From assembly GCA_023248155.1 (NCBI GenBank), contig JAHFFE010000005.1:29057-93056 (forward strand): a stretch of DNA of 64,000 nt, given 5' to 3'. How positions within the stretch are numbered: the stretch's first letter is position 1; each line of letters starts with the position of its first letter. Both the position numbers and the translations under genes were made by a program. The notes under the pieces are model-generated. The model was not told the origin of the DNA. It saw nothing but the letters and a program-made list of their open reading frames with translations, and did not search any database. Shown here one piece after another: positions 1-64,000 of this stretch. The DNA comes from Candidatus Omnitrophota bacterium. GTDB lineage: Bacteria > Omnitrophota > Gorgyraeia > 1-14-0-20-64-10.

Positions 1-22
1 TGGCTGGTCTAATTTCATTCAG

Positions 23-3000
23 ATGGAATACAGCTGGAGGCTTTTTGCATTGGGAGGGGGGAATCATGTTTATCTAGCGATTTTCATCAACAATGCGATA
101 GACGCGATAGCGGATGAATCGGAAAGACGCGGAGAATCTTACCTGGGCAGAATCAATCTGCGCGCAGGTTCAACGGTTGAAGGATATTCTTTTATCGAAA
201 TCTCTGATAACGGTGCGGGTATCCCTCCCGAAATTCTTCCCGGGATATTTCATGAGGGGGTGAGTACAAAACCGAATGTCAATCTGCCTGAAAGGAGACG
301 ATTGGGAGGATTTGGGACGGCATTCGCGGGAGAGTTCTATTATGGCCCACACTTATTGAATAGGACCTCGGGATGGATTGAGATCGATACCCGAATGGCT
401 AAAGAGAAAAACTCACGTTTTGTAAAATACAGCCCCAGCTCCGGAACCTTGGCACCGTTGAATGTTTCAAGAGGAAGACGAACCGAGGTAGGGACATCGA
501 TCCGTTGGGTTTTTAGACATCTTCCCGCTGCCGGGCAGGAGGAGCGAACGCTTCCGGGTTCTTTTCGGCGGGAAGATTTAGCCAGTTATGACAGCGTGCT
601 TGAATTAGAGAGTCGGACTATTTTGGAAAAGCGTGCGCAGAAGGGATCAGGAGAACTGCTCTGGGTAGGAGGAACAGGGGTGGCTGGTTCCGGAAAGTCC
701 ACATTGTTCGACGCTCTCCATCAGAAACTGCAAGCGGCCGGAGCACATACCTTGCGATTGGGAGAGGATAATGTCGGTTTTTTTGATCTGACTACTCGAG
801 AAAGCTGGAAATCGTCCGAGCCAGTTCGCTGGAGAAATTATCGCGATTGGCTGCGCTGGGACAATATCCAAAAAACGCTGGACCAAATCCGTAAGGCAGG
901 CGTAGCGGCTGCCACGCAGGGTCCGCAAGCCATCTACCTGAAACAGATTTACGATCGTCCCTCTGGAACGGTGTCCGATCCGAAAGATCCCGTTTGGGTA
1001 TTCCCCGACACGATCGTGCTTTATGATGGAACCGCTCTTTCGGAAGGAGATCCGTATCCGCTGGGAATGTTCGACCACCTCATCCTTCTGGATATTTCTT
1101 ACGAGGCTAGTCTCAGGAATCAGATCGGCCGGGCAGAACGGCTGGGCCGCCAACCCGGACGAGTAGAGGAAATTACATCCCAGGTAAGTTTTCCTTTTTG
1201 GAGAGATACGGTTGCCAGAAATCATCCCGAAAGAGTAGCCCACTCCATTTATGACATGACCGATTTTAATCATCCCGTTCGCTTGAGTTATCAATCCGCA
1301 GGGCTGGAGGAGAATATTAAGAAGGTGGAAGGCAATCTCGCATTTGAGACCCATGTTTTGTCAGACCCCTTGTTTTTGGCTGTTTTCGGAGACGATTCTT
1401 CAGCCAACGTGATTCCATCGCCTGCGCTCATGAACAAGAGAGAACATGACCGCTCCAGCTTTCCGGGGTTCTCAGATATCCAGAGAGCGGTTGCTCAATC
1501 GTTGCCTGGAGCGGTTGAGTTGTTGGAGATTGCCAAGCGCGGGAATGTTATCGTGGCGAATGCTTCCAAACTTCTAGAAAATCCATCCGATCCTGAAATA
1601 ATTCCCGAAATTTCATGGGGAGGAACACGGGAAGAAAGGACTTTGAGGATTATTTGGGAGGAAAGACTGCATTTGCTGGACGACCGACTGGAATTGTCGG
1701 ACTATGAGAAATGGAAAAAGATAGGTAATGAAATATGGGCAACCAACCATCCGCGGGTGGTATCGGCCCGGAAAATAATTTTGGATTCCCGCAGGTGGCG
1801 CCCTCCGCTGGACAATGTAAAGATGATGTTTGTTGCGGCGGAAGTTCTGCCGCTCTTTTTTGTGGAGTTTCGAGATGAATTCTTCGAACAGCATGTTTGG
1901 CCTATTCTTCAGCAGGTTTTCAGTCCGGAGTCTTTGGAAGTGCTGCTCCGGCTTCGAGAAGAGAGCCGGCCTACTTCTGAGGAAATACAAAACCTTCTGA
2001 ATGCTGCCGCGGCAGTCAGCGCTCCTTCGGATTCCGCTGCTGGGCAGGAGGAAGATGTCAGAAAACCCGTCCGAGCATTCCTTCAAAAACAGCTGGGGCT
2101 CCAGGTGGAGGATTCCATCCTGGACAGGATTATTACCGATCCTACCCAAGGCAATGTTTCCACGCAGTTAGAACCATTAATTGAAACCCAGCTAAAAGCC
2201 GGTGATAAGGTCAGGGCAACGAAGCGAATTCCCGGGGTTGTTTCCCAGCTAGGGCCAATCATTAGTAAAGCAAAAAGAGAAGTTGCTGAAAAACAGGTCC
2301 AGAAAACCCGGCAAGAAATCGCTTGGGTTCGTAGTGTTGTTCTTCCTGGGATGCGGCAATTTTTTGAGGGAGGAGATCCGGCAGATCCTCTGGAATTTTA
2401 TCGGGCTGTCCGGGATTTTTCAGCCGCTGGAAAAGAATGGAAAGAGTTGGTCGATTCTTATTTGCGGCAGCTTCCTCCGCAACAATCGGGGATATCGCTG
2501 CAGGAAGAAGGATCTCTTTTTTCAGATTTTCTCAAATGGATGAACGACCGCTGGTTTATCACTCGGGGGCACCTTCTTTTTCCTGGCGATGCTGCACTCG
2601 TCAGCAATATGGGGGAGGTGATGGACTATTTAAAGATGGGCCGCATTGAGGAGACCCGTATTTATAACTATGCTGATCACGAAATTCCCGTTTATTTTGT
2701 CCGGGAAGATGAGCCCGTTGCTCACAATGTCACGCTGGCTGGCCATGGACATACCGGCTATATCTTCGTGCGCCACAGCGCTCTGGACGCGAAGAATGCC
2801 ATTCTGGAATCTATCGGCGCGCATGCAGACAACTTTTATCGGCTTTCCGATGCACAGATACGAGAAGAAGGGTACATTCCGGATATTTTTCGTCTGTCTG
2901 TCAAAGTGACCGGCAGTCTCTATCGGCGTATTGTTGCCAACCGTTCTACCATGCGAAACCACCTTCAGGAAAATCTGCTTTTTGAAGAGCTTCGCCACTG

Positions 3001-6000
3001 GATGGTTCATACCGCCATTGAAAATGCGGCCGGTTTCAAATTTTCTTCGGCGAACGACCAATTCTTTGAACTTTATGCACAACATTTATTGCGTCCAAAT
3101 GGAGTGCTTCGTTCTATTTTTAACAGTGCCGATGTTTTTCAAAGTCCTTTGGTAGAGTCACGCATGGAATTGGGCCTTGGAATTTATGAAGTGGAAGGAT
3201 CTTTTGGGCGAGCCGCCCAGTCTCTGGAAGATTTAGAATCGGTTCTCCAGGGCTGGATTGATATCTTTATCAATCTTGAAGATGTCGACGCCGGATACGA
3301 TCAGTACGCTTCGGACGCTGTTCTTGGGATCCGCCTTCTTGCAGACCAGTTAGGGATTTCAAATCCTTCGGAGCGATTGACCCCACAGAATTGGGATCAG
3401 CTTGATAAAAGACGGTTGGTTGAAATGGCTGGAGAGATCTACGAACGCTTGGAAGAGGCCTTCCAGGCATTGGGACTTCTTTCACAGGAAGAGTTTGTTA
3501 TTCCGCTTTCAGATGTGGCTACTCTTGTTTCCGAAAAGAAGATTTCTTCTTCTGCCGGGCAGGAGGAGGGCATTGAAACCATCCTGCTGATTGGCTCCGA
3601 TGAGGATGAGATAGCGCGGGTTCGGGGCATCGCCGAAGAAATTTTTCCTTACGCGGATATCCAGCAACTGCCGCTTCCGTTGCCAACCGCCATAAATTTC
3701 AGGCGACTCGATGTGGCGGTTTTGGTGGATTTCGATGAGAGCGCCAAAGAAACGCTGGCGCAGGCCTTCACGGCAAGGAAGATTGCCCATCTCATCGCGC
3801 CCGACCATTGGGATGAACGGCTGGAAGATTACGATCTGCGGGAAGCATTCGAAGGATTTCGTCCCAGCGGGCTGGAGGAAAAGGAAAACCCAGGACATTC
3901 GGCTTGGCTGCAAACAGACCGTTTGATTGATAATTTCCTTCGCGGGCACCCCGGCGGACCATTGACAGAAAAAGAGCTTGCCGCTGGGATCGATAGGCAT
4001 CCGCGGACCATGGCGAATCATAATTACAAAGATCGCGTTAGAGCGGAAAACACCCGGCGCGTTTCGCTGAATCCGCCGCTCCCTCCTATTTTCCTGGATA
4101 GAAGAGAAGTTATTATCACAGCGCTCCGGAAACATCCGGGCGGTTTTTTGACGGCCAAGCAACTTGCGAAGCTTACAACGTTAAGCACGACAGCGCTCGA
4201 CCATAACGGCTACAGGACACTCATCGATGAAGAAAATGCCGTACGGTTGAAGCGGGGTCCTTTCGTTATGCCGATTACTCTTACCGCCCGAAAGGCCATT
4301 ATCGCTGCTCTTCAGCGCCATCCGGGAGGGTCTCTTCGCTTGAACTGGTTAATTTCTCTCGCGAAGGTGGACCGAAAAACTCTCCGCAATCATGATTATC
4401 GAACGCTGATTAAAGAGGAGAACACGCGGCGCTCCCAACAAAAGCCGCCTCGGCCGGCCATCCAATTGCCCCGCGTTGGGAATCCATCCGTTGTTGTTGC
4501 CGCCGGGCAGGAAGAGCGGGTTTTGGAAACCCATCGGACTTCTTTTGAGATTAAGCTGGCGGATTTTGACGGAATCGAGGGAGGGATTTTAGTTGTAAAC
4601 GGGCAGAACCGATATTTTCGGTCAATCGAGAACCGATTTTTCCGCATTAACCTGGAGACAGGAGTTAGGTTGGAACCTCTTCCCAATAGGGATTTGCTGG
4701 CCGACATTCTGTTTGGATTGTCACAGCTTACCGCAGAGATGATGAACCGCCATCCGCCGCGATCAGTCGTTCAGATGGCACAAGAAAAAGGGCATGCGGT
4801 TGCGAACCCCTCAGTAGATATCACGCTGGACTATACGCCGACCCATGTCCTGGTTTCCGTAAATGGGGATAAAGCCTATCGAATTAATAGAAATCAGGCG
4901 GTTGACATCGAGTCTCTTCATGGGTTTGAGTTGGATAATGCGATAAAAGGAATGGTTGTGGCGTTTGCCATGGGTTCTATTGTTTTGGATGATGAGCTGC
5001 GCCCGCTGTTTCGGGGATTGAATAATACGCAGTTTTTCGCCAAGTTGCCCAGCGAAGTCCGTGCTGCCGGTCTGGAGGAGAATCCGGAGCCCACTGCGGT
5101 TCTGCCTTCTCAGGTTACTGGTTTTGATTTCGCAGGCCAGGATACGCCGGAACTTCAGCAGAGTAATGTGCTGGCGCTTCTTGAATTTCTTAAGGTGGAT
5201 GCGAACGGATTGGTTGTCAATGTTGGATCAGGGGTGCGGCCGCTCACCTTTGGGGATTCTTCTCGGCGCAAGCCGTTGAATCTGGATACGCAGCCATATG
5301 CGCGGCCAGCCGCCGATCGAGCCGGCGCGAACTATGCCGACGCGGATATCATTCAAATCGCCGGAGCGGCTTCTCCGGGGAATACGAATGCACTTCCCGA
5401 TGTTCTTTTGTTTTACCGGATGGGTTCGTTTGTCGATATCTATCATGGGCATAACGCTCAGAAATTCTGGCAGGCGGCATGGAAGCTCGTTCGTCCCGGG
5501 GGATGGATATTGCTGATGAATCCACCCAACCTGGAATTCCCCATCCAATCTCTGGATTATTCGTATCAGCAGGTGCTTTCTTCCCTGGTGTCCGGAAAGA
5601 AACCGTCGGAGGTACACGTCGTTTCACCCGATGGGACAATGGCGAATGCGTTGGCGATTGCTATTCGCAAGCCTGCTGCCGGGCAGGAGGAGAACGGTTG
5701 GCGGGATGTCGCTGGACGATTTTGGGGACGAGTCAAGGATTGGTTTGTTGCCAAACCGATTAATTTGGATGCGCGTCGCGACGCGATGAAGACGGGTGCT
5801 TCACTTGGATTATGGCGCCCGCCCGATCCGGCGGCAGTACCGCTGTTGACGCTGGATCAGGAGGGGCAGGTGGGTAATTTGATCCATGAAATCAATGTTG
5901 CGCGTTCTAATGCAGAACAAGGTCGAGGCGATCCCGCGTTTACATATGCTGCTGGCAAGACATTGATTTCCGCGCGGCAATGGGGTCAGGCACTGCAACG

Positions 6001-7879
6001 CTTGAAAGAAGAGGGAGTGCACCCAAGCCATCTCTCCAGAATTGAAACTGCATGGACCGCATTTGAGCGGATATTAGAGACCAAAGCGACTACGCCGACC
6101 CGCCAGCTTTTGTTGGAAGGTTTCCGAACCGGAATACGTGATCCGGAACATGCCTCTCTTTGGGAAATGGCGCATGTGCGTGCCCGTATTCTGAATCACC
6201 TCGGTGTTCCAGTGGACGGAGGGGCGGTTTATCACGATGCAGTCGCTCAACATATGAGCTTGGATCAATTAAGTCAACGATTGGCTGCACAGTACGCCGA
6301 CAGCGTTCCGTTGGTTGTCAGTGCGGGTGGGGAGTTGACTGCCCGGGGAGTGCCAGTTCAGTTGAGTGATTTGAGTTCTTTGTTGGGAAAATTATTGGTC
6401 AGAGAGGTATCCCCTGATACGGAAAGTCTCATGTTTTGGTCGGACAATCCGGCTAATGTGGTAGAAATTATAGGCGCGGAATCTGTTATTGGGGACTGGC
6501 ATGAATTAACGCTGCACAACGCTTTTATTGAAGCCAGAGAAAATGTGTGGCAGCGTCTGAGAAATCGATTCGGTCCATCGGCCCCGAAGCCCTGGCTTCC
6601 CTGGAACGCGTCTGAGTTTCCCAATGATTCAAATACTGTAACGGATTGGGAACAATTTCTTTATGATCGAGGAGAAGTGTCGGTTTTGTTTCATCGCCGC
6701 GAATTGTTGCGGTATGCCGTAAAAACTCGAATCGATGAGTTGAAAGCAGAAGGCCGTTGGAATCCAGCGCAATCGCTCGATGATTTGATACGCCGCATTG
6801 ATGAGATGACTCCTGACGAGGTAGAAGCGGGTATTCGAGAGGAGCAATCGGTTGTGGCTGCAAATATTGTAGAGCCGTTGGCTGCCGTTGAGCCAAATTT
6901 GGCCTGGATAACAAAGGATTCGCAACAGCCGTTGCGGCAATGGGCCGAATTGCTTTCCGGATTTGCGTTGTTGGAACCGGTAGTTTTACGCATAGAGGTG
7001 GGAGAAGCCGGTTGGCCCGTAATTAGATGGAGAAGTTCTCCCAAACAGTCATTCAGGACTTTAAGTTCCAATTCTGATTTGTATCGGGCGCTTAGTTCCT
7101 CCGGTTGGTTTCGGAATCTGAAATATCCCCGCTACAGCATTGGTATTGATCAGAGTGTTTCTGCTGAACGGCTGGAACAGGAGTTTGGCGAGACAAGCCA
7201 GTTATGGAGAACCACGGCAGATGAAGATGGTTTGATCCGTTATGATATTGCTCTTCGTGCCGGTCTGCCTGTTTACACCGCCGGGCAGGAGGAAAATCAG
7301 GTGCAGCCTCGACGGGAATTTTTACAGCGGGTAGGTCTGCCGGTTGGCTTGACGGCTCTTCGTTATTTTTCCGGACTATTCGTGAATGGAAATCCAAATC
7401 AAATGGTGGATGATCCGGAACTGGCTGGCCGGTTGAATATTGAAAAAGGCCGGAAGATAACGCTGGTTGCAAATGTCGACTCTGCTTTTGTTCAAACACC
7501 GAATCGGATTTTGGCGCAGCCAGGTGCGTTAATTCCACGCCAGTGGCAGGGAATTCCGGTAGAAGTTTTGCCACGAAACATCGAAGCGGCACGGATAAAG
7601 TTGGACGCGATCAATGCTGATGCGGCCGATGTCGCTCTGTTGAATTATTCGGTTGTTGGCTCTGAGGATATGACCGGATGGGATGAACTGCTGCGCTCGC
7701 GCGAAATTGCCGGATTGGCGCTATCGGAAGATAGCTTGAACAGCGTCAATACACTACTTCCAAGCGAACTCGCTACTTTACTGGGTGCCGTGCGGATGGC
7801 AGGTGGTCTGATGGTTCCGGTTGGAGTAGAGGTTTATATCCGCAGTACCGAAGAAAAACAGTTGTTGTTGGCCGCCTAA
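23..7879 (+). CDS. Giant multidomain protein, 2618 aa in the window and probably 5'-truncated at the window edge. It has an HK-type GHKL ATPase domain, a P-loop uridine-kinase-like domain, 3 wHTH-like repeats and a class-I SAM-methyltransferase-like domain, with a recurrent [AST]G[QL]EE motif.
   Basis: The ORF runs 7857 nt without a stop, and the frame stays open upstream to position 2. The N-box 'NNAIDA', the G1 box 'DNGAGIP' and a 'GGFGT' G2-like box indicate an HATPase_c domain. Walker A 'GVAGSGKST' lies at nt 678-704, followed by 'DHLILLDISYEASLRNQIGRAER', which resembles uridine kinase/PRK. 'VVNVGSGVRP' and 'LVRPGGWILLMNPP' resemble methyltransferase motifs I and post-I. Confidence 0.8.
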   Translation: MEYSWRLFALGGGNHVYLAIFINNAIDAIADESERRGESYLGRINLRAGSTVEGYSFIEISDNGAGIPPEILPGIFHEGVSTKPNVNLPERRRLGGFGTAFAGEFYYGPHLLNRTSGWIEIDTRMAKEKNSRFVKYSPSSGTLAPLNVSRGRRTEVGTSIRWVFRHLPAAGQEERTLPGSFRREDLASYDSVLELESRTILEKRAQKGSGELLWVGGTGVAGSGKSTLFDALHQKLQAAGAHTLRLGEDNVGFFDLTTRESWKSSEPVRWRNYRDWLRWDNIQKTLDQIRKAGVAAATQGPQAIYLKQIYDRPSGTVSDPKDPVWVFPDTIVLYDGTALSEGDPYPLGMFDHLILLDISYEASLRNQIGRAERLGRQPGRVEEITSQVSFPFWRDTVARNHPERVAHSIYDMTDFNHPVRLSYQSAGLEENIKKVEGNLAFETHVLSDPLFLAVFGDDSSANVIPSPALMNKREHDRSSFPGFSDIQRAVAQSLPGAVELLEIAKRGNVIVANASKLLENPSDPEIIPEISWGGTREERTLRIIWEERLHLLDDRLELSDYEKWKKIGNEIWATNHPRVVSARKIILDSRRWRPPLDNVKMMFVAAEVLPLFFVEFRDEFFEQHVWPILQQVFSPESLEVLLRLREESRPTSEEIQNLLNAAAAVSAPSDSAAGQEEDVRKPVRAFLQKQLGLQVEDSILDRIITDPTQGNVSTQLEPLIETQLKAGDKVRATKRIPGVVSQLGPIISKAKREVAEKQVQKTRQEIAWVRSVVLPGMRQFFEGGDPADPLEFYRAVRDFSAAGKEWKELVDSYLRQLPPQQSGISLQEEGSLFSDFLKWMNDRWFITRGHLLFPGDAALVSNMGEVMDYLKMGRIEETRIYNYADHEIPVYFVREDEPVAHNVTLAGHGHTGYIFVRHSALDAKNAILESIGAHADNFYRLSDAQIREEGYIPDIFRLSVKVTGSLYRRIVANRSTMRNHLQENLLFEELRHWMVHTAIENAAGFKFSSANDQFFELYAQHLLRPNGVLRSIFNSADVFQSPLVESRMELGLGIYEVEGSFGRAAQSLEDLESVLQGWIDIFINLEDVDAGYDQYASDAVLGIRLLADQLGISNPSERLTPQNWDQLDKRRLVEMAGEIYERLEEAFQALGLLSQEEFVIPLSDVATLVSEKKISSSAGQEEGIETILLIGSDEDEIARVRGIAEEIFPYADIQQLPLPLPTAINFRRLDVAVLVDFDESAKETLAQAFTARKIAHLIAPDHWDERLEDYDLREAFEGFRPSGLEEKENPGHSAWLQTDRLIDNFLRGHPGGPLTEKELAAGIDRHPRTMANHNYKDRVRAENTRRVSLNPPLPPIFLDRREVIITALRKHPGGFLTAKQLAKLTTLSTTALDHNGYRTLIDEENAVRLKRGPFVMPITLTARKAIIAALQRHPGGSLRLNWLISLAKVDRKTLRNHDYRTLIKEENTRRSQQKPPRPAIQLPRVGNPSVVVAAGQEERVLETHRTSFEIKLADFDGIEGGILVVNGQNRYFRSIENRFFRINLETGVRLEPLPNRDLLADILFGLSQLTAEMMNRHPPRSVVQMAQEKGHAVANPSVDITLDYTPTHVLVSVNGDKAYRINRNQAVDIESLHGFELDNAIKGMVVAFAMGSIVLDDELRPLFRGLNNTQFFAKLPSEVRAAGLEENPEPTAVLPSQVTGFDFAGQDTPELQQSNVLALLEFLKVDANGLVVNVGSGVRPLTFGDSSRRKPLNLDTQPYARPAADRAGANYADADIIQIAGAASPGNTNALPDVLLFYRMGSFVDIYHGHNAQKFWQAAWKLVRPGGWILLMNPPNLEFPIQSLDYSYQQVLSSLVSGKKPSEVHVVSPDGTMANALAIAIRKPAAGQEENGWRDVAGRFWGRVKDWFVAKPINLDARRDAMKTGASLGLWRPPDPAAVPLLTLDQEGQVGNLIHEINVARSNAEQGRGDPAFTYAAGKTLISARQWGQALQRLKEEGVHPSHLSRIETAWTAFERILETKATTPTRQLLLEGFRTGIRDPEHASLWEMAHVRARILNHLGVPVDGGAVYHDAVAQHMSLDQLSQRLAAQYADSVPLVVSAGGELTARGVPVQLSDLSSLLGKLLVREVSPDTESLMFWSDNPANVVEIIGAESVIGDWHELTLHNAFIEARENVWQRLRNRFGPSAPKPWLPWNASEFPNDSNTVTDWEQFLYDRGEVSVLFHRRELLRYAVKTRIDELKAEGRWNPAQSLDDLIRRIDEMTPDEVEAGIREEQSVVAANIVEPLAAVEPNLAWITKDSQQPLRQWAELLSGFALLEPVVLRIEVGEAGWPVIRWRSSPKQSFRTLSSNSDLYRALSSSGWFRNLKYPRYSIGIDQSVSAERLEQEFGETSQLWRTTADEDGLIRYDIALRAGLPVYTAGQEENQVQPRREFLQRVGLPVGLTALRYFSGLFVNGNPNQMVDDPELAGRLNIEKGRKITLVANVDSAFVQTPNRILAQPGALIPRQWQGIPVEVLPRNIEAARIKLDAINADAADVALLNYSVVGSEDMTGWDELLRSREIAGLALSEDSLNSVNTLLPSELATLLGAVRMAGGLMVPVGVEVYIRSTEEKQLLLAA

Positions 7880-7950
7880 AACCGCGCATTCTCCCCGCGA
7901 AATTGCCTTGCCCGGAACCTTCTTCCAGAGTACAATAATCTACTTATCCT

Positions 7951-8778
7951 ATGAATTTGAAGAGCTATTTGCACCAGCGCCAAAATCTGGTTAATAAGGC
8001 GCTGAATAGGTATCTTCCTTTACCGAAATCGGTCAAAGGGCCTGTTCATGAGGCGATGCGCTACTCCGTTTTAGGGGAGGGCAAGCGTATCCGCCCGGTT
8101 CTGGCTTTGGCTGCCTGCGAGGCGGCCGGCGGCACCGTTCCCCAGGCGATTCATGCCGCTTGCGCGTTGGAGATGATCCACGCCTATTCGTTGGTTCATG
8201 ATGATTTACCGGCGATGGATGATGACGATTTCCGACGGGGAAAGCCATCCTGCCACAAGAAATACGGCGAAGCGATGGGTATTTTAGCCGGCGATGCTCT
8301 GATGACATTTGCGTTTGAGTTGCTGACCCATTCGAAGGCGAAGCCGGCTACGCAGATTAAAGTAATTCGGGAGATTGCGCAGGCGATCGGTACCGAAGGG
8401 ATGATCGGCGGGCAGGTGGCCGATGTGGTGTTTGCTTCCGGCTCGAAAAAGGTCGATCCGAAAACGATGGATTACATTAACCGCCGCAAAACCGGCGCGT
8501 TGTTATCGGCGTCGGTGCGCGTCGGGGCTTTGCTGGGCGGGGCGAATGCAGCCACTTACCGGCGGTTTGCCAGGTATGGCGAGAATATCGGGCTGGTGTT
8601 CCAGCTGATTGATGACATTTTAGACAAAGACGGCGCGGTGCGCGGCTCCAGTGTGGAAGCGGTGCGCAAGCGCGCGGAACGATTAACCGACGAGGGAATC
8701 ACAGCGCTCAAGCCGTTCGGAAAACGGGCGGAACCGCTGCGGCAGTTGGCACGATTCCTCGTGACGCGAGGTTCTTAA
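7951..8778 (+). CDS. Polyprenyl diphosphate synthase (FPP/GGPP synthase family, IspA/CrtE-like)
   Basis: The first Asp-rich motif is 'LVHDDLPAMDDDDFRRGKP' and the second is 'FQLIDDILD'. Confidence 0.85.
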   Translation: MNLKSYLHQRQNLVNKALNRYLPLPKSVKGPVHEAMRYSVLGEGKRIRPVLALAACEAAGGTVPQAIHAACALEMIHAYSLVHDDLPAMDDDDFRRGKPSCHKKYGEAMGILAGDALMTFAFELLTHSKAKPATQIKVIREIAQAIGTEGMIGGQVADVVFASGSKKVDPKTMDYINRRKTGALLSASVRVGALLGGANAATYRRFARYGENIGLVFQLIDDILDKDGAVRGSSVEAVRKRAERLTDEGITALKPFGKRAEPLRQLARFLVTRGS

Positions 8779-8788
8779 AAGAGAAGCG

Positions 8789-10702
8789 ATGTCAAAACTG
8801 ATTGACCAGATTAATTCACCGGCCGATTTACGAAAATTGCGCCAGGATCAGATGCCGCAGGTGGCGCAGGAAATCCGCGAACTGATCGTTGAAAAGGTCT
8901 CCAAGTCCGGCGGGCATTTTGGCGGACCGATGGGCGCGGTGGACCTGGTCGTGGCGATGCATTACGCATTCAATACGCCGGAAGACAAATTGATCTGGGA
9001 TGTCGGTTATCAGGCTTACGCGCATAAAATCCTGACGGGGCGGCGCGACCGTTTTGGAACGCTGCGCCAGTGGCAGGGCATCTCCGGTTTTCCGCATTGC
9101 GAGGAAAGCCCCGAGCACGATATGTTTACGATCGGGCATGGCGGCACCTCTATTTCAACGGCGCTGGGTTTGGCGCGCGCGCGCGACCACCTGAAACAGA
9201 AACAGCAGATCGTCGCGATTATCGGCGATGGATCAATTCCGGAAGGGATGGCGCTCGAGGGTCTTAATCACGCGGGCCATCTCAAAACAAATATGCTGGT
9301 GATTTTGAACGACAACAACATGGCGATCGCACCGGCCGTCGGCGCGTTAACACACGCGTTCAACCGGATGATTGCCGACCCGATGTATAACCGCGTTCGC
9401 CGCGAAGTTCAGAACGCGGTTCAGAAAGTGCCGCGCGTTGGTTTCCGGATGATCCGCATGGCGAAACGGCTTGAAGAGTCGATGAAGAATTTATTGGTGC
9501 CGGGCGTTTTGTTTGAAGAGCTCGGGTTCCGTTATTTTGGACCGATCGACGGGCACAACATCGACGAGATGATCGAAGAGTTCCGCAACTTAAAAGATCT
9601 GCCGGGTCCGAAACTGCTGCATGTGCGCACTGTGAAGGGCAAGGGCTATGCGCATGCCGAGGCGCAGCAGTGGAAGTACCACGGCGTTACGCCGTTTGAT
9701 CCGCAGACCGGCGAAATTTTCAAGAAACCGGCCCCCGAAACGTTCACACAGCGATTCTCCAAAGTAATGGTCCGGCTCGGAAAGTCCGATCCGAAGATCG
9801 TGGCGATCACCGCGGCGATGCCCGATGGCACCGGCTTAGTCGATTTCTCGAAAGAACTGCCGGGACAATTTTATGATGTCGGCATGTGCGAACAGCACGC
9901 GGTTGGCCTGGCGTCCGGATTGGCCAAGGGCGGCATGAAACCGTTTGCCGTAATTTACTCCACATTTTTGCAGCGCGGATATGATCAGGTGATTCATGAC
10001 GCTTGCATTCAGAATCTGCCGGTCATTTTTACGATGGACCGCGCCGGCCTGGTTGGCGACGACGGCATTACGCATCACGGCGTTTTTGATATCGCTTATA
10101 TGCTGCCGCTTCCGCGCATGACTTTTATGGCGGCCAAAGATCTCGATGAACTTGAGGCGATGCTCGACTACTGCGCTCAATTTACCTCAGGCCCGATAGC
10201 GCTCCGTTATCCGCGCGGAACGATGCTGCGGTTTGATCCGGACTTGAAACTGACGCTGCCGGCGAAAACCGCGCCGATTGAACTGGGCAAGGCCGAGATT
10301 TTAGCGCGCGGTTCTGAGCTGGCGATCGTAGCGGTCGGCAGTATGGTTTATCCGGCGCTGGAAGCGGCGGCGCGATTATCCGCGAAAGGAATTTCCACGA
10401 CGGTGGTGAATGCCCGTTTCTTGAAGCCGATCGAGACCGAATTTTACGCGGCGCTGGCCAAAGAGCACCGCGCCATGCTGATTGTCGAGGAAGGGGTTCT
10501 TACCGGCGGTTTTGGCCCGAACTTGATGGCTCAATTATCCGGACAGGTCAACGGCACCGCGATGAACGCCATGGGAATTCCCGACAAGTTTTTTGAACAT
10601 GGCAAGCGCGAGATTTTACTGAATGAAGCGGGGCTGACGACCAATCATATCGAGCAGGCCGCCGAGCAATTACTCGACAGGAAGACGGCGTATGTTAGAT
10701 AG
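8789..10702 (+). CDS. dxs: 1-deoxy-D-xylulose-5-phosphate synthase
   Basis: 637 aa with a TPP-binding 'GDGSIPEGMALEGLNHAG' and a transketolase-like pyrimidine-binding domain and C-terminal domain. It overlaps the next gene by 11 nt. Confidence 0.9.
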   Translation: MSKLIDQINSPADLRKLRQDQMPQVAQEIRELIVEKVSKSGGHFGGPMGAVDLVVAMHYAFNTPEDKLIWDVGYQAYAHKILTGRRDRFGTLRQWQGISGFPHCEESPEHDMFTIGHGGTSISTALGLARARDHLKQKQQIVAIIGDGSIPEGMALEGLNHAGHLKTNMLVILNDNNMAIAPAVGALTHAFNRMIADPMYNRVRREVQNAVQKVPRVGFRMIRMAKRLEESMKNLLVPGVLFEELGFRYFGPIDGHNIDEMIEEFRNLKDLPGPKLLHVRTVKGKGYAHAEAQQWKYHGVTPFDPQTGEIFKKPAPETFTQRFSKVMVRLGKSDPKIVAITAAMPDGTGLVDFSKELPGQFYDVGMCEQHAVGLASGLAKGGMKPFAVIYSTFLQRGYDQVIHDACIQNLPVIFTMDRAGLVGDDGITHHGVFDIAYMLPLPRMTFMAAKDLDELEAMLDYCAQFTSGPIALRYPRGTMLRFDPDLKLTLPAKTAPIELGKAEILARGSELAIVAVGSMVYPALEAAARLSAKGISTTVVNARFLKPIETEFYAALAKEHRAMLIVEEGVLTGGFGPNLMAQLSGQVNGTAMNAMGIPDKFFEHGKREILLNEAGLTTNHIEQAAEQLLDRKTAYVR

Positions 10703-12632
10703 TACCGGCCTTCTTGAAAAAGAAGGTGTTTCTGTTTCTTCCTCTACGCTGAAGACCGCGATCACGCGCGTTACCCGCTTTCTGATGGATCAGCGCAAGC
10801 CGGACGGCCATTGGTGCGGTGAATTGGAAGCCGATACGACGCTGGAATCGGATACTGTCAAGATGTGGCATTTATTGGGCCGCGTCGATGCGGATCGCGA
10901 AAAGCGTTTGGTTGCCACGATTCTGAAACATCAAAATGCCGAGGGCGGCTGGCCGATCTACGCGGAGGGGCCGGCGGAACTGAATGCCACCGTGAAAGCC
11001 TATGTGGCGCTGCGGCTGGCCGGTTTTAATAATTCCGATCCGCGTCTGGTTCTGGCGAAAGAGGCAGTGCTTCGGCTTGGCGGGCTCGAGCGGATCAACA
11101 GTTTTGAAAAAACGTATCTGGCGCTGCTAGGTCTTTATCCGTGGAACCAGGTGCCGGCGCTTCCCGCCGAGATCATCTTTTTACCAAACTGGTTTGCGTT
11201 CAATATTTACGAAGTGGCCTACTGGTCCCGCACGATTTTAGTTCCGCTGATGGTGCTCTATTCGACCCGGCCCAAATGGGTTGAACTTGATTTTTCGGTT
11301 GATGAATTGTGGCAGGATCCTCGCCGCAAACAGGCGAAGATGACCAATTTTCAGAAGGGCGGAGCGGTTTGGCGGGTTTTCTTCCTGTTCTCTGATTGGA
11401 TGCTGCGGTTGCATGAAGCAGTACCGTTTAAACCGCTGCGCAAAGCCGCGCTTCGCCGCACCGATCGCTGGATGACGGACCGGTTGATGGAGACCGACGG
11501 TCTCGGCGCGATTTATCCGGCGATGATCAACGCTGTTTTCGCGCTGAAGGCGCTTGGTTATGGCGATGGCGATCCGGCGCTGGAACAGTCGATTCGTGAA
11601 GTGGAACGGCTTGAGCTGCCGGACGGTTCGGACGGTTTGAAATTACAGCCTTGTTTTTCGCCGGTCTGGGATACGGCGCTGGCGCTTTATATCGTCGGGA
11701 AAACGGCCGGGCGCGATGAAACGGCGTTGGAGCAAACCGCCGAATGGCTTCGGCAGCGTGAAATTCGCAGTTACGGCGACTGGCGCGTCAAGAACCGGAA
11801 GGCGCAGCCGGGCGGATGGGCGTTTGAGTACCGCAATCCTTTTTATCCCGACGTCGATGATTGCGCGCAGGTGTTGTTGGGTTTTCAATCACTCTATGGA
11901 AAAGCGCAGGCCGCTGCGTCGCCGGTGCATCAGCGTTCAATCACATGGATTCTCTCGATGCAGAACGATGACGGCGGGTGGGCCTCATTCGATAAAAATA
12001 ATAATTGTGAAGCGCTGAATCATTTTCCGTTTGCCGATCATAACGCGATGCTTGATCCGTCGTCCTGCGACATCACGGGGCGGATTCTGGAAATGTTTTC
12101 GGGGGCCGGGTTAACGACGCGGCATCCGCAGGTGCGGCGCGCCGTTGATTTTCTGCTGGCGCGTCAGGAGCCGGATGGAACCTGGTTCGGCCGCTGGGGC
12201 GTGAACTATATTTACGGAACCTGGCTGGCGCTGCGCGGACTTAAAAGCATCGGCATTGATTTGAATGAGCCGAGGTATCAGAAAGCGGGACAGTGGATTT
12301 TGAAACATCAGAATGCCGACGGCGGCTGGGGCGAAAGCTGCCGGTCGTACGATGATCCGTCATTAAAAGGGCAGGGTCCCTCGACGGCATCGCAGACGGC
12401 CTGGGCATTAATGGCGCTGATGTCGCTGGGGCTTCAGCAACTTCCGGAATTCCGGAAAGGGACGGACTTTTTGGTACGGACGCAGCAGGCCGATGGGAAC
12501 TGGGATGAATCCTGGTTTACCGGCACCGGCTTTCCGCGCGTTTTTTATCTTAAGTATCACCTATATCGGACTTACTTCCCCCTATTGGCTTTGGTGGAAG
12601 CCCAACAAGAACTCAAGGAGCAAGTAAACTAA
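10692..12632 (+). CDS. shc: Squalene-hopene cyclase
   Basis: 646 aa with multiple QW repeats ('[10 protein letters not shown]', '[10 protein letters not shown]', '[10 protein letters not shown]') and the catalytic 'DVDDCAQV' (DxDD) motif. Confidence 0.9.
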
Positions 12633-13756
12633 TGGCAATCGCATGGAGACAGGGATTATCGGTGGGCAGCTACATCTTCGGCCAGAAGCTGAAGGGCGTT
12701 GAAAAATTTCCATTGGTGTTAATGCTGGAGCCGTTGTTCCGGTGCAACCTCGAGTGCGCCGGCTGCGGAAAGATCCAGTACCCGGAAGATATTTTGAAGA
12801 AGCGGCTTTCGGCTCAGGAATGTGAAGATGCCGCCATGGAGTGCGGCGCGCCGATCGTTTCAATCGCCGGAGGGGAACCGCTGATCCACCCGGAGATGCC
12901 GGAGATCGTCGAGCGGCTCGTCAAGCGCAAGAAATTTGTTTATCTCTGCACGAACGCGGTTCTGCTCGCGCGCGAAATGAAGAAATACAAACCGTCGCCG
13001 TATTTCCGGTTCAGCATCCACCTCGACGGGCTGGAAGCGACGCATGACAAGTCGGTCTGCCGTAAAGGTGTCTTTAATCAGGCGATCGAAGGAATCAAGG
13101 CGGCGAAGGCGGCCGGGTTCACCGTTTCCACGAACACCACCATCTTCCTCGGCGCCGATCCCGGCGAATTCCGCCGGATGTTCGATCATTTGATGGATCT
13201 CGGCGTTGACGGCATGATGATTTCGCCCGGCTATCCGTACGAGAAAGCGCCGGACCAGCAGCATTTTCTGCAGCGCGAGCAGACGAAAGCGCTGTTCCGC
13301 CAGATTCTCGACAATGCCGATCCGCGCTGGCGCTTCAATCACTCCACGTTCTTCCTGGAGTTTTTGCAGGGTGAGCATGATTACCAGTGCACGGCTTGGG
13401 GCAACCCGACGCGCAATGTATTCGGATGGCAGAAGCCGTGTTATCTGATGAGCGACGGGTATGTCAAAACATTCAAAGAGTTGATGGAAGATACCAAGTG
13501 GGAAAATTACGGCACCGGCCGCGATCCGCGCTGTGCCGACTGCATGGTGCATTGCGGTTATGAAGCGACAGCCGTGATGGACGCGACCGCATCGGTGAAG
13601 AACATCATGCATACGATCCGGCCGTTTGGCTCAACGCGTTCCAAGGCGCCGGTCAGCTCCACCGAGGTTCCTCCTCCGCCGGCCCATTCTTCGTCGTCGG
13701 GACCGGTTCCGAATGTGACGCTGGAGTTTCAGCAGAAAAAGTCTTCGTCGGAATGA
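12632..13756 (+). CDS. hpnH: Hopanoid-associated radical SAM protein (adenosylhopane-forming HpnH-like)
   Basis: It has a '[10 protein letters not shown]' CxxxCxxC radical-SAM motif, and the start codon overlaps the shc stop ('taATGg'). The position directly after shc matches hopanoid clusters. Confidence 0.8.
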
Positions 13757-14259
13757 CGAAAACATCCGCCAATCCTGGATTGTCTCAGGATTGTCTTGAC
13801 GCGCTGCGGGCACAGCGGTTTAATTTCTTTTCCGGCGTGGCCGATTCGACACTGGCCTCGCTGATTGAACTGCTCTCGAACGATCCGCTCGGGTATGTTC
13901 CGGCGGCCCGTGAAGATCTGGCCATCGGAATGGCTTCCGGCGCTCATCTGGCCGGCCGCCGCGCCTGTGTGCTGATGCAGAATTCCGGCATCGGCTATTG
14001 CCTGAACGCGCTGACCTCGCTGAATATGATTTATAAAATTCCGCTGCTGCTGATTGTCGGTTACCGCGGTTACGAGGGCAAGGATGCCCCGGAACATTGG
14101 GTGATGGGCAAGCACTGCACGGCGCTGCTCGAGGAAATTGGCGTTAAGACGCTGGTTCCCGAGGCGGCCGATCTGCCGCGCGCGATCGAACAGGCTGCCG
14201 GTTGGATGAGCGGCAGTCAGCTTCCTGTGGCCGTTTTTGTGCGGCCGGGGATGCTCTAA
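13753..14259 (+). CDS. Phosphonopyruvate/sulfopyruvate decarboxylase-like TPP enzyme, alpha (N-terminal, pyrimidine-binding) subunit
   Basis: 168 aa. '[18 protein letters not shown]' and '[16 protein letters not shown]' match the TPP_enzyme_N fold of ComD/Ppd-type split decarboxylases. Confidence 0.6.
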
Positions 14260-14261
14260 TC

Positions 14262-14846
14262 ATGGTTCTTACTACACGGCAGGCGATTTTCGCAGTGGCG
14301 CGCCAGCTTACGAATCACGAGCGGGTAGTTTCCACTACCGGATATATTTGCCGCGATACGCATGCGGCCGGTGATCGTCCCGAAAATTTTTATATGATTG
14401 GATCGATGGGCATTGCGTCATCGACCGCGATGGGCATCGCGCTGGCTCAGCCGGGGGAAACCGTGGTGGTCTTCGACGGTGACGGCGCGGCGCTGATGGG
14501 CTTGGGCGCACTGCCGGCGATCGCGTCGGTAGCCCCTGAAAATCTGATCCATGTAGTCTTTGATAACGAAGCGTATGCATCGACAGGCCGTCAGCCGACC
14601 TATTCATCGTCGGTTGATTTGGCGGCATTGGCCCAGGCGGCCGGCTACCGGGTTGTCCGCAAGGTAGACACGGAAGCGGCATTGCTGAGCGCCTGGCAGG
14701 AAATTCGAAAACAGCGGGGACCGGTCTTTTTACTGGTGAAATGCGTTCCGGACGAGGGCGCCCCGATGGAACGGGTGGGGTTGGAGCCGGAAGCGATCAC
14801 AGCACGATTTATGGAGGCTATTCATGGTACGAATGAAAGATTCTAG
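14262..14846 (+). CDS. Phosphonopyruvate/sulfopyruvate decarboxylase-like TPP enzyme, beta (C-terminal, PP-binding) subunit
   Basis: It has the TPP-binding 'VVVFDGDGAALMGLGALP...N' motif. The start is placed at the ATG at 14262, which immediately follows the alpha-subunit stop; the tracked ORF starts at 14202. Confidence 0.65.
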   Translation: MVLTTRQAIFAVARQLTNHERVVSTTGYICRDTHAAGDRPENFYMIGSMGIASSTAMGIALAQPGETVVVFDGDGAALMGLGALPAIASVAPENLIHVVFDNEAYASTGRQPTYSSSVDLAALAQAAGYRVVRKVDTEAALLSAWQEIRKQRGPVFLLVKCVPDEGAPMERVGLEPEAITARFMEAIHGTNERF

Positions 14847-16137
14847 TCGGCGGGCGATCAAGCGGCGAATGAAACGCAGACGGTTCAAGCGGATCTCGAT
14901 TCAGCTCAAGCCATCGATGCGCGGTTCTGCCGGTAGAGGTTCTTACGCCAAGGGTTCGTCTTATTCGAAGAGTTCTTACGGCAAGTTTAAGGAACCGGTG
15001 GTTGCTCCGGTTCCGGTACCGGAACCGGTCGTGGCTCCTGTGCGCGCCGCGCCGCGCCGGCAAATTCTTTTATGCCCGGGTCCGGTCAATCTGACGCCGC
15101 ATGTGAAATCGGCGCTGGCAGGTCCGGATATCTGCCACCGCGAGAAAGAATTTTCATCGCTGCTGCAGTCGACACGCCTGAAATTGGTCCACGCGTTGGG
15201 CCTCGGTGACCGCTACACGGCCTGCCTCATTAACGGGTCAGGGACGGCGGCGCTTGAATCGGCCATCATGAGCTGTGTTGAGCCCGGCAAGAAATTGTTG
15301 GTGGTCAATAACGGCGTCTACGGATCGCGGCTGGCCCAGTTGGCGCGGCTTTACCAGATTCCGTTGCTGGAAGTCCGTTCTCCGCTGACGGAAACACCCG
15401 ATCTTTCGCGCGTGGCCGCTGTTTTGAAGCGTGAATCGTCGATCGGTACCGTGGCCGTCGTGCATCATGAAACATCGACCGGCATGCTGAACCCGGTTGA
15501 AGAGATCGGCGTTCTGGCCAAGAAGTATCGCAAGCGGTTTCTGGTCGACGCGATCAGCAGTTTGGGCGCCGAGAAACTTGATTTTACGAAAGCGCATATC
15601 GGTTTCTGCGTCGGTTCCGCCGGAAAAGCACTGCACGGTGCGCCCGGCCTTTCGTTCGTGCTGTTGTCGCAGGAAGAAGCGGCGCGTGTTGTGAAACTGA
15701 AACCGCGCGCGCTTTATCTGAACCTGGGAATTCAGCTGCGCGCCCAGGAATCGGGTGAGCCGTTGTTTACGCCGGCCGTTCCGCTTTATATGGCGTTTCA
15801 CGCGGCGCTCGAGGAATTAATCCGTGAAGGGATCAAGGGCCGCATCGTCAAATATCAGCAGCGGTCGGTCTTTCTGCGCCAGGGCTTCAAGAAGCTCGGT
15901 TTGAAATTCCTGCTCGATGAAAAACAGATGTGCCATTCATTGACGGCGATGTGGATGCCGGCTGGCAGATCGTACGACGCGGTTCACAACGCGCTGCGCA
16001 AGCAGGGGTTTGTGATTTACGCGGGTCAGAGCGAGCTGAAAGGTAAAATTCTCCGGATCGCCCATATGGGCCAGTTGTTCCAGGGTGATTTGGCGGAATT
16101 ACTCAAAGCGATGAAGGCGGTCTTAGCCGAATCGTAA
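14824..16137 (+). CDS. Class-V (AGXT/PhnW-like) pyridoxal-phosphate aminotransferase. The start is uncertain, because the first ~75 codons are basic and low-complexity.
   Basis: 'ILLCPGPVNLTPHVKSALAG' resembles the 'LLTPGP' N-terminus of 2-aminoethylphosphonate:pyruvate and serine-pyruvate aminotransferases. In-frame GTG codons at 15031 and 15040 and an ATG at 14917 are alternative starts. Confidence 0.7.
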   Translation: MVRMKDSSRRAIKRRMKRRRFKRISIQLKPSMRGSAGRGSYAKGSSYSKSSYGKFKEPVVAPVPVPEPVVAPVRAAPRRQILLCPGPVNLTPHVKSALAGPDICHREKEFSSLLQSTRLKLVHALGLGDRYTACLINGSGTAALESAIMSCVEPGKKLLVVNNGVYGSRLAQLARLYQIPLLEVRSPLTETPDLSRVAAVLKRESSIGTVAVVHHETSTGMLNPVEEIGVLAKKYRKRFLVDAISSLGAEKLDFTKAHIGFCVGSAGKALHGAPGLSFVLLSQEEAARVVKLKPRALYLNLGIQLRAQESGEPLFTPAVPLYMAFHAALEELIREGIKGRIVKYQQRSVFLRQGFKKLGLKFLLDEKQMCHSLTAMWMPAGRSYDAVHNALRKQGFVIYAGQSELKGKILRIAHMGQLFQGDLAELLKAMKAVLAES

Positions 16138-16139
16138 AC

Positions 16140-17126
16140 GTGCCGCCATCTTCATTGGGGTGGAGTCGTCCATGGATGCGCTGGGTCGGGTTAGTTATCG
16201 GCCTGGCGCTCTTTGCCTGTGTTCTGGCTGCTTCCGATTTACGCGGTGTTGGCACGCTGCTACTTGAATTCCGCTGGCGGTTCTTCCTGGTTTTCCTCTT
16301 TTATGCCTTTATTTTCGCGCTCGATACCTGGGGATGGAAATACGCGTTTCATCCGGATCAGCAGCGGAAAGTTTCCTGGTCCCAATTATTCCGTGTCCGG
16401 CTGGCCGGTGAGTCGATCAATTATGTGACGCCGGGGGCTTCCATCGGCGGGGAACCGGTCAAAGCGGTGATTCTTTCGAAACGGTACGGAATTCCGATGC
16501 CGGAAGGGATGGCCTCGGTAGTGGTGGCCAAAACGACGCTGGCTTTCAGCATGCTCTTTTTCTCGCTGACGGGTATTGTTTTGGCTTTGTTTTTGTATCC
16601 GCTTCCCGGTTTGCTCAAACGATGGCTCCTCGGTGTGATGCTGGCGCTTAGCGGCATGATGGTGCTGTTTGTTTTGGCGCAATTTCTCAAGCCGTTTCAG
16701 CGAGGCAGCCGGTTTTTTTCCTGGATTCATCCGCGCTGGTTCGCTTCATTGCAGGAAAAAATGCAGTTGTGGGACGGAGCGATTCTCCGTTTTTATCGTC
16801 AATCGCCAGCCAGTATTATCCGGTCGTTTCTATTTCATTTTCTGGGATGGCTCGCCGGCGCGGCCGAGGTTTTTCTGATTTTTAAGTTGCTGCACTTGCC
16901 GATTTCCATTCCAGCCGCTTTTTGCCTCGAAGCGCTCTGGGTTCTGTTGCGCAGCGGCGCGTTTATGATTCCGGCTTCGCTGGGAGCCAGTGAAGGGTTC
17001 ATGATATTGGTTTGCACGGGGCTGGGCATTTCTTCGGTGATCGGGTTGACGGTGGGATTGATCCGGCGTGTTCGTGAAATGGTCTGGATGGGTCTCGGTT
17101 TATTGGAATTCTCACGCGATGGCTGA
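16140..17126 (+). CDS. Polytopic membrane protein of the lysyl-PG-synthase-TM/UPF0104 family (HpnL-like)
   Basis: 328 aa with about 8 predicted TM helices. It sits in a hopanoid-cluster context immediately upstream of hpnA, and its stop overlaps the hpnA start ('ATGGCTGA'). Confidence 0.55.
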   Translation: MPPSSLGWSRPWMRWVGLVIGLALFACVLAASDLRGVGTLLLEFRWRFFLVFLFYAFIFALDTWGWKYAFHPDQQRKVSWSQLFRVRLAGESINYVTPGASIGGEPVKAVILSKRYGIPMPEGMASVVVAKTTLAFSMLFFSLTGIVLALFLYPLPGLLKRWLLGVMLALSGMMVLFVLAQFLKPFQRGSRFFSWIHPRWFASLQEKMQLWDGAILRFYRQSPASIIRSFLFHFLGWLAGAAEVFLIFKLLHLPISIPAAFCLEALWVLLRSGAFMIPASLGASEGFMILVCTGLGISSVIGLTVGLIRRVREMVWMGLGLLEFSRDG

Positions 17127-18117
17127 TAAACAAGCGGTTTTTATAACAGGGGCCACCGGTTTCGTGGGCGGGCATCTGGCGGCCCAGTTGGTCCGGCGCG
17201 GAGAAAAGGTGCGCGTCTTGTGCCGCAAGAACAGTTCGTTGAGAAATCTTGAGGGGCTTGCAGTCGAGCCGGTTTATGGCGACTTGCAGGACCAGGAATC
17301 GCTGGTCCAGGGAATGCAGGGCTGCCGCCAGGTTTATCATGTCGCGGCCGATTACCGGCTTTGGTCACCCGATCCGTCCGAACTTTATTTGAATAATTTA
17401 ATCGGCACGCGCAACATACTGCAGGCGGCCCGCCGTACCAAAATCCAGAGGATGGTCTACACATCGACGGTGGGGGCGCTTGGATTTACCTCGAATGGAA
17501 CTCCGGCCGATGAAGAAACGCCTGTTTCTCTGTCCGATATGATCGGCCATTACAAGCGGTCCAAATTTATGGCCGAAGTGGAAGTCCAGGCTGCGGCCGC
17601 CGGCGGGTTTCCGGTCGTGATTGTTAATCCGTCAACGCCGGTAGGATCGGGTGACTTGAAACCGACGCCGACCGGACAGATCATTGTTCAGTTTTTAAAC
17701 GGCAAGATGCCGGCCTATATGGATACCGGCCTGAACCTGGTGGATGTGGAGGATGTGGCGCAGGGCCATCTGTCGGCGATGGAAAAAGGCAAGGTTGGTG
17801 AGCGGTATATTTTAGGCAATCGTAATTTGACGCTGCACCAGATTCTAGAAATTTTGTCACAGATCAGCGGGCGGCCCGTTCCAAAGGTGAAGCTTCCATG
17901 GGTGGGCGCCATGGGTATCGCCGCGGTTTGTACCGGTGTGAGTTCCGTTACGAAACAAACGCCGCTGGTTTCTCTCGAGGCGGCCCGGATGTCGCGCAAG
18001 AAAATGTTCTTTAGTCAGGCCAAGGCCGTGCGTGATCTTGATTTGCCGCAGACACCGGTGGAAAAGGCGTTGGAAAAAGCGGTGCGCTGGTTTCGCGATA
18101 ACGGCTACGCCAAATGA
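17119..18117 (+). CDS. hpnA: NAD-dependent epimerase/dehydratase, hopanoid-associated sugar epimerase HpnA-like
   Basis: It has a Rossmann 'ITGATGFVGGHLA' motif and a YxxxK-type SDR fold. The start is placed at the internal ATG at 17119 (the tracked ORF starts at 17068). Confidence 0.75.
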   Translation: MADKQAVFITGATGFVGGHLAAQLVRRGEKVRVLCRKNSSLRNLEGLAVEPVYGDLQDQESLVQGMQGCRQVYHVAADYRLWSPDPSELYLNNLIGTRNILQAARRTKIQRMVYTSTVGALGFTSNGTPADEETPVSLSDMIGHYKRSKFMAEVEVQAAAAGGFPVVIVNPSTPVGSGDLKPTPTGQIIVQFLNGKMPAYMDTGLNLVDVEDVAQGHLSAMEKGKVGERYILGNRNLTLHQILEILSQISGRPVPKVKLPWVGAMGIAAVCTGVSSVTKQTPLVSLEAARMSRKKMFFSQAKAVRDLDLPQTPVEKALEKAVRWFRDNGYAK

Positions 18118-18289
18118 TAACTAGGGGTGCCGGGCATGGGGACCGTGGACACGCTCGGAATCGACTACCGATTCCGTCGCTCTGTCTGCGGCCTTGCCGA
18201 AGAACATTTGGATTTGGCCTCCGCCAAGGTCCACTTGCCCCATATCCCGGCCCGCCTCTTCGCTTTTATTCTCAGGCATGGGTATCTGA

Positions 18290-18910
18290 TTGACCGCCGA
18301 TCCCATTTTGATTGTTGCGGCGGTTTCTCAGGAAATGCGCGGGTTTCGTCCATCGGATGGAGTTCGTATATTAGTAACCGGGATGGGCCGTGCGCGCGCC
18401 AAAAGCCGGTTGGAATCGTATTTGCGCGGAACAGCCGTTTCCCGGATACTCTCCGTCGGGTTTTGCGGCGGGCTGGATCCATTACTAAAGGCGGGTCAGC
18501 CGGTTTGGGTCGAGAGCGTTGTAGGGCCGGGCGGGGCCCGTAGACAGGCAGCGGCCTGGAGCGGTAAAATAAACGGGTCTCTGCCGGGAACCACTCTGCT
18601 GACGGTCGACCGTCCTGTCCGAACCGCTTTGGAGAAAACCGCGTTGCGTACGCAGTTTGGCGCCGGTATCGTCGACATGGAAACAGCCGCGATAGCTGAA
18701 GTCGCAGCCGATCAGGGTATTCCCTGGAACGGGCTGCGCGTCATTCTGGATCCGGCAGCCCAGCCGCTGGAATTTGACTCCGCGCGCGCCGCGCTGTGGG
18801 CGCTGCGCCATCCATCGGGCTGGAAACGGTTAATCAATTTTTTGGAGCAATTGCAGGCTGCCGGCGATACGCTGGCCAAACATTTAAACAATATTACGGG
18901 ACCGTCTTAA
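18290..18910 (+). CDS. hpnG: PNP/MTA-nucleosidase-family phosphorylase (HpnG-like adenosylhopane nucleosidase)
   Basis: 'IVDMETAAIAEVAADQGIPWNGLRVILD' matches the conserved DME(S/T)AA...ISD core of the PNP_UDP_1 family, and the gene sits in hopanoid context. Confidence 0.6.
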   Translation: MTADPILIVAAVSQEMRGFRPSDGVRILVTGMGRARAKSRLESYLRGTAVSRILSVGFCGGLDPLLKAGQPVWVESVVGPGGARRQAAAWSGKINGSLPGTTLLTVDRPVRTALEKTALRTQFGAGIVDMETAAIAEVAADQGIPWNGLRVILDPAAQPLEFDSARAALWALRHPSGWKRLINFLEQLQAAGDTLAKHLNNITGPS

Positions 18911-18926
18911 ACAAGGAGAACCTCAG

Positions 18927-19931
18927 ATGGATTTGGATCGCGCCGCCTTATTGATTCAGTCGGAGTTTTCGTTTTTGCAGAGGGTTCATGCCCAGTGGAG
19001 TTTGACCGAGGGACCGCAGGATATGGAGCTGGTCGCGCATGCGCTGCGCGTGCTGTTGCACATGGGCAAGGCCGGTGAATCGCTTCCTGAATATCTGGCG
19101 CTGGTTAAGACGCAGCATACCGACGGCGGATGGGGCCGTGAATCATCCGAGCCGGAATCAGCCGCCTGGGTTTCGGCGTTTTGCGGCCTGATGTTGATCC
19201 GCGCCAACACATCGCTCAAGAACGAAGAGATCGAGAAGTCACTCTGGAGGTCGATCGACTATTTCCTGCAGCAGCAGTCTGCCGACGGCCGCTGGAAAGA
19301 CAGCGAGTGGGGCGACCTCGATACCACCTCGCACCCGGTCAGCTTTTTCAATGTCGTGCTGGCGCTGGGCACTCCCAAGATGAAAGACGCGGTCCGCGCT
19401 TCATGGCGTAAAGGACTGCGGTTCATTCTCGATAATCAGTCGGAAGACGGCGGCTGGTACGATCCGGTTTTTCAGCCGTCCGGCGTTGAAACAACGGCGC
19501 ACCTCGTGCAGGATGCCGTCATCGCGTCGCTGACGCTGCCCGACGGGCTTCCGGTCCGCCCGGCCTGCGAAAAAGGGCTGAACTGGATTTTAAATCATCA
19601 GGATGCCGACGGGTCATGGGATGAAAAGAACATGGACCACACGATGGACTGTACCCGTTCCACGATGTTAATTTCGCGATTGCTGCGGGCCGAAGAAAAA
19701 GCCCGGCCGGCCATTGAAAAAGCGATCGAGTGGACCGTGAAGTTCAAAAATGCCGAAGGATGGCCCGATTTTCCGGGCATGGAGACCAACCTGGAGCGGA
19801 CCTGCGACGGCCTTGATGTTTTGCTGAAGTATGAAGCGTGGCGTCAGGGAGATCCGATGGAATCGGCGCGCCGGTGGGGTTATGTGGCCGGTGAACCGGA
19901 ATTTCTGAAGGGTGCTTTAGCCGGCGTTTAA
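18927..19931 (+). CDS. Prenyltransferase/squalene-cyclase-repeat (alpha/alpha-toroid) protein, function unknown
   Basis: 334 aa with repeated 'QxxDGxW' motifs ('QQSADGRWKD', 'NQSEDGGWYD', 'NHQDADGSWDE') like the QW repeats of SHC/terpene cyclases, but only about half the length of SHC. Confidence 0.6.
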   Translation: MDLDRAALLIQSEFSFLQRVHAQWSLTEGPQDMELVAHALRVLLHMGKAGESLPEYLALVKTQHTDGGWGRESSEPESAAWVSAFCGLMLIRANTSLKNEEIEKSLWRSIDYFLQQQSADGRWKDSEWGDLDTTSHPVSFFNVVLALGTPKMKDAVRASWRKGLRFILDNQSEDGGWYDPVFQPSGVETTAHLVQDAVIASLTLPDGLPVRPACEKGLNWILNHQDADGSWDEKNMDHTMDCTRSTMLISRLLRAEEKARPAIEKAIEWTVKFKNAEGWPDFPGMETNLERTCDGLDVLLKYEAWRQGDPMESARRWGYVAGEPEFLKGALAGV

Positions 19932-20276
19932 ATGAGCGAACCAAAACAGCCGGTTGCTTCGGAGTCGGAACTTCCCGAAGGATCTTCCAAGCTGGTCACT
20001 GTGGACGGTAAGGAAGTGGCGCTGATTCGTGCCGAGGGCGCACTCTACGCCGTTGGTAACCGCTGTCCGCATCGCAGCGGGCCGCTGGTCCGCGGAAAAG
20101 TAGAACACGTCCCGGAGAATCCGGCCGATCCATCCTCCAAAACAACGCTGGCGGTTCGCTGCCCAATTCACGGCTGGTTGTTCGAACTTTCGACGGGCCG
20201 TTGTTTAACGCGGCCCAGCGCTTCGGTTCCAACTTATCCGGTTGAATGCGATAACGGACAGATTTGCATTGGTTAG
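19932..20276 (+). CDS. Small Rieske [2Fe-2S] protein (NirD-like)
   Basis: It has 'CPHRSGPL' and 'CPIHGW' CxH...CxxH Rieske ligand boxes. It is 114 aa. Confidence 0.75.
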   Translation: MSEPKQPVASESELPEGSSKLVTVDGKEVALIRAEGALYAVGNRCPHRSGPLVRGKVEHVPENPADPSSKTTLAVRCPIHGWLFELSTGRCLTRPSASVPTYPVECDNGQICIG

Positions 20277-21630
20277 TATTATTCTGGCGGCCGGCGTCGG
20301 TAAACGGATGGGGGCAACTGCCGCGCCAAAATGTCTTTCATCCGTCGGCGGGCAAACGCTGCTTCACCGCACAATTGATTCTCTCCGTCTGTCCGGTGTT
20401 TCAGAAATCGTCATTGTCGTTGGTTATGAAAAAGAGCAGGTTATCAAAGAAGCCCGCGCTTGCGCGCACGGCACCCACATTCAGTTTCTGGTTAATGATC
20501 GTTACCGCGAAGGGGCGATCCTTTCTTTGTATGCGGCCCGAAAATTCCTCGACCGGCCTGTTCTGATTATGGACGCCGACGTCCTGTGTCCTCCCTCGGC
20601 ATACGAACGGTTGATCCGTTCCGTTCACGGCAACGCGCTTTTGGTAGATGGTTCGTCTTCCGATACAGGCGAGGAGCAGCTGGTGTTTGGAAAGGCGGAC
20701 CGTGTTTTCCAGATTACGAAGCGGCCGGATGAATCGTTGAAGCGGTCGATGGAATCGTACGGTGAATCAATTGGGTTCCTTAAGTTGTCGGCGGACGCGG
20801 CCCAAACGCTGGGCACGCTGCTGGATCAGAAAATAAACGCCGGCATTGTTTCCATCGAACATGAGCAGGCTTATCCGGACCTGTTTGAGCGGCACGCGGT
20901 CGGCTGTGAGCAGGTGGATGGAATTCCCTGGACTGAAATTGATACGCCCGAGGATCTGCTCCGCGCTCAGCAGGAAATTCTTCCGTTATGGACCGCATCT
21001 CCGTGCCTGAATCGGCAGATTTCGGCCTTGTTTTTTCCGGTCATTGTTCCTCTTCCTCTGACGCCGAACCAATGGACGCTGATTGCGATGCTGCTTGGTC
21101 TGTCGTCGCTGATTTTCTTTGCGTGGGGTAGTCTTTGCAGCGATTTAACCGGTGCACTGTTGTTTCAAGCGTTTTACATCGTCGATAACTGGGACGGGGA
21201 AGTGGCCCGCCGTAAGAACCTTTCGTCACGGTTCGGCGGCTGGTTTGATTTTCTATCCGACGGCCTGATTCAGATCGGACTGCCGCTGTCGTTTGCCTGG
21301 GGGCTTAGCCGCACAGGCGCTGCTGATTGGATATGGATCGCCGGCGTTGCCGGCGCTCTAGGGGTATTTCTCGATTTTATCGCGACCGGCTGGGCCAAGG
21401 CGCGCGGTTTCGGCCCTGCCATTTTTGGTGATTCGCTGCGGCGGGGCAATCATTCTGGGTTTCGTTACTGGATCGGGGTGAATATGACCAATGAAAATTT
21501 TTCATGGATTGTTCTGATCGCCATGGCGTTCAACGCGAAATGGGCGCTGTTGCTGGCGATGTCGATCGGCTGCCAGGTCTATTGGATCCGGTTTTTGTCG
21601 TCGGAATGGCGTCGACTTAAGTTACAATAG
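20242..21630 (+). CDS. Bifunctional nucleotidyl(cytidylyl)transferase / CDP-alcohol phosphatidyltransferase fusion
   Basis: The N-terminus 'IILAAGVGKRMG' is a sugar/alcohol-phosphate nucleotidyltransferase P-loop. The C-terminal membrane domain 'DNWDGEVARRKNLSSRFGGWFDFLSDG' matches the CDP-alcohol phosphotransferase D-G-x2-A-R...G-x3-D-x3-D signature. The architecture resembles IPCT/DIPPS fusions. The true start may be the TTG at 20269. Confidence 0.75.
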   Translation: MNAITDRFALVSIILAAGVGKRMGATAAPKCLSSVGGQTLLHRTIDSLRLSGVSEIVIVVGYEKEQVIKEARACAHGTHIQFLVNDRYREGAILSLYAARKFLDRPVLIMDADVLCPPSAYERLIRSVHGNALLVDGSSSDTGEEQLVFGKADRVFQITKRPDESLKRSMESYGESIGFLKLSADAAQTLGTLLDQKINAGIVSIEHEQAYPDLFERHAVGCEQVDGIPWTEIDTPEDLLRAQQEILPLWTASPCLNRQISALFFPVIVPLPLTPNQWTLIAMLLGLSSLIFFAWGSLCSDLTGALLFQAFYIVDNWDGEVARRKNLSSRFGGWFDFLSDGLIQIGLPLSFAWGLSRTGAADWIWIAGVAGALGVFLDFIATGWAKARGFGPAIFGDSLRRGNHSGFRYWIGVNMTNENFSWIVLIAMAFNAKWALLLAMSIGCQVYWIRFLSSEWRRLKLQ

Positions 21631-21634
21631 TCTT

Positions 21635-22855
21635 ATGAGCGATCCACAGATGTTTCGCAAGGGGTTTGGTCTCAAAGATCAGGTGCGCGATGATCTGGAA
21701 CAGGATTATCGCAGCATGATCGTAGAGACAGTCCGCACCCGCGGCAACCGGCTTCAGGTCGGTGATCTAACCTTTTTAATTGCCAAGGAATTCGGTTTCT
21801 GTTACGGCGTCGAGCGGGCCGTCGACTATGCCTATGAAACCCGCAAGCAATTCCCCGAGAAAAATATTTATCTCACTACCGAGCTGATCCATAATCCGCG
21901 CGTGAATAATTGTCTGCGCCAGATGGGCATCGGCTTTTTAAACGGCCCGGGACCCCAGGATAAGAAGATCGGCGAGCTGAACGCGCAGGATGTTGTAATC
22001 ATTGCCGCGTTCGGAACGCAAGTCCAGGAGATGGAACAGCTTAAGGCCAAAGGATCCATTTTGGTGGATGCCACCTGCGGATCGGTGGTGCTGGTCTGGA
22101 AGCGCGTCGAGCAGTACGCGAAAGACGGATTTACGGCGGTGGTGCACGGCAACTACCGGCATGAAGAAACCCGCGCCACAGTTTCACGCGCCACGCAGTT
22201 TCCCCAGGGCAGATATCTGGTTGTCTGGGATAAGGACGAAGCGAAGCTGGTGTGCGAGTATATCCGGACCGGCAAAGATAAGGAAGCGTTCATGGCCCAC
22301 TTTGCTTCCAAAACTTCCGAAGGGTTTGATCCCGATAAAGACCTTTTACGCGTCGGCGTGGCCAACCAGACCACGATGCTCTCCAGCGATTCGCTCGAGA
22401 TCGCGCAGATGCTTAAAGAGGCGATGGCTGAGCGTTACGGGTCTGAGCAGCTGGCCGGTCATTTTCGTACTTTTGATACCATCTGCAGCGCCACGCAGGA
22501 TCGCCAGGACGCGATGATGGAATTGGTTAAGAACCATCTGGATATCGTCATTGTGATCGGCGGTTTTAACTCCAGCAACACCAGCCATCTTTCTGAAATC
22601 GCCACGCAGCACGCGCCGACGTATCATATTGATGATTCCAACTGCATTTTGTCCGATAAAGATATTCGCCATAAGCCGGTAGGGAAGCCCGTCTCCATTG
22701 TGACTTCCGGATGGCTGCCGACTTCCGGGCCGCTGACCATCGGTGTTACGGCCGGCGCTTCCACGCCGAACCGCGTTATCGGCGATGCCATTGAGCGGAT
22801 CATTCAACTTCGCGGTTATTCCACGGATCAGCTCAAATCAGCGCTCTCTTCTTAA
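21635..22855 (+). CDS. ispH: 4-hydroxy-3-methylbut-2-enyl diphosphate reductase (long form)
   Basis: 'FGFCYGVERAV' and the 'NSSNTSHL' conserved IspH/LytB motifs are present. An ispH paralogue is typical of hopanoid clusters. Confidence 0.85.
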   Translation: MSDPQMFRKGFGLKDQVRDDLEQDYRSMIVETVRTRGNRLQVGDLTFLIAKEFGFCYGVERAVDYAYETRKQFPEKNIYLTTELIHNPRVNNCLRQMGIGFLNGPGPQDKKIGELNAQDVVIIAAFGTQVQEMEQLKAKGSILVDATCGSVVLVWKRVEQYAKDGFTAVVHGNYRHEETRATVSRATQFPQGRYLVVWDKDEAKLVCEYIRTGKDKEAFMAHFASKTSEGFDPDKDLLRVGVANQTTMLSSDSLEIAQMLKEAMAERYGSEQLAGHFRTFDTICSATQDRQDAMMELVKNHLDIVIVIGGFNSSNTSHLSEIATQHAPTYHIDDSNCILSDKDIRHKPVGKPVSIVTSGWLPTSGPLTIGVTAGASTPNRVIGDAIERIIQLRGYSTDQLKSALSS

Positions 22856-22913
22856 GAACCGCTTATTCTGTTAACCACCCTTGACAAAGCCGTACCGCAT
22901 CAACCACACTTCT

Positions 22914-23187
22914 AGAGCCGGTTTCACAACCTCCCGTGGCCGCGCTTAAGCAGAATGACGAGCCAGACAAGGCGCGAGGAGGCCGGCGTAGTCAAAGTAC
23001 TACGGCAACGACGAGCAACGCAGTATGGCGAAGTCAGGATGTTAAGCCCGAAGGGTTTCGGCGGCAGGCCGCCGTCTCCTGCGGCGCTCTTCCTCGGCGG
23101 ATTGCTGTGAATACGCCGTCGTCATCGCTTCTTGGATACGGCGGGGCCTGGCGCTCGAAACGCGGTTCACGCGAGGTTGTGAAACCG
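22914..23187. other. Perfect 20-bp long-range inverted repeat enclosing about 235 bp of GC-rich non-coding DNA between ispH and gspE
   Basis: 'agagccggtttcacaacctc' (22914-22933) is the reverse complement of 'gaggttgtgaaaccggctct' (23168-23187). An internal 'ggcggcaggccgcc' hairpin is present. Confidence 0.5.
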
Positions 23188-23208
23188 GCTCTTAGTTAAG
23201 GGGGATGA

Positions 23209-24840
23209 TTGATGTCGGTCAAGCGCAGTGCCGTTCGAATTGGAGACCTTCTGATTAAAGAGGGGGTTATTACCTCTGATCAGTTGGAGCAGGCTTTGGC
23301 GGCCCAGAACCGTTCAGAAAATGAGCCGCTGTGCGCTGCCTTGTCCCGGCTTAATATTCTTTCCGAAGAAAAATCGCTTCCTATTCTTGCCCGCCAATTG
23401 GGCATGGAAATCATTTCTGTTGATCAGCAAAAAATTTCAGCCGATTTATTAAAGCTGGTTCCCGCGCGCATCGCGACTCGCTATCATATTTTGCCGGTTT
23501 CCCGGGAAGGACAGTCGCTGCGGGTGGCGACAGCGGACCCTCTCAATATCAAGGTTTTCGATGAGCTTCAGATGCTGACGCATTGTACGATTCTTCCGGT
23601 ACTGGTATTGGGACAGCAGTTGACCGAGGCTATCCGTCACTATTACGGGGTTGGCGCCGATATGGTCGAATCGATGGTGGACGATGGAGAACTCGCGAAG
23701 GCCGCTGAACTAAGAGAAGCCGCTGAAGATCTCGACAAGATCGGCGGTGAAGCGTCGACAGTCAAATTCGTCAACCAGCTTTTATTGGAAGCGGTGCGTG
23801 ATCGCGCGACCGATGTTCACCTGGAACCCTATGAAAAACGGCTGCTGATCCGCTACCGGATTGACGGTATTTTGTACGAGGTTCCTGTTTCCGCCGACAT
23901 GAAACGATTTCATTCAGGCATTGTTTCCCGCGTTAAAGTGATGTGCAATCTGAACGTGGCCGAGCATCGGCTTCCGCAGGATGGCCGCACCAAGGTCAAG
24001 GTGGGCGGCCGTGATTTGGATTTGCGCGTGTCCATCTTGCCCGCTGCGTTCGGCGAGTCGGTCATGATCCGTTTGCTGTCCACGAATGTGGTCTTAGGTC
24101 TGGAACAGATCGGGTTGCTGCCGGACCACCTGGCCCTGTTGGAAAAAATGGTGGTCAAACCGCACGGCATTGTTTTCGTGAGCGGACCCACCGGCGCCGG
24201 AAAAACAACCACGCTGTATGCCGCTCTGGCGCGCATGAACGACCGCAAGCGCAAGGTCATTACGATTGAAGATCCGATTGAATATTTAATGCCGGGCATC
24301 ACCCAGATTCAGGTCCATCCGAAAATTGATTTTACATTCGCGGCCGCGCTGCGTTCCGTGCTGCGCCATGATCCGGATGTGGTGATGCTCGGTGAGGTGC
24401 GCGATTTTGAAACCGCGGAGACTGCCATTCGGACCGCGCTGACCGGGCACCTCGTTTTTTCAACGCTGCATACGAACGACGCGGCCGGCTGCATGACCCG
24501 ATTGCTTGATATGGGCATCGAGCCGTACCTGGCGGCTTCTTCGTTGGAATGCGCGATCGCGGTTCGGTTGGTTCGGTTGATTTGTCCCGAGTGCCGCGCG
24601 AAAGGGTGTCCCCAGTGCCGGCAGACCGGCTATAAAGGCCGAACCGGTATTTTTGAGTTTCTGGTTCTCGATGAGGATATCCGGGCATTGGTCCTGCGCC
24701 GGGCATCCGCCGGTGAAATTACAAAGATGGCTTGCTCAAAAGGAATGCGCACCCTTCGTGAAGATGGGATGGAAAAAGTTCGGCGCGGCCTGACCACGAT
24801 TGAAGAAGTGATGCGCGTTACCGAAATGGACGCTTCTTAA
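23209..24840 (+). CDS. gspE: Type II secretion ATPase GspE (PilB/GspE family) with N-terminal T2SSE_N domain
   Basis: Walker A 'GPTGAGKTT', Asp box, His box and the tetracysteine 'CPECRAKGCPQC' are present. It is 543 aa. Confidence 0.9.
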   Translation: MMSVKRSAVRIGDLLIKEGVITSDQLEQALAAQNRSENEPLCAALSRLNILSEEKSLPILARQLGMEIISVDQQKISADLLKLVPARIATRYHILPVSREGQSLRVATADPLNIKVFDELQMLTHCTILPVLVLGQQLTEAIRHYYGVGADMVESMVDDGELAKAAELREAAEDLDKIGGEASTVKFVNQLLLEAVRDRATDVHLEPYEKRLLIRYRIDGILYEVPVSADMKRFHSGIVSRVKVMCNLNVAEHRLPQDGRTKVKVGGRDLDLRVSILPAAFGESVMIRLLSTNVVLGLEQIGLLPDHLALLEKMVVKPHGIVFVSGPTGAGKTTTLYAALARMNDRKRKVITIEDPIEYLMPGITQIQVHPKIDFTFAAALRSVLRHDPDVVMLGEVRDFETAETAIRTALTGHLVFSTLHTNDAAGCMTRLLDMGIEPYLAASSLECAIAVRLVRLICPECRAKGCPQCRQTGYKGRTGIFEFLVLDEDIRALVLRRASAGEITKMACSKGMRTLREDGMEKVRRGLTTIEEVMRVTEMDAS

Positions 24841-24849
24841 CAGCCCGCC

Positions 24850-26058
24850 GTGCAATTTTTCTACCGCGCCAAACAAGATTTTAAGACCGAAGCCTCGGGC
24901 GTTGTCGAAGCGCCCGATCTTTCCGCCGCGGTAACGCATTTGAAACAAAAAGGCCTCTATCCTCTGGAAGTTACTCCAATGGAAGGCGAAACGTCGCTTC
25001 GGCTGCTTGGTTTAAAACAAAAAGCGCTTTCCCGGTCGTCGTTGGCGTTATGGGCGCGTACCCTGAGCCAGGGATTGTCCGCCGGCTTGAGTTTGATGCA
25101 GTCGCTGCATCTGTTGTCGGAACAGGAACAGGGCCGTCCGCTCGGCGCTATCGCTAAACTGCTCGGAGAGTCGATTGTTTCCGGGCTGAGCTTGGCCGTG
25201 GCGATGGAGAAGATGGATTCTGTTTTTCCGGTGATGGCCATTCGTCTGGTGGAGGCCGGTGAAGCCGGAGGCGCTCTGGAAGAGGTGCTCGATTCATTGG
25301 CCGATCAGATGGAGCTGGAAGCCGAGCTGATCGCCAAAATTCAAGGGGCGTTGTTTTATCCGTTGTTTGTTTTGCTGGTAGGCGTTGGAACCGTCGGGAT
25401 TTTACTCTGGGTGGTTATCCCCAAATTGGCGGTTCTTTTCGTAGAAACGGGGCAGCCGCTTCCATGGGCGACGCGCCTGATGATTGAATCGGGCGGTGTT
25501 TTGTTTTGGTGCGCGGCAGCGCTGGGCGTTCTGCTTCCGATTTTGTATTGGACCAGTCGCCGCATGGGGATTACCATTCCGTGGATGCGCTGGTTGATGC
25601 GGTTTTTAAACCGTTTACCGCTGGTGGGGCCATTGATCGTTCAATCCGAATTCGCCCGGTTGTCGGCCGGGTTAGGGTTGATGCTCGGGCACGGGCTCCC
25701 TCTGCCGGAGTCTCTTCGGCTGGTTTCCGGAACGCTGGGCAGCGACCGGTTGCAGCGGCAACTGCAACAATCTCAGCAGTCGGTCATTGAAGGGATGAGT
25801 TTGTCGGCGGCGCTTAAAAAGAGCGGCATCCAGGAACCGTTCTTCATGACCATGGTTGGCATGGGTGAAGCGCAGGGTGATCTGGCAAACACGTTCAACC
25901 AAGCCGCGGAACGATACCGCCGCGACGTGGATCGAAGCGTAAAAATATTAAGTTCTCTGATTGAGCCGGTGATGATTCTGTTGGTGGGGTTGGCCGTGGG
26001 CGCGGTTGTTTTTTCAATGCTGTTGCCTATATTTCAGATTAATTTCGCGGTAGAATGA
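24850..26058 (+). CDS. gspF: Type II secretion inner-membrane platform protein GspF
   Basis: 402 aa with two T2SSF repeats and 3 TM segments. It immediately follows gspE. Confidence 0.85.
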   Translation: MQFFYRAKQDFKTEASGVVEAPDLSAAVTHLKQKGLYPLEVTPMEGETSLRLLGLKQKALSRSSLALWARTLSQGLSAGLSLMQSLHLLSEQEQGRPLGAIAKLLGESIVSGLSLAVAMEKMDSVFPVMAIRLVEAGEAGGALEEVLDSLADQMELEAELIAKIQGALFYPLFVLLVGVGTVGILLWVVIPKLAVLFVETGQPLPWATRLMIESGGVLFWCAAALGVLLPILYWTSRRMGITIPWMRWLMRFLNRLPLVGPLIVQSEFARLSAGLGLMLGHGLPLPESLRLVSGTLGSDRLQRQLQQSQQSVIEGMSLSAALKKSGIQEPFFMTMVGMGEAQGDLANTFNQAAERYRRDVDRSVKILSSLIEPVMILLVGLAVGAVVFSMLLPIFQINFAVE

Positions 26059-26076
26059 ACCAACTCTAGGGGACTA

Positions 26077-26496
26077 ATGAAAAAAACATCCGGGTTCACA
26101 TTAGTTGAATTGCTGGTTGTAGTGACCATCCTGGGCATTTTGGTCGCGATGGTGGTTCCTCGTTTGGCGGGCCGGACAGAACAGGCTCGGCGCGCGCGCG
26201 CCGATTCTGATATCAAGGGAAGCCTGGCTCTGGCTTTGGACCTGTTTGAATTAGATACGGGAAAATACCCCACCTCGGAGCAAGGGCTTGCCGCGCTTCG
26301 TGCTCAACCGCCTACGGTTGAAAACTGGAGAGGCCCTTACCTGAAGCAAGATCCAATCGATCCGTGGAATAATCCTTACCGCTACGCTTATCCGGGCACT
26401 CAAAATCCTCAAGACTATGATCTTTTTTCTTTAGGGCCGGATGGAGTTGAATCGACTCAGGACGATATCACCAATTGGAGCAAATCCTCCGGGTGA
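26077..26496 (+). CDS. gspG: Type II secretion major pseudopilin GspG
   Basis: The prepilin leader is 'MKKTSG^FTLVELLVVVTILGIL'. The GspG signature 'DPWNNPYRYAYPG...DYDLFSLGPDG' is present. Confidence 0.85.
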   Translation: MKKTSGFTLVELLVVVTILGILVAMVVPRLAGRTEQARRARADSDIKGSLALALDLFELDTGKYPTSEQGLAALRAQPPTVENWRGPYLKQDPIDPWNNPYRYAYPGTQNPQDYDLFSLGPDGVESTQDDITNWSKSSG

Positions 26497-26885
26497 AGAG
26501 GGGCTTCTCCCTCATTGAAGTTCTTCTGGCATTTGCTGTCCTTACCAGTTGTTTAACGGTCGTCGCGACGGCCTTTTCCCGCCATATTACCGCCTTGCGG
26601 TTTCTGCAGGATTCGCTGATCGCGGATCCTCTCACGGAAAACGCGCTTATTCATGAAGCGCTTAAGGAGCAGGTTCAGTTTCCGGATGAGGGCGTTTCTC
26701 CTGACCTTAAATTTGAGACGCGATTATCGCGCGCCGATCTGCCGTTGGAGGATCCCGCGGTGCAAGGCCTTTTCTTCGAGGAGATCATAGCCCGCACGGA
26801 GTGGATGCAAGCTGCGGCGCCGAGATCGATAACGGCCTCCATCGGTTTTCCGAAGAAAAAAAGCACGGAACCCAGCCCATCGTGA
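26475..26885 (+). CDS. Minor pseudopilin (GspI/H-like)
   Basis: It has a 'RG^FSLIEVLLAF' class-III signal peptide. It is 136 aa. Confidence 0.65.
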   Translation: MEQILRVKRGFSLIEVLLAFAVLTSCLTVVATAFSRHITALRFLQDSLIADPLTENALIHEALKEQVQFPDEGVSPDLKFETRLSRADLPLEDPAVQGLFFEEIIARTEWMQAAAPRSITASIGFPKKKSTEPSPS

Positions 26886-27508
26886 GAAATCCGATTCGTC
26901 GCAAAAAAGGGTTTACCTTGATGGAGCTGGTAATCGCGGCTGGTTTAACCGCCATGATGGCAACAGCGGTGGTCGTGGTTCTGGGCCGCGGGTTAACCGC
27001 CTGGAAAAGAACCGACGGCCGCCTGCAAAAAATCTTTGAGCTCAAGAAAAGCGTATCGTTGTTCGAAAAAGATCTGCGCAATGCCGCCATGTTTGACCCG
27101 CTGCCTTTTGAAGGAAAGCCGGGCGAATGGATTTTCGCCTCTTCTCAGGCACCGGACCGTTTAAGCGCCGTCGGTTACCGGCTGGCGCCCGCGCCGGGCG
27201 GAGGGATGGTTCTTGAGCGAACCGTCCAACTGCTTGACCGAGAACCGCAGCCGGTCGCCGTGAAACAACTGCTTTCCGGCGTTAAAGAAGCCCGCGTTCA
27301 ATACGCCGCTTTCCGCGGTGAGCAGGAAAAAAAGAATTTGGAATGGATGGACGCGTGGGACAGCGCCGTTCAGAACAAACAGATCCCGAAGGGAATCCGT
27401 TTGACATGGGTTGTTTCTCAGGGCAGCGCGGGGCCTGATATTTCTTTTTCCGAAGAGATATGGATTCCACAGGGAGAATGGGGAGTTATTCCGAATGAAA
27501 CGGCCTAG
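26882..27508 (+). CDS. Minor pseudopilin (GspJ-like)
   Basis: 'KKG^FTLMELVIAAGL' prepilin motif. The start is placed at the GTG at 26882, overlapping the upstream stop in GTGA fashion; the tracked ORF begins at 26801. Confidence 0.65.
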   Translation: MRNPIRRKKGFTLMELVIAAGLTAMMATAVVVVLGRGLTAWKRTDGRLQKIFELKKSVSLFEKDLRNAAMFDPLPFEGKPGEWIFASSQAPDRLSAVGYRLAPAPGGGMVLERTVQLLDREPQPVAVKQLLSGVKEARVQYAAFRGEQEKKNLEWMDAWDSAVQNKQIPKGIRLTWVVSQGSAGPDISFSEEIWIPQGEWGVIPNETA

Positions 27509-28388
27509 TCAGTCGGGATCCATCTTGATGCTGGCTTTGTGGGCCACCGCGCTGTTGGCTTCGATCGGCGTGGCTCAAGCGACCCGCCTTTCTCTGCAGT
27601 ATCGGTGGGTCGATCGTCTGCGTGAGGGAAACCAGGCCCGCTTGCTGGCGGTTTCCGCGTTTCAATTGGCGGCGCACCGTTTAACGACGGCCGATCCGGT
27701 CACGGATAACGCTCAATACGACGCGCCGAAAGAATCGTGGGGGCAATTGTTAAAAAAGCCGCTGCAGCTTTCTTCGGGGACCATTCGCTATCAGATTACC
27801 GATGAACAAGCCAAAATTCCGATCAACGCGGCGCCCGCTGATTATCTGACGCGGCTGCCCGGGTTTTCACAGGCGGCCGTTAACCAGGTAATAACGGACC
27901 GCGCTCTCGGAAAACGGATCACGCATCCGGGGCAGCTGCCTTTACTGCCCGGTTTTGACGCGGATCAGTTAACACCGCTGATGGCGTTGGCAACCGTCTA
28001 TGGCCAAGGTCCGGTCAATCTGAATACGGCATCGTCCGAATCGCTTTCTCTGCTGGGATTTTCCGCCGGATTAATGACCCCGTTGCTGCAATACCGTTTG
28101 GGACCCGATCAGCAGGCAGGAACCGCTGACGACGGGGTTTTTGCCGAGGCCGGCACGGCCGGGGTTGAAACCGCGTTAAAAAGTTTTTTTGGCCAAGGTT
28201 TTTCACTGCCGGAGCCCGACAAACAAATCATGGACGGATTATTCTCGGCGAAACCCCCATTGCTTGGCGTGCGCTCTTCGGTGTATGCTATTGATGCGGA
28301 GGGAGTGACCCGCCGGCGCGCGGTGGTTCGAAAAATTTCAGCGATCGTTGATTCCGGTGGAACCGTGAAAGGATGGCATGAAAACTAA
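27495..28388 (+). CDS. gspK: Minor pseudopilin GspK-like
   Basis: The N-terminus 'SGSILMLALWATALLASIG' is hydrophobic and GspK-like, the protein is about 300 aa, and the gene sits in operon position. The start is placed at the ATG at 27495. Confidence 0.6.
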   Translation: MKRPSQSGSILMLALWATALLASIGVAQATRLSLQYRWVDRLREGNQARLLAVSAFQLAAHRLTTADPVTDNAQYDAPKESWGQLLKKPLQLSSGTIRYQITDEQAKIPINAAPADYLTRLPGFSQAAVNQVITDRALGKRITHPGQLPLLPGFDADQLTPLMALATVYGQGPVNLNTASSESLSLLGFSAGLMTPLLQYRLGPDQQAGTADDGVFAEAGTAGVETALKSFFGQGFSLPEPDKQIMDGLFSAKPPLLGVRSSVYAIDAEGVTRRRAVVRKISAIVDSGGTVKGWHEN

Positions 28389-29856
28389 GCCCGCTGTTTC
28401 CGCGGCAAAAGTGGTTACCACGGTAAGCGTGCACGGCAATTGTTTGAAAGTGCTTCAGGTTGAATTAGCAGGCTCATCCTCCTCGATTGATTTTCCAAAC
28501 GCGGACGCGCTGAAGGTGTTAGGCGTTAAAGCGCTTCGTCTGTCCGAATTAAAAGAACCGGCCATCGCGCAAGCATTGCGAGGCATGGTCGATTCATTGC
28601 CGGTGCGCACGCGGGAATTGGTCGGTCTTTTGCCCGCCAGTGAAATATTAACGCGCTATGTCACACTTCCTTCCCAGCAGACTTCCGAATTATCCGCCAT
28701 GGTTCGTTATCAATTGGACGGCGCGCTTCCGTTTTCCGTGGAAGATTGCGTCCTGTCAATTAAGGTGCTGGAGCAATCGAATGGTTCAACGCGTGTGCTG
28801 GCCGCGGCGGTGCATCGGCCCGTGGTTGAACGGTTAATTCAATTGTGCCAATCGGCCGGCCTGGTATTAACGGAGATTTCCGCCTCAGGGGAGGCCGTCG
28901 GATATTTGCACCGTGCCTGCTGGCCGGCGGGTGTGCCCCGAATCACCGGGGGATGGCTGGCCGCCGAGCTATCGTCGGACGGTTTGGATTTGACTGTTTT
29001 TTCCGGAAATTCGCTGGTCTATATGCGGCAGATTACGCACGCGGTCGATGATGCCGAAGAATTCGTCCGATTGATCAAAGAAACACAGCGCGCTTATGAA
29101 CGGGAGAATGTGGGGCCGTCCGTCCAGTGCGTTACGCTGGGCGGCGCCGCCGTGTGGATGTCCACCTTGCCTCTGGAATCGTTCGAGCGAGAGTTGGGAA
29201 TTCCCGTGCATCGGGTTGATTCGGAAGAACAATCCATTTTAGGCAAATCATTGAAGGGGATTACGCAAGAATTCGGACAATCCATTTCTTTCTCCGATTT
29301 GTTGGGAGCCGCGTGCGGCACCCGCTCCGTCAGTCTCGATTTGCTTCCGCTGGAGAGCCGCCTGGTCCGCGCGCGCGGACTTTTCTTCCAAGAAGTCCAA
29401 AAGACGGCCGCGCTGGGATTACTCTGTTTAACGATCGGTCTGTCGTGGGGCGGCGTTCATCGGGCTGGGCTTTGGTGGCAATTAAAAGAACTGCAGCGGC
29501 AAACCGACAGCATTAAGCCGCGCGCCGCTCGGGTTCAATCGATGGCGGAATCCATTCGAACGCTGGCGGCGGCTCGGGAAGACTATCTATTCCAGCTGGA
29601 ATCGATTCGCCGTGCCACAGACCGGCTCTCTTCGGGCATGACGCTTCAATTTCTGGGATTGGAATCGGGCCGGTCGCTGGTGCTGCGCGGAACGGGGCCG
29701 GAATTATCCGCGGTTACGGCCTACGCCTCTTCGCTGCGTGACAGCGCGTTCTGGTCGGATGTGGCGCTCAATTCGGCAAAAAAACAAACGAGCGGCGATC
29801 GCGTCGAATTTGAATTCACGTTGAAACCTGCCGTGGAACCCCGAAAAAAACAATGA
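28378..29856 (+). CDS. GspL/PilM-PilN-like bitopic assembly protein (actin-like cytoplasmic domain, 1 TM, periplasmic domain)
   Basis: 492 aa with a central TM 'AALGLLCLTIGLSWGGV' and an operon position between gspK and gspM. Confidence 0.6.
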   Translation: MKTKPAVSAAKVVTTVSVHGNCLKVLQVELAGSSSSIDFPNADALKVLGVKALRLSELKEPAIAQALRGMVDSLPVRTRELVGLLPASEILTRYVTLPSQQTSELSAMVRYQLDGALPFSVEDCVLSIKVLEQSNGSTRVLAAAVHRPVVERLIQLCQSAGLVLTEISASGEAVGYLHRACWPAGVPRITGGWLAAELSSDGLDLTVFSGNSLVYMRQITHAVDDAEEFVRLIKETQRAYERENVGPSVQCVTLGGAAVWMSTLPLESFERELGIPVHRVDSEEQSILGKSLKGITQEFGQSISFSDLLGAACGTRSVSLDLLPLESRLVRARGLFFQEVQKTAALGLLCLTIGLSWGGVHRAGLWWQLKELQRQTDSIKPRAARVQSMAESIRTLAAAREDYLFQLESIRRATDRLSSGMTLQFLGLESGRSLVLRGTGPELSAVTAYASSLRDSAFWSDVALNSAKKQTSGDRVEFEFTLKPAVEPRKKQ

Positions 29857-30374
29857 ATAAAACAGCTTCGTTTCTGGGGTTGGCGATTTTCTTCTTCGTT
29901 GGAAGCATGGCGCTGGTTTTTTCCGGACAACGGTTTATGGAGTCCTGGAATCGGGATCTGCGGAGTTTAGAAGCGGGCCAGGAACGGTTGCGCCGCCAGG
30001 AAGGATGGCTGTTAGTTCAGGATGAAGTGAAGAAATGGCATGATCAGGCGTGGGGTAATTCGTCGGGTTTAAGCGGCCAGCGCGCTTATTGGTTTGGGTT
30101 GGAAGGGTTTCAGCAGATGGCGCAGTCCCAGGGTCTTGCCGTCACCGAAATTCGCCCCGCGATTCTTCAAGCCGGATCTAAACAGGAACCCCTCTACCGC
30201 TTGGACGCGAAAGTAACCGGGCCCATGGATAACATGGCTCTTTTGTTGAAACAGCTTCCCGAACGGATTCCCGGTGTTCAGTTGGAAAGCGTTCAGTTCT
30301 CGCCGTTGGAAGAGGGGCAGATTCAGGGGTTAATTCGTCTGATGTTGAGGGGAGATCCGTCCGTTGCCGGATAA
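29853..30374 (+). CDS. GspM/PilO-like bitopic protein
   Basis: 173 aa with an N-terminal TM 'FLGLAIFFFVGSMALVF'. Confidence 0.5.
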   Translation: MNKTASFLGLAIFFFVGSMALVFSGQRFMESWNRDLRSLEAGQERLRRQEGWLLVQDEVKKWHDQAWGNSSGLSGQRAYWFGLEGFQQMAQSQGLAVTEIRPAILQAGSKQEPLYRLDAKVTGPMDNMALLLKQLPERIPGVQLESVQFSPLEEGQIQGLIRLMLRGDPSVAG

Positions 30375-30867
30375 ATCAGCGGCTGATCTGTTATCGATTC
30401 AGCAGCTGGAAGATAATCGCCGCACCTTAAGCCGTGTCCGCGTGTTATTCTGGATTCTGCTGCCTATTTTGCTGGCAGCAGCTGTTTTGGAATCGTTCGT
30501 CTGGATGAAATCAATTCGCCGAAAACCGGAACCGCTGGCTCCCTCGATCGATGATTTAAAGAAGCCGCTGCCTGAAATCCCGGCACTGGTATTGTCGTCC
30601 GCTTTGTTTGAAATCAAGAAAACGGCTGTACCGGTCAAGCCGCCGGTTGAAACGGCTCCGATGCAGGTGGCTACCGAGCAGGTCCAATGGAAATTGCGCG
30701 GAGTGATCATGGCCGGGAATAAGCGGGCCTCCTTAGAAGATCCGAAAACGCAGCAAACGGTTTGGGTTTCCGAGGGTGACCGCGTCGGAAATTTTGTCGT
30801 GAAGAAAATTGATTCCAACGCTGTCTTGCTTGAACTGGAAGGGAAGGATTATGAAATCCGAATCTAG
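30364..30867 (+). CDS. GspC/PilP-like protein
   Basis: 167 aa with an N-terminal TM. The C-terminal beta-rich segment 'TVWVSEGDRVGNFVVKKIDSNAVLLELEGKDYEIRI' is PilP/GspC-HR-like. Confidence 0.5.
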   Translation: MPDKSAADLLSIQQLEDNRRTLSRVRVLFWILLPILLAAAVLESFVWMKSIRRKPEPLAPSIDDLKKPLPEIPALVLSSALFEIKKTAVPVKPPVETAPMQVATEQVQWKLRGVIMAGNKRASLEDPKTQQTVWVSEGDRVGNFVVKKIDSNAVLLELEGKDYEIRI

Positions 30868-32653
30868 ATTAAGCAGGGCGCGCCGATTTACTGCCATCGG
30901 GCTGGCCGTTTCCCTGGTTCTGCTCCTGACCGGCGATTCTTTTTCGGAAGAAACAAAAAAAATTACCATGAATTTTCAGGGGTTGGATATTGTCGAGGTC
31001 TTGAAGATTTTGGCCGAGCAATCCGGGTTTAATTTGGTGGCCGGCAAGAATGTCAGCGGCCGCGCGACCCTTTTCTTGAAGGATGTCGATCCATGGGAGG
31101 CGCTCGAGGTTGTTGTGGCTGCCAACGAGTTGGCCTATGAAAAGAGAGGCGATATTTTGACGGTAATGAGCCAGCGGGACTACGAGCTGATCCACGGTCA
31201 GCCGTATCAGGATCGCCGGGCGGTCCGCTCTTTCGCGCCCCGCTATGCGAAAGCGGCCGATGTCAGCCGGGCCTTGGCTCAAATGAAATCGAATGTCGGC
31301 CGAGTGATCGCTGATGAAGCAACCAACACGCTGATCCTCATGGATACGCCGGACCTGGTCGAGCAGATGCTGAAGATTTCACAGCAGATGGACCAGCCCG
31401 TCGAGACGCGCGTGGTATCCCTTAATAATGCGCCGGTGAAGGGTCTTCTTCCATCGATACAGGAGTCCCTCACCAAAGGGGTTGGCCGGTTGTCGGCCGA
31501 TGAACGCAGTAATCAGCTGGCGATCACCGATTACCCGGCGCGCCTCAATGAAATCGTTCGGATGGTGAAGGCTTTCGATGAGCGATCCAGCGAAGTCCTC
31601 ATCGACGCCAAGATCGTTCAAGTCACTCTCTCCGATAAATTGCAGTTGGGGATCGACTGGCAGACTTTCATCAGCAAGCAGCTTCAGCTCCAGGGGGCTA
31701 CCGCGCTGAATTTAACCACGGGCGCCATTGCCACCTTCAACGCGTTGGATGGAGCTCAAACCGGTTCTGCCAAGGTGGTGATCGAAGCGCTGCGTACTTT
31801 CGGAAACACCCGCATTTTGTCCGAGCCCCGGCTGCTGGTGGTCAACAACCAGGAATCTAAAATTCTGGTTGGTTCCAAAGAACCGTATGTAACCACCCAG
31901 ATTTCGCAGACCGGAACCGGCACTTCCGTTACCTCGGAGACGGTCAACTTTATTGATGTAGGTGTTAAATTATTCGTGACGCCGACCATTACGCGGGATG
32001 GTTTTGTGCTGATGAAGATTCGCCCGGAAGTTAGTTCGAGAACAGGAACCTTAACGACCTCAGAGAAAAACGAGATACCGATTGTTGAAACGGCTGAAGC
32101 CGAGACCGTTTTATTGGTGCAGGACGGTGGAACCGTAATTTTGGGCGGATTGATTAAAGATGAAGAATTGCTGGACGAACAGCGGATCCCATTCCTGGGG
32201 GATCTCCCTGTTCTGGGTATCCCGTTTCGTTCCCATAGCAAGACCGTTAAGCGGACTGAACTAATCGTTCTTTTGACTCCGCGCATCGTCACCGGGCAAC
32301 GAGGAGAAACTTTTTTCGCCACGCCCGAGGCGCAAGATAAAGCTCAAGCCCCCCAGCTTTTCACATCCGGCCCTGAAACAGAAGAACTCTACGCACGGAC
32401 ACTGGAAGAGGGAATTCAGCGAGTGTCCCGGGTGCAGTCTTTGCTGGGCGCGAAGAAAGGAACGGTTCAGATGAAAGTGACGCTCTTCCCGGATGGGCGC
32501 ATCCAGGGGTTTCCCGAGGTACTCTCTTCCGATGACCCCAGCTTGATCGAGCTGGCTAAAACAGCTATTTTGGCTGCCGCCCCGTTCCCGGCGTTTCCCT
32601 CTGATTTGGAGCAGATTCCAAAGACATTCACAGTTCCCGTGCAGTACGAATAA
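30851..32653 (+). CDS. gspD: Secretin GspD with an unusual C-terminal TonB_C-like domain
   Basis: It has a signal peptide, N0-like and secretin_N domains, and a secretin core ('NNQESKILVGSKEPYV...FIDVGVKLFVTPTITRDGFVLMKIRPEVS'). The C-terminus 'GTVQMKVTLFPDGRIQGF...PFPAFP...FTVPVQYE' is TonB/TolA-C-like. The start is placed at the ATG at 30851. Confidence 0.85.
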   Translation: MKSESRLSRARRFTAIGLAVSLVLLLTGDSFSEETKKITMNFQGLDIVEVLKILAEQSGFNLVAGKNVSGRATLFLKDVDPWEALEVVVAANELAYEKRGDILTVMSQRDYELIHGQPYQDRRAVRSFAPRYAKAADVSRALAQMKSNVGRVIADEATNTLILMDTPDLVEQMLKISQQMDQPVETRVVSLNNAPVKGLLPSIQESLTKGVGRLSADERSNQLAITDYPARLNEIVRMVKAFDERSSEVLIDAKIVQVTLSDKLQLGIDWQTFISKQLQLQGATALNLTTGAIATFNALDGAQTGSAKVVIEALRTFGNTRILSEPRLLVVNNQESKILVGSKEPYVTTQISQTGTGTSVTSETVNFIDVGVKLFVTPTITRDGFVLMKIRPEVSSRTGTLTTSEKNEIPIVETAEAETVLLVQDGGTVILGGLIKDEELLDEQRIPFLGDLPVLGIPFRSHSKTVKRTELIVLLTPRIVTGQRGETFFATPEAQDKAQAPQLFTSGPETEELYARTLEEGIQRVSRVQSLLGAKKGTVQMKVTLFPDGRIQGFPEVLSSDDPSLIELAKTAILAAAPFPAFPSDLEQIPKTFTVPVQYE

Positions 32654-32745
32654 TCTTTCCACACCCTTGATTTCCGGGTTATTTTCAGCCAAACTTCCTT
32701 TGTAAGTTGATGCGCAGATTCACAAACTGAAAAAAGCACACTTCA
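32646..32745 (+). promoter_or_regulatory. Conserved ~100-bp upstream cassette, copy A, preceding S8 protease 1
   Basis: 'acgaataatctt...cccttgattt..ggg.t.ttt.agc...gttgta...gatgcRcAgATTCACAAACTGAAAAA.GCACACTTC' aligns in register with copy B. Confidence 0.55.
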
Positions 32746-32845
32746 ACCGCTTCTGGTTCTCCCAATAGGGGGAATGGGAAGCGATTTTTATGGGGACTAT
32801 ATTGAGCGATTGCTTTAGTTTTTGATCGAAAGCCTGGGGTGCCTG

Positions 32846-35800
32846 ATGGTAATTCTGAAATTTGGCATATCAAAAAATTGGAACAGACTGATCTCCGTTG
32901 CTTTGATCTTTTCTGTCTGTTTCTCGCCCGCATCTCCGGGTGCCGCCGAGGAAAACAAAAGGGGATCATTCTCAGAGAAAACTCCAGCTGCTGTTACTAA
33001 AATTAACGATCAGGGCGATGTAGAGACCAAAGATTCGGCGGATTCTGATGGAAACGACGCATTCCTGCCGGATGAGCTCATTATTAAATTAAAAGACGGT
33101 AAGACACCGAATGATATTGAAGACCTCAATAAGCAGTATGGAGTCATCTCGAATACCAAGCTCTTTGGCGAGAACGCCTCTCCGGAAGACCACTTAAAGG
33201 ATCTCAGGAAAAAATTACAGGAAAAAGAAACTACTCATGAGTCCTGGTATTGGCAGATTGACAAAAATTCCGAAGAATACAAGGAGTATGTGGCCAGGCT
33301 TGAGAAAGAAAAAGAAGAGCTTAAAGAGAGAATCCAGCATTTTGAGCAGAGACTTAAAAGAGCTTCTGGCTATCAGGAAGCCGCCAGAGCTCTCGAGAAT
33401 ATTTACAAATTAAACTTTGCCCAATCCGCAGATATTCCAAGCATCGTTAAAATCTATTCTGCTAATCCTGCGGTAGCCTATGCCGAACCCAACTACAAAG
33501 TAAGCACGAACCAGATTCCCAATGATCCTCGATATCCCGAACAATGGGGTCCTGACAAGATCCAGGCACCGCTTGCCTGGGATGTCACCACAGGTTCCAG
33601 TCAAGTAATCGTTGCTGTTATTGATACGGGAGTAGACTACAACCATCCGGATTTGTCTGCCAATATCTGGAGCGACCCAATCACCGGACAGCATGGATAT
33701 GATTTCTTCAATAAGGACAACGATCCGATGGACGACAACGGTCATGGTACCCACTGCTCCGGCATTGCCAATGCGGTGACCAACAACAGCGTTGGTATTG
33801 CCGGTATCTCCTGGAACTCCAGGATTATGGCAGTTAAATTTCTGAGTGCTTCAGGGTCTGGAAGTATTGACGACGGTGCCTCAGCCATCCGCTGGGCCGC
33901 CGATCACGGCGCCGATGTTCTTTCCAACAGTTGGGGTGGCGGCGGCTATTCCGAAACCGTTAATCTTGCGATTGAGTACGCTCATTCTTTGGGCTGTGTA
34001 GTTGTGGCTGCCGCTGGAAATGATAACACCAATCAGATTTTTTATCCGGCCGGCTATGAGCATGTCATCTCCGTTTCGGCAACCGATCAGAATGATGTCA
34101 AAGCCTATTTCTCCAATTATGGATATTGGGTGGATGTAGCCGCTCCCGGCGTTTCAATTCTATCGACGGTACCTTCTTCGAGCGTGTCGTTGGGGGATCC
34201 TTCAGGGTATAAGCTTCTCAACGGTACTTCGATGGCGTGTCCGCATGTAAGCGGTCTTGCTGCTCTTATTGTTGGGAGCCATCCCGAATTTTCTGATGCA
34301 GATGTATTGAGTGTGTTGAAAGCGACAGCGGATGATATTTTGTCTGCAAATACATCTTATATTGGGCAGGGCAGGATCAATTGCCGCAAAGCGTTGCAAG
34401 TCACTAAACCACCCCCCACGGGAGCGCTTGTCACGGAAGGAGTTTTGTCCGGCAAACGAGTGATACGGGGGATAGCCGGCGGGAGCGATTTCACTGGATA
34501 CTCTCTTTATTATGCCCCAGGACGGGACGCCGTCTCAAGCAGCTGGACGCTCATTGCCCATGCCACAGGTGCTGTTCAGGATGATTTTTCAACACCTCAA
34601 AAAAACGACGGTATCTTATATGCTGATTTTGACACCACTCGGTTAAGCGATGGAAACTACACGCTGAGACTGGTAGTGGAAGGACAAAATAACCTGAATG
34701 TGGAGTACAGAACCAATATTCAATCGAAGAACATCACGGTAGCATTCCCATTGAATAACGACATTCTGAAAAAAGGAGAAACATTTACCATCCGTGGAGG
34801 TATCCTCGGATCATTCTTGGATTATTCCATTGAATATGGTGAAGGTAATAGTCCGACAGTCTGGAAAACGGCAGGAATAACGCTGCTTCATCAGGGGTTG
34901 GGTGAAAATTACGATGGTAATCTTGCGTCCTGGGATACCTCTGTGCTAACCCCCGTCGCTTACGGGCCAGGAAATTTCTACACATTAAGGATCACTGTCA
35001 GAAGGTCATTTGGCGTTATGACGAGTTTTGTTCGTATGGTTTATTTGGACGATAAACTCAAGAGAGGTTGGCCGCAATATATTCCGGAGATAACTGATTA
35101 CATGCCGATTGTGACTGCCGATTTGGATCATGATGGCAGGAAGGAGATTATTATAGTTCAACCGCCTGGTCTGCCGGGTAATCCGACATTACTTTTTGTC
35201 TATAATACTGACGGTTCCTTGCGGTGGTCAAGGCGGTTCAACAAGGATTACAGCGACGGCCAATTCGCTATTCCAGTGGTTGGAGATATGGATGGTGATG
35301 GTTTGCAGGAGATTTTCTTAGCCACACGAAGCGATTCGGATGTTTTTGGCAGTGAAATCCAGGCGATCCGATCAGATGGGTCGGATTTTGGTCACGGATG
35401 GCCTGTTTTTGTGCCCTCTGGCGGCTGTTCCATGCTTGTGAGTGATTTGGACAGGGATGGAAATGTCGAGCTCGTTGTCCGAACGGCCTATCCAACTTAT
35501 GATATAGGAATAGGCGCTCAGTACGTTACCAGCCTGTATATTATCAATAGGCAAGGCCAAATTGGTGTATCAGTTCCTATGCCTTTTGATCATAACCCTG
35601 CAGATCCGCCCAACTTTTCCCATCCCCAGTTTTTGGCTATCGGTAATTTTGATGACGATCCACAAATGGAGATTGTCACGCATTGCCAGGGAGTGAAGAT
35701 CGCTGTTTTTAATATGGACGGATCCATGTTGCCCGGTTGGCCGGTTCGGGTGGGGGAGGCTTTATGGGGGCCTCCCGTCGTGGGTGATGTTGACCGCGAT

Positions 35801-38800
35801 GGCTACGATAACATTGTAGTCGGAACTTTCTTGTGGGATACCTCCGCAGGGGGCCTTTTCGTGCTGGATAAAGACGGCCATACTTTGCCTGGATGGCCTG
35901 TGCTGGCAGATGGCAGTTTTTATACATCTCCCGCTTTGGGAGATTTGGATGGAAATGGATATCTTGAGATTTGTATAAGCCTTGGAAAATGGACATATCT
36001 TTTTGACTATCGCGGGAATAGGTTGCCCGGATGGCCGCGAGAAACCAACGATTATTCCAATTTTTTTAATTCCAATCTTCTTGGGGATGTTAACGGAGAC
36101 GGGAAGGTCGATGTGGTGGCTCGGGCAGGAGGATTTCGATCCGCTGTTGTTCGAACAGGGGATACTTCCACCAGCGGCGGCATTTACGCGTGGAATCTGG
36201 ATGGATCACCCATTGATTTGAATCCTTACTCGAGTAATGTGAATCTTTTTACCGAGTCTTTTTTAGTGGCGTTTGTGGGCACATTCGCGGAGGTGCCTGG
36301 AATTCTTGATGATATTGATAATGACGGAAAAATTGATCTCATCGCCGCTTCAAGAGTCGATATAAAGTGGGTGTCCGATGAAGAGCGAATGGCCGGTGCG
36401 GCTGCTGAGTACAAAAAAAGAGGTTCTATTTACGTATGGAGCCTGGACGCGGCGTATAACGCATCTAAAACTCCCTGGCCTATGTTCCAACATGACAATG
36501 CATGCACTGGCCGTGATCTAGCCGACAAGGATCTGTCGAAACATCCCGACGATCTTGCTCCTCCGAATGTTTTCATGACTGCGCCGGCCCATGATGCGAT
36601 TATTGCCGGAACGATAGAAGTTTCGGCCGAGGCATCTGATAATGTCGGTGTCTCTGGAGTTCAATTTCAGCTGGACGGAGTAAACCTGGGAGACGAAGAC
36701 ACGGAGGCTCCTTATTCGACGGTTTGGGATACGTCAACTTCTGATGCCGGTTATCATACGCTGGGTGCGGTTGCCAGAGACAGTGCCGGCAACAGTGCCG
36801 CATCCATCCTGATCGCGGTAACGGTTAACAGCGTGCCGGTTCTGAACCCCGTTGCGGATCAGGCGGTGCGGGAGATGGATCGGTTAGAGTTTACGTTATC
36901 GGGTACCGATGACGATGGCGATGCTTTAACCTATTCCGCTGATAATCTTCCGGCCGGTGCCAGCTTTAATCCGACCAGTGGTCTTTTTGCATGGACTCCT
37001 GATTATACGCAGGAGGGAGCTTACTCGGTGTACTTTACGGTGAATGATGGGGTGGATGTATCGAATACTCAAACAGTTAATATCACCGTAGAGAATGTTA
37101 ATCGCTTGCCAGTGCTAAACGCGATCCCGGCGCAAACGGTGGATGAAGGAAGTCCGATCTCTGTGACGCTGAGCGGTTCGGATTTGGACGGAGAATCGCT
37201 GACGTACTCCTCTGGAAATCTTCCGACCGGCGCTGTCTTGAACGCCTCTACGGGTTTGTTTGAGTGGACGCCTGACTATACGCAGTCGGGGTCTTATTCG
37301 GTGAGCTTCACGGTGAGTGATGGGACAGCGGTATCGGATACTCAGACAATGAACATCACCGTGCAGAATGTGAATCGCTCTCCAGTGTTGAATGCGATTC
37401 CCGCACAAACGGTGGATGAAGGAAGTCCGATCTCTATTACGCTGAGTGCTTCTGATTTGGACGGAGAATCACTGACGTACTCCTCCGCAAATTTACCGAC
37501 TGGCGCTGTTTTGAATGCCACGACCGGTTTGTTTGAGTGGACGCCTGATTATACGCAGTCGGGGTCGTATTCGGTAAGTTTCACCGCCAGTGATGGGACG
37601 GCGGTATCGGATACTCAGACAGTTGATATCACCGTAGGGAATGTCAACCGTTCTCCCGTGTTGAACGCGATTCCGGCGCAAACGGTTGATGAAGGGAGCC
37701 CGCTCTCGGTAACGCTGAGCGCTTTGGATGCTGATGGCGAATCGCTGACGTACTCCTCTGGAAATCTTCCGGCCGGCGCTGTTTTGAATGCCACTACCGG
37801 TTTGTTTGAATGGATGCCCGACTACACGCAGTCGGGGTCTTATTCAGTGGACTTCACCGCCAGTGATGGAACAGTGGTGACGGGTGCTCAAACAATAAAC
37901 ATCACGGTGCAGAATGTGAATCGTTCACCGGTGTTGAACGCGATTCCTGCGCGAACGGTGGATGAAGGAAGCCCGATCTCTGTGACGCTGAGCGCTTCGG
38001 ATTTGGACGGAGAATCGCTGACTTACTCCTCTGGAAATCTTCCGGCCGGCGCTGTTTTGAATGCCACTACCGGTTTGTTTGAATGGATGCCCGACTACAC
38101 GCAGTCGGGGTCTTATTCAGTGAGTTTCACGGCCAGTGATGGGACGGCGGTATCGGATACTCAGACAGTTGATATCACCGTAGGGAATGTCAACCGTTCA
38201 CCGGTGTTGAACACGATCCCTGCTCAAACAGTGCCGGAAGGGAATCCTTTGGAATTTGTATTCTCAGGGACTGATCCGGACGGAGACGCGTTGACTTATT
38301 CGGTGGGTTCCTTGCCGGTTGGCGCGGTCTGGGATGCTTCTACGCACACCCTTCGTTGGACTCCGACTTATACGCAGTCAGGGCCTTATTCGATAACTTG
38401 TACTGTTTCGGATGGGTCATTGAATGCTTCTGGAACGATGAGTATTACGGTACAGAATGTGAACCGTTCACCGGTGCTTAGCGCGATCCCGGCAAAGACG
38501 GTCGATGAAGGCAGCCCGATCTCTGTCACGCTGAGCGCTTCAGATCCAGACGGAGAATCTCTGACGTACTCCTCCGCAAATTTACCGACCGGCGCTGTGT
38601 TGAATGCCTCTACGGGTTTGTTTGAGTGGACGCCGGGGTATACCCAGGGAGGTCCGGGTTTGGGCACTCCGTATACGATCCAGCTGACGGCCAGCGATGG
38701 CCAGCTGTCTGACACCAAGAGTTTTTCTGTTAACGTCAAAAATAAGAACGGTCCGCCGGAGCTGGCCTTGATCGGGAAGAAAACGATTAACGAGAACGAG

Positions 38801-39304
38801 CAGTTGACGTTTACGGTTTCTGCGACAGAGCCGGATAACGAGAGCATAACATTCAGCGTAAAGAAACTTCCATCCGGCAATTTGCCTTCGGGCGCGTCAT
38901 TCAAAGTAACAACGAAGGTTTTCTCGTGGAAGCCGACATTCTCGCAGTCGGGGACCTATCATTTGGAGTTTAAAGCAAAAGATCCGGGCAATCGTGCGGA
39001 TACCGAAGATGTGGAGATTGTTGTCAATAATGTAAATCGGCCGCCGGTTCTGAATGCGATTTCCAATAAATCGGTCAAGAAAAACCGTTCATTAAGTTTT
39101 ACAATTTCAGGATCGGATCCCGACGGCGGTACGCTGACGTATGCGGCGAAGGATCTGCCGTCCGGCGCGCAGTTTAACGCGGCCACCCGTCAGTTCAGCT
39201 GGACTCCGACAACAACTCAGGTCGGAAGTTATGTGGTGAAGTTTACGCTGACAGATGGTACGGCAACTGTGGAGAAGAGCGTAACGATCACGGTAACAAA
39301 TTAA
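32846..39304 (+). CDS. Giant secreted subtilisin-family (S8) serine protease 1, with signal peptide, I9 propeptide, S8 domain, FG-GAP repeats, an Ig-like domain and about 10 cadherin-like (~95 aa) repeats
   Basis: The catalytic triad motifs are 'VAVIDTGVDYNHPDL', 'HGTHCSGIA' and 'GTSMACPHVSGLA'. FG-GAP repeats include 'DLDHDGRKEII' and 'VGDMDGDGLQEIF'. The start is placed at the ATG at 32846; the tracked ORF starts at TTG 32822. Confidence 0.9.
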   Translation: MVILKFGISKNWNRLISVALIFSVCFSPASPGAAEENKRGSFSEKTPAAVTKINDQGDVETKDSADSDGNDAFLPDELIIKLKDGKTPNDIEDLNKQYGVISNTKLFGENASPEDHLKDLRKKLQEKETTHESWYWQIDKNSEEYKEYVARLEKEKEELKERIQHFEQRLKRASGYQEAARALENIYKLNFAQSADIPSIVKIYSANPAVAYAEPNYKVSTNQIPNDPRYPEQWGPDKIQAPLAWDVTTGSSQVIVAVIDTGVDYNHPDLSANIWSDPITGQHGYDFFNKDNDPMDDNGHGTHCSGIANAVTNNSVGIAGISWNSRIMAVKFLSASGSGSIDDGASAIRWAADHGADVLSNSWGGGGYSETVNLAIEYAHSLGCVVVAAAGNDNTNQIFYPAGYEHVISVSATDQNDVKAYFSNYGYWVDVAAPGVSILSTVPSSSVSLGDPSGYKLLNGTSMACPHVSGLAALIVGSHPEFSDADVLSVLKATADDILSANTSYIGQGRINCRKALQVTKPPPTGALVTEGVLSGKRVIRGIAGGSDFTGYSLYYAPGRDAVSSSWTLIAHATGAVQDDFSTPQKNDGILYADFDTTRLSDGNYTLRLVVEGQNNLNVEYRTNIQSKNITVAFPLNNDILKKGETFTIRGGILGSFLDYSIEYGEGNSPTVWKTAGITLLHQGLGENYDGNLASWDTSVLTPVAYGPGNFYTLRITVRRSFGVMTSFVRMVYLDDKLKRGWPQYIPEITDYMPIVTADLDHDGRKEIIIVQPPGLPGNPTLLFVYNTDGSLRWSRRFNKDYSDGQFAIPVVGDMDGDGLQEIFLATRSDSDVFGSEIQAIRSDGSDFGHGWPVFVPSGGCSMLVSDLDRDGNVELVVRTAYPTYDIGIGAQYVTSLYIINRQGQIGVSVPMPFDHNPADPPNFSHPQFLAIGNFDDDPQMEIVTHCQGVKIAVFNMDGSMLPGWPVRVGEALWGPPVVGDVDRDGYDNIVVGTFLWDTSAGGLFVLDKDGHTLPGWPVLADGSFYTSPALGDLDGNGYLEICISLGKWTYLFDYRGNRLPGWPRETNDYSNFFNSNLLGDVNGDGKVDVVARAGGFRSAVVRTGDTSTSGGIYAWNLDGSPIDLNPYSSNVNLFTESFLVAFVGTFAEVPGILDDIDNDGKIDLIAASRVDIKWVSDEERMAGAAAEYKKRGSIYVWSLDAAYNASKTPWPMFQHDNACTGRDLADKDLSKHPDDLAPPNVFMTAPAHDAIIAGTIEVSAEASDNVGVSGVQFQLDGVNLGDEDTEAPYSTVWDTSTSDAGYHTLGAVARDSAGNSAASILIAVTVNSVPVLNPVADQAVREMDRLEFTLSGTDDDGDALTYSADNLPAGASFNPTSGLFAWTPDYTQEGAYSVYFTVNDGVDVSNTQTVNITVENVNRLPVLNAIPAQTVDEGSPISVTLSGSDLDGESLTYSSGNLPTGAVLNASTGLFEWTPDYTQSGSYSVSFTVSDGTAVSDTQTMNITVQNVNRSPVLNAIPAQTVDEGSPISITLSASDLDGESLTYSSANLPTGAVLNATTGLFEWTPDYTQSGSYSVSFTASDGTAVSDTQTVDITVGNVNRSPVLNAIPAQTVDEGSPLSVTLSALDADGESLTYSSGNLPAGAVLNATTGLFEWMPDYTQSGSYSVDFTASDGTVVTGAQTINITVQNVNRSPVLNAIPARTVDEGSPISVTLSASDLDGESLTYSSGNLPAGAVLNATTGLFEWMPDYTQSGSYSVSFTASDGTAVSDTQTVDITVGNVNRSPVLNTIPAQTVPEGNPLEFVFSGTDPDGDALTYSVGSLPVGAVWDASTHTLRWTPTYTQSGPYSITCTVSDGSLNASGTMSITVQNVNRSPVLSAIPAKTVDEGSPISVTLSASDPDGESLTYSSANLPTGAVLNASTGLFEWTPGYTQGGPGLGTPYTIQLTASDGQLSDTKSFSVNVKNKNGPPELALIGKKTINENEQLTFTVSATEPDNESITFSVKKLPSGNLPSGASFKVTTKVFSWKPTFSQSGTYHLEFKAKDPGNRADTEDVEIVVNNVNRPPVLNAISNKSVKKNRSLSFTISGSDPDGGTLTYAAKDLPSGAQFNAATRQFSWTPTTTQVGSYVVKFTLTDGTATVEKSVTITVTN
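37090..38490 (+). repeat. Intragenic tandem array of about five near-identical ~285-bp units (95-aa cadherin-like domains) within protease 1
   Basis: The unit 'NVNRSPVLNAIPAQTVDEGSPISVTLSASDLDGESLTYSSGNLPxGAVLNATTGLFEWTPDYTQSGSYSVSFTASDGTAVSDTQTVDITVQ' recurs at about 37090, 37375, 37660, 37945 and 38230. DNA identity between units is high; units 2 and 5 are nearly identical over more than 110 nt. Confidence 0.85.
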
Positions 39305-39305
39305 C

Positions 39306-39405
39306 ACGAATAATCTTCTTCCGCCCTTGATTTTTGGGCTGTTTTAAGCGATAGTTCCGTTGTAACAGGATGCACATATTCACAAACTGAAAAAGGCACA
39401 CTTCG
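39306..39405 (+). promoter_or_regulatory. Conserved upstream cassette, copy B, preceding S8 protease 2
   Basis: It is collinear with copy A from the stop-codon-proximal 'acgaataatctt' through 'ttcacaaactgaaaaaggcacacttc'. Confidence 0.55.
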
Positions 39406-39583
39406 GGGAACTGAAGGTCGCAAAGCCGCGGGTCCGTCCAGAGCAGGCTGGCGGATAGTCGGGCTACCAGGCAAAAGAAAATCAGGCTGGCAAGCGATCT
39501 TGGGATTCCCATGAACAGGGAAACCGGGATTTTTTATTTAGGCTGAATTTCGACTGTTTCAAAAAGGTTAACGGGGGGCTCAG

Positions 39584-42500
39584 ATGAAATTGACCAACTT
39601 CCGGAAGTGCAGCTGGAATCGATCCCCGTCTCTGTTTCTGGTGGTTTCCCTGTGTTTCTTGCAAATGCCGGTGACTTTCGCGCAGGCAATGGTCGATGAA
39701 GCTGTTCCGCCAACGAAAGCAATGACAGACGGATCTTTTGTTCCCGGCGAGCTGATTGTGAAGCTCAATGAAGGAAAGACCATGGAAGATTTGGCGGATC
39801 TGAATAGCGAATTTAATATCGTTTCAAGCGACCGGCTCTTTCAACATCTTGAGGCTTCTTCCGGGGATATCGGGAAGATGAAGAAAAAACTCAAAGAATT
39901 GAATGGCTTTCATGAGTCCTGGTACTGGCAGTTCGATAAGAATTCCAAAGAATACAAGGATTACCTGGCTAGACTTGAACAGCAGAAGAAAATTCTTGAG
40001 GCCGAGATCCAAAAAGCCGAACAGAGGCAGCAAATCTCCGATAAAGCCATCCAGAACAATCGCCTGGAAGATATCTATAAACTGGAAGTGGCCGAAAAGA
40101 CAACCGATATTTTGGCGATGGCCAGGACTTATTCAGCCCATCCCGCGGTGAAATATGCCGAGCCCAACTACGAAGTGAAAGTCAATTTCGAGCCCAATGA
40201 CCAGTACTGGACCAGCTCGGGAAGCTGGGGACAGCCCTACGACGATCTCTGGGGCCTCAAAAAAATCAAAGCGAATCTCGCCTGGGACAAGAGCAAGGGA
40301 GAGGGGATCATCGTCGCCGTGATTGACACCGGCGTGGATTATAATCACGAAGACATTAAAGACAATATGTGGATTAATCCCGCGGATGGGACATATGGGT
40401 TTAATTTTACCGCCAGCGGGGAAAGGGCTTATTTGATCCGAGATCCCATGGATGATCATGGTCATGGCACCCACTGCGCGGGAACCATTGCCGCCATTCA
40501 GAATAATGGTGTCGGCATTACCGGCGTGGCGCCGAGGGCGCGGATCATGGCCATTAAAGGTCTAAATAGAGAGGGGTCTGGCAGCGCGAGCAATCTTTCT
40601 GAAAGCGTCATTCAGGCCGTTCAAAGCGGAGCCGATGTCTTGAGCAATTCGTGGGGAGGAAGCGGGAGAAGCGATGTTTTTGAAGATGTTTTCAGGACGG
40701 CTCAGCAGAGTGGTGTCGTTTCTGTGGTGGCGGCAGGTAATGATAATGTAGATGCTTTGGATTTTCACCCCGCGTATTTGCCATCCGTCATTACGGTGGC
40801 GGCTTCCAATCCCGATGATGTTCGATGTTCTTTTTCCAATTACGGGGCTAAAGCCGATGTCTCGGCTCCGGGCGGCGACAGCGCCGGAACGAACGATGGA
40901 GACAATTTTTGGGGACGCAATATTCTGTCGCTTCGTTCCGATAACAAGGGTGACCCGACGGATATGTATTATCAGCCGCCCGGCGCGCATGAGCAGCAGG
41001 TGGTGGGCGGTAAATATTATCGGGCGCGCGGCACGTCCATGGCCTGTCCGCACGTCGCCGGAGTGGTGGCGCTGATTTTATCTGAACATCTTGATTTTTT
41101 GAATAAAGATCTGAATTTAGGCTCCCAAACCGGCAAAGTTCTTAGTATTTTGAAGGCGACCGGCGAACCCGTTTCGGAATCCAACCCGTTAAAATTCGTA
41201 GGTCCTCGGGTAAACGCATACGCAGCTCTTCAAGTCACACAGGAGCTGCCGGTAGGCATTTTAAAATCGATCGACGGTGAGCAATCTCCTTTGCCGCTTG
41301 TCCGCGGCATCGCTGGCGGGGCTAATTTCCTTCGATATGCGGTTTATTATGCCCATGCTGAGGATCCAACCTCCTGGAATCTGGTGACCGAATCGTCGAT
41401 ACCTGTTTTGGATGATCTGGCGACTGCCGATCCGGATGACGGGATCCTGAGCGACGCTCTTACCGTGGATAAGACCGGCTCGTACCTCGTGAGGTTGATT
41501 GTTTATTCCGTGGATGGCAAGCAGGTGATATCCCAAGTATCGTTTACGATTCCCAATGCGATTACAGCGCCGCTTTCCAACGACTTTATCAGCAGAAATA
41601 CAACGGCCGCCATCAAGGCGGATCTTAAGGGTGTTTATCAGGATTATGTTGTTGAATGGGGTGAGGGGAAGACCCCCCTGGAATGGAGAATCGCCGGAAT
41701 TACTCGTCTTCATCCCGGGCCGGGGGCGGATTTTTCAGGTGACATCGCTCTGTGGAATACCGCGCTCGTTCCATCGAGTTCTTATGCCAACGGCAGTTTC
41801 TACACGATCCGGGTAGGAATTCAAAAGTCGGGCGGCTGGGTTTACTCGTACAAAAACCTTATTTATCTTGATGCGGTTATGAAGCCCGGTTGGCCGCAGT
41901 ATATTCGGCCCGCCTGGTGGGATTTAAAGGCCGAGGATCAGGAACGGTTTAAGCAAGGAGATACGACCGATGTTACGGCAGCGGATCTTGACGGCGACGG
42001 GCAAAAAGAGATCATCGTTTGCGTTGCTAAGGTCAGAGATGAACAGCAGGGGAGCCTCTCTGTTTATAACAGCGACGGTTCTTTGCGCTGGTCAATAACC
42101 GTAGAAGATCTTCAATACACTGTTCCGGTCATTGGCGATATTAACGATGACGGAAAACAGGAAATATTCCTCGCGAATTCTTCTACGGAAGACAAGCTTT
42201 ACGGTTTCAAGTACGACGGCGGTGTTTTTCCGGGTTTCCCGGTCTCATTGGAGCGTTCCTCGTTTTTTATGATGGCCGATTTAAAATCGCCCGGAAACGC
42301 CGGTAAACGCCTCATCGGGATTTCTAAATTCTCCTATAGCGGAGAAGGTAAAACAGCGGTCATCTTGAAAAAAGACGGATCCGTTCAAAAGAAATTTAAA
42401 TTTACTAAGGGATCGAATTTAAGCGAAGTAATCCGATCACAGATCCCTGCGGTAGGCAATTTTGACAATGACCCGGAACTCGAGATTGTTGCCGTACAAG

Positions 42501-44296
42501 CCAACGGTGTCCAAGCGTTTAACCCCAACGGCACTCTTTGCGCGGGCTGGCCTTCTTCGGCCAATCAAATGCCCGAAGGTTATGATATTTACGGGTGCCC
42601 GGCCGTGGGAGATATCGATGGCGACGGATATGATAATGTGGTTGTGGCCGCTTTCAAAACACGTAGAGTGTCGGCAACCGGCGGTTTCAAGATTCTCAAT
42701 GAAGACCTGGCTGTTTTTGCTTTCGACAAGAACGGAGGCATCATGCCTGGCTGGCCCGTGCTGATGAATCAATTGTCTGACCTGATGACAAAGATGCCGT
42801 ACAGCCGCTATCAGTCTCCCGCGCTTGCGGATTTTAATGGAGACGGAAAACTTGAGATCGCGTTCGGCGTGGGGCCTTTTCATTATTTGTTCGACTACCG
42901 AGGCAATGTTCTTCCGGGCTGGCCGAGAAGCGTGCCGGCTCCGAGTATTCACCATGTGCAGATGGCCATTGGCGACGTGGACGGCGATGGAACGCCGGAT
43001 CTGATCTCTTCTGCCGGTGGTTTGCAAAAAGAGATCTTTACGGAGGAATCCTTGAGCACCACAGGAGGAATTTTTGCCTGGAAATTTGACGGGACACCCA
43101 TTGATCTTAATCCGGATCCGTCTATGGATTTCCTCCCGACCGAATTTGAAAGCAAGCCGCCCTTGACTCTTTCGGATATCGATGCGGATGGAAAAATAAA
43201 TATTGTTGCCAGTACTACGCAGGATTTCGTATTTGCCGAACATCAAGTCGCTCCAGTCAGCAAGCAGAGGCGCTCCATTAATGTCTGGGGATTGAACACC
43301 GCTTACGATGCCTCTACGATGCAGTGGCCTATGTATCAGCACGACACCATGCGCACGGGCCGTTACGTGAGTTCGGTTGAGGTTACTCCGGATCCTAATC
43401 CTGATCCGACACCCGTGCCAACCTCGAAGCCGGCTAAACCTTCTAGCCTGGGTGCGACTGCTGTTTCTGTTTCTCAGATCAACCTGGCATGGGCAGACAA
43501 CGCTAACAACGAGACGGGCTTTAAGATATACCGAAGCCTCACGGACTCGAATTATGTTGAGGTGGCCACGGCGTCTGCCAACGCGGTTTCATTCAGTGAT
43601 TTGAATCTTAACGCCGATACCCGATATTATTACAAGGTCTCGGCTGTTAATGCCGCCGGAGAATCGGCCAAATCCAGCAAGGCGGATGCCCGGACGAACG
43701 CGGTTCCGCAGCCGCCGGCTAAACCGTCTAACCTGGGTGCGACTGCTGTTTCTGCGTCTCAGATCAACCTGGCATGGGCAGATAACGCTAGCAACGAGAC
43801 GGGCTTCAAGATATATCGAAGTCTGACGGACTCGAACTATGCCGAGGTCGCTACGGCGCCTGCCAACGCGGTGTCATTCAGTGATGGGGGTCTGAACTCC
43901 GGCACCCGGTATTATTACAAGGTCTCGGCTTTCAATGCCGCCGGAGAATCGGCTTTCTCAAGCCAGGTTTCTGCGGTGACAATGTCTGTTACAGATCCAG
44001 CCCCTGCTCCGGATCAGGTTCCGGCGAAACCGGATAATCTTGGAGCACAGCAAATTTCAAGTTCCAGGATTCGGCTGACTTGGACGGATCGTTCGAGCAA
44101 CGAAACGGGTTTCAAGATATACAGAAGCATATCCCACAGGGCGCAGGATTCTATCTTGGTCGCTACCGTCTCGGCCAATGTCACGCACTACACCGATACC
44201 GGCCTTGATCGCGGACACCGCTATGGTTACAGGGTTTCTGCCGTTAATGGATCGGGTGAGTCCGAAAAAGCCGGCCCTGTCTATGAAAGGCTATAA
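39584..44296 (+). CDS. Giant secreted S8 serine protease 2, with signal peptide, propeptide, S8 domain, FG-GAP repeats and 3 C-terminal fibronectin-III domains
   Basis: Triad motifs are 'VAVIDTGVDYNHEDI', 'HGTHCAGTIA' and 'GTSMACPHVAGVVALI'. The FN3 repeats show 'TGFKIYRS...YYYKVSA'. Confidence 0.9.
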   Translation: MKLTNFRKCSWNRSPSLFLVVSLCFLQMPVTFAQAMVDEAVPPTKAMTDGSFVPGELIVKLNEGKTMEDLADLNSEFNIVSSDRLFQHLEASSGDIGKMKKKLKELNGFHESWYWQFDKNSKEYKDYLARLEQQKKILEAEIQKAEQRQQISDKAIQNNRLEDIYKLEVAEKTTDILAMARTYSAHPAVKYAEPNYEVKVNFEPNDQYWTSSGSWGQPYDDLWGLKKIKANLAWDKSKGEGIIVAVIDTGVDYNHEDIKDNMWINPADGTYGFNFTASGERAYLIRDPMDDHGHGTHCAGTIAAIQNNGVGITGVAPRARIMAIKGLNREGSGSASNLSESVIQAVQSGADVLSNSWGGSGRSDVFEDVFRTAQQSGVVSVVAAGNDNVDALDFHPAYLPSVITVAASNPDDVRCSFSNYGAKADVSAPGGDSAGTNDGDNFWGRNILSLRSDNKGDPTDMYYQPPGAHEQQVVGGKYYRARGTSMACPHVAGVVALILSEHLDFLNKDLNLGSQTGKVLSILKATGEPVSESNPLKFVGPRVNAYAALQVTQELPVGILKSIDGEQSPLPLVRGIAGGANFLRYAVYYAHAEDPTSWNLVTESSIPVLDDLATADPDDGILSDALTVDKTGSYLVRLIVYSVDGKQVISQVSFTIPNAITAPLSNDFISRNTTAAIKADLKGVYQDYVVEWGEGKTPLEWRIAGITRLHPGPGADFSGDIALWNTALVPSSSYANGSFYTIRVGIQKSGGWVYSYKNLIYLDAVMKPGWPQYIRPAWWDLKAEDQERFKQGDTTDVTAADLDGDGQKEIIVCVAKVRDEQQGSLSVYNSDGSLRWSITVEDLQYTVPVIGDINDDGKQEIFLANSSTEDKLYGFKYDGGVFPGFPVSLERSSFFMMADLKSPGNAGKRLIGISKFSYSGEGKTAVILKKDGSVQKKFKFTKGSNLSEVIRSQIPAVGNFDNDPELEIVAVQANGVQAFNPNGTLCAGWPSSANQMPEGYDIYGCPAVGDIDGDGYDNVVVAAFKTRRVSATGGFKILNEDLAVFAFDKNGGIMPGWPVLMNQLSDLMTKMPYSRYQSPALADFNGDGKLEIAFGVGPFHYLFDYRGNVLPGWPRSVPAPSIHHVQMAIGDVDGDGTPDLISSAGGLQKEIFTEESLSTTGGIFAWKFDGTPIDLNPDPSMDFLPTEFESKPPLTLSDIDADGKINIVASTTQDFVFAEHQVAPVSKQRRSINVWGLNTAYDASTMQWPMYQHDTMRTGRYVSSVEVTPDPNPDPTPVPTSKPAKPSSLGATAVSVSQINLAWADNANNETGFKIYRSLTDSNYVEVATASANAVSFSDLNLNADTRYYYKVSAVNAAGESAKSSKADARTNAVPQPPAKPSNLGATAVSASQINLAWADNASNETGFKIYRSLTDSNYAEVATAPANAVSFSDGGLNSGTRYYYKVSAFNAAGESAFSSQVSAVTMSVTDPAPAPDQVPAKPDNLGAQQISSSRIRLTWTDRSSNETGFKIYRSISHRAQDSILVATVSANVTHYTDTGLDRGHRYGYRVSAVNGSGESEKAGPVYERL
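43423..44290 (+). repeat. Three tandem FN3-coding repeats (~288-bp period) at the 3' end of protease 2. Units 1 and 2 are about 90% identical at DNA level.
   Basis: 'ccggctaaaccttctagcctgggtgcgactgctgtttctg...' at 43432 repeats at 43720. Confidence 0.8.
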
Positions 44297-44323
44297 TAGC
44301 TTCAGTTGCCATAGGTGACACTT

Positions 44324-44368
44324 TCTTTGTAGACTGATGCATAGATTTACAAACTGAAAAATGCATAC
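44324..44368 (+). promoter_or_regulatory. Conserved upstream core, copy C, preceding S8 protease 3
   Basis: 'ctttgtagactgatgcatagatttacaaactgaaaaatgcatac' shares the 'tgatgcRYAgAtTtACAAACTGAAAAAtGCAtAC' core. Confidence 0.5.
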
Positions 44369-44391
44369 TGTTTTTTAACGGGGGGGCTCAG

Positions 44392-47300
44392 ATGAAATTA
44401 ACCAACTTCCGGAAGTCCAGATGGAATCGATCCCTGTCTCTGTTTTTAGTAGCCTCCCTGTGCTTTTTGCAAATGCCGGTGACTTTCGCGCAGGCGATGG
44501 TTCCGGAATCCGCCGATCCCACTCAGATTGAGCCATCAGAAGATCTTCCAGAGTATGTTCCCGGCGAATTCATAGTGAAGCTGAAAGAAGGGCACACGCT
44601 GGCCGAGTTGGACGGCCTGCGGGTGGAAAACGGGATATTGAGCGCAGAACCAATTTTCCCGAAGGTAGCTTCTCCGGAAGAAAACTTGGCGGAACTTAAG
44701 CAGAAGCGGGCGGGTCTGGATAACCCGGATCATACGTCCTGGTTTTGGTGGTCGAACAAAGAATCGAGCGAGGCGAAAAATTACGAAGCGCGCAACGCTC
44801 GAGAGAAAGCTCGGTTAGACGCGGCGATCGCCGCGCAAACAGCGTTGGTCCAGAAACTAGTGGATCGCAAAAAGAGGGCACCCGAGGGATCGGTAGTACC
44901 TTCGTTGGAGGGGATTCATCTGCTGAAAGCCGCTTCCGACGCGGATGTTTCTTCCTTAGTAGCGATATTCCAGTCTAATCCCGCGGTGGACTATGCGCAA
45001 CCTAACTACAAACAAAAAATCCTCCAGGTTCCCAATGACGAATTCTATTCGATCCAGTGGGGTCCGCAGAAAATACAGGCCGATCTTGCCTGGGACATCA
45101 CCACCGGATCAGAGGATGTCATCATCGCCGTCATTGATACAGGGGTGGACTACAACCATCCGGACTTGGCGGCCAATATCTGGAGTGACCCAATCACCGG
45201 ACAGCATGGATATGATTTCTTCAATAATGACAATGATCCCATGGATGACCATGGCCATGGCACCCACTGCTCCGGTATTGCCAACGCGGTGACCAATAAC
45301 GCGATCGGTGTCGCCGGGATATCCTGGAATTCAAAGATTATGGCCTTAAAATTTTTATCTGCCGCCGGTTCGGGAGACACAGTGGATGGCCTTCGGGCCA
45401 TCGAATGGGCTGTCGATCATGGCGCGGATGTTCTCTCCAATAGCTGGGGAGGAGGGCCCTACGAGCCACCCCTTCAGCTGGCTATTGATTACGCGGATGC
45501 TTCGGGGTGCGTTGTCGTGGCAGCGGCTGGAAACAGTAATACCGATCGGGTTTTTTATCCTGCCGCCTATAATCATGTCATCTCTGTTGCGGCGACAAGT
45601 CGCAATGACCAAAGGGCTTCCTTTTCCAATTATGGCCCCTCGGTCGACGTGGCGGCTCCCGGTGTCGCCATTCTTTCCACGGTTCCTTCTTCGGGCGCGG
45701 CGCTGCGAGATCCGAGCGGCTACCGGTTGCTCAGCGGTACTTCGATGGCGTGTCCTCATGTCGCGGGCCTCGCGGGCCTGCTTCTCGCGGGTCGGCCGGG
45801 ACTTTCAACTCAGGAGGTTGAAAGCGTTCTGAAAGCAAGTTCGGATGATATATATGCGCAGCAGATCCCTGACCCCCTTACCGGTGCTTCTGTGCCGCTG
45901 AATCCGCTCTATATCGGCCAAGGCCGCATCAACGCCAGGAAAGCTGTGGAATTGATCCAAGGCCTGCCGATTGGAGCTCTTGTCACGCAAGGCCTATTGA
46001 CCGGTCCGGTGATTCGGGGATTAGCGGGCGGGGCCAATTTCGCGCGGTATGATCTTTATCATGGAAAGGGAATAAATCCCGCTCGAAGCGAGTGGGTGTT
46101 TATCCATGGTTCTACGGTACCCGTGCTGGATGATCCGGCGACTCCGGCGGCTAATAACGACGGCATCTTGTATGCTGATTTTGATCCAACGACGCTGGAA
46201 GAAGGGAAAAACACCTTAATTCTCGTGATCCAAACGCTGGATGGCCGCGAAATAGAATACAGGACGAGTGTCATGGCCATCAATTTTACCGCTCTCTTTC
46301 CGCTCAACAACGATATTCTGAGGAAAGGCGACAGTATTACTGTTCGCGGATCTATCCTGGGTTCGTTTCTGGATTATACAGTCCAGTACGGTGAGGGCAA
46401 GAATCCGCAGGTTTGGAAAACGGAAGGAATATCGCTGCTTCATCCGGGAGCCGGCAGAAACGTCGAGGGGGATCTCGCGTCCTGGGATACGTCTGTTGTG
46501 CCGCCGACGTCGCTGCTGTTTGGGAATTTTTACACATTAAAAATCAGCGTGACGAGAGAATCCGGCGTGAAGGACTATTTCATTTATATGGTTTATCTGG
46601 ACGATAAATTGAAACAGGGATGGCCGCAATACATCCAAAAATCTTCTTCCGGAAGCGCTGACTTCGCGGACATGAAAACAGCGGACCTGGATCAGGACGG
46701 CATCAAGGAGATCATTACGGTTCGCGCTGGAACCGAAATGGTTCCGATTACGGCTTTGTTTGTCTATCGTCTGGACGGATCTCTGAAATGGTCGAAGCAA
46801 TTGGACGGTTTTGGGAACGGGAGTATCGTTCCCTTGATTGGAGATATAAACAGGGATGGCAAAAACGAAATTTTTGTGAGCGTGCGTGATCCAGCCAGCC
46901 CGAGTGCCGATAAAATATATGCGTTTAACGGCGATGGAACTAATTTTGGCACGGGTTGGCCGGCCACGATAAGGCTTGGGCTCGCGACGCTTCTCATGGC
47001 GGATCTCAATCAGGACGGGAAAAATAAAATTGTCGCCCGGTCGCACAACAGTGAGTTGATCGGCGGCCGCGAGAAGGAGTTCCTGTTTATCCTCAATCAA
47101 GCGGGTGTTATCGAGAAGGAGATCGAGTTTCCGAATCAGTCGCGGAGTTTTTCGCGGTCACCTTTTCAGTCGGTTGGAAATTTTGATGACGATCGGGAGC
47201 TTGAAATTGTCCTGGTTTCTGGAACCGGATTAGCCGGTTCTTCTGAATCCGCTGTTTTTGTTTTTAATCCCGACGGTTCGCTGGTTTCCGGCTGGCCTGC

Positions 47301-50300
47301 CCGAGTCGATGGAGTCATTCAGGGGTCGCCCGCGGTGGGTGACGTGGACGGCGATGGCACTGACAATGTGGTTGTGGCGGCTAACCGGGGCGGTGTGTAT
47401 GTTTTTGAAAAAAATGGTAGTCTGATGCCCGGCTGGCCTGCGTTGAGAGACGAGTCTTTTCAAACGCAGCCGGCTTTGGCTGATTTTGATCGGAACGGCG
47501 ATCTTGAAGTTTCAATCGGTGTTGGGCGAGTCGTCTATCTTTTGGATTCGTTCGGCCGCATACTTCCAGGATGGCCGCAGAACATGGTCTTGTTCGAGAA
47601 TGAGGTTATTGCTGTTGTCAGCACCGTAATAGGCGACATCAATGGCGATGGAAATGCGGACATCATTACTGCTGCTGGGGGTTTGCGCCCTCTGGTCGTC
47701 CAATCTGGAGCATCTTCTTTCAGCGGAGGGGTTTTTGCCTGGAATTTTGACGGGACACCGATTGATTTAAATCCGGATTCAGGATTTAACCGTAATCTTT
47801 TTACGGAGAATGTGGCGATCGTGCCGCCGGTCATCGATGATCTGGATGGAGACGGGAAAGTGGAGCTGGTGGCCAGCTCGACCGATGATAAGGCATGGGA
47901 TATTCTGCGGGATCATAAAACAAAAAACAGGCGGTCTATTTATGTGTGGGGCCTGGATGCTGCCTATGACGTTTCCAAAATGCCGTGGCCCGCGTTTCAG
48001 CATGACAACGCGCACAGCGGTCGAGTAATTGTCCCCAGGCCTTTGGTCCCTTCGGCCCCGGCGAATTTCTCGGCAGAGGCAACATCATTTTCCAGCATTA
48101 TTCTGAGATGGACGGATACGGCCGATACTGAGCAAGGGTTTAAAGTATTCCGGAGCCTCAATGGAACCGACTATACGCAAATTGCCAGGTTGGGGCGTGA
48201 TGTAACTTCATATCTGAATCGGGGTCTTGCGCCTACGACCCCCTATCATTATAAAATCACCGCTTATAATACAACCGGTGATTCCGCTCCGGCCGGTCCG
48301 ATGAGCATCACGACGCCGGAATTACCACCGGCCGCGCCGTCAGCTCTTTCGGCTCAGGCAGTCTCAGGCACGCAGATCAATCTTAACTGGACCGATCAAT
48401 CCAGCAACGAGACCGGCTTTTATCTCGTTCGGAGTGAGAGCGGAGCGGGCGGTTTTAGTCGAATTGCTACGCTTTCGGCCAACATCACCTCCTATGTGGA
48501 TATAAGCGGCCTGACTCCCCTCACCACCTATCAATACAAAGTGCAGGCGTATCACCTGGGCGGATCATCGGAGTTTTCCGAATTGGCGAGCGCCACAACG
48601 CTGGAGGCGCCTCCTCGGGCTCCAGAAAATCTTCGAGCTCGGGCTGTTTCACCGACTCAGATCGATCTCACCTGGCGTGATAAGTCCGATAACGAGACCG
48701 GCTTTAAAGTTTATCAGAGCGTGGATGAGACCAACTTTGTTGAAGTTGCCAACGTGGATTCGTCTGATGTTAGGGCGCATTCTATTAGCGGCCTGAATTC
48801 CAATACCCGCTATTTTTACAAAATCACGGCTTACAACAGCATGGGTGAATCAACGCTTGTTGGGCCGGTGAATGCAATGACGCCGAATTCACCTCCAGCG
48901 CCGCCCGGTTCTCTTCATGCCACTTTGCTGGTTACGCCAACTTCCGCAGACCGAATCCAGCTGACCTGGGTGGATCAATCCAACAATGAGCAGGGTTTCC
49001 GCGTGTTTCAAAGCAGGGACGGGGGAGTCAGCTTCAATCGAATCGCCAGCCCCTCAGCCAATGTCACTACTTACACGACCCGGGCGCTGGCGGTCAACGC
49101 CACCTATCATTATCAAGTCATTGCATATAACAATGGGGGCGAATCAGAGCCTTCGGGTTTGGCGAATGAAACGACCCGGGAGACTCCGCCTGAGCCGCCA
49201 ACCTCTTTTCGGGCCCAGGCGGTTTCACCCACCCAGATTGATTTGGCGTGGCGGGACCCATCCGATAATGAGGCTGGTTTCAAAGTATACGACGGCAGCC
49301 TTAATCTGATAGCCGCGCTGGGAGCTGATGTCACCAGTTACAGCCATCTGAATTTGACACCCAACACGCGCTACGACTACAAGGTGGTTGCTTATAATGA
49401 CCTCGGTGAGTCAGCGGTTGTCGGTCCTGTGAATGCCACGACGTTCAACACACCACCTCAAGCGCCGACCTCTTTGAGTGCCACTGTTTTGGCCACCGGC
49501 AATGAGATCCGATTGACTTGGACCGATCAATCCAATAATGAGCAAAACTTCAAAGTTTTTGAGAGTGTGGATGGGGGTGAGTTTACCCAAATCAGAAGCC
49601 TCGGGGCGAATGTCACCACTTATACAGCCGGTAGACTGGCGATCAACAAAACCTTCAGCTACAAAGTCCAGTCTTATAACAATGGGGGAGCGTCCGAGTT
49701 TGCCGGTCCTGTGAGTGCCACGACACGGGACGTACCGCCTGCACCGCCGACTTCTTTGCGTGCACGGTCGGTTTCAACGACCCAGATTGATTTGACCTGG
49801 GCGGACCAATCCAATAACGAGACCGGTTTCAAGGTTTTTCAGAGTTTGGATGGAATTACTTTTTCTCAAATCGCCACTCTTGGGGCCGATGAAAGAGTCT
49901 ATTCCGTAAACGGCCTTACTGTCGGCACTCGTTATGACTACAAGGTGACTGCTTACAATGACATTGGCGAATCGGCACCGGCTGGCCCAGTGAACGCAAC
50001 GACGGTGGACGTTCCGCCTTCGCCGCCCGCTTCTCTTCAGGCCGTGTTGGTGGTCACATCGACTTCGGCCAACCAGATCCGGCTTACCTGGGCGGACCAA
50101 TCCAATAACGAGACAGGCTTCCGGGTGTTCCAGAGCACGGACGGGGGAGTCAACTTTGATCGAATCGCCAGCCCTGCGGCCAATGTTACCACCTACACGA
50201 TTCAAAATCTGGCGCTCAACGCCACCTATCATTATAAAGTTCAGTCCTACAACAGCGGTGGAACGTCCGAGTTCGCCGGCCCGGTGAGTGCCACAACCCA

Positions 50301-50868
50301 GGACGTACCGCCTCCACCGCCAACGTCTCTTCGGGCCCGGGCGATTTCCTCCAGCCAGATCGACCTGACGTGGCGCGACCGGTCCAGCAACGAGACGGGC
50401 TTCCGGGTGTATCGTGAGACCAATGGTGTGCTGAGCGAGATAGCGGTCCTCGGTCCCGGTGTCACTGGTTACAACCATGTAGGTCTTACTGAGAACACCC
50501 AGTATTACTACAAGGTGGTTGCTTACAATAGCATTGGGGAATCAGCGGCTGTGGGTCCTGTGAGCGCGACGACATTAAAGACCACCCCAGCATCTCCCAG
50601 CAATCTGTCAGTTGGCAGCGTTACGGTTTCTGCCATTAAGCTGAACTGGCGTGATAATGCAAGCAATGAAGAGGGTTTCAGAATCTACCGCAGTGCCGAT
50701 AACATTACCTTTACTCGAATCAAACAGGTTGCCACTATGAACTTGCAAACCTACAACAACACCGGTCTCGCTCCTCAGACCACTTACTACTACAAGGTCA
50801 CCGCTTATAATAGCGGCGGAGAATCCGATTTGGCCGGGGCTGTTTCTATCAGTGCCAGGACCTCATGA
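44392..50868 (+). CDS. Giant secreted S8 serine protease 3, with signal peptide, propeptide, S8 domain, FG-GAP repeats and about 10-11 tandem FN3 domains
   Basis: Triad motifs are 'IAVIDTGVDYNHPDL', 'HGTHCSGIA' and 'GTSMACPHVAGLAGLL'. The N-terminal 37 aa are nearly identical to protease 2. Confidence 0.9.
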   Translation: MKLTNFRKSRWNRSLSLFLVASLCFLQMPVTFAQAMVPESADPTQIEPSEDLPEYVPGEFIVKLKEGHTLAELDGLRVENGILSAEPIFPKVASPEENLAELKQKRAGLDNPDHTSWFWWSNKESSEAKNYEARNAREKARLDAAIAAQTALVQKLVDRKKRAPEGSVVPSLEGIHLLKAASDADVSSLVAIFQSNPAVDYAQPNYKQKILQVPNDEFYSIQWGPQKIQADLAWDITTGSEDVIIAVIDTGVDYNHPDLAANIWSDPITGQHGYDFFNNDNDPMDDHGHGTHCSGIANAVTNNAIGVAGISWNSKIMALKFLSAAGSGDTVDGLRAIEWAVDHGADVLSNSWGGGPYEPPLQLAIDYADASGCVVVAAAGNSNTDRVFYPAAYNHVISVAATSRNDQRASFSNYGPSVDVAAPGVAILSTVPSSGAALRDPSGYRLLSGTSMACPHVAGLAGLLLAGRPGLSTQEVESVLKASSDDIYAQQIPDPLTGASVPLNPLYIGQGRINARKAVELIQGLPIGALVTQGLLTGPVIRGLAGGANFARYDLYHGKGINPARSEWVFIHGSTVPVLDDPATPAANNDGILYADFDPTTLEEGKNTLILVIQTLDGREIEYRTSVMAINFTALFPLNNDILRKGDSITVRGSILGSFLDYTVQYGEGKNPQVWKTEGISLLHPGAGRNVEGDLASWDTSVVPPTSLLFGNFYTLKISVTRESGVKDYFIYMVYLDDKLKQGWPQYIQKSSSGSADFADMKTADLDQDGIKEIITVRAGTEMVPITALFVYRLDGSLKWSKQLDGFGNGSIVPLIGDINRDGKNEIFVSVRDPASPSADKIYAFNGDGTNFGTGWPATIRLGLATLLMADLNQDGKNKIVARSHNSELIGGREKEFLFILNQAGVIEKEIEFPNQSRSFSRSPFQSVGNFDDDRELEIVLVSGTGLAGSSESAVFVFNPDGSLVSGWPARVDGVIQGSPAVGDVDGDGTDNVVVAANRGGVYVFEKNGSLMPGWPALRDESFQTQPALADFDRNGDLEVSIGVGRVVYLLDSFGRILPGWPQNMVLFENEVIAVVSTVIGDINGDGNADIITAAGGLRPLVVQSGASSFSGGVFAWNFDGTPIDLNPDSGFNRNLFTENVAIVPPVIDDLDGDGKVELVASSTDDKAWDILRDHKTKNRRSIYVWGLDAAYDVSKMPWPAFQHDNAHSGRVIVPRPLVPSAPANFSAEATSFSSIILRWTDTADTEQGFKVFRSLNGTDYTQIARLGRDVTSYLNRGLAPTTPYHYKITAYNTTGDSAPAGPMSITTPELPPAAPSALSAQAVSGTQINLNWTDQSSNETGFYLVRSESGAGGFSRIATLSANITSYVDISGLTPLTTYQYKVQAYHLGGSSEFSELASATTLEAPPRAPENLRARAVSPTQIDLTWRDKSDNETGFKVYQSVDETNFVEVANVDSSDVRAHSISGLNSNTRYFYKITAYNSMGESTLVGPVNAMTPNSPPAPPGSLHATLLVTPTSADRIQLTWVDQSNNEQGFRVFQSRDGGVSFNRIASPSANVTTYTTRALAVNATYHYQVIAYNNGGESEPSGLANETTRETPPEPPTSFRAQAVSPTQIDLAWRDPSDNEAGFKVYDGSLNLIAALGADVTSYSHLNLTPNTRYDYKVVAYNDLGESAVVGPVNATTFNTPPQAPTSLSATVLATGNEIRLTWTDQSNNEQNFKVFESVDGGEFTQIRSLGANVTTYTAGRLAINKTFSYKVQSYNNGGASEFAGPVSATTRDVPPAPPTSLRARSVSTTQIDLTWADQSNNETGFKVFQSLDGITFSQIATLGADERVYSVNGLTVGTRYDYKVTAYNDIGESAPAGPVNATTVDVPPSPPASLQAVLVVTSTSANQIRLTWADQSNNETGFRVFQSTDGGVNFDRIASPAANVTTYTIQNLALNATYHYKVQSYNSGGTSEFAGPVSATTQDVPPPPPTSLRARAISSSQIDLTWRDRSSNETGFRVYRETNGVLSEIAVLGPGVTGYNHVGLTENTQYYYKVVAYNSIGESAAVGPVSATTLKTTPASPSNLSVGSVTVSAIKLNWRDNASNEEGFRIYRSADNITFTRIKQVATMNLQTYNNTGLAPQTTYYYKVTAYNSGGESDLAGAVSISARTS
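48040..50860 (+). repeat. About 10 tandem FN3-domain coding repeats (~285-290-bp period) in protease 3
   Basis: The recurrent protein pattern is 'PP.PP..L.A.AVS.TQIDLTW.D.S.NETGFKV(Y/F)QS.DG..F..IA.LGA.VT.Y...GL...T.Y.YKV.AYN..GES'. Confidence 0.8.
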
Positions 50869-53800
50869 AGGACAAACTTCCAAAGCGTTTTGTTTCTTTT
50901 CTTTTAGTTGCTTTGTTCTGCCTTTTGCAAACCCCGCAATTTTCAACGCCGGCGGTTGCTGATGATTTGAGTCTTTCTGCGCGCGCGGTGATGAAAAAAT
51001 TTCTCCAAAGGCACAGCCATCCGTCAGAAGAGGTTTTTTTGAACTCTGTTCCCGGGGAGCTGATTGTAAAACTCAAAGAAGGGCACACTCTGGCAGAACT
51101 GGATGGCTTGAAACAGAAATACCGGATCCTTAGTGATGAACCCGTTTTTCCACCGGTTGTCTCTCCGCAAGAAAGCCTTGCTGAACTGAAAAAGCAACGG
51201 ACCGCGTTGGAGAACCCCGATCATTCCGGCTGGTACTGGTGGTCGGACAAGGAATCGAAAGAATCGAAAGATTACGAGACGCGAATCGCCCAGCAGAAAG
51301 AGAATCTGGACAAGGCGATTAAAAACAAAGAACAGTTGATCGATCACTTGCAAGCCCGCCAACAACGTGCCCCCGAGGGAAGCTCGGCTCCTTCGTTAGA
51401 AGGGATCCATTTGCTGAGAGCGGCTGAGGACGCGGACATTCCCTTGCTGGTAAATAAATTTCAAGACCACCCTGCAGTGGCCTATGCTGAACCCAATTAC
51501 GAAATGAAAATCAACGCTCTTCCGAACGATACTTATGTGGATCCCGACGGGGACGGGGATTGGGAGACAGCACCCTGGATTCCGGCCTCCAGTTCGGTGA
51601 TCTACGAGGCACTTTGGGGCGTCAGGAAGATTGAGGCGGACCGGGCCTGGGATTTGTTTGCTCAGCAGGGGACTCAGCCCGGTTTTGAACGAGCGGGGCA
51701 TGGAGTAGTGGTGGCGATCATCGACACCGGTATCGATTACAGGCACCCTGATTTGGCGGCGAACATCTGGCCGGGATTAGGTCACGATTTTGTTAACAAT
51801 GATGATGACCCGATGGATGACAACGGTCATGGAAGCCACTGCGCCGGGACGATTGGGGCTGTGGGAGGCAATGGAATCGGGATTATCGGCATCGCTCCCG
51901 GGGTTCAACTGATGGCTGTCAAAGGACTTAATGCGGAGGGTTCGGGAAGCAATGATCATTTAGCCCAATGCGTGCGCTATGCCACAGACAATGGAGCCGA
52001 CATTTTAAGCAATTCTTGGGGTGGGCAGGGAACTTCCAGCTTGTTTAACGAAGTATTTTCCTACGCGCAGGCTCATGGGGTGATCTGCGTTGCGGCGGCT
52101 GGTAACAATAACGCAAGCGTAAACGGTTTTACACCTGCCAATGTGCCTGGCGTCATTACCGTGGGGGCCAGCGATTCCCATGATCAGAAAGCCTCTTTTT
52201 CCAACTGGGGAGCCCGAGTCGATCTGTCTGCTCCCGGCGGGGGTGTTGCATCGGAGTTGGGCGGTAATGATTCCGACATCAGGAACATTCTTTCTACTCT
52301 GCCGGAAGGGGTGACGATTTCCGAAAACCATGAACTTCAGGTCAGCGAAGGCTATTACCGGTTGGCTGGAACCTCGATGGCTTGCCCCCATGTCTCCGGC
52401 GCGGCGGCTTTGGTATTAGCAAGACGTCCGGGCACAAGGCCTGATGAGATGAGAACCCGTTTAAGGGCCACCGCGGATGCCTATCCGGTTGCTCCGTCTG
52501 TTCCGCTGGGTACCGGCCGCTTGAATGCTTACCGCGCGGTTGATGCGGAGCCTTTTCCGTTTATTCAAGTCATCGGTTCCGAGCAAACAGAAGGGGCCGG
52601 AAACGGCGATGGAATGATTGAAGCCGGCGAAGAGCTTCGACTGGTTGTCAAGGTAAAGAACTTTTGGGCCTCGGCCTCGAACGTTAGTGTCACGGTCCGA
52701 TTGCCGGAAGGAACGCCTCTCTCAGTGGTTTCCGGTTTTACGCAGCTGGGTACTTTGGCGGCTGGAGAACAGAAAGAAAATTCTGATCAACCCCTGGTTT
52801 TAAAAGTTCGGGACGATTTTCGGCTGACGGGGGAATACCCGGTTTTGTTCGATCTGCTGGCGGACGGACATCTTCGGACCGTTTCGGGTTCTGTGCGCCT
52901 GGGTGTTTTGTTTTTGCCTCTGCCGGAGGGAGCGAATCCTTCCTTGGCTCGATTATCCGGACAAAAGCTGGTCTATCAGGATGACCGTCGTTTAAACAAT
53001 TCCTACCATGACTTGTATGAATATGATTTAAGCCGGAAGGTGGAGCGATTACTGCTTGCGTACCCCGGGACTCCGGAAGAGGAAGATATTCGTATCGATG
53101 AACTGGCTTATGAAAACGGCAAAGTGATTTTGGACCGGATGCATCTTCCCCTGGATGTGGAGGATTACCAGAGAACGCTCACATTGTTGCGTTCCGATAA
53201 CGGACGAGAAAAAACGATTGTTAGGCTGCGGCAGCCTTCTGATCCGGATTCCTCACCCCTTGATTTTCCGTATCATCCGGTTTTTCGGGATGGCCGGTTG
53301 GCTGCTATCGACTACGGTACGGTAAGGGGCCAGATTGTTCAGAAGGGATTGGCTGTTCGGAACGTGTCGGCCCAGGGTTCCACGAGTCTTTTTTTGAAGG
53401 AGGATTTTGATGGAAGAGGGGTTTCCGCCTTCGATCTCTCCGGCAACCGTCTTGTGGCGGCGGCGCAGGATGAGACGTCCGGCCGGACCGACATCCTGCT
53501 CTATGATATGACCACGCGTCAGTCTCAAACGATCGCGTCGGAGTCTCGGCCTCTTACGATCGTAAGTGGCCTAAGCGTAGATGGAAATTTTGTAGCGTGG
53601 AGTACGATTGCGTTTAATCTGTCTATCGGGCCACCCGGCATTCCCCTTCTCGGGCTGACATTCAATTTTCAAATTTTCGTTCATGATCTGCGCAGTCACG
53701 TGACCCGGGTTCTCGCGCGCGTCGATAACGGCAGTTTCTTTAGTTTTTTTTCACCCCCGTTTGTTCGGGACGGCTGGGTGGTTTGGGCCGATCCCCGGGC

Positions 53801-54809
53801 CGACCCTGCGAAAATTTCTTCGGATATCTACTTATACGATTTGTCAACGGATCGAGAGATCCGGTTCGTTTCCAGTTCGAAAATAGAACACGATCCCGGC
53901 ATTTCCGATGGGCTGGTTTATTGGCAGGAGGGAATTCGCTTAAGCAAGATTTGCCTGGCAAAACTTCCGGAAAGCCACCCGCCTGTTCTCGATCCGCTAA
54001 CGCAGCAAACCGTTGATGAGGAACAATTATTAAGTTTCACGCTTCACGCCACGGATCCGGATGGCGGGCAGATCCGATTCTTGGCCGATTCTCTGCCGCG
54101 GGGCGCCTCTTTGGATCCCGAAACCGGTCTATTTTCCTGGACTCCCGATTATACGCAGGCGGGTTCTTACCCCGTCATATTTCGGGCCGACGACAACCGG
54201 GCCTCCGTTACGCAGAGCGTTTCGATTCTGGTCCGGAATATTCCTCGTCCGCCTGTGCTGGCCGCCATTCCGGACAAATCGGTGAATGAAAACATGACAC
54301 TCTCATTCACCATTTCGGCGACGGATCCGGACGGAGAAGTGATCAGCTACAGTGCTGACGATCTTCCGGATGGGGCGCAGTTTAATTCAGCGCAGAGAAG
54401 ATTTTCATGGAAACCGAACTACAACCAGTCCGGTTTTTACGTAGTGAAGTTTATAGCGAAGGATCCTGGAAATTTGGCTGATTCTGAAGTTGTTCAGATT
54501 ACGGTCAACCATGTGAATCGTCCGCCAGGTCTCAATAGTATCGGAGTCCCCGGAAGAGGTGGGGTTGCATTGAAAGGCGTTCGGGCTACCCGGACATTGA
54601 CTTTTACCGTGAATGGGTCCGATCCGGATGGGGATGCGCTAACCTTCAGCGCTTCAGGATTGCCTGCGGGAGCGTCGTTTGATCCTCAGACGAGAACATT
54701 TAGCTGGACTCCGACCGCTCGGCAGGGCGGCGTTTACAATGTGGTCTTCCGGGTATCCGACGGCATCCGAACGGATTCTCAAACCATCAACATCATTGTC
54801 ACCGCATAA
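50865..54809 (+). CDS. Secreted S8 serine protease 4, with S8 domain, a PD40/TolB-like beta-propeller and 4 cadherin-like repeats
   Basis: Triad motifs are 'VAIIDTGIDYRHPDL', 'HGSHCAGTIGA' and 'GTSMACPHVSGAAALV'. Its ATG overlaps the protease 3 stop ('ATGA'). Confidence 0.85.
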   Translation: MKDKLPKRFVSFLLVALFCLLQTPQFSTPAVADDLSLSARAVMKKFLQRHSHPSEEVFLNSVPGELIVKLKEGHTLAELDGLKQKYRILSDEPVFPPVVSPQESLAELKKQRTALENPDHSGWYWWSDKESKESKDYETRIAQQKENLDKAIKNKEQLIDHLQARQQRAPEGSSAPSLEGIHLLRAAEDADIPLLVNKFQDHPAVAYAEPNYEMKINALPNDTYVDPDGDGDWETAPWIPASSSVIYEALWGVRKIEADRAWDLFAQQGTQPGFERAGHGVVVAIIDTGIDYRHPDLAANIWPGLGHDFVNNDDDPMDDNGHGSHCAGTIGAVGGNGIGIIGIAPGVQLMAVKGLNAEGSGSNDHLAQCVRYATDNGADILSNSWGGQGTSSLFNEVFSYAQAHGVICVAAAGNNNASVNGFTPANVPGVITVGASDSHDQKASFSNWGARVDLSAPGGGVASELGGNDSDIRNILSTLPEGVTISENHELQVSEGYYRLAGTSMACPHVSGAAALVLARRPGTRPDEMRTRLRATADAYPVAPSVPLGTGRLNAYRAVDAEPFPFIQVIGSEQTEGAGNGDGMIEAGEELRLVVKVKNFWASASNVSVTVRLPEGTPLSVVSGFTQLGTLAAGEQKENSDQPLVLKVRDDFRLTGEYPVLFDLLADGHLRTVSGSVRLGVLFLPLPEGANPSLARLSGQKLVYQDDRRLNNSYHDLYEYDLSRKVERLLLAYPGTPEEEDIRIDELAYENGKVILDRMHLPLDVEDYQRTLTLLRSDNGREKTIVRLRQPSDPDSSPLDFPYHPVFRDGRLAAIDYGTVRGQIVQKGLAVRNVSAQGSTSLFLKEDFDGRGVSAFDLSGNRLVAAAQDETSGRTDILLYDMTTRQSQTIASESRPLTIVSGLSVDGNFVAWSTIAFNLSIGPPGIPLLGLTFNFQIFVHDLRSHVTRVLARVDNGSFFSFFSPPFVRDGWVVWADPRADPAKISSDIYLYDLSTDREIRFVSSSKIEHDPGISDGLVYWQEGIRLSKICLAKLPESHPPVLDPLTQQTVDEEQLLSFTLHATDPDGGQIRFLADSLPRGASLDPETGLFSWTPDYTQAGSYPVIFRADDNRASVTQSVSILVRNIPRPPVLAAIPDKSVNENMTLSFTISATDPDGEVISYSADDLPDGAQFNSAQRRFSWKPNYNQSGFYVVKFIAKDPGNLADSEVVQITVNHVNRPPGLNSIGVPGRGGVALKGVRATRTLTFTVNGSDPDGDALTFSASGLPAGASFDPQTRTFSWTPTARQGGVYNVVFRVSDGIRTDSQTINIIVTA

Positions 54810-54833
54810 AATAGAATATTGATTTTTTACCGC

Positions 54834-54872
54834 TTGACAGTAGAGAAATGTCTATGTAGACTAATCTCTATG
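54834..54872 (+). promoter_or_regulatory. Putative lexA promoter with an overlapping palindromic operator
   Basis: The -35 'TTGACA' is at 54834-54839, followed by a 17-nt spacer and a -10-like 'TAGACT'. The inverted repeat 'GTCTAtgTAGAC' lies within a 30-bp imperfect palindrome 'tagagaaatgtctatgtagactaatctcta' immediately upstream of the ATG at 54870. Confidence 0.4.
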
Positions 54873-55517
54873 AAGAACAAACAACTCCTAACCCCTCGGC
54901 AGCAGCAGCTTTTGGAAGTCATCCGTCAGCAGATCGCGAAACGGGGAATTCCTCCCTCGATTCGCGAAATGAAGGAGGCGATCGGCGTGAATTCATTGCG
55001 CGGCGTCACGATTCATCTGGATGGGCTGGAAGAAAAAGGTTACATTGAGCGCAGCCGTCAGGCGCGTTCGATCCGTATTTTGAATCCACAAAACAGCGGT
55101 GTTGAAGACGATTCGTTCGTTACGCCGGTTCCGTATATGATTCCGGTCGTGGGCCAGATTGCCGCCGGACAGCCGTTGCTGGCCGAACAGCATGTTGAAG
55201 AACGGCTGGCGGTTGATCCGCGCTGGGTCCCGGGTCCCGGTTGTTTCGCGGTCCGCGTGCGCGGTGAAAGCATGATTAACGCCGGAATCAATGACGGCGA
55301 CTATGTCATGGTTCGTCCCCAGCAGGATGCGCAGAACGGCGAGGTAGTCGCAGTTCTCATTGAAGGTGAAGCCACCGTCAAACGATTTTACCGCGAAAAG
55401 AACGGAATGATTCGTTTGCAGCCTGAAAACCCGGCCATGGAACCGATGATTTACAATCCGAAAAACCAGTCAATTCGTATCATCGGCAAGGTCGCCGGCC
55501 TCTTCCGCAAGTTTTAA
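54870..55517 (+). CDS. lexA: LexA repressor (wHTH + S24 autopeptidase)
   Basis: An Ala-Gly cleavage site 'IAAGQPLLAEQHV' is present. The S24 motifs are 'RVRGESMINAGI' (Ser) and 'TVKRF' (Lys). The start is placed at the ATG at 54870; the tracked ORF starts at TTG 54819. Confidence 0.85.
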   Translation: MKNKQLLTPRQQQLLEVIRQQIAKRGIPPSIREMKEAIGVNSLRGVTIHLDGLEEKGYIERSRQARSIRILNPQNSGVEDDSFVTPVPYMIPVVGQIAAGQPLLAEQHVEERLAVDPRWVPGPGCFAVRVRGESMINAGINDGDYVMVRPQQDAQNGEVVAVLIEGEATVKRFYREKNGMIRLQPENPAMEPMIYNPKNQSIRIIGKVAGLFRKF

Positions 55518-55576
55518 GGGGAGCTTCTTGACGAAACGGCTTTGCATTGGTACTGTGGATAAAACAGGAGTTTCTG

Positions 55577-55804
55577 ATGCCTAAAGCCTTTGTCATGATT
55601 GATGTTCACCCGGGAAGGGAGTCCGACACGCAGTTGTTGGTTAAGAATATGCCGGGTGTTACCTTTGTCTATCAAGTAACCGGCAGCCACGACATGATCG
55701 CTTTCCTGGACGCCGAACCATACGAAGAATTGGCCGTCATTGTTTCCAAAGTTCGTCGTTTAGATGGCGTACGCGCCACAGATACCGAGCTTGTTCTTCG
55801 TTAG
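55577..55804 (+). CDS. Stand-alone Lrp/AsnC-type RAM (ligand-binding) domain protein
   Basis: 75 aa, 'MPKAFVMIDVHPG...VYQVTGSHDMIAFL' matches the AsnC_trans_reg C-domain fold. An AGGAG Shine-Dalgarno lies 7 nt upstream of the ATG at 55577. Confidence 0.6.
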   Translation: MPKAFVMIDVHPGRESDTQLLVKNMPGVTFVYQVTGSHDMIAFLDAEPYEELAVIVSKVRRLDGVRATDTELVLR

Positions 55805-56460
55805 TGCGTGATTCGGATATTCACGCGGCAATTCGCGCGCTGCGTGTTTTTTCCCGTCAGCGCCCTTTGCCGGCAGTTGAACGAGTCACCGGTTCAAAGC
55901 CAGATCCTTTTCTGGTACTGATTTCCTGCCTGTTGTCTCTGCGTACCAAAGATGAAGTAACGGAGCCCGCTTCCGAACGGTTGTTTGCCAGAGCACGAAC
56001 ACCCCAGCAGTTACTCAGCCTTCCTCTGCCAAAGCTCCGTAAATTAATCTATCCGGTTGGTTTTTATAAAACCAAAGCGCAGCGCATTCATCAGATTTGT
56101 TACCATTTGATCGGCCGTTTCCAGGGCAGGGTCCCTTCGACGATGGAAGAACTGCTGACGCTGCCCGGTGTGGGCCGGAAAACAGCCAACCTGGTACTGA
56201 CGCTTGGGTTTCAAAAGCCCGGTATTTGCGTTGATATTCATGTGCACCGGATTTCAAACCGCTGGGGGTATATCAAAACAAAAACTCCGGATGAGTCGGA
56301 GACCGCGCTTCGCAAAAAATTGCCGGCGCGTTATTGGATGGAATATAATTTGCTGCTGGTTGGGTTCGGGCAGGATGTGTGCCGGCCGGTATCCCCCTGG
56401 TGCAGCCGCTGCCCGGTCGCAAAAACCTGTTCCCGCGTCGGCGTCACCACCTCCCGCTAA
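55804..56460 (+). CDS. HhH-GPD superfamily DNA glycosylase (endonuclease III-like) with a 4Fe-4S cluster loop
   Basis: It has the 'LPGVGRKTANLVL' helix-hairpin-helix motif and a C-terminal 'C-x6-C-x2-C-x5-C' cysteine cluster ('CRPVSPWCSRCPVAKTC'). Confidence 0.7.
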   Translation: MRDSDIHAAIRALRVFSRQRPLPAVERVTGSKPDPFLVLISCLLSLRTKDEVTEPASERLFARARTPQQLLSLPLPKLRKLIYPVGFYKTKAQRIHQICYHLIGRFQGRVPSTMEELLTLPGVGRKTANLVLTLGFQKPGICVDIHVHRISNRWGYIKTKTPDESETALRKKLPARYWMEYNLLLVGFGQDVCRPVSPWCSRCPVAKTCSRVGVTTSR

Positions 56461-56841
56461 ATATTTTACGCTTCCGTTTTATCGAGACAGTCCGGGAGCG
56501 GGTCCGTGAACGCGCTCGAAATCGACTACCGATTTCTCGCTCCGGTTTCGGCCTTACCGAAAACCCCGCTGAAACGGCCTCAACAGGGTTCACGCGACCC
56601 ATCTCCCGAACTGCCTCTTACCGATTTTTGCGTGAGCGATTCCGTGCAGGATAAGGCTGAGCAGGCACTGGAAACCCTGAGCGGGCATGGTTCTCCGCCA
56701 ACGGCGGAGAGAGCGAAGGGTTGACCGTAGTGCAGCGAGACTCGCAGGGGCGAGCAAGCGGCCTGCGAACGCCTTGCCTGACGGAAGCGTGAACGCAGAG
56801 AGGCAACACCCCTTTGCGGCTCTCGAATAACCGGCTCTAGC

Positions 56842-57849
56842 TTAGGTTGATTGTGAAGGAATGAAGGGGAGCGGGGTGATTTTGGCGAGTGCCATGCCGG
56901 AGGCTGTCTGCACCATGCAATCCGAAATGTCCGCTCCATATTGTAAAAATCCCAGCGCGATCCCTTTTTGCAACGTCGGTGAGTAAGCGCTCGAGGTAAT
57001 TACACCGACCTGCTGAGAATTTGATAGAACCGGCGTTGAAACCACCGGCAGATCGGTTCCTTCCACCGTAAACCCGGCCAGTACTCGCGGCGGGTGAGCC
57101 CGGTATTTAATCCGCGCGACGATTTCCTGCCCGACATAACATCCTTTTGTGAAACTGACCATTTCTTCGGAGCCTAGTTCGTTCAGGATTGTTTGCGCGG
57201 TGATTTCTCGTCCGGGCCAGGGCACTCCGGCCTCAATTCGAAGCGCGTCGAATAATGAGAATTTTTCGGGAGTTGCTCCTGTTTTCTTGAGTAATTTGTC
57301 GGATCCATTGGCTGACATATAAAGATGCAGTCCCGGAAGCCCAAGAATATCCCAGCGCATCGCAAAAATAACGTCGGATCCCTCTGGAACATTCTTGCAG
57401 TGCAGCAGCGATGCGCCCGGCCAATCGAGGAATGGACATAGTTTTCTGGCTTGTGTCAGGCTGTCGGCGCCGTGAATGGCGGCCAGGCAGTAATCGTGGG
57501 AGGCGTCGCGGATTTCCACCGCTTCTGAAATCAGGTACTGTTCCAGCGCTAGTTTGGCCGGAACAGTGCTTTCGGGGGTGAGTTCCAGCAGCAATTCTTC
57601 GGGCCGCGCATGAACGATCGCGTAAAAAATAATTTTTCCCTGACGATCCAGCAGGCATGCCGGTTTCGCTTGTCCGGCTGGGAGCCCTTTGATATCATGG
57701 GTCAACAATCGGTGCAGAAAAATTACGCGGTCTTTCCCTTGAATGGAAAGAAAACCGCGTGGAAAAGGCACCCAGAGTCCCATAAAAAAATTATACCATT
57801 TTATCGGAGCCGCATTGGTCGACCTTAAACGGATTGAACGGATTGGCAC
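56842..57849 (-). CDS. ygfZ: YgfZ/GcvT-like folate-binding Fe-S cluster repair protein
   Basis: It has the 'KGCYVGQEIVARIKYR' YgfZ signature. The true start is probably the internal Met ('MGLWVPF', ending near 57783). Confidence 0.7.
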   Translation of the reverse strand: MPIRSIRLRSTNAAPIKWYNFFMGLWVPFPRGFLSIQGKDRVIFLHRLLTHDIKGLPAGQAKPACLLDRQGKIIFYAIVHARPEELLLELTPESTVPAKLALEQYLISEAVEIRDASHDYCLAAIHGADSLTQARKLCPFLDWPGASLLHCKNVPEGSDVIFAMRWDILGLPGLHLYMSANGSDKLLKKTGATPEKFSLFDALRIEAGVPWPGREITAQTILNELGSEEMVSFTKGCYVGQEIVARIKYRAHPPRVLAGFTVEGTDLPVVSTPVLSNSQQVGVITSSAYSPTLQKGIALGFLQYGADISDCMVQTASGMALAKITPLPFIPSQST

Positions 57850-58114
57850 CGACGCTTTGCGCGTCCACTGGGCCGATGGGCACGAAAGTTTGTATACCTG
57901 GTCCGTCTTGCGCGCGGCTTGTCCCTGTGCGATGTGCCGGGATTTGAAGGAAAAACCGCCGCCGGCGCTTCCTCTGGAGATCCAGCCGGTAGGCCGCTAT
58001 GCGGTGGCGATCCGCTGGGATGACGGTCATGCGACCGGTATTTTTTCGTTCGACTATTTGCGTTCTTTGTGTGCTTGTGAAGCCTGCCGTCCAACAGAAA
58101 TGGATGAGGGGTAG
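57743..58114 (+). CDS. DUF971-family small protein (gamma-butyrobetaine hydroxylase-like N-terminal domain)
   Basis: It has 'LRVHWADGHESLYTWSVLRAACPCAMC' and a second CxxC ('CACEAC'). The start is ambiguous, with ATG at 57743 or TTG at 57815; the ATG choice overlaps the divergent ygfZ-like gene. Confidence 0.55.
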   Translation: MERKPRGKGTQSPIKKLYHFIGAALVDLKRIERIGTDALRVHWADGHESLYTWSVLRAACPCAMCRDLKEKPPPALPLEIQPVGRYAVAIRWDDGHATGIFSFDYLRSLCACEACRPTEMDEG

Positions 58115-58123
58115 GATAATTTC

Positions 58124-59071
58124 ATGTTCATGACTGCGATGTGGGGTGGGCATCCATTGATCCAATGGATCGGTTTTAGCGTTTTGGTGATGGCCATGCT
58201 GGCCATCGACCTCGGGTTCTTTCACAAAAAAGCCCATGCCGAATCGTTGAAAGAGGCCGGACTCTGGAGCCTCGTTTGGATTTCCACGGCGTTGGTATTC
58301 AACGCCTGGGTATTCCATTCGTTCGGCCATCAGAAGGGGATGGAGTTTCTGGCCGGCTACCTGATTGAGAAAGCGCTCAGCGTCGATAACCTGTTTGTAT
58401 TCATCGCGATCTTTTCTTTTTTTGCGGTAGAACCGCGCTATCAGCATCGTGTTTTGTTCTGGGGAATTCTGGGGGCGCTGGCGCTCAGGGCTGTTTTTAT
58501 ATTCGCCGGACTGGCGCTGATCGAGCGGTTTCAATGGATTTCGTATCTGCTGGGACTGCTATTGATTTATTCCGGCGTTAAATTTCTGAAAGAGGAAAAC
58601 GAAGGCGAGATGCAGGCCGATGAAAGCGCGCTGGTTAAACTATTTCGCAAGTTCATTCCGATGACGGCCGATTATCGCGGCCAATCTTTTTTCGTGCATG
58701 AAAAAGGCCGTTTTTTGGCGACGCCTCTCTTATTGGTTCTGGTGGTGGTGGAGTTTACGGACGTGGTCTTTGCTCTGGATTCGGTTCCGGCCGTAATGGC
58801 TGTTTCCAGGGACCCGTTCGTGGTCTATACCTCAAACGTATTCGCGATCCTGGGCTTGCGTGCTTTGTATTTCGTGCTGGCGGGGATTATGCCGATGTTC
58901 GTTTATTTAAAGCAGGCGCTCTGCGCGATTCTGGTGTTCGTCGGTATTAAAATGATCGTCCATCATTATTGGAATATCCCGATCAGCCTGTCGCTTGGCT
59001 TTATCGCTTCCTGCCTGATTCTGGCGATTGGTTTGTCGATGCTGCACAATAACCGCAAGGCCTCTCTGTAA
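58124..59071 (+). CDS. TerC-family integral membrane protein
   Basis: 315 aa with about 7-9 TM helices. 'KALSVDNLFVFIAIF' and 'FALDSVPAV' are TerC-like motifs. Confidence 0.7.
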   Translation: MFMTAMWGGHPLIQWIGFSVLVMAMLAIDLGFFHKKAHAESLKEAGLWSLVWISTALVFNAWVFHSFGHQKGMEFLAGYLIEKALSVDNLFVFIAIFSFFAVEPRYQHRVLFWGILGALALRAVFIFAGLALIERFQWISYLLGLLLIYSGVKFLKEENEGEMQADESALVKLFRKFIPMTADYRGQSFFVHEKGRFLATPLLLVLVVVEFTDVVFALDSVPAVMAVSRDPFVVYTSNVFAILGLRALYFVLAGIMPMFVYLKQALCAILVFVGIKMIVHHYWNIPISLSLGFIASCLILAIGLSMLHNNRKASL

Positions 59072-59143
59072 TTAAGAGATAAATTCAGTTAATTTTAAAA
59101 CATATATCCTGATTTTGCTGTATACTTCAGTGAACCTTAAAAA

Positions 59144-61549
59144 TTGATGCGTTCACTCAAATTCCAATTTTTAAACCATCCTCTCTTAAGGGGAATAGCG
59201 TTGATTTTAGCGCTTTCCCTGGTTTTTTCTGCGCCTGCTTTTGCGTTGCGCCCAACGGGTCTTGAAGAATCAAAGTCAAAGATTGAGCTTCAGAATGCCT
59301 TACTCAATTCTTCTGGTTTGGAGGAAAATGGCTCTACTCGTAGGGAATGGATAGGGAAATTGGGCATAACCGGTTTGGTAGCACTTGTTTTTATATGGAC
59401 AGGGGTCCTCAGTTTTCGTGACATGGTTGGGAGAGATACTCTTCCCAACCCACAATTTGTTATTTCACCGCATCAACAAATAGGCCCTTTACCGGTTATA
59501 CAACCGTCTCCGAAGGATCTCTTGCGATTGAGTGACACGCTGGCGCAACAATTGGCAGAGGATCCCGGATTCTTCGGTTGGTTTGCGGGAGTCTCTGATC
59601 AGGAAGCGGCTCAGACTCAACAGGATATGGCTTTTTATATCCGGTATCTGGAGTACCGCAATCAATGGTTGTTGCAGCATCTGGCGCGTACTCAAGGGAT
59701 AAAACTTTCGGAAGAGGACCAAAAAGAGCCGATTGATCCGCATTATGCCGACTATTATAGGGATCAGATTTCCTCAGATCCCAATCGGTTGGAGCGTTTT
59801 AAAAGAACCCGTTCTGAAATATATCTGGACATTGCCGCACAACCTTTTCCGGATGCGATTGATTTTGAGGGAAAGATTGGTCTGGATGAAAGAGCGTTTC
59901 CGAGAAGTACTCTTCGGCTTTTAAATAAATTAATGGAACACAAAGAGCGGTATCTCTCTCTCGAAAAGAAACTGGCGACTGTCCCATCGGATCAGAAATT
60001 ATCCGTTGTTTTAAGCCGCCTGCCTGTTCTGTTTCGAATGGTGCAGGAGGGAGCTATTTCGACAGAGACGGCAACTGCCGAATTGAAAACCGCGCTCGGC
60101 TTGGTCGGAGCAGATAGGCTCTCTTCTTATTTTAGCGCGCTGATCGACTGGACTGCGTTGAGCCGCACAGAAAGAGACCCCAAAAAGATTCGGCCTGTTT
60201 TGAAAGAGTTGGCAGAATTGTTGCGGGCCGATAATTTCTTTCTGGATCCTTATCTGATAGCCCGTCCGCAGGACGAGGATCCTTATTGGGACAGTTTGGT
60301 TTTCAAGATAGTTCATGTAGGAAAAATCGGGGAGAAAGAGGTCCACTTCCTTCAGCGAATTCGCGGCGGATTATCGCGCGGACAAAAAATAACCCAGGCA
60401 GGGTACCATCATTATGCCTTGGGCGATCAGAAAGAGATATCGGTTGTTCTTATGGATCAACTGTGGGATACCGCCCAGCTTGTCAAAAGTGGAATTGATG
60501 ACGGGTCTTATGCCATCGTCGATTGGTCCGATTTTGCAAAAAGTCAGCGTCTTCAGACCGGCATTGCAAGAACGCTTCGCCAATTTGTACAGCAGGCTGA
60601 GTTGCCTTCCGATAGGCCATCTCTTTGGCGTCTGGCAGTTTATAATTCAGCGCTACATGAGCATACGCATGCTTTAGGGAATTCGAGCGAATATTGGACC
60701 AATTTGGTGGAGCTTGCCGTGGGGCATTCGGGAATGCAGATGCCGCACCTTCATAGCCAGATATACGACTCTGATGTGCCGCCGCATTACAAAAAGGCTT
60801 CAAATCAAATACTCGATGGTTTAAAAGATTGGAGAATTAATCCGTTGGAGGTTGACAGCGTTTCCCAACTGCGCGGTGGGGCGGGGGCTTTGTTGCGCCG
60901 AGAGGGTAGAAATCTTTTCGATTATTTTTCATTGCCGGCTGTTCAAGAAGATCTGAAACAGTTGAGAGAGGATCTCGAAAAAATTCCTCCGCCGAGAGAG
61001 TCGTTGTTGAACAACCTGGTTCAGGCCATATCCCCAAAGAAATCGGGTGCCGGACTGGAAGAGTTTTTCTTGGAAAGCGCTGTCGCGTGGCCGGAAGTCC
61101 GAAGTGGTCTTCTGCGGAAAGGATGGGTGGCCGTTCCAGGCGGATATCTTGTCGAAACCCGCCAGATTTCTTCTCAAGAGCCGTTGATTATGCAAACTGG
61201 TTTAGAGGAGCCCGGGGGCCTTCCTGCGAGCGTACCGGTTATCCGGACTAATGAAACGACAGTTGATGGGATGCTTATGTTCCTTCTGGAGCAGTCTGGA
61301 CAAAATAATTTCAATGTGGTTTTTTCAACGGCTTATTTCGATCTCGCGCAGGCAAGAACTGCCGTTCCATCCAGCGGGCTTAGACCCGGCTCTGTTCTTG
61401 TCAGGCCTGGATTGGCAATTCAGGCAAATCAGTTAGGGGCCGCGCTGATCATTTCGAAGGAAGTAGGAACGATTTATATAGTTCAGATGACAGAATTTAC
61501 CTCTCCCGATTGGGATGCGCCGCTGCTCTATATCCAGGCGCAGGTTTAG
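59144..61549 (+). CDS. Secreted/membrane-anchored 801-aa protein with an HEXXH zincin-like motif and four [ST]G(A)GLEE motifs. Function unknown.
   Basis: The signal peptide is 'LILALSLVFSAPAFA', and a TM segment 'LGITGLVALVFIWTGVLSF' follows. 'ALHEHTHALGN' carries the HExxH motif. The GLEE motifs are 'PTGLEES', 'SSGLEEN', 'GAGLEEF' and 'QTGLEEP'. Confidence 0.7.
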   Translation: MMRSLKFQFLNHPLLRGIALILALSLVFSAPAFALRPTGLEESKSKIELQNALLNSSGLEENGSTRREWIGKLGITGLVALVFIWTGVLSFRDMVGRDTLPNPQFVISPHQQIGPLPVIQPSPKDLLRLSDTLAQQLAEDPGFFGWFAGVSDQEAAQTQQDMAFYIRYLEYRNQWLLQHLARTQGIKLSEEDQKEPIDPHYADYYRDQISSDPNRLERFKRTRSEIYLDIAAQPFPDAIDFEGKIGLDERAFPRSTLRLLNKLMEHKERYLSLEKKLATVPSDQKLSVVLSRLPVLFRMVQEGAISTETATAELKTALGLVGADRLSSYFSALIDWTALSRTERDPKKIRPVLKELAELLRADNFFLDPYLIARPQDEDPYWDSLVFKIVHVGKIGEKEVHFLQRIRGGLSRGQKITQAGYHHYALGDQKEISVVLMDQLWDTAQLVKSGIDDGSYAIVDWSDFAKSQRLQTGIARTLRQFVQQAELPSDRPSLWRLAVYNSALHEHTHALGNSSEYWTNLVELAVGHSGMQMPHLHSQIYDSDVPPHYKKASNQILDGLKDWRINPLEVDSVSQLRGGAGALLRREGRNLFDYFSLPAVQEDLKQLREDLEKIPPPRESLLNNLVQAISPKKSGAGLEEFFLESAVAWPEVRSGLLRKGWVAVPGGYLVETRQISSQEPLIMQTGLEEPGGLPASVPVIRTNETTVDGMLMFLLEQSGQNNFNVVFSTAYFDLAQARTAVPSSGLRPGSVLVRPGLAIQANQLGAALIISKEVGTIYIVQMTEFTSPDWDAPLLYIQAQV

Positions 61550-61791
61550 CGGATAAGCTTGTTGATCTGGCGGGCTAGCGCGAAATCTTTTTGCGTGAGT
61601 CCGCCGGCGGAGTGGGTCGTGAGCGTCAAGCGGACCTTCTTGTAGCGGATGTCGATGTCGGGGTGATGATCGGCCTTTTCTGCAAGCCGTGCCACTTGAT
61701 TCACGAACCGGATGGCCGCAGGAAAACCGCCAAACTCAAACTGCTGTTTGATTTTTCCGTTCTTTCGATCCCACCCGGCAACTTTCTGCAT
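61546..61791 (-). CDS. phhB: Pterin-4-alpha-carbinolamine dehydratase
   Basis: It has the 'EKADHHPDI' PCD/DCoH signature. It is 81 aa. Confidence 0.8.
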   Translation of the reverse strand: MQKVAGWDRKNGKIKQQFEFGGFPAAIRFVNQVARLAEKADHHPDIDIRYKKVRLTLTTHSAGGLTQKDFALARQINKLIR

Positions 61792-63263
61792 TAGTATTTC
61801 GCCATGCCCGGCTCGATATCATCGGCCCAGGCATCAATTCCGCCGTGCAGTGATTTGATTTTCTTGAAGCCGGCCGAACGCAGCAGTTCCAGCGCCCGCA
61901 TACTGCGCATGCCGTGGTGGCAATGCAGCACAATTTCATCGGCCGAATCCAATTCGCCCATTCGCTGCGCGAACTGGCCCAGCGGCATCAATTTGGCGCC
62001 GCCAATGCTGCAGATATCAAACTCGTGCGGCTCCCGCACATCAATCAATTTCAGTGCCTTGTTGGAGTCCATTCGCTGCTTGAGTTCTTTGGCTGTGATT
62101 TCCCATGACTGATTTTCCTGCTCGGCAGCCGCCTCGCCTCCGCGCGTGATGCCGCAGAACTGTTCGTAATCGATCAATTTCGTGATCGTCGGATTCGGTC
62201 CGCAGAGCGGGCAGGTCGGGTTCTTGCGCAGTTTCAATTCGCGGAACTTCATCTTCATCGCGTTGAACAGCAGCAGGCGTCCGATCAGCGGTTCGCCGTT
62301 GCCCAGAATAATTTTAATCGCTTCGGTTGCCTGGATCGTTCCGACAATTCCCGGCAGTATGCCCAACACGCCGCCTTCGGCGCAGGAGGGAACCAAACCC
62401 GGGGGCGGCGGTTCCGGATAAAGGCAGCGGTAGCAGGGGCCTTTCTTGGCATCAAATACGGAGGCCTGCCCCTCGAACCGGAAAATAGATCCATACACAT
62501 TCGGTTTGCCCAGCAGCACGCAAGCGTCATTAACAAGGTAACGGGTTGGAAAGTTGTCGGTTCCGTCGATCACGATGTCGTAATCCTTGATAATATCCAT
62601 CGCGTTTTCCGAGGAAAGCCGGGCTTCATGCGTTTCGATCGTGATGTAGGGATTGATTGCCTGCAGGCGCGCTTTGGCCGCCGCGATTTTCGGCTTGCCG
62701 ACATCTTCAGTGGTGTAGAGTACCTGCCGTTGCAGGTTCGTAAAATCAACCACATCAAAATCCACCAGCCCGATTTTTCCGACACCGGCCGAAGTCAGGT
62801 AAAGGCCGAGCGGGCTTCCCAGTCCGCCGGTTCCGATCAACAAGACGGAGGCGGCTTTAATTTTCTTTTGTCCCTGTACGCCGACTTCCGGCATGATTAA
62901 GTGGCGGCTGTACCGTTTTACTTCATCGTTTGAGAGTGTGACCGAATCGGCGGCCCCAGGTTCCAGCGATCCGCCGGCGATTGAGGGAACGATCGTCAGC
63001 GCATCTTTTTCGGAGACCGGCGTTTGCAGGCCCTGGCGCGTCCGGATGTCGTCATCGTTGATGAACAGGTTCACGAAAGAGCGCAGCTGCCCATCGGCCG
63101 CGTAGAGGTGCTGTTTTAATTCGGGATATTGTCCGACCAGCTGATCAAGCACTTCCTTGACCGTTGCGCCCGATAGCTTCAGCGTTTCCTGCTGTCCGAC
63201 GAACCGCTGCAGCGCCGTTGGAATATAAACCGGAATGAGATTAGAGCTTCCAGAATTCTTCAT
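61791..63263 (-). CDS. Fusion protein with an N-terminal ThiS/MoaD-like ubiquitin-fold sulfur carrier (ending in an internal Gly-Gly), a ThiF/MoeB/MoeZ-type E1 adenylyltransferase and a C-terminal rhodanese domain
   Basis: The N-terminal ~95 aa end 'IVPSIAGG' before a linker. The E1 domain has the Rossmann loop 'LLIGTGGLGSPLGLYL' and 'CYRC...CPLC' zinc tetrad. The rhodanese active-site loop is 'CHHGMRS'. Confidence 0.75.
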   Translation of the reverse strand: MKNSGSSNLIPVYIPTALQRFVGQQETLKLSGATVKEVLDQLVGQYPELKQHLYAADGQLRSFVNLFINDDDIRTRQGLQTPVSEKDALTIVPSIAGGSLEPGAADSVTLSNDEVKRYSRHLIMPEVGVQGQKKIKAASVLLIGTGGLGSPLGLYLTSAGVGKIGLVDFDVVDFTNLQRQVLYTTEDVGKPKIAAAKARLQAINPYITIETHEARLSSENAMDIIKDYDIVIDGTDNFPTRYLVNDACVLLGKPNVYGSIFRFEGQASVFDAKKGPCYRCLYPEPPPPGLVPSCAEGGVLGILPGIVGTIQATEAIKIILGNGEPLIGRLLLFNAMKMKFRELKLRKNPTCPLCGPNPTITKLIDYEQFCGITRGGEAAAEQENQSWEITAKELKQRMDSNKALKLIDVREPHEFDICSIGGAKLMPLGQFAQRMGELDSADEIVLHCHHGMRSMRALELLRSAGFKKIKSLHGGIDAWADDIEPGMAKY

Positions 63264-64000
63264 CGAGATAACGAGAGCCTCCGTCGGGAAATATCATGAC
63301 AATGACGCCATGGTTGATTTTTGAAGCAAGCGAAAGTCCGGCGGCCATTGCCGCTCCGGATGAGATGCCGACCAAAATGCCTTCCTCCGATGCCAGCCGC
63401 TTGACCATCCGGTAGGCATCCTCGGTCTGAATTTCCAAATTGATGTCCGCGAATTTTGGGTCATAGATGCCCGGAACGATCGAGGTCTCCATATGCTTGA
63501 GACCTTCCAGCCCGTGGAACGGGGAATCGGGCTGAAACGCGACGATCTGAACGGCCGGGTTCTTTTCTTTCAGAAACCGGCCGGTGCCCATCATCGTTCC
63601 GCTGGTGCCCAGCCCGGAAATAAAATGGGTGACCTGTCCGTCGGTCTGCTTCCAGATTTCAGGACCGGTCGTCGCGTAATGCGCCTGCCAGTTGGCATCG
63701 TTGCCGTACTGATCCGGATAAAAATAAAGAGAGGGGTTTTCTTTGTGCAACCGGCGCGCTTCACGAATCGCTCCATCGGAACTTTCCAGCGGACTGGTTA
63801 AAACGATTTCGGCTCCAAACGCCTTAATGGTCCGGTGCACTTCGGGACTGGCATTGGACGGAATGCAGAGTTTGACTTTATAGCCCTTGGCGGCGCCGAT
63901 CATCGCGTAGGCGATGCCGGTGTTTCCGGAACTGGCGTCGAGCAGCGTCATGCCCGGTTTGAGCAGTCCGTGCTTTTCAGCATCGGCGATAATGTTCGCC
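63241..64000 (-). CDS. Cysteine synthase / O-phosphoserine sulfhydrylase (CysM/CysK-like), partial; the gene continues beyond the window end
   Basis: 'SSGNTGIAYAMIGAAKGYK' is the PLP-binding region of the tryptophan-synthase beta fold. The gene is translationally coupled, with a 23-nt overlap, to the downstream ThiS-E1 fusion. Confidence 0.7.
   Translation of the reverse strand, partial: ANIIADAEKHGLLKPGMTLLDASSGNTGIAYAMIGAAKGYKVKLCIPSNASPEVHRTIKAFGAEIVLTSPLESSDGAIREARRLHKENPSLYFYPDQYGNDANWQAHYATTGPEIWKQTDGQVTHFISGLGTSGTMMGTGRFLKEKNPAVQIVAFQPDSPFHGLEGLKHMETSIVPGIYDPKFADINLEIQTEDAYRMVKRLASEEGILVGISSGAAMAAGLSLASKINHGVIVMIFPDGGSRYLDEEFWKL

Follow-up and report, generated by a model that had tools for sequence, protein, structure and literature searches.

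What could be the role of a short peptide, G-[QL]-E-E, that recurs nine times within a single giant open reading frame at the left edge of the 64-kb stretch of DNA analyzed here (hereafter, the window)? The ORF occupies positions 2..7879 of the plus strand, as do all P0001 features given below, and represents the 3' 96% of the gene for a modular protein, P0001, whose full-length database entry comprises 2,736 aa. An earlier note on this DNA had the ORF begin at 23 and span 2618 codons; however, the frame already reads open at base 2 and runs off the left edge of the window, which makes the ATG at 23 internal and puts the true start ~330 nt upstream of the window. The database entry supplies the N-terminus, which by eye resembles a signal peptide (n-, h-, and c-regions and an AxA site) and is followed by two further copies of the motif, NAGQEES and PAGQEER, giving 11 copies in full-length P0001. 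In the translation of 23-7879, the nine sites (Gly codons at 533, 1301, 2042, 3557, 3869, 4505, 5069, 5681, and 7283) are preceded by Ala in eight cases and Ser in one. Based on the composition of the ORF, only 0.17 such sites would be expected, confirming that the enrichment is beyond chance, and the positions listed previously, which mark the start of the hexapeptide, are accurate to a few bases. When all six frames of the window were scanned, 13 of the 14 G[QL]EE matches lay in two ORFs, the giant ORF and one at 59144-61549, with the 14th in LexA.

The leader of P0001 is followed by 10 modules, of which a HATPase_c and a P-loop module are recognizable. The first within the window is the GHKL (HATPase_c) module (23..529), the N-terminal part of which is cut off by the window edge. 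Scanned alone, it scores 29.9 bits against a Pfam cut-off of 26.4, in agreement with the original assignment, and has weak PDB matches to CckA. A junction with the sequence AGQEE (GCC GGG CAG GAG GAG; 530..544) separates it from a P-loop NTPase/kinase-like module (545..1297) with a Walker A motif, GGTGVAGSGKST, at 668. This second module had been called a uridine kinase, but it matches only generic P-loop kinase/GTPase models (MeaB at 23.5 bits and APS_kinase). The subsequent junctions are AGLEE (1298..1312), AGQEE (2039..2053), AGQEE (3554..3568, an exact copy of a 15-mer discussed below), and SGLEE (3866..3880), the last of which leads into three tandem 62-aa repeats (HPGG…NH.YR.L..EEN.RR; 3881..4501). 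These repeats are real, although their proposed winged-helix identity is unproven. They are followed by AGQEE (4502..4516; CAG GAA GAG, the sole copy in the window without GGAGG), AGLEE (5066..5080), AGQEE (5678..5692, again the exact 15-mer), and a final AGQEE (7280..7294) that precedes a Tat-like stretch, QPRREFLQRVGLPVGL. The module previously described as a SAM-methyltransferase found no support from Pfam, the PDB, or pairwise comparison. The protein ends in a C-terminal domain, designated type B (7295..7876), that is homologous over its whole length to the C-terminus of another protein, P0030 (33% identity, residues 1-198 of 198 against 1-197 of 197, E=2e-19). PADLOC returned zero matches, which does not support a defense-system fusion.

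The second motif-containing ORF in the window (59144..61549, plus strand) encodes an 801-aa protein, p801, with a signal-peptide-like N-terminus (by eye) and a leader containing TGLEE (59255-59269) and SGLEE (59312-59326). After the leader come an RRxW sequence with a hydrophobic helix, a module with a conserved HExxH (60656-60670), which zinc metallopeptidases combine with a third ligand on a zincin fold, AGLEE (61049-61063), and a type A C-terminal domain that itself contains TGLEE (61196-61210). BLASTP between P0001 and p801 detected no similarity apart from the motif, and hhalign aligned the type A and type B C-terminal domains collinearly, at an E of 0.079 that is not significant. On the possibility raised earlier that the motif is a generic linker in this organism, it does occur in an unrelated second protein of the window, belonging to a class of signal-peptide proteins of this lineage, but it is absent from the other ~50 ORFs.

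A full HMMER search with the 801-aa p801 as the query found 22 proteins of 59-2,603 aa, and the full-length matches are for the most part alike in having the leader, internal motifs, and C-terminal domain. The giant gene is a member of an apparently undescribed, lineage-specific family of modular multi-enzyme proteins from Omnitrophota-like (PVC) bacteria that are predicted to be exported. The family includes at least 23 proteins from several Omnitrophota-like genomes. Its members begin with a Sec-type signal-peptide-like N-terminus ending in AxA (judged by eye), continue with a conserved leader (A-L-R-P … G-x-E-E, more generally L-R-P/Q … G-x-E-E) that usually holds two copies of the motif ~20 residues apart, proceed through a variable string of unrelated enzyme or regulatory modules, and end in one of a few conserved C-terminal domains of ~130-200 aa, of which type A has been modeled as an α/β fold. 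Across the 23 proteins the junction consensus is [AST]-G-[LQMV(I)]-E-E, with ~90 copies compared to ~1 expected and up to 13 in one protein, and in loci totaling ~300 kb, ORFs with two or more copies occur only at family members. The assignment to Omnitrophota is by similarity and not by a phylogeny: DXS is 69-75% identical to that of metagenome-assembled genomes labeled either uncultured Planctomycetia or Candidatus Omnitrophota (70-75% for the Omnitrophota genomes), and there is synteny across the hopanoid cluster.

Neither the leader nor the C-terminal domain matched Pfam, or NCBIfam in scans of p801, P0001, P0010, P0011, P0012, P0013, and P0030, and scans of metagenomes with alignments of either region found no match. 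PDB searches with a profile of the C-terminal domain and with the sequences of P0001, p801, and the supposed methyltransferase module yielded no significant match, and word-indexed protein searches with the whole protein, the repeat region, or the p801 C-terminal domain returned a self-match or none. In these NCBIfam scans, neither end of the family proteins matched a known sorting signal (PEP-CTERM, LPXTG, GlyGly-CTERM, the type IX secretion C-terminal domain, and others), a search of genome contigs for loci related to P0001 gave no match, and the literature and profile libraries searched contain no description of the junction motif or of bacterial polyproteins in Omnitrophota.

The motif had been proposed to lie mostly at domain boundaries, and the relatives of P0001, which carry hydrolase, PP2C, methyltransferase, epimerase, and GNAT domains, bear this out. 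Pfam envelopes never cross a motif, as seen in L006g (Abhydrolase 109-334, PP2C 384-631, Abhydrolase 683-848, and methyltransferase 1041-1164) and in P0012 (epimerase 82-435, HATPase_c 565-676, and GNAT 1730-1849, with motifs at 39, 456, 681, 1706, and 1874). In module-versus-module BLAST comparisons, alignments span the first to the last residue of both modules, so that blocks of homology begin and end at the motif, and P0014 and P0016 differ by the insertion or deletion of whole modules. It is precisely at the motif that entire modules are gained, lost, or duplicated. The comparison extends to gene position. DXS, SHC, HpnH, and polyprenyl synthase, which flank the giant gene, have 66-86% identity to their counterparts in L006, where the syntenic giant gene has an orthologous leader (57% identity over 42 aa) in which GQEE is replaced by GMEE and GVEE, and the only internal module of P0001 that it has in common is the 62-aa repeats. 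For L013 and L021, the conserved flank is GyrA (77% identical). What the family genes adjoining these flanks have in common is limited to either the leader and repeats or the end domain. By this comparison, positional orthologues in related genomes keep the leader, motif, and end domain while their modules differ, and the expectation of the earlier note that the motif would persist in orthologues is borne out.

Whether the peptide or the underlying DNA is conserved depends on where a copy is located. In p801, P0030, and P0010, and at protein termini, synonymous codons are used at the motif as expected by chance, which indicates selection on the peptide. In the multi-module giants, conservation at internal junctions extends to the DNA, over 15-21 nt, with a same-codon fraction of 0.69-0.94 compared to ~0.4-0.48 expected (simulated P <= 0.0002 for each of five genes). 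In the giant ORF, where five copies had been said to share the same DNA, the exact 15-mer GCCGGGCAGGAGGAG occurs three times, a 14-mer four times, and the 11-mer GCCGGGCAGGA five times. A 21-nt in-frame repeat family has seven copies in this ORF, and repeat spacings are all multiples of 3.

As the junction is Shine-Dalgarno-like, the conservation of its DNA may instead reflect a role at the RNA level. In that case, GG(G/C) C(A/T)G GAG GAG would be the primary signal, causing ribosomes to pause at module ends and allow time for co-translational folding or export, directing internal initiation, or persisting as a relic ribosome-binding site of fused genes, and G-x-E-E would largely be its translation. 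GGAGG is present in 33 of 35 internal junctions compared to ~13 expected, and of the 19 AGGAGG sites on the plus strand of the 64-kb window, 8 fall within the giant ORF, even though such sites are rare at annotated gene starts. At the last P0001 junction, an in-frame GTG lies 8 nt past AGGAGG (7283-7310), ahead of the Tat-like peptide, and PP is found just upstream of some junctions (8 observed compared to 2.5 expected). We nonetheless consider a primary nucleic acid signal quite improbable, as the peptide persists in the leader, at the C-terminus, and in small proteins where its codons, such as GGT CTT GAA GAA and GGC ATG GAA GAA, contain no GGAGG, and the variable residue is limited to L, Q, M, V, and I even though GGAGG could be maintained with many other NNG codons. 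Uniformity within a gene also extends to the codons beyond the Shine-Dalgarno core (GCC or TCC, GGG or GGC), and ATG, GTG, or TTG is found at a suitable distance in only two of nine junctions (read from the codon list), so starts are not enriched downstream. The RNA at the junctions is predicted to fold slightly more stably (-24.5 compared to -19.3 kcal/mol), but with no consistent structure common to them.

The best reading of the junction, and one that we hold tentatively, is that it combines a candidate recognition or processing site with an in-frame recombination joint. The peptide would be the recognition element for a trans-acting factor, and the likeliest such factor would be an endopeptidase that separates the modules following export, so that a precursor of several enzymes or effectors would mature in the manner of a polyprotein. 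In the giants, the junction would also be kept as a 15-21-nt in-frame DNA repeat (GCC GGG CAG GAG GAG in P0001) that serves as a recombination joint, and we propose that this allows modules to be deleted, duplicated, or swapped without breaking the frame. The type A C-terminal domain was modeled with AlphaFold2 (pLDDT 87.5), and in this model the motif marks the transition from a disordered linker to the first helix, a context that fits an exposed site. A Tat-like RRxF with a hydrophobic stretch follows G-x-E-E in five places compared to 1.5 expected, and again in an L021 ORF; residues 58-76 of P0030 score 16.6 bits against TIGR01409, just under the cut-off of 16.7, while P0001 has no match. 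A Tat signal consists of S/T-R-R-x-F-L-K and a hydrophobic region. Tat signals are located at the N-terminus of the exported chain, and these stretches would be internal to the chain unless it is cut. They offer a hint, from sequence, that new N-termini arise at the motif.

Alternatively, the motif may be an uncleaved linker or handle within a single working polypeptide, either a helix-capping connector or a docking site bound repeatedly by an export factor, a chaperone, or the protein's own C-terminal domain during translocation or display. We regard this as doubtful, yet several observations are consistent with it. In the AlphaFold2 model, the Gly forms the N-cap, and L-E-E the first helical turn after the disordered stretch; several members carry two copies side by side directly after the signal peptide; and the C-terminal domain, which is always kept, has a G-L-x-E-P loop of its own. 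The pairing of a signal peptide with a C-terminal domain also resembles sorting systems in which cargo stays attached, as with type IX secretion cargo. Furthermore, the search for co-occurring proteases proposed in the earlier note tied none to the motif, and the neighborhoods of six family genes contain no conserved partner gene; the four S8 subtilases in the window have only a circumstantial link to the motif. One P0014 junction has decayed to GQEGG with the module boundary still in place, which counts against processing. On the other hand, ordinary linkers would not be expected to hold four to five invariant residues over ~90 sites in unrelated contexts, many copies are followed within 2-8 residues by a β-strand rather than a helix, and the Tat-like signals directly after the motif are better explained if a new N-terminus is made there. 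Far less probable than either is the LexA/S24-type Ala-Gly self-cleavage suggested previously, which was prompted by the many A-A-G-Q copies that resemble the LexA cleavage loop and by the lexA gene at 54819-55517. Pfam and NCBIfam scans found no S24 domain in P0001 or its relatives, the S-G, T-G, and G-G copies have no Ala-Gly bond, the invariant part is G-x-E-E and not A-G, and S24 cleavage is intramolecular. The LexA of the window is an ordinary housekeeping protein (LexA_DNA_bind and Peptidase_S24) encoded 47 kb away.

A more elaborate form of the processing reading, which we consider unlikely as a whole, is that the motif directs processing in a polyprotein system that is new and specific to this lineage. 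Exported precursors with a dedicated leader and C-terminal domain would be cut at each junction into kinase, phosphatase, acetyl-, methyl-, or glycosyltransferase, and hydrolase modules. These would exert their activities on or inside a host or prey cell, some of them would have Tat-like N-termini, and the 15-21-nt repeat would be a frame-preserving joint for shuffling modules between strains. Cleavage has difficulties of its own. Were cutting to occur at all motifs, the leader would release a peptide of 15-20 aa that serves no evident function, and the C-terminal domain, which all members retain, would part from its cargo; both points count against cleavage. A Sec-exported precursor also sits awkwardly with modules that are cytoplasm-type enzymes requiring ATP, NAD, or acetyl-CoA. 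Three other candidates were dropped: a signal peptidase I site, given the frequent P, R, Q, or Y at P3; cleavage of a double-glycine leader by a C39 peptidase, as the leader departs from the consensus; and internal translation starts, as start codons are not enriched after the junction.

Giant multi-domain genes are a hallmark of Omnitrophota, and the junction motif provides explicit, testable candidate sites for the cutting or handling of such proteins, as well as a simple rule to split them into modules for structure prediction. The combination of leader, junction, and C-terminal domain is also a signature with which the family can be catalogued and its partner sought through phylogenetic profiling. 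Taken together, a peptide conserved everywhere, DNA conserved only at the internal junctions of the giants, and the wholesale module swaps in positional orthologues suggest a mechanism for the rapid diversification of multi-enzyme proteins.

The MARTX toxins of Vibrio have conserved ends, variable recombining effector modules (α/β hydrolase and kinase- or transferase-like), and short unstructured linkers that are processing sites. The family proteins share the conserved ends, exchangeable middle modules, and short inter-module linkers, but their N-terminus is Sec-like and not a type I secretion signal, and their linkers contain a strict five-residue motif, in contrast to the loosely defined ones in which the MARTX protease cuts after Leu. 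Pfam and NCBIfam found neither RTX/GD-rich repeats nor a C80 cysteine protease in P0001, L006g, P0012, P0014, or P0016, and the secretion genes of the window belong to a type II rather than a type I system. Viral polyproteins likewise join unrelated enzymes in one long ORF with a repeated short site between them. However, P0001 is a cellular gene in a housekeeping neighborhood adjoining the hopanoid cluster, and its product has no recognized protease module but does have a signal peptide (by eye) and a conserved C-terminal domain. In cyanobactin precursors, the PatA site G-(L/V)-E-(A/P)-S is repeated, flanks exchangeable cassettes, and is cut by a subtilisin-like (S8) protease. The short G-[LV]-E-x-x repeated in one precursor and the four S8 genes in the window are reminiscent of this system, but cyanobactin cassettes are peptides of 6-8 residues compared to domains of 100-500 aa in the family, and the PatA/PatG-type architecture and heterocyclase context are absent here. 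The subtilases encoded in the window are giant proteins of surface type that contain FG-GAP, Ig, and fn3 repeats.

LapA is released by the periplasmic protease LapG at a di-alanine site, a single site near its N-terminus (PMC10990149). The family resembles it in being giant and, by prediction, exported, and many copies of the motif read P/S-A-A-G, similar to the di-alanine site. In contrast, family proteins have up to 13 sites with G-x-E-E as the invariant residues, and in several of them the motif begins with S-G or T-G and lacks Ala-Ala. LapA-like adhesins also have a retention module and depend on LapG, LapD, and type I secretion as partners; LapG, LapD, and type I secretion genes were not found in the window. 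Within Omnitrophota, it has been stated that whether and where the long "multi-enzyme" proteins are cleaved is unknown, that cleavage into several products is suspected, and that structural analysis is thereby blocked (10.1101/2023.11.21.568195). [quoted passage not shown] 2023 preprint, 10.1101/2023.11.21.568195; 2026 preprint, 10.64898/2026.06.07.730766), and the text of these two preprints makes no mention of the junction motif, the shared leader, or the shared C-terminal domain. The proteins in these preprints are at least 10,000 aa in length (the threshold of the 2026 catalogue), whereas P0001 has 2,736 aa and family members range down to a few hundred residues. The likeness lies in the common lineage, in the many unrelated Pfam domains that tile one polypeptide, and in the co-occurring set of methyltransferase, HATPase_c, and GNAT domains, which is also found in P0001 and its relatives.

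Translation of the giant ORF (window 23-7879, +; 2,618 codons) confirmed the nine G-[Q/L]-E-E copies reported in the earlier note, with Gly codons at 533, 1301, 2042, 3557, 3869, 4505, 5069, 5681, and 7283, a preceding A or S in all nine, and 0.17 copies expected from composition. Scanned in all six frames, the 64-kb window contains 14 copies, comprising these nine, four in the ORF at 59144-61549, and one in LexA. The frame of the giant ORF is already open at base 2, and its true N-terminus, which the note had proposed to find by extending the contig upstream, is supplied by P0001, a complete 2,736-aa database protein identical to window 2-7876 that adds 118 residues, among them an N-terminus resembling a signal peptide (MKRPIFSHNSAVFISVALIASLILPPQSAMPA) and a further two motif copies, bringing the total to 11. 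The DNA word said to be shared by five copies holds only when shortened: the 15-mer GCCGGGCAGGAGGAG occurs exactly three times, a 14-mer four times, and an 11-mer five times. There is also a 21-nt in-frame repeat with 7 copies, every spacing being a multiple of three.

The motif observation is wider than was first realized. The second motif-bearing gene of the window (59144-61549, +) encodes an 801-aa protein, p801, that is otherwise unrelated to the giant ORF and carries four T/S/A-GLEE copies, a conserved HExxHxxG…E module, a C-terminal domain referred to here as type A, and a leader matching that of the giants (signal peptide, ALRPTGLEESK, then SSGLEEN 19 residues on). It was p801 that, as query, revealed the family: in a full HMMER search of 1.84 billion representatives it matched 22 proteins (59-2,603 aa), and most full-length relatives open with a signal-peptide-like segment and then (A/G)-L-R-(P/Q) and G-[LM]-E-E, contain up to 13 internal copies of [AST]-G-[QL]-E-E, and carry a conserved C-terminal domain of ~170 aa at the extreme end. 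Over 23 family proteins there are ~90 motif copies against ~1 expected, the pooled consensus (25 sites) is [P/S]-x-[A]-[A/S/T]-G-[L/Q/V/M]-E-E-[R/N/S/D], and in loci totaling ~300 kb the only ORFs with at least two copies are family genes. The giant ORF ends in a type B domain, homologous end to end with that of the database protein P0030 and without significant similarity to type A, and a third type ends L006g, the giant of a related Omnitrophota MAG locus (L006), and two of the three family genes lying within ~14 kb of an Omnitrophota-like contig (L021, 1894-13942), near dnaA, dnaN, and gyrBA, whose modules are one GT2-like glycosyltransferase, one HExxH, and one NAGPA domain. Neither leader nor C-terminal domain has a model in NCBIfam or Pfam.

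L006g, a 2,342-aa ORF at the position equivalent to that of the giant ORF, upstream of polyprenyl synthase and DXS, is orthologous to P0001 at its N-terminus (57% identity over 42 aa) and keeps the motif, with NAGMEES and AAGVEER in the leader and six further A/T/G-G-[LV]-E-E copies; another locus, L008, contains the 3' end of another giant gene of the family. The suggestion that the motif marks domain boundaries was borne out, as no Pfam envelope crosses a motif in L006g (Abhydrolase 109-334, PP2C 384-631, Abhydrolase 683-848, and methyltransferase 1041-1164; motifs at 54, 73, 359, 677, 993, and 1474) or in the family protein P0012 (dTDP-glucose-dehydratase-type epimerase 82-435, HATPase_c 565-676, and GNAT 1730-1849; motifs at 39, 456, 681, 1355, 1706, 1874, and 2157). 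When all family proteins were split at the motif and the pieces compared with each other, homology blocks spanned both modules from first residue to last, as in P0014 1623-1786 and P0016 781-943 (aligned 3-164/164 and 2-163/163), two proteins that also differ by whole-module insertion, deletion, and duplication. At ~aa 2205 of P0014 (locus L014), the junction has decayed to AAGQEGG where the homologous P0016 junction reads SGQEEG, so a module boundary can lose the motif and otherwise stay intact. The giant ORF itself has only two recognizable modules: the GHKL ATPase (HATPase_c, 29.9 bits, above cut-off when scanned alone) and a P-loop, recognizable as generic only. What stands of the three wHTH-like repeats is three real 62-aa repeats, common to L006g (33% identity), and the SAM-methyltransferase label found no support.

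Giant and "multi-enzyme" proteins of Omnitrophota are already known from two preprints (10.1101/2023.11.21.568195 and 10.64898/2026.06.07.730766); within that phenomenon, the motif forms the junction of a family architecture not described before. The first of these preprints suspected cleavage, its analysis being blocked for want of cleavage-point information. In neither did a text search find mention of a junction motif, a leader, or a C-terminal domain common to such proteins, and no use of AGLEE or AGQEE as a junction motif was found in the literature searched.

In p801, P0030, and the family protein P0010, as well as the leader and C-terminal copies of the giants, synonymous codons for the motif vary (GGT CTT GAA GAA; GGT TTA GAG GAG; GGC ATG GAA GAA), and simulation from the codon usage of each gene gives no excess codon identity, so it is the peptide that is under selection there. 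Codons are nearly fixed at the internal junctions of multi-module giants (GCC GGG CAG GAG GAG in P0001 and P0014; TCC GGC CAG GAG GAR at 6/6 junctions of P0012), with same-codon fractions of 0.69-0.94 against ~0.4-0.48 expected (simulated P <=0.0002 in each of five genes). Our reading is that the element is a peptide motif throughout and that, in the giants, the junction DNA has been homogenized or selected as well. Identical in-frame direct repeats at each module boundary are expected if modules recombine at junctions, and such recombination would delete, duplicate, or exchange modules. We tentatively favor a processing or recognition site whose DNA repeat would serve as an in-frame recombination joint. 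An uncleaved linker or docking handle is a somewhat less likely alternative, and a junction that is primarily a Shine-Dalgarno-like RNA signal is an unlikely one: GGAGG is present in 33/35 internal junctions against ~13 expected, but Gly is followed by L, Q, M, V, or I alone, though many other NNG codons would preserve GGAGG, and within a gene the codons beyond the core are uniform too. Gene starts in the window are seldom preceded by the strong Shine-Dalgarno core AGGAGG, yet of its 19 copies on the plus strand of the 64 kb, the giant ORF contains 8, with 7 at junctions. LexA/S24-type self-cleavage at the motif, to which the earlier note had drawn a speculative link, is highly improbable, and a membership test went against that link.

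A Tat-like S/T-R-R-x-F-L plus hydrophobic run directly follows G-x-E-E at five sites against 1.5 expected, internal to the proteins: in the giant ORF's final module (window 7283-7340), where AGGAGG is followed 8 nt later by an in-frame GTG immediately ahead of the stretch, p801 (aa 58-90), P0030 (aa 52-80 and 521-550, one scoring 16.6 bits against the TIGR01409 cut-off of 16.7), and L021 1894-4824 (-). Since Tat signals are normally N-terminal, this hints that a new N-terminus arises at the motif. Behind their Sec-like signal, family proteins carry enzymes of cytoplasmic type (ATP, NAD, acetyl-CoA, SAM), an arrangement that would fit effector-like proteins acting in another cell. Among the closest functional analogues are cyanobactin recognition sequences and MARTX toxins, with conserved ends and recombining effector modules joined by processed linkers, although the RTX repeats and cysteine protease domain of the latter are absent here. 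The P-A-A-G of many copies also resembles the di-alanine site at which LapG acts on LapA (PMC10990149), but Ala-Ala is not invariant in the motif and no Lap genes were seen. PADLOC returned no matches.

Downstream of the giant ORF lie a hopanoid/isoprenoid cluster (7951-22855, +) that shows synteny with both L006 and L008, a type II secretion system (23209-32653), directly upstream of four tandem giant S8 subtilases (32822-54809, +; 2,160, 1,570, 2,158, and 1,314 aa), and LexA, with the p801 gene slightly beyond. The cluster encodes polyprenyl synthase, DXS (69-75% identity to MAGs labeled Candidatus Omnitrophota or uncultured Planctomycetia), squalene-hopene cyclase (SHC), HpnH-like radical SAM, aminotransferase, LPG_synthase_TM, epimerase, a split TPP enzyme (13753-14259 and 14202-14846, +), a second SHC-like gene, an NTP-transferase/CDP-alcohol transferase fusion, and IspH. 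The subtilases have propeptides of fervidolysin type and FG-GAP, He_PIG, Big_9, fn3, and PKD repeats; none contains the junction motif, and they are candidate proteases by proximity only. Comparison of the window with L006 gives 66-86% identity for the flanking genes (polyprenyl synthase, DXS, SHC, and HpnH), whereas the giants have the leader and repeat module alone in common; P0012 and the family protein P0018, each a few kb from gyrA/gyrB (GyrA 77% identical), share the C-terminal domain alone. By these comparisons, family modules turn over rapidly. No conserved gene adjoins family members in the neighborhoods compared. Beside P0012, GyrB (L013 17576-18012 and beyond) carries an intein (Intein_splicing match, 1,295-aa product). 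In the window, a ThiS-ThiF-rhodanese triple fusion adjoins a PALP (cysteine-synthase-like) gene (61791-63263 and 63241-63951, both -), a pair that suggests a CysO/CysM-type sulfur-carrier pathway.

Follow-up and report, generated by a model that had tools for sequence, protein, structure and literature searches.

Hopanoid side-chain genes of an Omnitrophota bacterium interleaved with a predicted phosphonyl-tailoring module for lipid head groups

Several described systems resemble parts of the locus analyzed here, a hopanoid operon in a 64-kb stretch of Candidatus Omnitrophota DNA (hereafter, the window). As far as they are described in Li & Horsman 2022 (PMC8942020), the predicted "Group 1" phosphonolipid clusters of the Burkholderiales_CDP-OH family (Yu et al. 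2013) share with it the 2-aminoethylphosphonate (AEP) core of Ppd and AEP transaminase, CDP-alcohol-phosphotransferase "phospholipid" genes, and a PntC-type cytidylyltransferase besides the mutase-fused one; the product is uncharacterized in both. By the same description, the window differs in having its cytidylyltransferase fused to the transferase and its Ppd split, in lacking an alpha-ketoglutarate oxygenase and the mutase (which in relatives has a non-canonical motif), and in adding HpnL-like, cyclase-like, and Rieske genes to a module interleaved with hopanoid genes. "Phosphonoterpene" or "terpene-phosphonate" products have been speculated for Nitrosococcus (PMC8942020, PMC7285500), and a phosphonate-terpene product likewise for Acetobacteraceae (PMC8776678). 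The head-group pathway that the original prediction for this locus put forward as possibly novel is thus not wholly new, as AEP-terpene gene linkage had been speculated on earlier. The Nitrosococcus GCF 731 and Acetobacteraceae clusters place AEP genes beside squalene synthase or cyclase genes, as in the window, but their published descriptions set them apart: they are proteobacterial, their Ppm passed a canonical-motif filter, and the linkage is antiSMASH or BiG-SCAPE adjacency only.

Individual proteins also have described counterparts. Tde1415 PntC-AEPT of Treponema denticola (6PD1), whose PF12804 cytidylyltransferase was shown to make CMP-AEP (Rice et al. 2019, PMC6697681), likewise fuses this domain to another AEP-pathway enzyme, and it aligns with both the nucleotidyltransferase (NT) domain and the transaminase of the window. 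Its fusion partner is a transaminase, whereas that in the window is a transferase, and the downstream Pnt-pathway transferase of the Tde1415 system is not known. The bifunctional inositol-1-phosphate cytidylyltransferase/di-myo-inositol-phosphate-phosphate synthase (IPCT/DIPPS; 4MND) shares the two-domain architecture of the window fusion, a cytoplasmic cytidylyltransferase feeding a six-helix CDP-alcohol phosphotransferase, and is its best structure/model match over both domains. The window fusion nevertheless scores 129 bits against a DIPPS cutoff of 580, has an NT domain of LicC/PntC type, and lies in a lipid/phosphonate rather than an osmolyte context, with no inositol-phosphate synthase in the window. 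Finally, proteobacterial hpn clusters encode the flippase-domain membrane protein HpnL (TIGR03476), the function of which is not known in any organism.

Pfam and NCBIfam scans of the window identified a tightly packed operon on the + strand (7951-22855), with the following genes:

7951..8778, + strand: IspA-like polyprenyl diphosphate synthase, opening the operon (PF00348, 161 bits; 10 bp before dxs)
8789..10702, + strand: dxs, 1-deoxy-D-xylulose-5-phosphate synthase (PF13292, 373 bits)
10692..12632, + strand: shc, squalene-hopene cyclase (SQHop_cyclase_N 353 bits, SQHop_cyclase_C 459 bits)
12632..13756, + strand: hpnH, adenosylhopane-forming radical SAM enzyme (TIGR03470, 536 bits, cutoff 225)
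13753..14259, + strand: PYR-domain (alpha) subunit of a split TPP enzyme resembling phosphonopyruvate decarboxylase (Ppd) (TIGR03297; PF02776, TPP_enzyme_N)
14262..14846, + strand: PP-domain (beta) subunit of the same Ppd-like enzyme (TIGR03297; TPP_enzyme_C; GDG-x-DNE motif)
14824..16137, + strand: AEP:pyruvate-transaminase-like class-V aminotransferase (TIGR03301 PhnW-AepZ; solved relatives)
16140..17126, + strand: HpnL-like flippase-domain membrane protein, LPG_synthase_TM (PF03706, 121 bits; TIGR03476)
17068..18117, + strand: hpnA, hopanoid-associated SDR (TIGR03466, 476 bits, cutoff 367.65)
18290..18910, + strand: HpnG-like nucleosidase/phosphorylase (PF01048; TIGR03468, 98 bits, cutoff 187)
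18927..19931, + strand: single-domain alpha/alpha-toroid protein of terpene-cyclase fold, "shcL" (partial SQHop_cyclase_C match; AF2 model)
19932..20276, + strand: small Rieske [2Fe-2S] protein, NirD/ferredoxin type (PF13806, PF00355)
20269..21630, + strand: fusion of a PntC/LicC-type cytidylyltransferase with a CDP-alcohol phosphotransferase (PF12804, NTP_transf_3; PF01066, CDP-OH_P_transf)
21635..22855, + strand: ispH (LytB), closing the operon (PF02401, 234 bits; 4 bp after the fusion gene)

Spacing from ispA to ispH is -59 to +16 bp save for one 172 bp gap, and the genes therefore form one or two transcription units. The true start of hpnA is probably near 17130; its TIGR03466 match begins at residue 23. 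The HpnG-like gene keeps the same position in relatives. Every gene named in the original prediction was recovered where it had been placed. The extra genes do lie among the hopanoid genes, though in two blocks flanking hpnA-hpnG (decarboxylase, transaminase, and HpnL-like, then cyclase-like, Rieske, and fusion) rather than in one block between them, and the HpnL-like and cyclase-like members had been missed.

Both decarboxylase subunits match the Ppd model TIGR03297 better than those for sulfopyruvate decarboxylase. The alpha subunit, whose gene shares its first 4 bp with hpnH, scores 117.8 bits against 108.8 for ComD (TIGR03845; cutoff 148, not reached), and the beta subunit scores 184.5 bits against 172.3 for ComE (cutoff 221.5, not reached). 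The two Ppd scores sum to 302 bits, the cutoff of this single-chain model being 312.5. A GDG...DNE thiamine-diphosphate motif is present in the beta subunit, whose ORF opens at 14202 and whose likely start is ATG 14262, 2 bp past the alpha subunit stop codon. The transaminase has a 77-residue N-terminal extension and scores 328.8 bits with TIGR03301 (cutoff 360.8), so that all three AEP-core proteins fall under their own equivalog cutoffs. Its best solved relatives are exclusively AEP transaminases (1M32, 206 bits; 9KK8; 6PD1), with whose PLP lysine its own lines up. The contrast originally drawn with canonical class III HpnO is irrelevant, as this class-V enzyme is a member of the AEP trio and no HpnO substitute.

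The fusion protein corresponds to database protein P0001 if its start is taken at TTG 20269. Its CDP-OH catalytic motif, D-x2-DG-x2-AR-x8-G-x3-D-x3-D, is complete and invariant in 12 homologues, and all hydrophobic segments lie beyond residue 270. The best solved matches are IPCT-DIPPS 4MND, AF2299, PntC 6PD1, and LicC, and the position of Tde-PntC Glu104 is Asp, as in LicC. The NT domain's nearest relatives occur as fusions with class-V (AEP-type) transaminases or with CDP-OH transferases, each in either order; the identity of this domain is 48% to Binatia versus 36% to group B loci. In a simple neighbor-joining tree (~200 columns, without support values), the CDP-OH domain clusters with transferases of groups A and B and of alphaproteobacterial hopanoid loci, apart from the CDP-OH domains of Binatia AEP loci; in the same tree the Rokubacteria transferase, though encoded in a hopanoid cluster, clusters with the Binatia type. 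The closest characterized CDP-OH relatives, DIPPS, AF2299, and PIP synthases, use soluble polyol-phosphates as acceptors.

No PEP mutase was found in the 64-kb window by tblastn with the relatives' enzyme as query, confirming what had been noted at the outset. A PEP-mutase-like::PntC gene lies between the fusion gene and ispH in 11 group A Omnitrophota loci, close relatives in which it adjoins orthologues 60-70% identical to those of the window. Every Binatia locus of sufficient length also has such a gene beside the module; none was found within 10 kb of any group B locus (n = 16). One MAG carries its mutase-like and fusion genes on different contigs (L016 versus L074), so a mutase gene outside the cluster is a demonstrated arrangement, and we infer that the mutase of the window's organism is encoded outside the window. 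In the relatives' enzyme, ED[A/S/N]xFPK[R/K]CS replaces the diagnostic EDKxxxxxNS motif, and the score on the PEP-mutase model is 273 bits (cutoff 319.55).

Interleaving of AEP and hopanoid genes is conserved across lineages. In two deep Omnitrophota clades, the fusion proteins of which share only 32-38% identity, AEP genes are interspersed among hpnH, hpnA, and hpnG, and a Rokubacteria hopanoid cluster, which also encodes myo-inositol-1-phosphate synthase, has AEP genes between shc-mlaEFDC and hpnN. Asking whether the extra genes are absent from syntenic hopanoid clusters, a test set with the original prediction, thus gave a negative answer, as they are conserved there; asking whether they instead form an independent AEP locus gave a divided one, as the module is found both in these clusters and, in Binatia, other "delta" lineages, and Chlamydiae, at loci that lack hopanoid genes. 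Because these stand-alone loci exist and most Binatia lack hpnH, the module is autonomous and does not require a hopanoid acceptor. Seven alphaproteobacterial hopanoid clusters without AEP genes encode a homologous CDP-OH transferase directly beside HpnL, between bona fide hpnN and hpnC (hpnN-CDP-OH-hpnL-hpnC). An independent census of 3662 shc loci counted a CDP-alcohol phosphatidyltransferase family 1409 times within 20 ORFs of shc, and the NT+CDP-OH fusion twice (10.1101/2025.07.29.667474, Table S8); neither is discussed in that preprint.

The remaining members have putative roles in the module. The HpnL-like protein has several hydrophobic segments and scores 169.8 bits with TIGR03476 (cutoff 195.65), and almost every related locus places its gene next to that for the CDP-OH transferase. 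The shcL protein (334 aa, AF2 model pLDDT 94) gives Foldseek matches to domains of class II cyclases, among them the monodomain MstE and the entries 8PAK and 8PAJ (TM 0.6-0.67), and within Omnitrophota its DLDTT motif is invariant at 70-83% identity. The Rieske protein retains its ligands (CPH...CPIH; CxH...CxxH), and its gene was always paired with shcL in the loci compared. That cyclase-like and Rieske genes travel with an AEP module is an oddity, as is the altered motif of the relatives' mutase-like enzyme.

Collectively, the locus is best explained as a Pnt-type (phosphonyl-tailoring) module for lipid head groups, embedded in an operon for hopanoid side chains, and the original proposal of an amino-alkyl-phosphonate pathway with nucleotidyl activation and CDP-alcohol-type transfer is supported. 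All substrates in the following scheme are predicted. Phosphonopyruvate from a PEP-mutase-like::PntC enzyme would be decarboxylated by the split Ppd-like enzyme to phosphonoacetaldehyde, which the class-V transaminase would convert to AEP or a close analogue. The fusion would form CMP-AEP from CTP and AEP in its cytoplasmic N-terminal domain, and its CDP-alcohol-phosphotransferase domain would transfer the aminoethylphosphonyl group to a membrane-bound alcohol with release of CMP, the product perhaps being handled by the neighboring HpnL-like protein. The likeliest acceptor would be a polyol side chain assembled by HpnH, HpnG, and HpnA, either bacteriohopanetetrol or ribosylhopane, and the product an AEP-bacteriohopanepolyol. 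Of these side-chain builders, HpnA and HpnG are encoded between the two halves of the module, and hpnH directly precedes the first. An AEP-type, CMP-activated membrane head-group module is probable; the full reading, with a hopanoid acceptor, is more tentative and falls somewhat short of probable.

Phosphonate is clearly favored over the taurine/sulfonate option that had been left beside it, because every one of the transaminase's best solved relatives is an AEP transaminase, the Ppd model outscores ComD/ComE on both subunits, the relatives' cluster holds a PEP-mutase-like::PntC gene, the cytidylyltransferase needs a phosphorus-containing substrate, and the NT-domain relatives are PntC-type fusions. 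A route to a sulfonolipid, in which a ComDE-type sulfopyruvate decarboxylase and the transaminase make taurine or a similar sulfonate, would fit the two-subunit build, the sub-threshold ComD and ComE matches, and the correlation between TIGR03846 and SHC that the census lists for PVC/Omnitrophota (10.1101/2025.07.29.667474, Table S7). It is extremely unlikely, however, as a sulfonate cannot undergo cytidylylation, no coenzyme-M or sulfolactate genes were found nearby in the Pfam/NCBIfam scans, and relatives hold an unsplit Ppd. A soluble phosphono- or phosphodiester (osmolyte or cell-surface precursor), made in IPCT/DIPPS fashion with a soluble polyol phosphate, not a lipid, receiving the activated group, would agree with the best matches of the fusion (IPCT-DIPPS, AF2299, archaetidylinositol- and phosphatidylinositol-phosphate synthases) and with the inositol-phosphate synthase of the Rokubacteria cluster; we consider it very improbable given the low DIPPS score, the lack of that synthase in the window and the Omnitrophota loci, and the constant pairing with a flippase-domain protein and hopanoid or lipid genes. 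Also improbable is a PEP-mutase-independent variant in which the Ppd-like enzyme acts on a phosphorylated 2-oxoacid (e.g., 3-phosphohydroxypyruvate), leading via phosphoethanolamine and CDP-ethanolamine to a phosphate head group. The missing mutase in the window and group B loci, the sub-cutoff scores of the AEP enzymes, and the Asp shared with LicC, a phosphate-ester enzyme, all fit this variant, whereas the mutase-like genes of the 11 close relatives, of the sufficiently long Binatia loci, and on a separate contig of one MAG argue against it. Moreover, we know of no precedent for such a decarboxylation.

The acceptor is the point on which the main rival turns. Kennedy-type CDP-alcohol phosphotransferases classically use diacylglycerol, and an ordinary phosphonolipid module would transfer AEP from CMP-AEP to diacylglycerol or another glycerolipid/ceramide-type alcohol, yielding the AEP counterpart of phosphatidylethanolamine, with the hopanoid neighbors reflecting a shared, co-regulated membrane-lipid island. 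The stand-alone loci and the scarcity of hpnH in Binatia are in its favor, and predicted phosphonolipid clusters that combine Ppm::PntC, Ppd, and AEPT with another PntC and CDP-OH transferases are already recognized as the most frequent class of phosphonate clusters (PMC8942020). We nevertheless regard it as rather unlikely: the module is interleaved with hpnH, hpnA, and hpnG, beyond mere adjacency, in two deep clades, AEP genes sit inside the Rokubacteria hopanoid cluster, and the window CDP-OH domain is nearer to alphaproteobacterial hopanoid-cluster transferases than to the CDP-OH domains of stand-alone AEP loci. The hopanoid acceptor originally suggested thus gains from conservation inside syntenic hopanoid clusters, though it is a prediction and the module also stands alone; a hopanoid polyol is the most likely, if unproven, acceptor. 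Literature searches that combined hopanoids with a phosphonate term turned up no phosphorus-containing hopanoid, and to our knowledge none has been reported. The operon points to an undescribed phosphorus-containing hopanoid or phosphonolipid.

An ORF listing together with Pfam and NCBIfam scans of the window yielded the following gene array, in which the list and coordinates of the original prediction proved correct.

7951-8778, + strand, polyprenyl synthase
8789-10702, + strand, dxs
10692-12632, + strand, shc (two SHC Pfam domains, 353 and 459 bits)
12632-13756, + strand, hpnH (TIGR03470, 536 bits against a cutoff of 225)
13753-14259, + strand, TPP_enzyme_N protein (Ppd alpha)
14262-14846, + strand, TPP_enzyme_C protein (Ppd beta)
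14824-16137, + strand, class-V aminotransferase
16140-17126, + strand, LPG_synthase_TM/HpnL-like membrane protein (HpnL model, 169.8 bits against a cutoff of 195.65)
17068-18117, + strand, hpnA (476 bits against a cutoff of 368)
18290-18910, + strand, HpnG-like phosphorylase (HpnG model, 98 bits against a cutoff of 187)
18927-19931, + strand, 334-aa squalene-cyclase-like protein
19932-20276, + strand, Rieske protein
20269-21630, + strand, NTP_transf_3 and CDP-OH_P_transf fusion (PF12804, 64.5 bits)
21635-22855, + strand, ispH

The array was identified as a hopanoid (hpn) cluster by its strong SHC domains and by HpnH and HpnA, which both exceed their curated cutoffs. The HpnG-like and HpnL-like proteins fall below theirs, yet these are the best matches for both, and their positions in the cluster are conserved. 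Neighboring genes lie -59 to +16 bp apart, with the sole exception of the 172 bp that separate hpnA from hpnG (18118-18289); a 138-aa ORF without a family match (18127-18543) overlaps this one larger gap. A promoter and terminator scan of 7500-23500 gave results indistinguishable from shuffled sequence. The database protein equal to the fusion (P0001) starts at 20269. The genes outside the canonical hopanoid set had been described as a single insert, but they form two blocks interleaved with hpnA-hpnG, and two cluster members, the HpnL-like and cyclase-like proteins, had been overlooked. A tblastn search of the 64-kb window with the relatives' enzyme confirmed that it holds no PEP mutase. Directly upstream of the isoprenoid/hopanoid operon is a 2618-aa ORF (23-7879) with no Pfam match at E <= 1e-5. 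Downstream comes a type II secretion operon (23209-32653), directly followed by four tandem giant subtilases (32822-54809; 2160, 1570, 2158, and 1314 aa) bearing FG-GAP, Ig, cadherin, PKD, and fn3 repeats.

The split decarboxylase and the aminotransferase both have their closest affinities among enzymes of 2-aminoethylphosphonate (AEP) synthesis. Against the phosphonopyruvate decarboxylase (Ppd) model TIGR03297, the alpha and beta subunits scored 117.8 and 184.5 bits, each covering the corresponding half of the model, and their sum of 302 compares with a single-chain cutoff of 312.5. The ComD and ComE models (TIGR03845/TIGR03846) gave 108.8 bits against a cutoff of 147.95 and 172.3 against 221.5; the Ppd model outscores both on the respective subunits, and no model reached its curated cutoff. 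The beta subunit has an intact TPP motif (GDGAALMG...FDNEAY) of the form GDG-x(24-27)-N, and the alpha subunit carries the PYR-domain glutamate in AAREDLAIG. Pfam and NCBIfam scans detected no com (coenzyme-M/sulfolactate) genes among the decarboxylase's neighbors. The aminotransferase narrowly missed the cutoff of the PhnW-AepZ model TIGR03301 (328.8 bits against 360.8), and its five top solved matches are all AEP transaminases: 1M32 (206 bits), 9KK8, 9KKA, 6PD1, and 7E7G. Its GSAGK sequence aligns with SSANK of 1M32 at the PLP lysine. A taurine or other sulfonate product, which had been considered alongside a phosphonate, is unlikely because a sulfonate cannot be cytidylylated and because these enzyme affinities point to AEP. 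We also rejected the class-V transaminase as a substitute for HpnO in making aminobacteriohopanetriol, as its orthologues turn up in AEP loci devoid of hopanoid genes and always adjoin the decarboxylase.

The fusion protein joins a cytidylyltransferase (NT) domain to a CDP-alcohol phosphotransferase (CDP-OH) domain, and IPCT-DIPPS 4MND aligns across both. The NT domain also aligns with PntC 6PD1, a CMP-AEP synthase, and with LicC 1JYK, and the CDP-OH domain also aligns with AF2299. Though its two-domain architecture is that of IPCT/DIPPS (NF041135), the fusion is not a member of that family (129 bits against a cutoff of 580), and neither the window nor the Omnitrophota loci contain a homologue of inositol-1-phosphate synthase (MIPS). 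The CDP-OH motif D-x2-D-G-x2-A-R-x8-G-x3-D-x3-D is complete (D306, D309, G310, A313, R314, G323, D327, and D331), its residues are invariant across 12 homologues, and the protein has hydrophobic segments in its C-terminal half only (residues 271-432). Of the two amine-contacting glutamates of Tde-PntC, Glu196 has a conserved equivalent in the NT domain (IEHEQ) and Glu104 is replaced by Asp, as in LicC; the domain may therefore act on AEP or on a LicC-type substrate. A search of 1.84 billion library representatives with the fusion gave only 103 matching clusters at E <= 1e-30; about 10 are full-length fusions, and the rest include many stand-alone proteins of ~245 aa. In other relatives, the NT domain is joined to a TagF-like transferase or, on either side, to a class-V transaminase or a CDP-OH transferase. 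On account of these fusion partners, the NT domain is assigned to the phosphonyl-tailoring cytidylyltransferases of Rice et al. (PMC6697681). Activation of phosphoribosylhopane by the NT domain was set aside, since its close relatives all occur in small-molecule phosphonate or phosphocholine contexts.

To define the genomic context of these genes, 17 marker proteins were mapped on 63 species-representative loci (locus numbers have the prefix L). The nearest homologues are found in Candidatus Omnitrophota MAGs. Close Omnitrophota (group A) have the gene order of the window, with fusions 49-56% identical to that of the window, and in some of their loci the aminotransferase is followed by a further, stand-alone CDP-OH transferase of 220 aa. 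At 11 group A loci, a 550-aa gene encoding a PEP-mutase-like domain fused to PntC (mutase-like::PntC) separates the fusion gene from ispH and runs on the opposite strand. Like the window, five group A loci lack the gene at this position, and L010 reproduces the architecture of the window exactly. One MAG carries the fusion gene on contig L016 and a mutase-like::PntC-ispH pair on a separate contig, L074, so that a mutase away from the cluster is a documented arrangement. A neighbor-joining tree of the group A fusion proteins was star-like and did not resolve single from multiple losses of the mutase gene. Distant Omnitrophota (group B, 32-38% identity) have unfused NT and CDP-OH genes in the order shc-hpnH-Ppd alpha/beta-transaminase-NT-CDP-OH-HpnL-hpnA-ispH-hpnG, with no mutase-like, cyclase-like, or Rieske gene within 10 kb. 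The decarboxylase and transaminase genes, 60-70% identical within group A, are intact in the window, in four other mutase-less group A loci, and in all of group B; their substrate must therefore be provided by a gene located elsewhere, or else arise in some other way. The window transaminase has an N-terminal extension of ~77 residues (14824-15054) ahead of the PhnW-aligning region, which, by protein length, seems to be kept in group A (425-437 aa) and is absent in group B, Chlamydiae, and Rokubacteria (360-368 aa). Some group B loci (L058:7033-7893, L049, L050, L057, and L059) have a 286-aa ORF without a Pfam match between hpnH and the decarboxylase alpha gene; it is 85-89% identical among its carriers, and neighboring genes appear far less conserved between groups.

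Beyond Omnitrophota, Binatia, other "delta" lineages, Thermodesulfobacteriota, and Chlamydiae (group C) have the order mutase-like::PntC-Ppd-transaminase-NT::CDP-OH. An HpnL-like gene is usually close by, and the flanks contain neither shc nor hpnH. The Rokubacteria MAG locus L080:1-21668 (JACQWB010000215.1) carries sqs-hpnA-hpnG-hpnH on one strand and shc-mlaEFDC-mutase-like::PntC-Ppd (unsplit)-transaminase-NT-CDP-OH-HpnL-like-MIPS-hpnN on the other; its CDP-OH transferase is 391 aa long. Seven alphaproteobacterial loci (group D, L063-L069) have only the CDP-OH transferase and the HpnL-like protein. This pair sits between a bona fide hpnN (958 bits) and hpnC, as in L065:7194-12663, giving Rhodospirillales-type clusters of the form hpnN-225-aa CDP-alcohol phosphotransferase-HpnL-like-hpnC, without cytidylyltransferase or AEP genes. 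Collectively, mutase-like::PntC, Ppd, transaminase, NT, CDP-OH, and HpnL-like genes constitute an autonomous unit in several phyla.

The mutase-like::PntC proteins are carried by L004:11368-13020 (- strand), L009, L013, L014, L017-L020, L023, L025-L027, L031-L044, L055, L060, L070, L073, L074, L078, and L080. In all 23 locus sequences, as well as in the best 120 database homologues, the diagnostic active-site loop EDKxxxxxNS is replaced by ED[A/S/N]xFPK[R/K/Q]CS, with Cys in place of Asn. The domain scored 273 bits on the PEP mutase model TIGR02320, against a cutoff of 319.55, and its closest relatives are true PEP mutases (5UNC, 272 bits, ~50% identity as judged by eye on the alignment). Phosphonopyruvate hydrolase, too, departs from the mutase at this Asn, where it reads KDTS. 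From their sequences, the enzymes of this Cys clade are likely to have PEP mutase activity. PGAP labels them just "isocitrate lyase/PEP mutase family", and the motif filter of pepM censuses (PMC6697681) would drop this large clade. Because the mutase-like enzymes of these clusters fail that filter, the environmental phosphonate potential of soil and groundwater phyla may be under-counted by motif-filtered censuses.

The 334-aa cyclase-like protein is the most conserved gene product of the cluster, with 70-83% identity among Omnitrophota, and lacks a hydrophobic segment. Its predicted model (pLDDT 94) is a single alpha/alpha toroid resembling class II terpene-cyclase domains, among them monodomain MstE and the 345-aa entries 8PAK and 8PAJ. 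The catalytic motif of class II cyclases is DxDD, or DxD as in MstE, in a beta-domain toroid, and a DLDTT motif is invariant in the 334-aa protein. By sequence, this motif aligns not with DxDD but with a DLDTT in the N-terminal region of Alicyclobacillus acidocaldarius SHC (chain residues 61-114), which we take to be the gamma domain. A profile search against solved structures aligned the protein via QW-type repeats only and left DLDTT unplaced relative to the MstE catalytic residue. The cyclase-like and Rieske genes travel with mutase-like::PntC, and in group A they are found around the fusion gene. At L070:8239-11366 and L073:8227-11328, in ENA contigs of 2.3-3.1 Mb, the three form an isolated unit whose surroundings lack decarboxylase, transaminase, and transferase genes; AEP loci of Binatia also enclose this trio in three cases (L033, L036, and L055). 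The cyclase-like protein hints at further terpenoid chemistry tied to phosphonate enzymes.

By analogy with Lic/Pnt and Kennedy logic, the module would make AEP, convert it to CMP-AEP, and transfer the phosphonyl group onto an alcohol. We consider it probable that the window genes form an AEP-type, CMP-activated membrane head-group module. The original prediction of a novel polar head-group pathway is partly supported, in that AEP-type synthesis, activation, and transfer enzymes are syntenic in the hopanoid clusters of group A, group B, and Rokubacteria; it is weakened in that a sulfonate is unlikely and the module also occurs apart from hopanoid genes, in group C. The fuller statement, an AEP-type module with a hopanoid as acceptor, is plausible but falls a little short of probable. 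Two deep Omnitrophota clades in which AEP genes are interleaved with those for the hopanoid side chain speak in its favor, as do the independent placement of the module inside the Rokubacteria hopanoid cluster and the CDP-OH/HpnL pair in alphaproteobacterial hopanoid clusters. Also counted in its favor are the contrasting affinities of the two fusion domains. The window NT domain is 48% identical to Binatia proteins versus 36% to group B, and the CDP-OH domain is 39% identical to Chlamydiae, 33% to group B, 33% to the alphaproteobacterial hopanoid-cluster enzymes, and 28% to Binatia, where a counterpart was detectable in only 7 of 22 loci. A neighbor-joining tree of CDP-OH domains points the same way: the domains of groups A, B, and D fell together with that of the stand-alone group A paralogue, on the side opposite to Binatia and Rokubacteria.

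The main rival is an AEP-diacylglycerol product, which we regard as less likely. Set against a hopanoid acceptor are the lack of hopanoid genes near the group C loci and the Binatia mostly lacking hpnH, as well as the grouping of the Rokubacteria CDP-OH enzyme with the Binatia type; the nearest characterized transferases, moreover, act on soluble acceptors. Taking the hopanoid acceptor further, the operon could make the first phosphorus-containing hopanoid, an aminoethylphosphonyl-bacteriohopanepolyol; the widespread but overlooked CDP-OH and HpnL pair of Omnitrophota, Rokubacteria, and Alphaproteobacteria hopanoid clusters would attach and flip phospho- or phosphono- head groups, and the C-P bond would come from the Cys (for Asn) mutase-like clade working with the monodomain cyclase-like and Rieske proteins. 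As a joint proposal, this is doubtful.

Among bacterial membrane lipids, hopanoids are a major class, and geological hopane biomarkers derive from them; we know of no phosphorus-bearing member. Full-text literature pairing hopanoid with a phosphonate term described no phosphorus-containing hopanoid, and full-text searches with "hopanoid" plus "phosphonopyruvate decarboxylase" and with the loop motif string returned known phosphonate papers only. The largest predicted class of phosphonate clusters is that of phosphonolipid clusters, which combine Ppm::PntC, Ppd, and AEPT with a second PntC and CDP-OH, and none has been characterized (PMC8942020); the bacterial ones have neither a characterized product nor a known transferase (PMC8942020, PMC6697681). 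The module described here is an unreported variant of this predicted, uncharacterized Pnt-type phosphonolipid module. It is unusual in having a fused NT::CDP-OH protein and a decarboxylase split in two, in being interleaved with hopanoid genes across phyla, and in its association with a non-canonical mutase clade and with the cyclase-like/Rieske pair. In Nitrosococcus, AEP genes adjoin squalene synthase/cyclase genes, noted as a "possible phosphonoterpene" (PMC8942020, PMC7285500), and in acidophilic Acetobacteraceae they likewise lie beside terpene genes, as an "undiscovered terpene-phosphonate" (PMC8776678). Recent hopanoid surveys, one of them a preprint (10.1101/2025.07.29.667474), state the functions of HpnA and HpnL as unknown, and their main text makes no mention of phosphonates or CDP-alcohol transferases. 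In Table S8 of that preprint, the CDP-alcohol phosphatidyltransferase family nevertheless appears 1409 times in the vicinity of 3662 shc loci, ahead of hpnG (1398) and hpnN (1333), counts that oversampled genera may inflate, and the NT and CDP-OH fusion appears twice. Its Table S7 gives a correlation with SHC for PEP mutase and Ppd in Gammaproteobacteria, which its text does not discuss, and for TIGR03846 in the PVC/Omnitrophota column.

The operon and its relatives provide a testable link between the hopanoid and phosphonolipid fields, with the fused NT::CDP-OH protein as a candidate transferase, the HpnL-like protein as its candidate partner, and a product of predicted mass: an AEP ester of bacteriohopanetetrol (BHT) would be C37H68NO6P, with a calculated [M+H]+ near m/z 654.486. 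CDP-OH/HpnL-like pairs are also present in alphaproteobacterial MAGs, and genetics would be possible if cultivable Alphaproteobacteria carry the pair.

Follow-up and report, generated by a model that had tools for sequence, protein, structure and literature searches.

A type II secretion operon, four tandem giant S8 proteases and a c-di-GMP-I riboswitch at one locus of an Omnitrophota bacterium

The window analysed here, a 64,000-nucleotide stretch of a contig from Candidatus Omnitrophota bacterium, carries on its + strand a Gsp-type operon of ten genes (gspE-F-G-I-J-K-L-M?-C-D; 23212–32653) with four genes for giant S8 proteases downstream, where a preliminary description had placed them; corrections to that description are given below. 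The proteases are paralogues, the second is preceded by a c-di-GMP-I riboswitch that is conserved in related loci, and giant proteases recur beside the same operon in other lineages. We consider it reasonably probable that the locus combines a general type II secretion system (T2SS) with a tandem array of four subtilases as its most likely cargo, that protease expression is wired to c-di-GMP and that the leaders of some paralogues have decayed. None of the parts is of a new kind; what seems to be new is the regulatory link between riboswitch and protease. An independent ENA assembly contains the same locus (99.5–99.98% identical, with identical leaders) and differs in having two fewer He_PIG repeats in protease 1. 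The features are listed in Table 1.

Table 1. Features of the secretion operon and protease array (positions in the window).
Feature	Position	Strand	Evidence and remarks
gspE, secretion ATPase with N-terminal MshEN domain	23212–24840	+	Pfam T2SSE 410 bits, MshEN 70 bits
gspF, inner-membrane platform	24850–26058	+	Pfam T2SSF 173 bits, above Pfam cutoff
gspG, major pseudopilin	26077–26496	+	T2SSG and N_methyl; TIGR01710 144.3, above equivalog cutoff 88.85
GspI-like minor pseudopilin, 130 aa	26493–26885	+	N_methyl; weak NCBIfam GspI match, sub-cutoff
GspJ-like minor pseudopilin	26921–27508	+	Pfam T2SSJ match; NCBIfam GspJ weak, sub-cutoff
GspK-like minor pseudopilin	27495–28388	+	HHH_3; NCBIfam T2SS_GspK 65.5 bits, E 5.6e-18, under its cutoff
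GspL-like assembly protein, PilM-like and PilN-like halves	28378–29856	+	PilM_2, T2SSL and PilN matches; NCBIfam GspL, PilM; weak GspL scores
GspM/PilO-position protein, bitopic, 173 aa	29853–30374	+	Position; one N-terminal TM segment
GspC-like protein, bitopic, 167 aa	30364–30867	+	Weak GspC match, E 6e-4; one N-terminal TM segment
Secretin GspD with C-terminal TonB_C-like tail	30851–32653	+	Secretin 159 bits, Secretin_N 88 bits, weak TonB_C
Leader element before protease 1	32646–32744	+	80% identical to 39306–39404; only first 19 nt of aptamer kept
Protease 1, S8, 2152 aa	32846–39304	+	FG-GAP propeller; He_PIG/Big_9/cadherin-like array
c-di-GMP-I riboswitch aptamer	39385–39471	+	RF01051 58.2 bits (gathering score 35), E 8.6e-9; before protease 2
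Predicted intrinsic terminator of riboswitch platform	39494–39540	+	12-bp interrupted hairpin and U6AU3; RNA folds
Protease 2, S8, 1570 aa	39584–44296	+	FG-GAP; three fn3
Leader element before protease 3	44320–44369	+	Aptamer and terminator missing; remnant runs directly into shared RBS and start
Protease 3, S8, 2158 aa	44392–50868	+	FG-GAP; ten fn3
Protease 4, S8, 1314 aa	50865–54809	+	Degenerate Tricorn/PD40-type propeller; He_PIG/Big_9

The secretion operon and the protease array

GspE exceeds the Pfam T2SSE cutoff and scores 564 with the NCBIfam GspE model, short of the equivalog cutoff of 630; GspF likewise falls below its equivalog cutoff (279 versus 424 bits), whereas the gspG product, of 139 residues, passes. 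The calls for the GspI-like and GspJ-like genes were taken from the ENA contig. The window copy of the GspM-position protein has no profile match in Pfam or NCBIfam, and its positional counterpart at locus L169, also of 173 residues, matches PilO; this gene is detectable only in the nine closest loci, and the GspC-like gene in most Omnitrophota loci. Relatives of the secretin come almost entirely from Omnitrophota metagenome-assembled genomes, and many of these homologues carry TonB_C in precomputed Pfam annotation. The set had been called complete; E, F, G and D are indeed present, together with genes resembling I, J, K, L and C, but the locus has no GspH or GspN, and a prepilin peptidase (GspO, peptidase A24) is missing both from it and from the other window ORFs that were scanned, although one may lie elsewhere in the genome.

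Gsp, Pul and Eps operons can have a substrate gene next door, as with pulA beside pulC-O in Klebsiella. The window operon shares their core (E, F, G and D, with I/J/K-like, L-like, M-like and C-like members) and the adjacent genes for Sec-dependent exoenzymes. It differs in the lack of GspH, GspN and GspO, in an E-to-D order with the secretin last, in the TonB_C-like tail of the secretin and in its cargo candidates, which are four paralogues of 140–230 kDa.

All four proteases match PF00082 (175–201 bits) with an intact Asp/His/Ser triad (aligned DTG, HGT(S)H and GTSMA), and their heads are 38–49% identical to each other. A pro-domain resembling Fervidolysin_NPro scores 27–31 bits in proteases 1–3 and 19.6 in protease 4, just under the 21-bit cutoff. 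The pro-region contains a coiled-coil insert, HxxWYWxxDKxSxEYKxY, in all four, in the L052 protease and in a further homologue (P0202), and the insert recurs in the consensus of a ten-sequence head alignment. Two types of stalk, He_PIG/Big_9 and fn3, are shuffled between the heads. Large S8 peptidases with FG-GAP and Ig-like arrays are known from Verrucomicrobiota, Omnitrophota, Phycisphaerae, Methanolobus and others (annotated 'S8 family serine peptidase'); they show the same domain order and 30–49% head identity, and the window proteases are set apart by the conserved insert and by their four tandem copies beside a T2SS.

Each protease has a Sec-type N-terminus and no further hydrophobic segment. 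For protease 1, the most likely start is ATG 32846 rather than TTG 32822, and the gene contains 273-bp tandem repeats (36986–38233). An exact copy of protease 3 is present as P0121. The nearly identical signal peptides reported for two of the proteases are those of proteases 2 and 3, with 33 of 37 residues identical. The FG-GAP propellers described earlier are found in proteases 1–3. The PD40 propeller proposed for protease 4 is partly right: no Pfam match for PD40 appears even at E<=10, but its middle part aligns (33% identity over 961 residues) with an Omnitrophota S8 protein whose propeller gives a weak Tricorn_N and a faint PD40 match. The four C-termini coincide with the end of the last Ig or fn3 domain and no Pfam sorting domain matches the proteins, in agreement with the earlier remark that sorting tags are lacking; neither a membrane anchor nor a lipobox with a small −1 residue was found in the four.

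Linkage between the operon and giant proteases

Outside the window, giant S8 genes border the operon in at least four lineages, downstream in some and upstream in others: directly after the secretin gene at L003, L005 and L052, and directly before gspE at L084 and L169. Among eight homologue loci chosen by protease similarity alone (L084–L087, L168–L170 and L172), the protease abuts gspE in two (L084 and L169), where chance would give direct adjacency in roughly 0.1–0.2% of loci, if a genome holds one operon of ~10 kb among one to a few thousand genes. Because this linkage is far above chance, the proteases are probably cargo of a general T2SS, and we infer that they leave the cell through the one encoded beside them. 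This arrangement marks the T2SS flank as a preferred site for secreted giants in Omnitrophota.

An alternative, which we regard as unlikely, is that the adjacency is non-functional: the proteases would cross the inner membrane by Sec and then stay in the periplasm or at the surface, or exit by vesicles, lysis or an unrecognised system, while the Gsp machinery exports other proteins. Most of the protease-family members sampled are without an adjacent T2SS (tandem arrays at L085, L086, L087, L168 and L170 have none within 10 kb), and the family extends to archaea and Patescibacteria, which to our knowledge have no outer membrane. Dockerin domains on some relatives suggest surface scaffolding, and folded proteins of 140–230 kDa equal or exceed the well-studied T2SS substrates in size. 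Such a reading would leave unexplained, however, the direct adjacency in a quarter of the protease-chosen loci as well as in the window, L003, L005 and L052, the repeated occupation of the operon flank by signal-peptide giants, and the lack in the four proteases of any detected membrane anchor, lipobox with a small −1 residue or sorting tag.

The preliminary description went further in the other direction and proposed a T2SS dedicated to these proteases, the two forming one co-evolved island. All 14 genes do lie on one strand with short gaps, protease 1 starting 192 nt after the secretin, and the S8 giants that abut the operon at the five loci named above would fit such a unit. Against it stands the criterion that the description itself set, since the operon is conserved without the proteases in close relatives. 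The same gene order is found in L003–L012, and a looser one in about 30 other, more distant Omnitrophota; in most of these loci, including relatives whose secretins are 59–68% identical to that of the window, the secretin gene is followed by unrelated genes (porin and Amt, glutamine synthetase, histidine kinase, SMC, RHS toxin and others). Of the 65 genome loci in which 1.5 kb or more of sequence follows the secretin gene, only two have an S8 gene there, to which L005 is added. The same operon is thus kept across the phylum mostly with unrelated neighbours, and a dedicated system is not supported. The proteases elsewhere lie on either side of the operon or far from it, other riboswitch-led giants fill the same position at L069 and L031, and the region shows none of the island marks looked for (GC break, tRNA, integrase). 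We therefore consider a dedicated island very improbable; of the original proposal, export through the neighbouring T2SS is still plausible in view of the recurrent linkage.

GspL is itself a PilM-PilN-like fusion, which accounts for the PilM and PilN matches of the window assembly protein, and the GspK-type minor pseudopilin is specific to the T2SS. That the locus instead encodes a fibre of the type IV pilus kind, serving in adhesion, motility or DNA uptake, with the proteases as mere neighbours, is thus a poor candidate, for although GspE scores nearly as well with PilB (545 bits) as with GspE, the secretin scores higher with PilQ (263 bits) than with GspD (243 bits; both under their respective cutoffs) and the L169 counterparts of the assembly proteins match PilN and PilO, the score of the major pilin exceeds the GspG equivalog cutoff, the locus includes a GspK-type pseudopilin and a GspC-like protein, and it has no retraction ATPase.

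With a general T2SS exporting the array, each protease would start out with its Sec signal peptide and with a pro-region of fervidolysin type that the coiled-coil insert interrupts. After Sec transport across the inner membrane it would fold in the periplasm, and a GspG-I-J-K pseudopilus, powered by GspE, would then drive it out through the secretin. The exported protein would present a catalytic head (S8 domain and β-propeller) on a long Ig-like or fn3 stalk, the two parts having been shuffled among the paralogues.

The c-di-GMP-I riboswitch and the probable decay of its leader

The aptamer before protease 2, which the preliminary description had missed, belongs to a set of six Omnitrophota copies in which 14 of the 21 helix pairs show compensatory changes, supporting the two-helix fold, and the GNRA tetraloops vary (GGAA, GCAA, GAAA and GUAA). 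The residues that contact the ligand in Vc2 (G20, A47 and C92; PMC4744006) probably correspond to G, A and C in the window aptamer, and these positions are conserved. The c-di-GMP-I-GGC variant (RF03167) was considered and rejected: the window aptamer scores 55, below the threshold of 59, and all six copies, even those that pass RF03167, read GCAAA or GCAAC rather than the GCGAA of the family consensus, which has G at the A47-equivalent position.

A hairpin and U-run follow the aptamer in nearly all of the related loci examined, most clearly at L084b, L085, L086, L087, L065, L069 and L170. The fold model predicts a c-di-GMP-dependent OFF switch at protease 2: the ligand-bound aptamer would let the terminator form, whereas without ligand the 5' arm of the terminator would pair with the first hairpin of the aptamer and transcription would read through. 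Because the minimum-free-energy fold of the full leader holds both aptamer and terminator, this OFF logic is a kinetic one, drawn from prefix folds; at L084a the terminator and aptamer overlap in the manner of an ON switch. A promoter within the shared upstream element is not identifiable with a σ70 scan (22 sites versus 17 ± 4.2 expected).

Three of the proteases had been credited with a conserved upstream element. Alignment confirms it: the leaders of proteases 1 and 2 share 81–99 nt of ~80–81% identity, and that of protease 3 has 50 nt of it. Rather than a simple common element, it is the front end of the c-di-GMP riboswitch leader and takes in the first 19 nt of the aptamer. Before protease 1 no riboswitch is detected at E<=5 with Rfam or at E<=1 with our own model. 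The leaders of proteases 1 and 3 would thus descend from the same leader by deletion of the aptamer core and terminator, a loss by which those genes would have escaped riboswitch control. The start of protease 4 overlaps the stop of protease 3 (ATGA), and the two are probably translationally coupled.

Elsewhere, c-di-GMP-I riboswitches precede giant S8 proteases in four to five of eight other loci sampled, mostly from named Omnitrophota: directly at L084 (two), L085, L086 and L170, and weakly at L087. At L069 and L031 they stand before signal-peptide giants of other kinds that neighbour the secretin, and at L058 one lies right after the secretin, where the contig ends. The 927 kb around 80 unrelated S8 genes yielded none. 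The riboswitch stands before the first gene in the other arrays and before the second in the window.

GbpA is a T2SS substrate. Secreted colonisation factors and proteases are under the control of class I c-di-GMP (GEMM-I) riboswitches in other bacteria: the Vc1 riboswitch controls gbpA in Vibrio cholerae (PMC4744006), and c-di-GMP riboswitches lie upstream of zmpI and adhesin genes in Clostridioides difficile (PMC6200980). The window riboswitch resembles these in family (RF01051), in its position in the 5' leader of a secreted-protein gene and in its conserved contact nucleotides. It differs in that it acts on one giant subtilase of a paralogue array in which two members keep only a decayed leader, in that the link to proteases recurs across an uncultivated phylum, and in its clear terminator platform, none being apparent for Vc1 (PMC4744006).

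A second potential contact with c-di-GMP is the MshEN domain of GspE, which scores 47.1 with the NCBIfam c-di-GMP_motif model NF053729 (cutoff 38). The MshEN signature consists of two tandem 24-residue motifs, RLGxx(L/V/I)(L/V/I)xxG(L/V/I)(L/V/I)xxxxLxxxLxxQ. The first is preserved in the window GspE (RIGDLLIKEGVITSDQLEQALAAQ); the second is degenerate, without the Arg and both Gly, and comparable changes in XpsE abolish c-di-GMP binding (PMC5013675).

Implications for Omnitrophota

Omnitrophota are uncultivated and mostly ultra-small, with suspected predatory or host-dependent lifestyles, and how they deploy very large extracellular proteins is the question that this locus addresses. Giant genes of the phylum are generally preceded by a T2SS-like locus, and some of the giants have S8 domains at their N-termini (10.1101/2023.11.21.568195; 10.64898/2026.06.07.730766). 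The locus of West-Roberts 2023 has more than ten genes, with gspD/E/F, rcpC and a rotamase, before a single ORF of >30,000 residues (10.1101/2023.11.21.568195). In the window, which comes from the same phylum, very large signal-peptide proteins are likewise encoded next to a secretion locus with gspD/E/F and at least ten genes in all. The window thus matches in secretion locus and position, but is not of that giant-gene class, having four separate proteases of 1.3–2.2 kaa and no ORF of >30,000 residues, rcpC or rotamase in the window. Riboswitches are mentioned in neither 10.64898/2026.06.07.730766 (0 occurrences) nor 10.1101/2023.11.21.568195, and control of secreted giant proteases by c-di-GMP at the level of the phylum is apparently unreported.

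With a canonical c-di-GMP riboswitch and its clean terminator placed before a giant secreted protease, a pairing conserved across several genera, the locus offers a regulatory handle on these proteins, and it documents probable riboswitch decay after gene duplication. More tentatively, and with more doubt than confidence, c-di-GMP might be a master signal of the attack or attachment secretome in Omnitrophota: riboswitches would gate the T2SS-adjacent giant proteases and other giant exoproteins, GspE would sense the signal through MshEN, and riboswitch loss in two paralogues would have left some proteases constitutive and others signal-gated. If so, the mixture of secreted proteases would shift with the c-di-GMP level, for instance between free-living cells and those attached to a host or prey.

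The secretion operon and its genomic context

All genes between 23.2 and 54.8 kb lie on the + strand. Domain searches confirmed the arrangement given in the preliminary description, a type II secretion (T2SS) operon followed by four S8 proteases with signal peptides, and the T2SS gene identities were assigned with Pfam and NCBIfam (see table). Calling the operon complete was a slight overstatement, since GspH, GspN and a prepilin peptidase are absent from the gsp locus. The positional counterpart of the GspM-position protein in locus L169 also has 173 residues and matches PilO. A PDB search with the GspC-like protein gave no match. The TonB_C-like secretin tail (21.7 bits, slightly under the cutoff) is an unusual fusion in place of the usual S-domain region; TonB_C or TonB_2 also appears in the precomputed Pfam annotation of many Omnitrophota secretin homologues, some of them named 'TonB family protein'.

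Features of the region (aa, residues; TM, transmembrane segment)
Feature	Coordinates	Strand	Identification
2618-aa ORF	23-7879		Upstream of hopanoid cluster; weak HATPase_c (24 bits) and MeaB-like P-loop matches only
Hopanoid/isoprenoid cluster	7951-22855		Polyprenyl synthase, dxs, squalene-hopene cyclase (SHC), HpnH-like radical SAM, second SHC-like gene, Rieske protein, nucleotidyl/CDP-alcohol transferase, ispH
Imperfect palindrome	22905-23200		~290 nt, perfect 20-bp closing stem
gsp operon	23212-32653	+	Genes as follows
gspE		+	T2SSE 410 bits; additional MshEN domain
gspF		+	Pfam/NCBIfam identification
gspG		+	Above GspG equivalog cutoff (144 > 88.9)
GspI-like pseudopilin		+	130 aa
GspJ-like pseudopilin		+	Pfam/NCBIfam identification
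GspK-like protein		+	E 5.6e-18, sub-cutoff
GspL		+	492 aa; PilM_2, T2SSL, PilN matches
GspM-position protein		+	173 aa, single TM; no match
GspC-like protein		+	167 aa, single TM; weak GspC matches (E 6e-4)
Secretin	32250-32653 (C-terminus)	+	600 aa; weak TonB_C match at C-terminus
Leader element, protease 1	32646-32744		80% identity to 39306-39404
Protease 1	32846-39304	+	S8
Repeat in protease 1	36986-38233		273 bp, 4.6 copies (82% matches)
Leader element, protease 2	39306-39404
c-di-GMP-I riboswitch	39385-39471		Rfam 58.2 bits (gathering score 35)
Hairpin and U-run	39494-39540		12-bp interrupted hairpin, then U6AU3
Protease 2	39584-44296	+	S8
Leader element, protease 3	44320-44369		Matches core of the shared element
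Protease 3	44392-50868	+	S8
Protease 4	50865-54809	+	S8
801-aa ORF	59144-61549		No Pfam match at E<=0.001

The T2SS had been proposed to be dedicated to the proteases. All window proteins were mapped on 80 genome loci found by secretin alignment. The identical ten-gene order recurs in the nearest relatives (L003-L012; secretin identity 59-68%) and a looser E-F-G...L...C-D order in about 30 more distant Omnitrophota. Of the 65 loci whose sequence extends 1.5 kb or more beyond the secretin, only L003 and L052 carry an S8 gene there; L005, with 1.4 kb, also has one. The corresponding neighbours are a porin-like gene and an Amt transporter in L004 and L008, glutamine synthetase in L011, a histidine kinase in L046, SMC in L082 and an RHS toxin in L080; many distant loci have a recurring set of five genes (~388, 370, 289, 235 and 213 aa) at this position. 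Conservation of the operon in relatives beside unrelated genes is the outcome that the preliminary description itself named as refuting a dedicated system, and dedication to the proteases is not supported. Related Omnitrophota contigs also encode an intein-containing DnaB (L084, 1-891) and the SMC of L082 with an intein-like insert (2760-8078).

Eight homologues with DNA, sampled by protease similarity alone, were examined for their genomic context. In L084, on the contig that also holds L011, gspE is immediately preceded by a pair of S8 giants of 1988 and 1423 aa, and in L169 a 1314-aa S8 protein lies immediately 5' of gspE-to-gspD. Within 10 kb of the remaining six homologues no T2SS operon was found, only a lone 357-aa T2SSE-family ATPase gene ~9 kb downstream in L170. 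Direct adjacency is expected by chance at only ~0.1-0.2% per locus (assuming one operon and one to a few thousand genes), so that two of eight is strongly non-random. Taken with the window, L003, L005 and L052, this adjacency supports the proteases as probable cargo of a general T2SS. The pattern is known in kind, as Omnitrophota giant genes are reported to be generally preceded by a T2SS-like locus (10.1101/2023.11.21.568195; 10.64898/2026.06.07.730766). The protease similarity search showed the S8 family to be widespread, including in archaea and Patescibacteria, and a T2SS is therefore no general requirement for it.

The secretin is only 65% identical to that of the best species-representative genome, and its relatives come almost entirely from Candidatus Omnitrophota MAGs. 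A mobile island was rejected: no tRNA, integrase or GC break was found in the region, which is flanked by the hopanoid/isoprenoid cluster upstream and by lexA and nth downstream. The 350 nt gap between ispH and gspE holds the palindrome (-144.6 kcal/mol, z = -6.9; none of 200 shuffles equally stable), which has no Rfam match. Parts of it recur with 75-76% identity at the very ends of contigs from two other Omnitrophota MAGs (L061, L079), which suggests either a structured leader or a MITE-like element present in dispersed copies. Rfam searches of the gspE and protease 1 leaders in E-value mode returned chance snoRNA-level matches only.

The four S8 proteases

The catalytic Asp, His and Ser align in all four proteases, each of which has a Sec-type N-terminus and ends with its last Ig or fn3 domain; no second hydrophobic segment or sorting-domain match was found in any of the four. 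The most probable start of protease 1 is ATG 32846, and the start of protease 4 overlaps the stop of protease 3 (ATGA). Head identity is 49% over ~1250 aa between proteases 1 and 3 and 38-39% between protease 2 and either of them; protease 4 shares with its paralogues only the pro-region, the S8 domain and ~150 residues beyond. Two stalk types, He_PIG/Big_9 (proteases 1 and 4) and fn3 (proteases 2 and 3), are combined with the heads independently of head relatedness. The signal peptides of proteases 2 and 3 are, as first described, nearly identical (33 of the first 37 residues).

The middle of protease 4, annotated at first as PD40, has no Pfam match even at E<=10; a PDB sequence search gave nothing useful and a single-sequence AlphaFold model (pLDDT 47) was rejected as a basis for fold search. 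It aligns with the propeller of P0202, an Omnitrophota S8 protein with weak Tricorn_N and faint PD40 matches, and this homology settles the propeller question; the PD40 label is thus partly right.

An independent ENA assembly contains the same locus at 99.5-99.98% identity with two fewer He_PIG repeats in protease 1, its 1978 aa (versus 2160 aa) differing by exactly two such units. Either the strains differ here or repeats collapsed during assembly.

A c-di-GMP riboswitch in the protease array

A c-di-GMP-I riboswitch, missed in the preliminary description, lies between proteases 1 and 2. Its aptamer has a GNRA loop and carries G, A and C at the positions aligned with G20, A47 and C92 of Vc2. 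These three are named as ligand contacts of this class (PMC4744006), and because their equivalents are kept the element is predicted to be a canonical c-di-GMP sensor. The GGC variant was rejected (RF03167 score 55, below 59; A, not G, at the A47 position), as was the A20 cGAMP-sensing type, given the retained G20 and A47 equivalents.

The hairpin and U-run begin ~22 nt past the aptamer and are followed by the ribosome-binding site and ATG of protease 2. In folds simulating transcript growth, the 5' arm of the hairpin pairs with the first aptamer hairpin at 120-140 nt, and aptamer plus terminator are favoured once the 3' arm exists, suggesting, by inference from these models, that ligand binding would promote termination, i.e. 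an OFF switch. A sigma-70 scan was uninformative (22 sites versus 17 +/- 4.2 expected), as was a terminator consensus scan, in which an internal bulge kept the riboswitch terminator from being recognised.

A second c-di-GMP input is possible at the N-terminus of GspE, which scores 47.1 against a cutoff of 38 on the NCBIfam model of the MshE-type c-di-GMP motif. Motif I is intact; in motif II the Arg and both Gly are missing, and comparable changes in XpsE abolish c-di-GMP binding (PMC5013675). With motif II degenerate, GspE may or may not bind c-di-GMP.

The upstream element described as shared by three proteases is present before proteases 1-3, and is really the front of the riboswitch leader, ending in the first 19 nt of the aptamer (ACUGAAAAAGGCACACUUC). 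The protease 1 leader is missing the aptamer core and the terminator 3' arm, which fall in two alignment gaps (53 and 29 nt), and the protease 3 remnant joins directly onto a ribosome-binding site and start in common with protease 2; neither scored as a riboswitch in our searches. Most simply, a riboswitch-led gene would have been duplicated and two of the copies would then have lost the sensor by deletion.

Riboswitches in other loci

In L084 (for both genes), L085 and L086, Rfam placed GEMM-I-type aptamers immediately 5' of the S8 giants. The search was extended with a covariance model of six aptamers, which added L170 (80.7 bits), two weak matches in tandem ahead of the L087 protease, aptamers leading other giants with signal peptides next to or close to the secretin (L069, L031, L065) and one directly after the secretin in L058, at the contig end. 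The riboswitch is strong in four of the eight protease-sampled loci and weak in one. Compensatory changes occur in 14 of the 21 aptamer base pairs. A hairpin and U-run follow nearly all aptamers examined, L031 having no clear terminator. In one L084 leader (L084a) the terminator 5' arm is the aptamer 3' strand, an ON-type layout; the direction of switching may therefore differ between genes. The model found no riboswitch in 927 kb around 80 unrelated metagenome S8 genes, which came from a protease-alignment scan with generic S8 motifs (<=41% identity) and served only as this negative control.

In three Omnitrophota T2SS-region loci, riboswitches precede a small conserved protein (L072, 5031-5116; L042, 71-201; L023, 1-50), called at 107-211 aa, cytoplasmic-looking and with the motif HRVITMLxRxxxxFLDKxGKD. 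In L172, c-di-GMP is again linked to large proteins: an aptamer of this class (56.8 bits) on the opposite strand heads a leftward run (366-7849, minus) of an 89-aa gene, proteins of 1013, 735 and 1672 aa without a Pfam family and a 572-aa PilZ protein, adjoining an S8 giant with dockerin.

The locus is best read as a general T2SS of the Omnitrophota next to an array of proteases that are its likely cargo; a c-di-GMP riboswitch apparently controls one of these, and the other leaders have probably decayed. All parts of the locus belong to known families, and our literature search found no link of riboswitches to Omnitrophota exoproteins. Neither this combination nor the apparently phylum-wide control of secreted giants by riboswitches seems to have been reported, and both can be tested in vitro.
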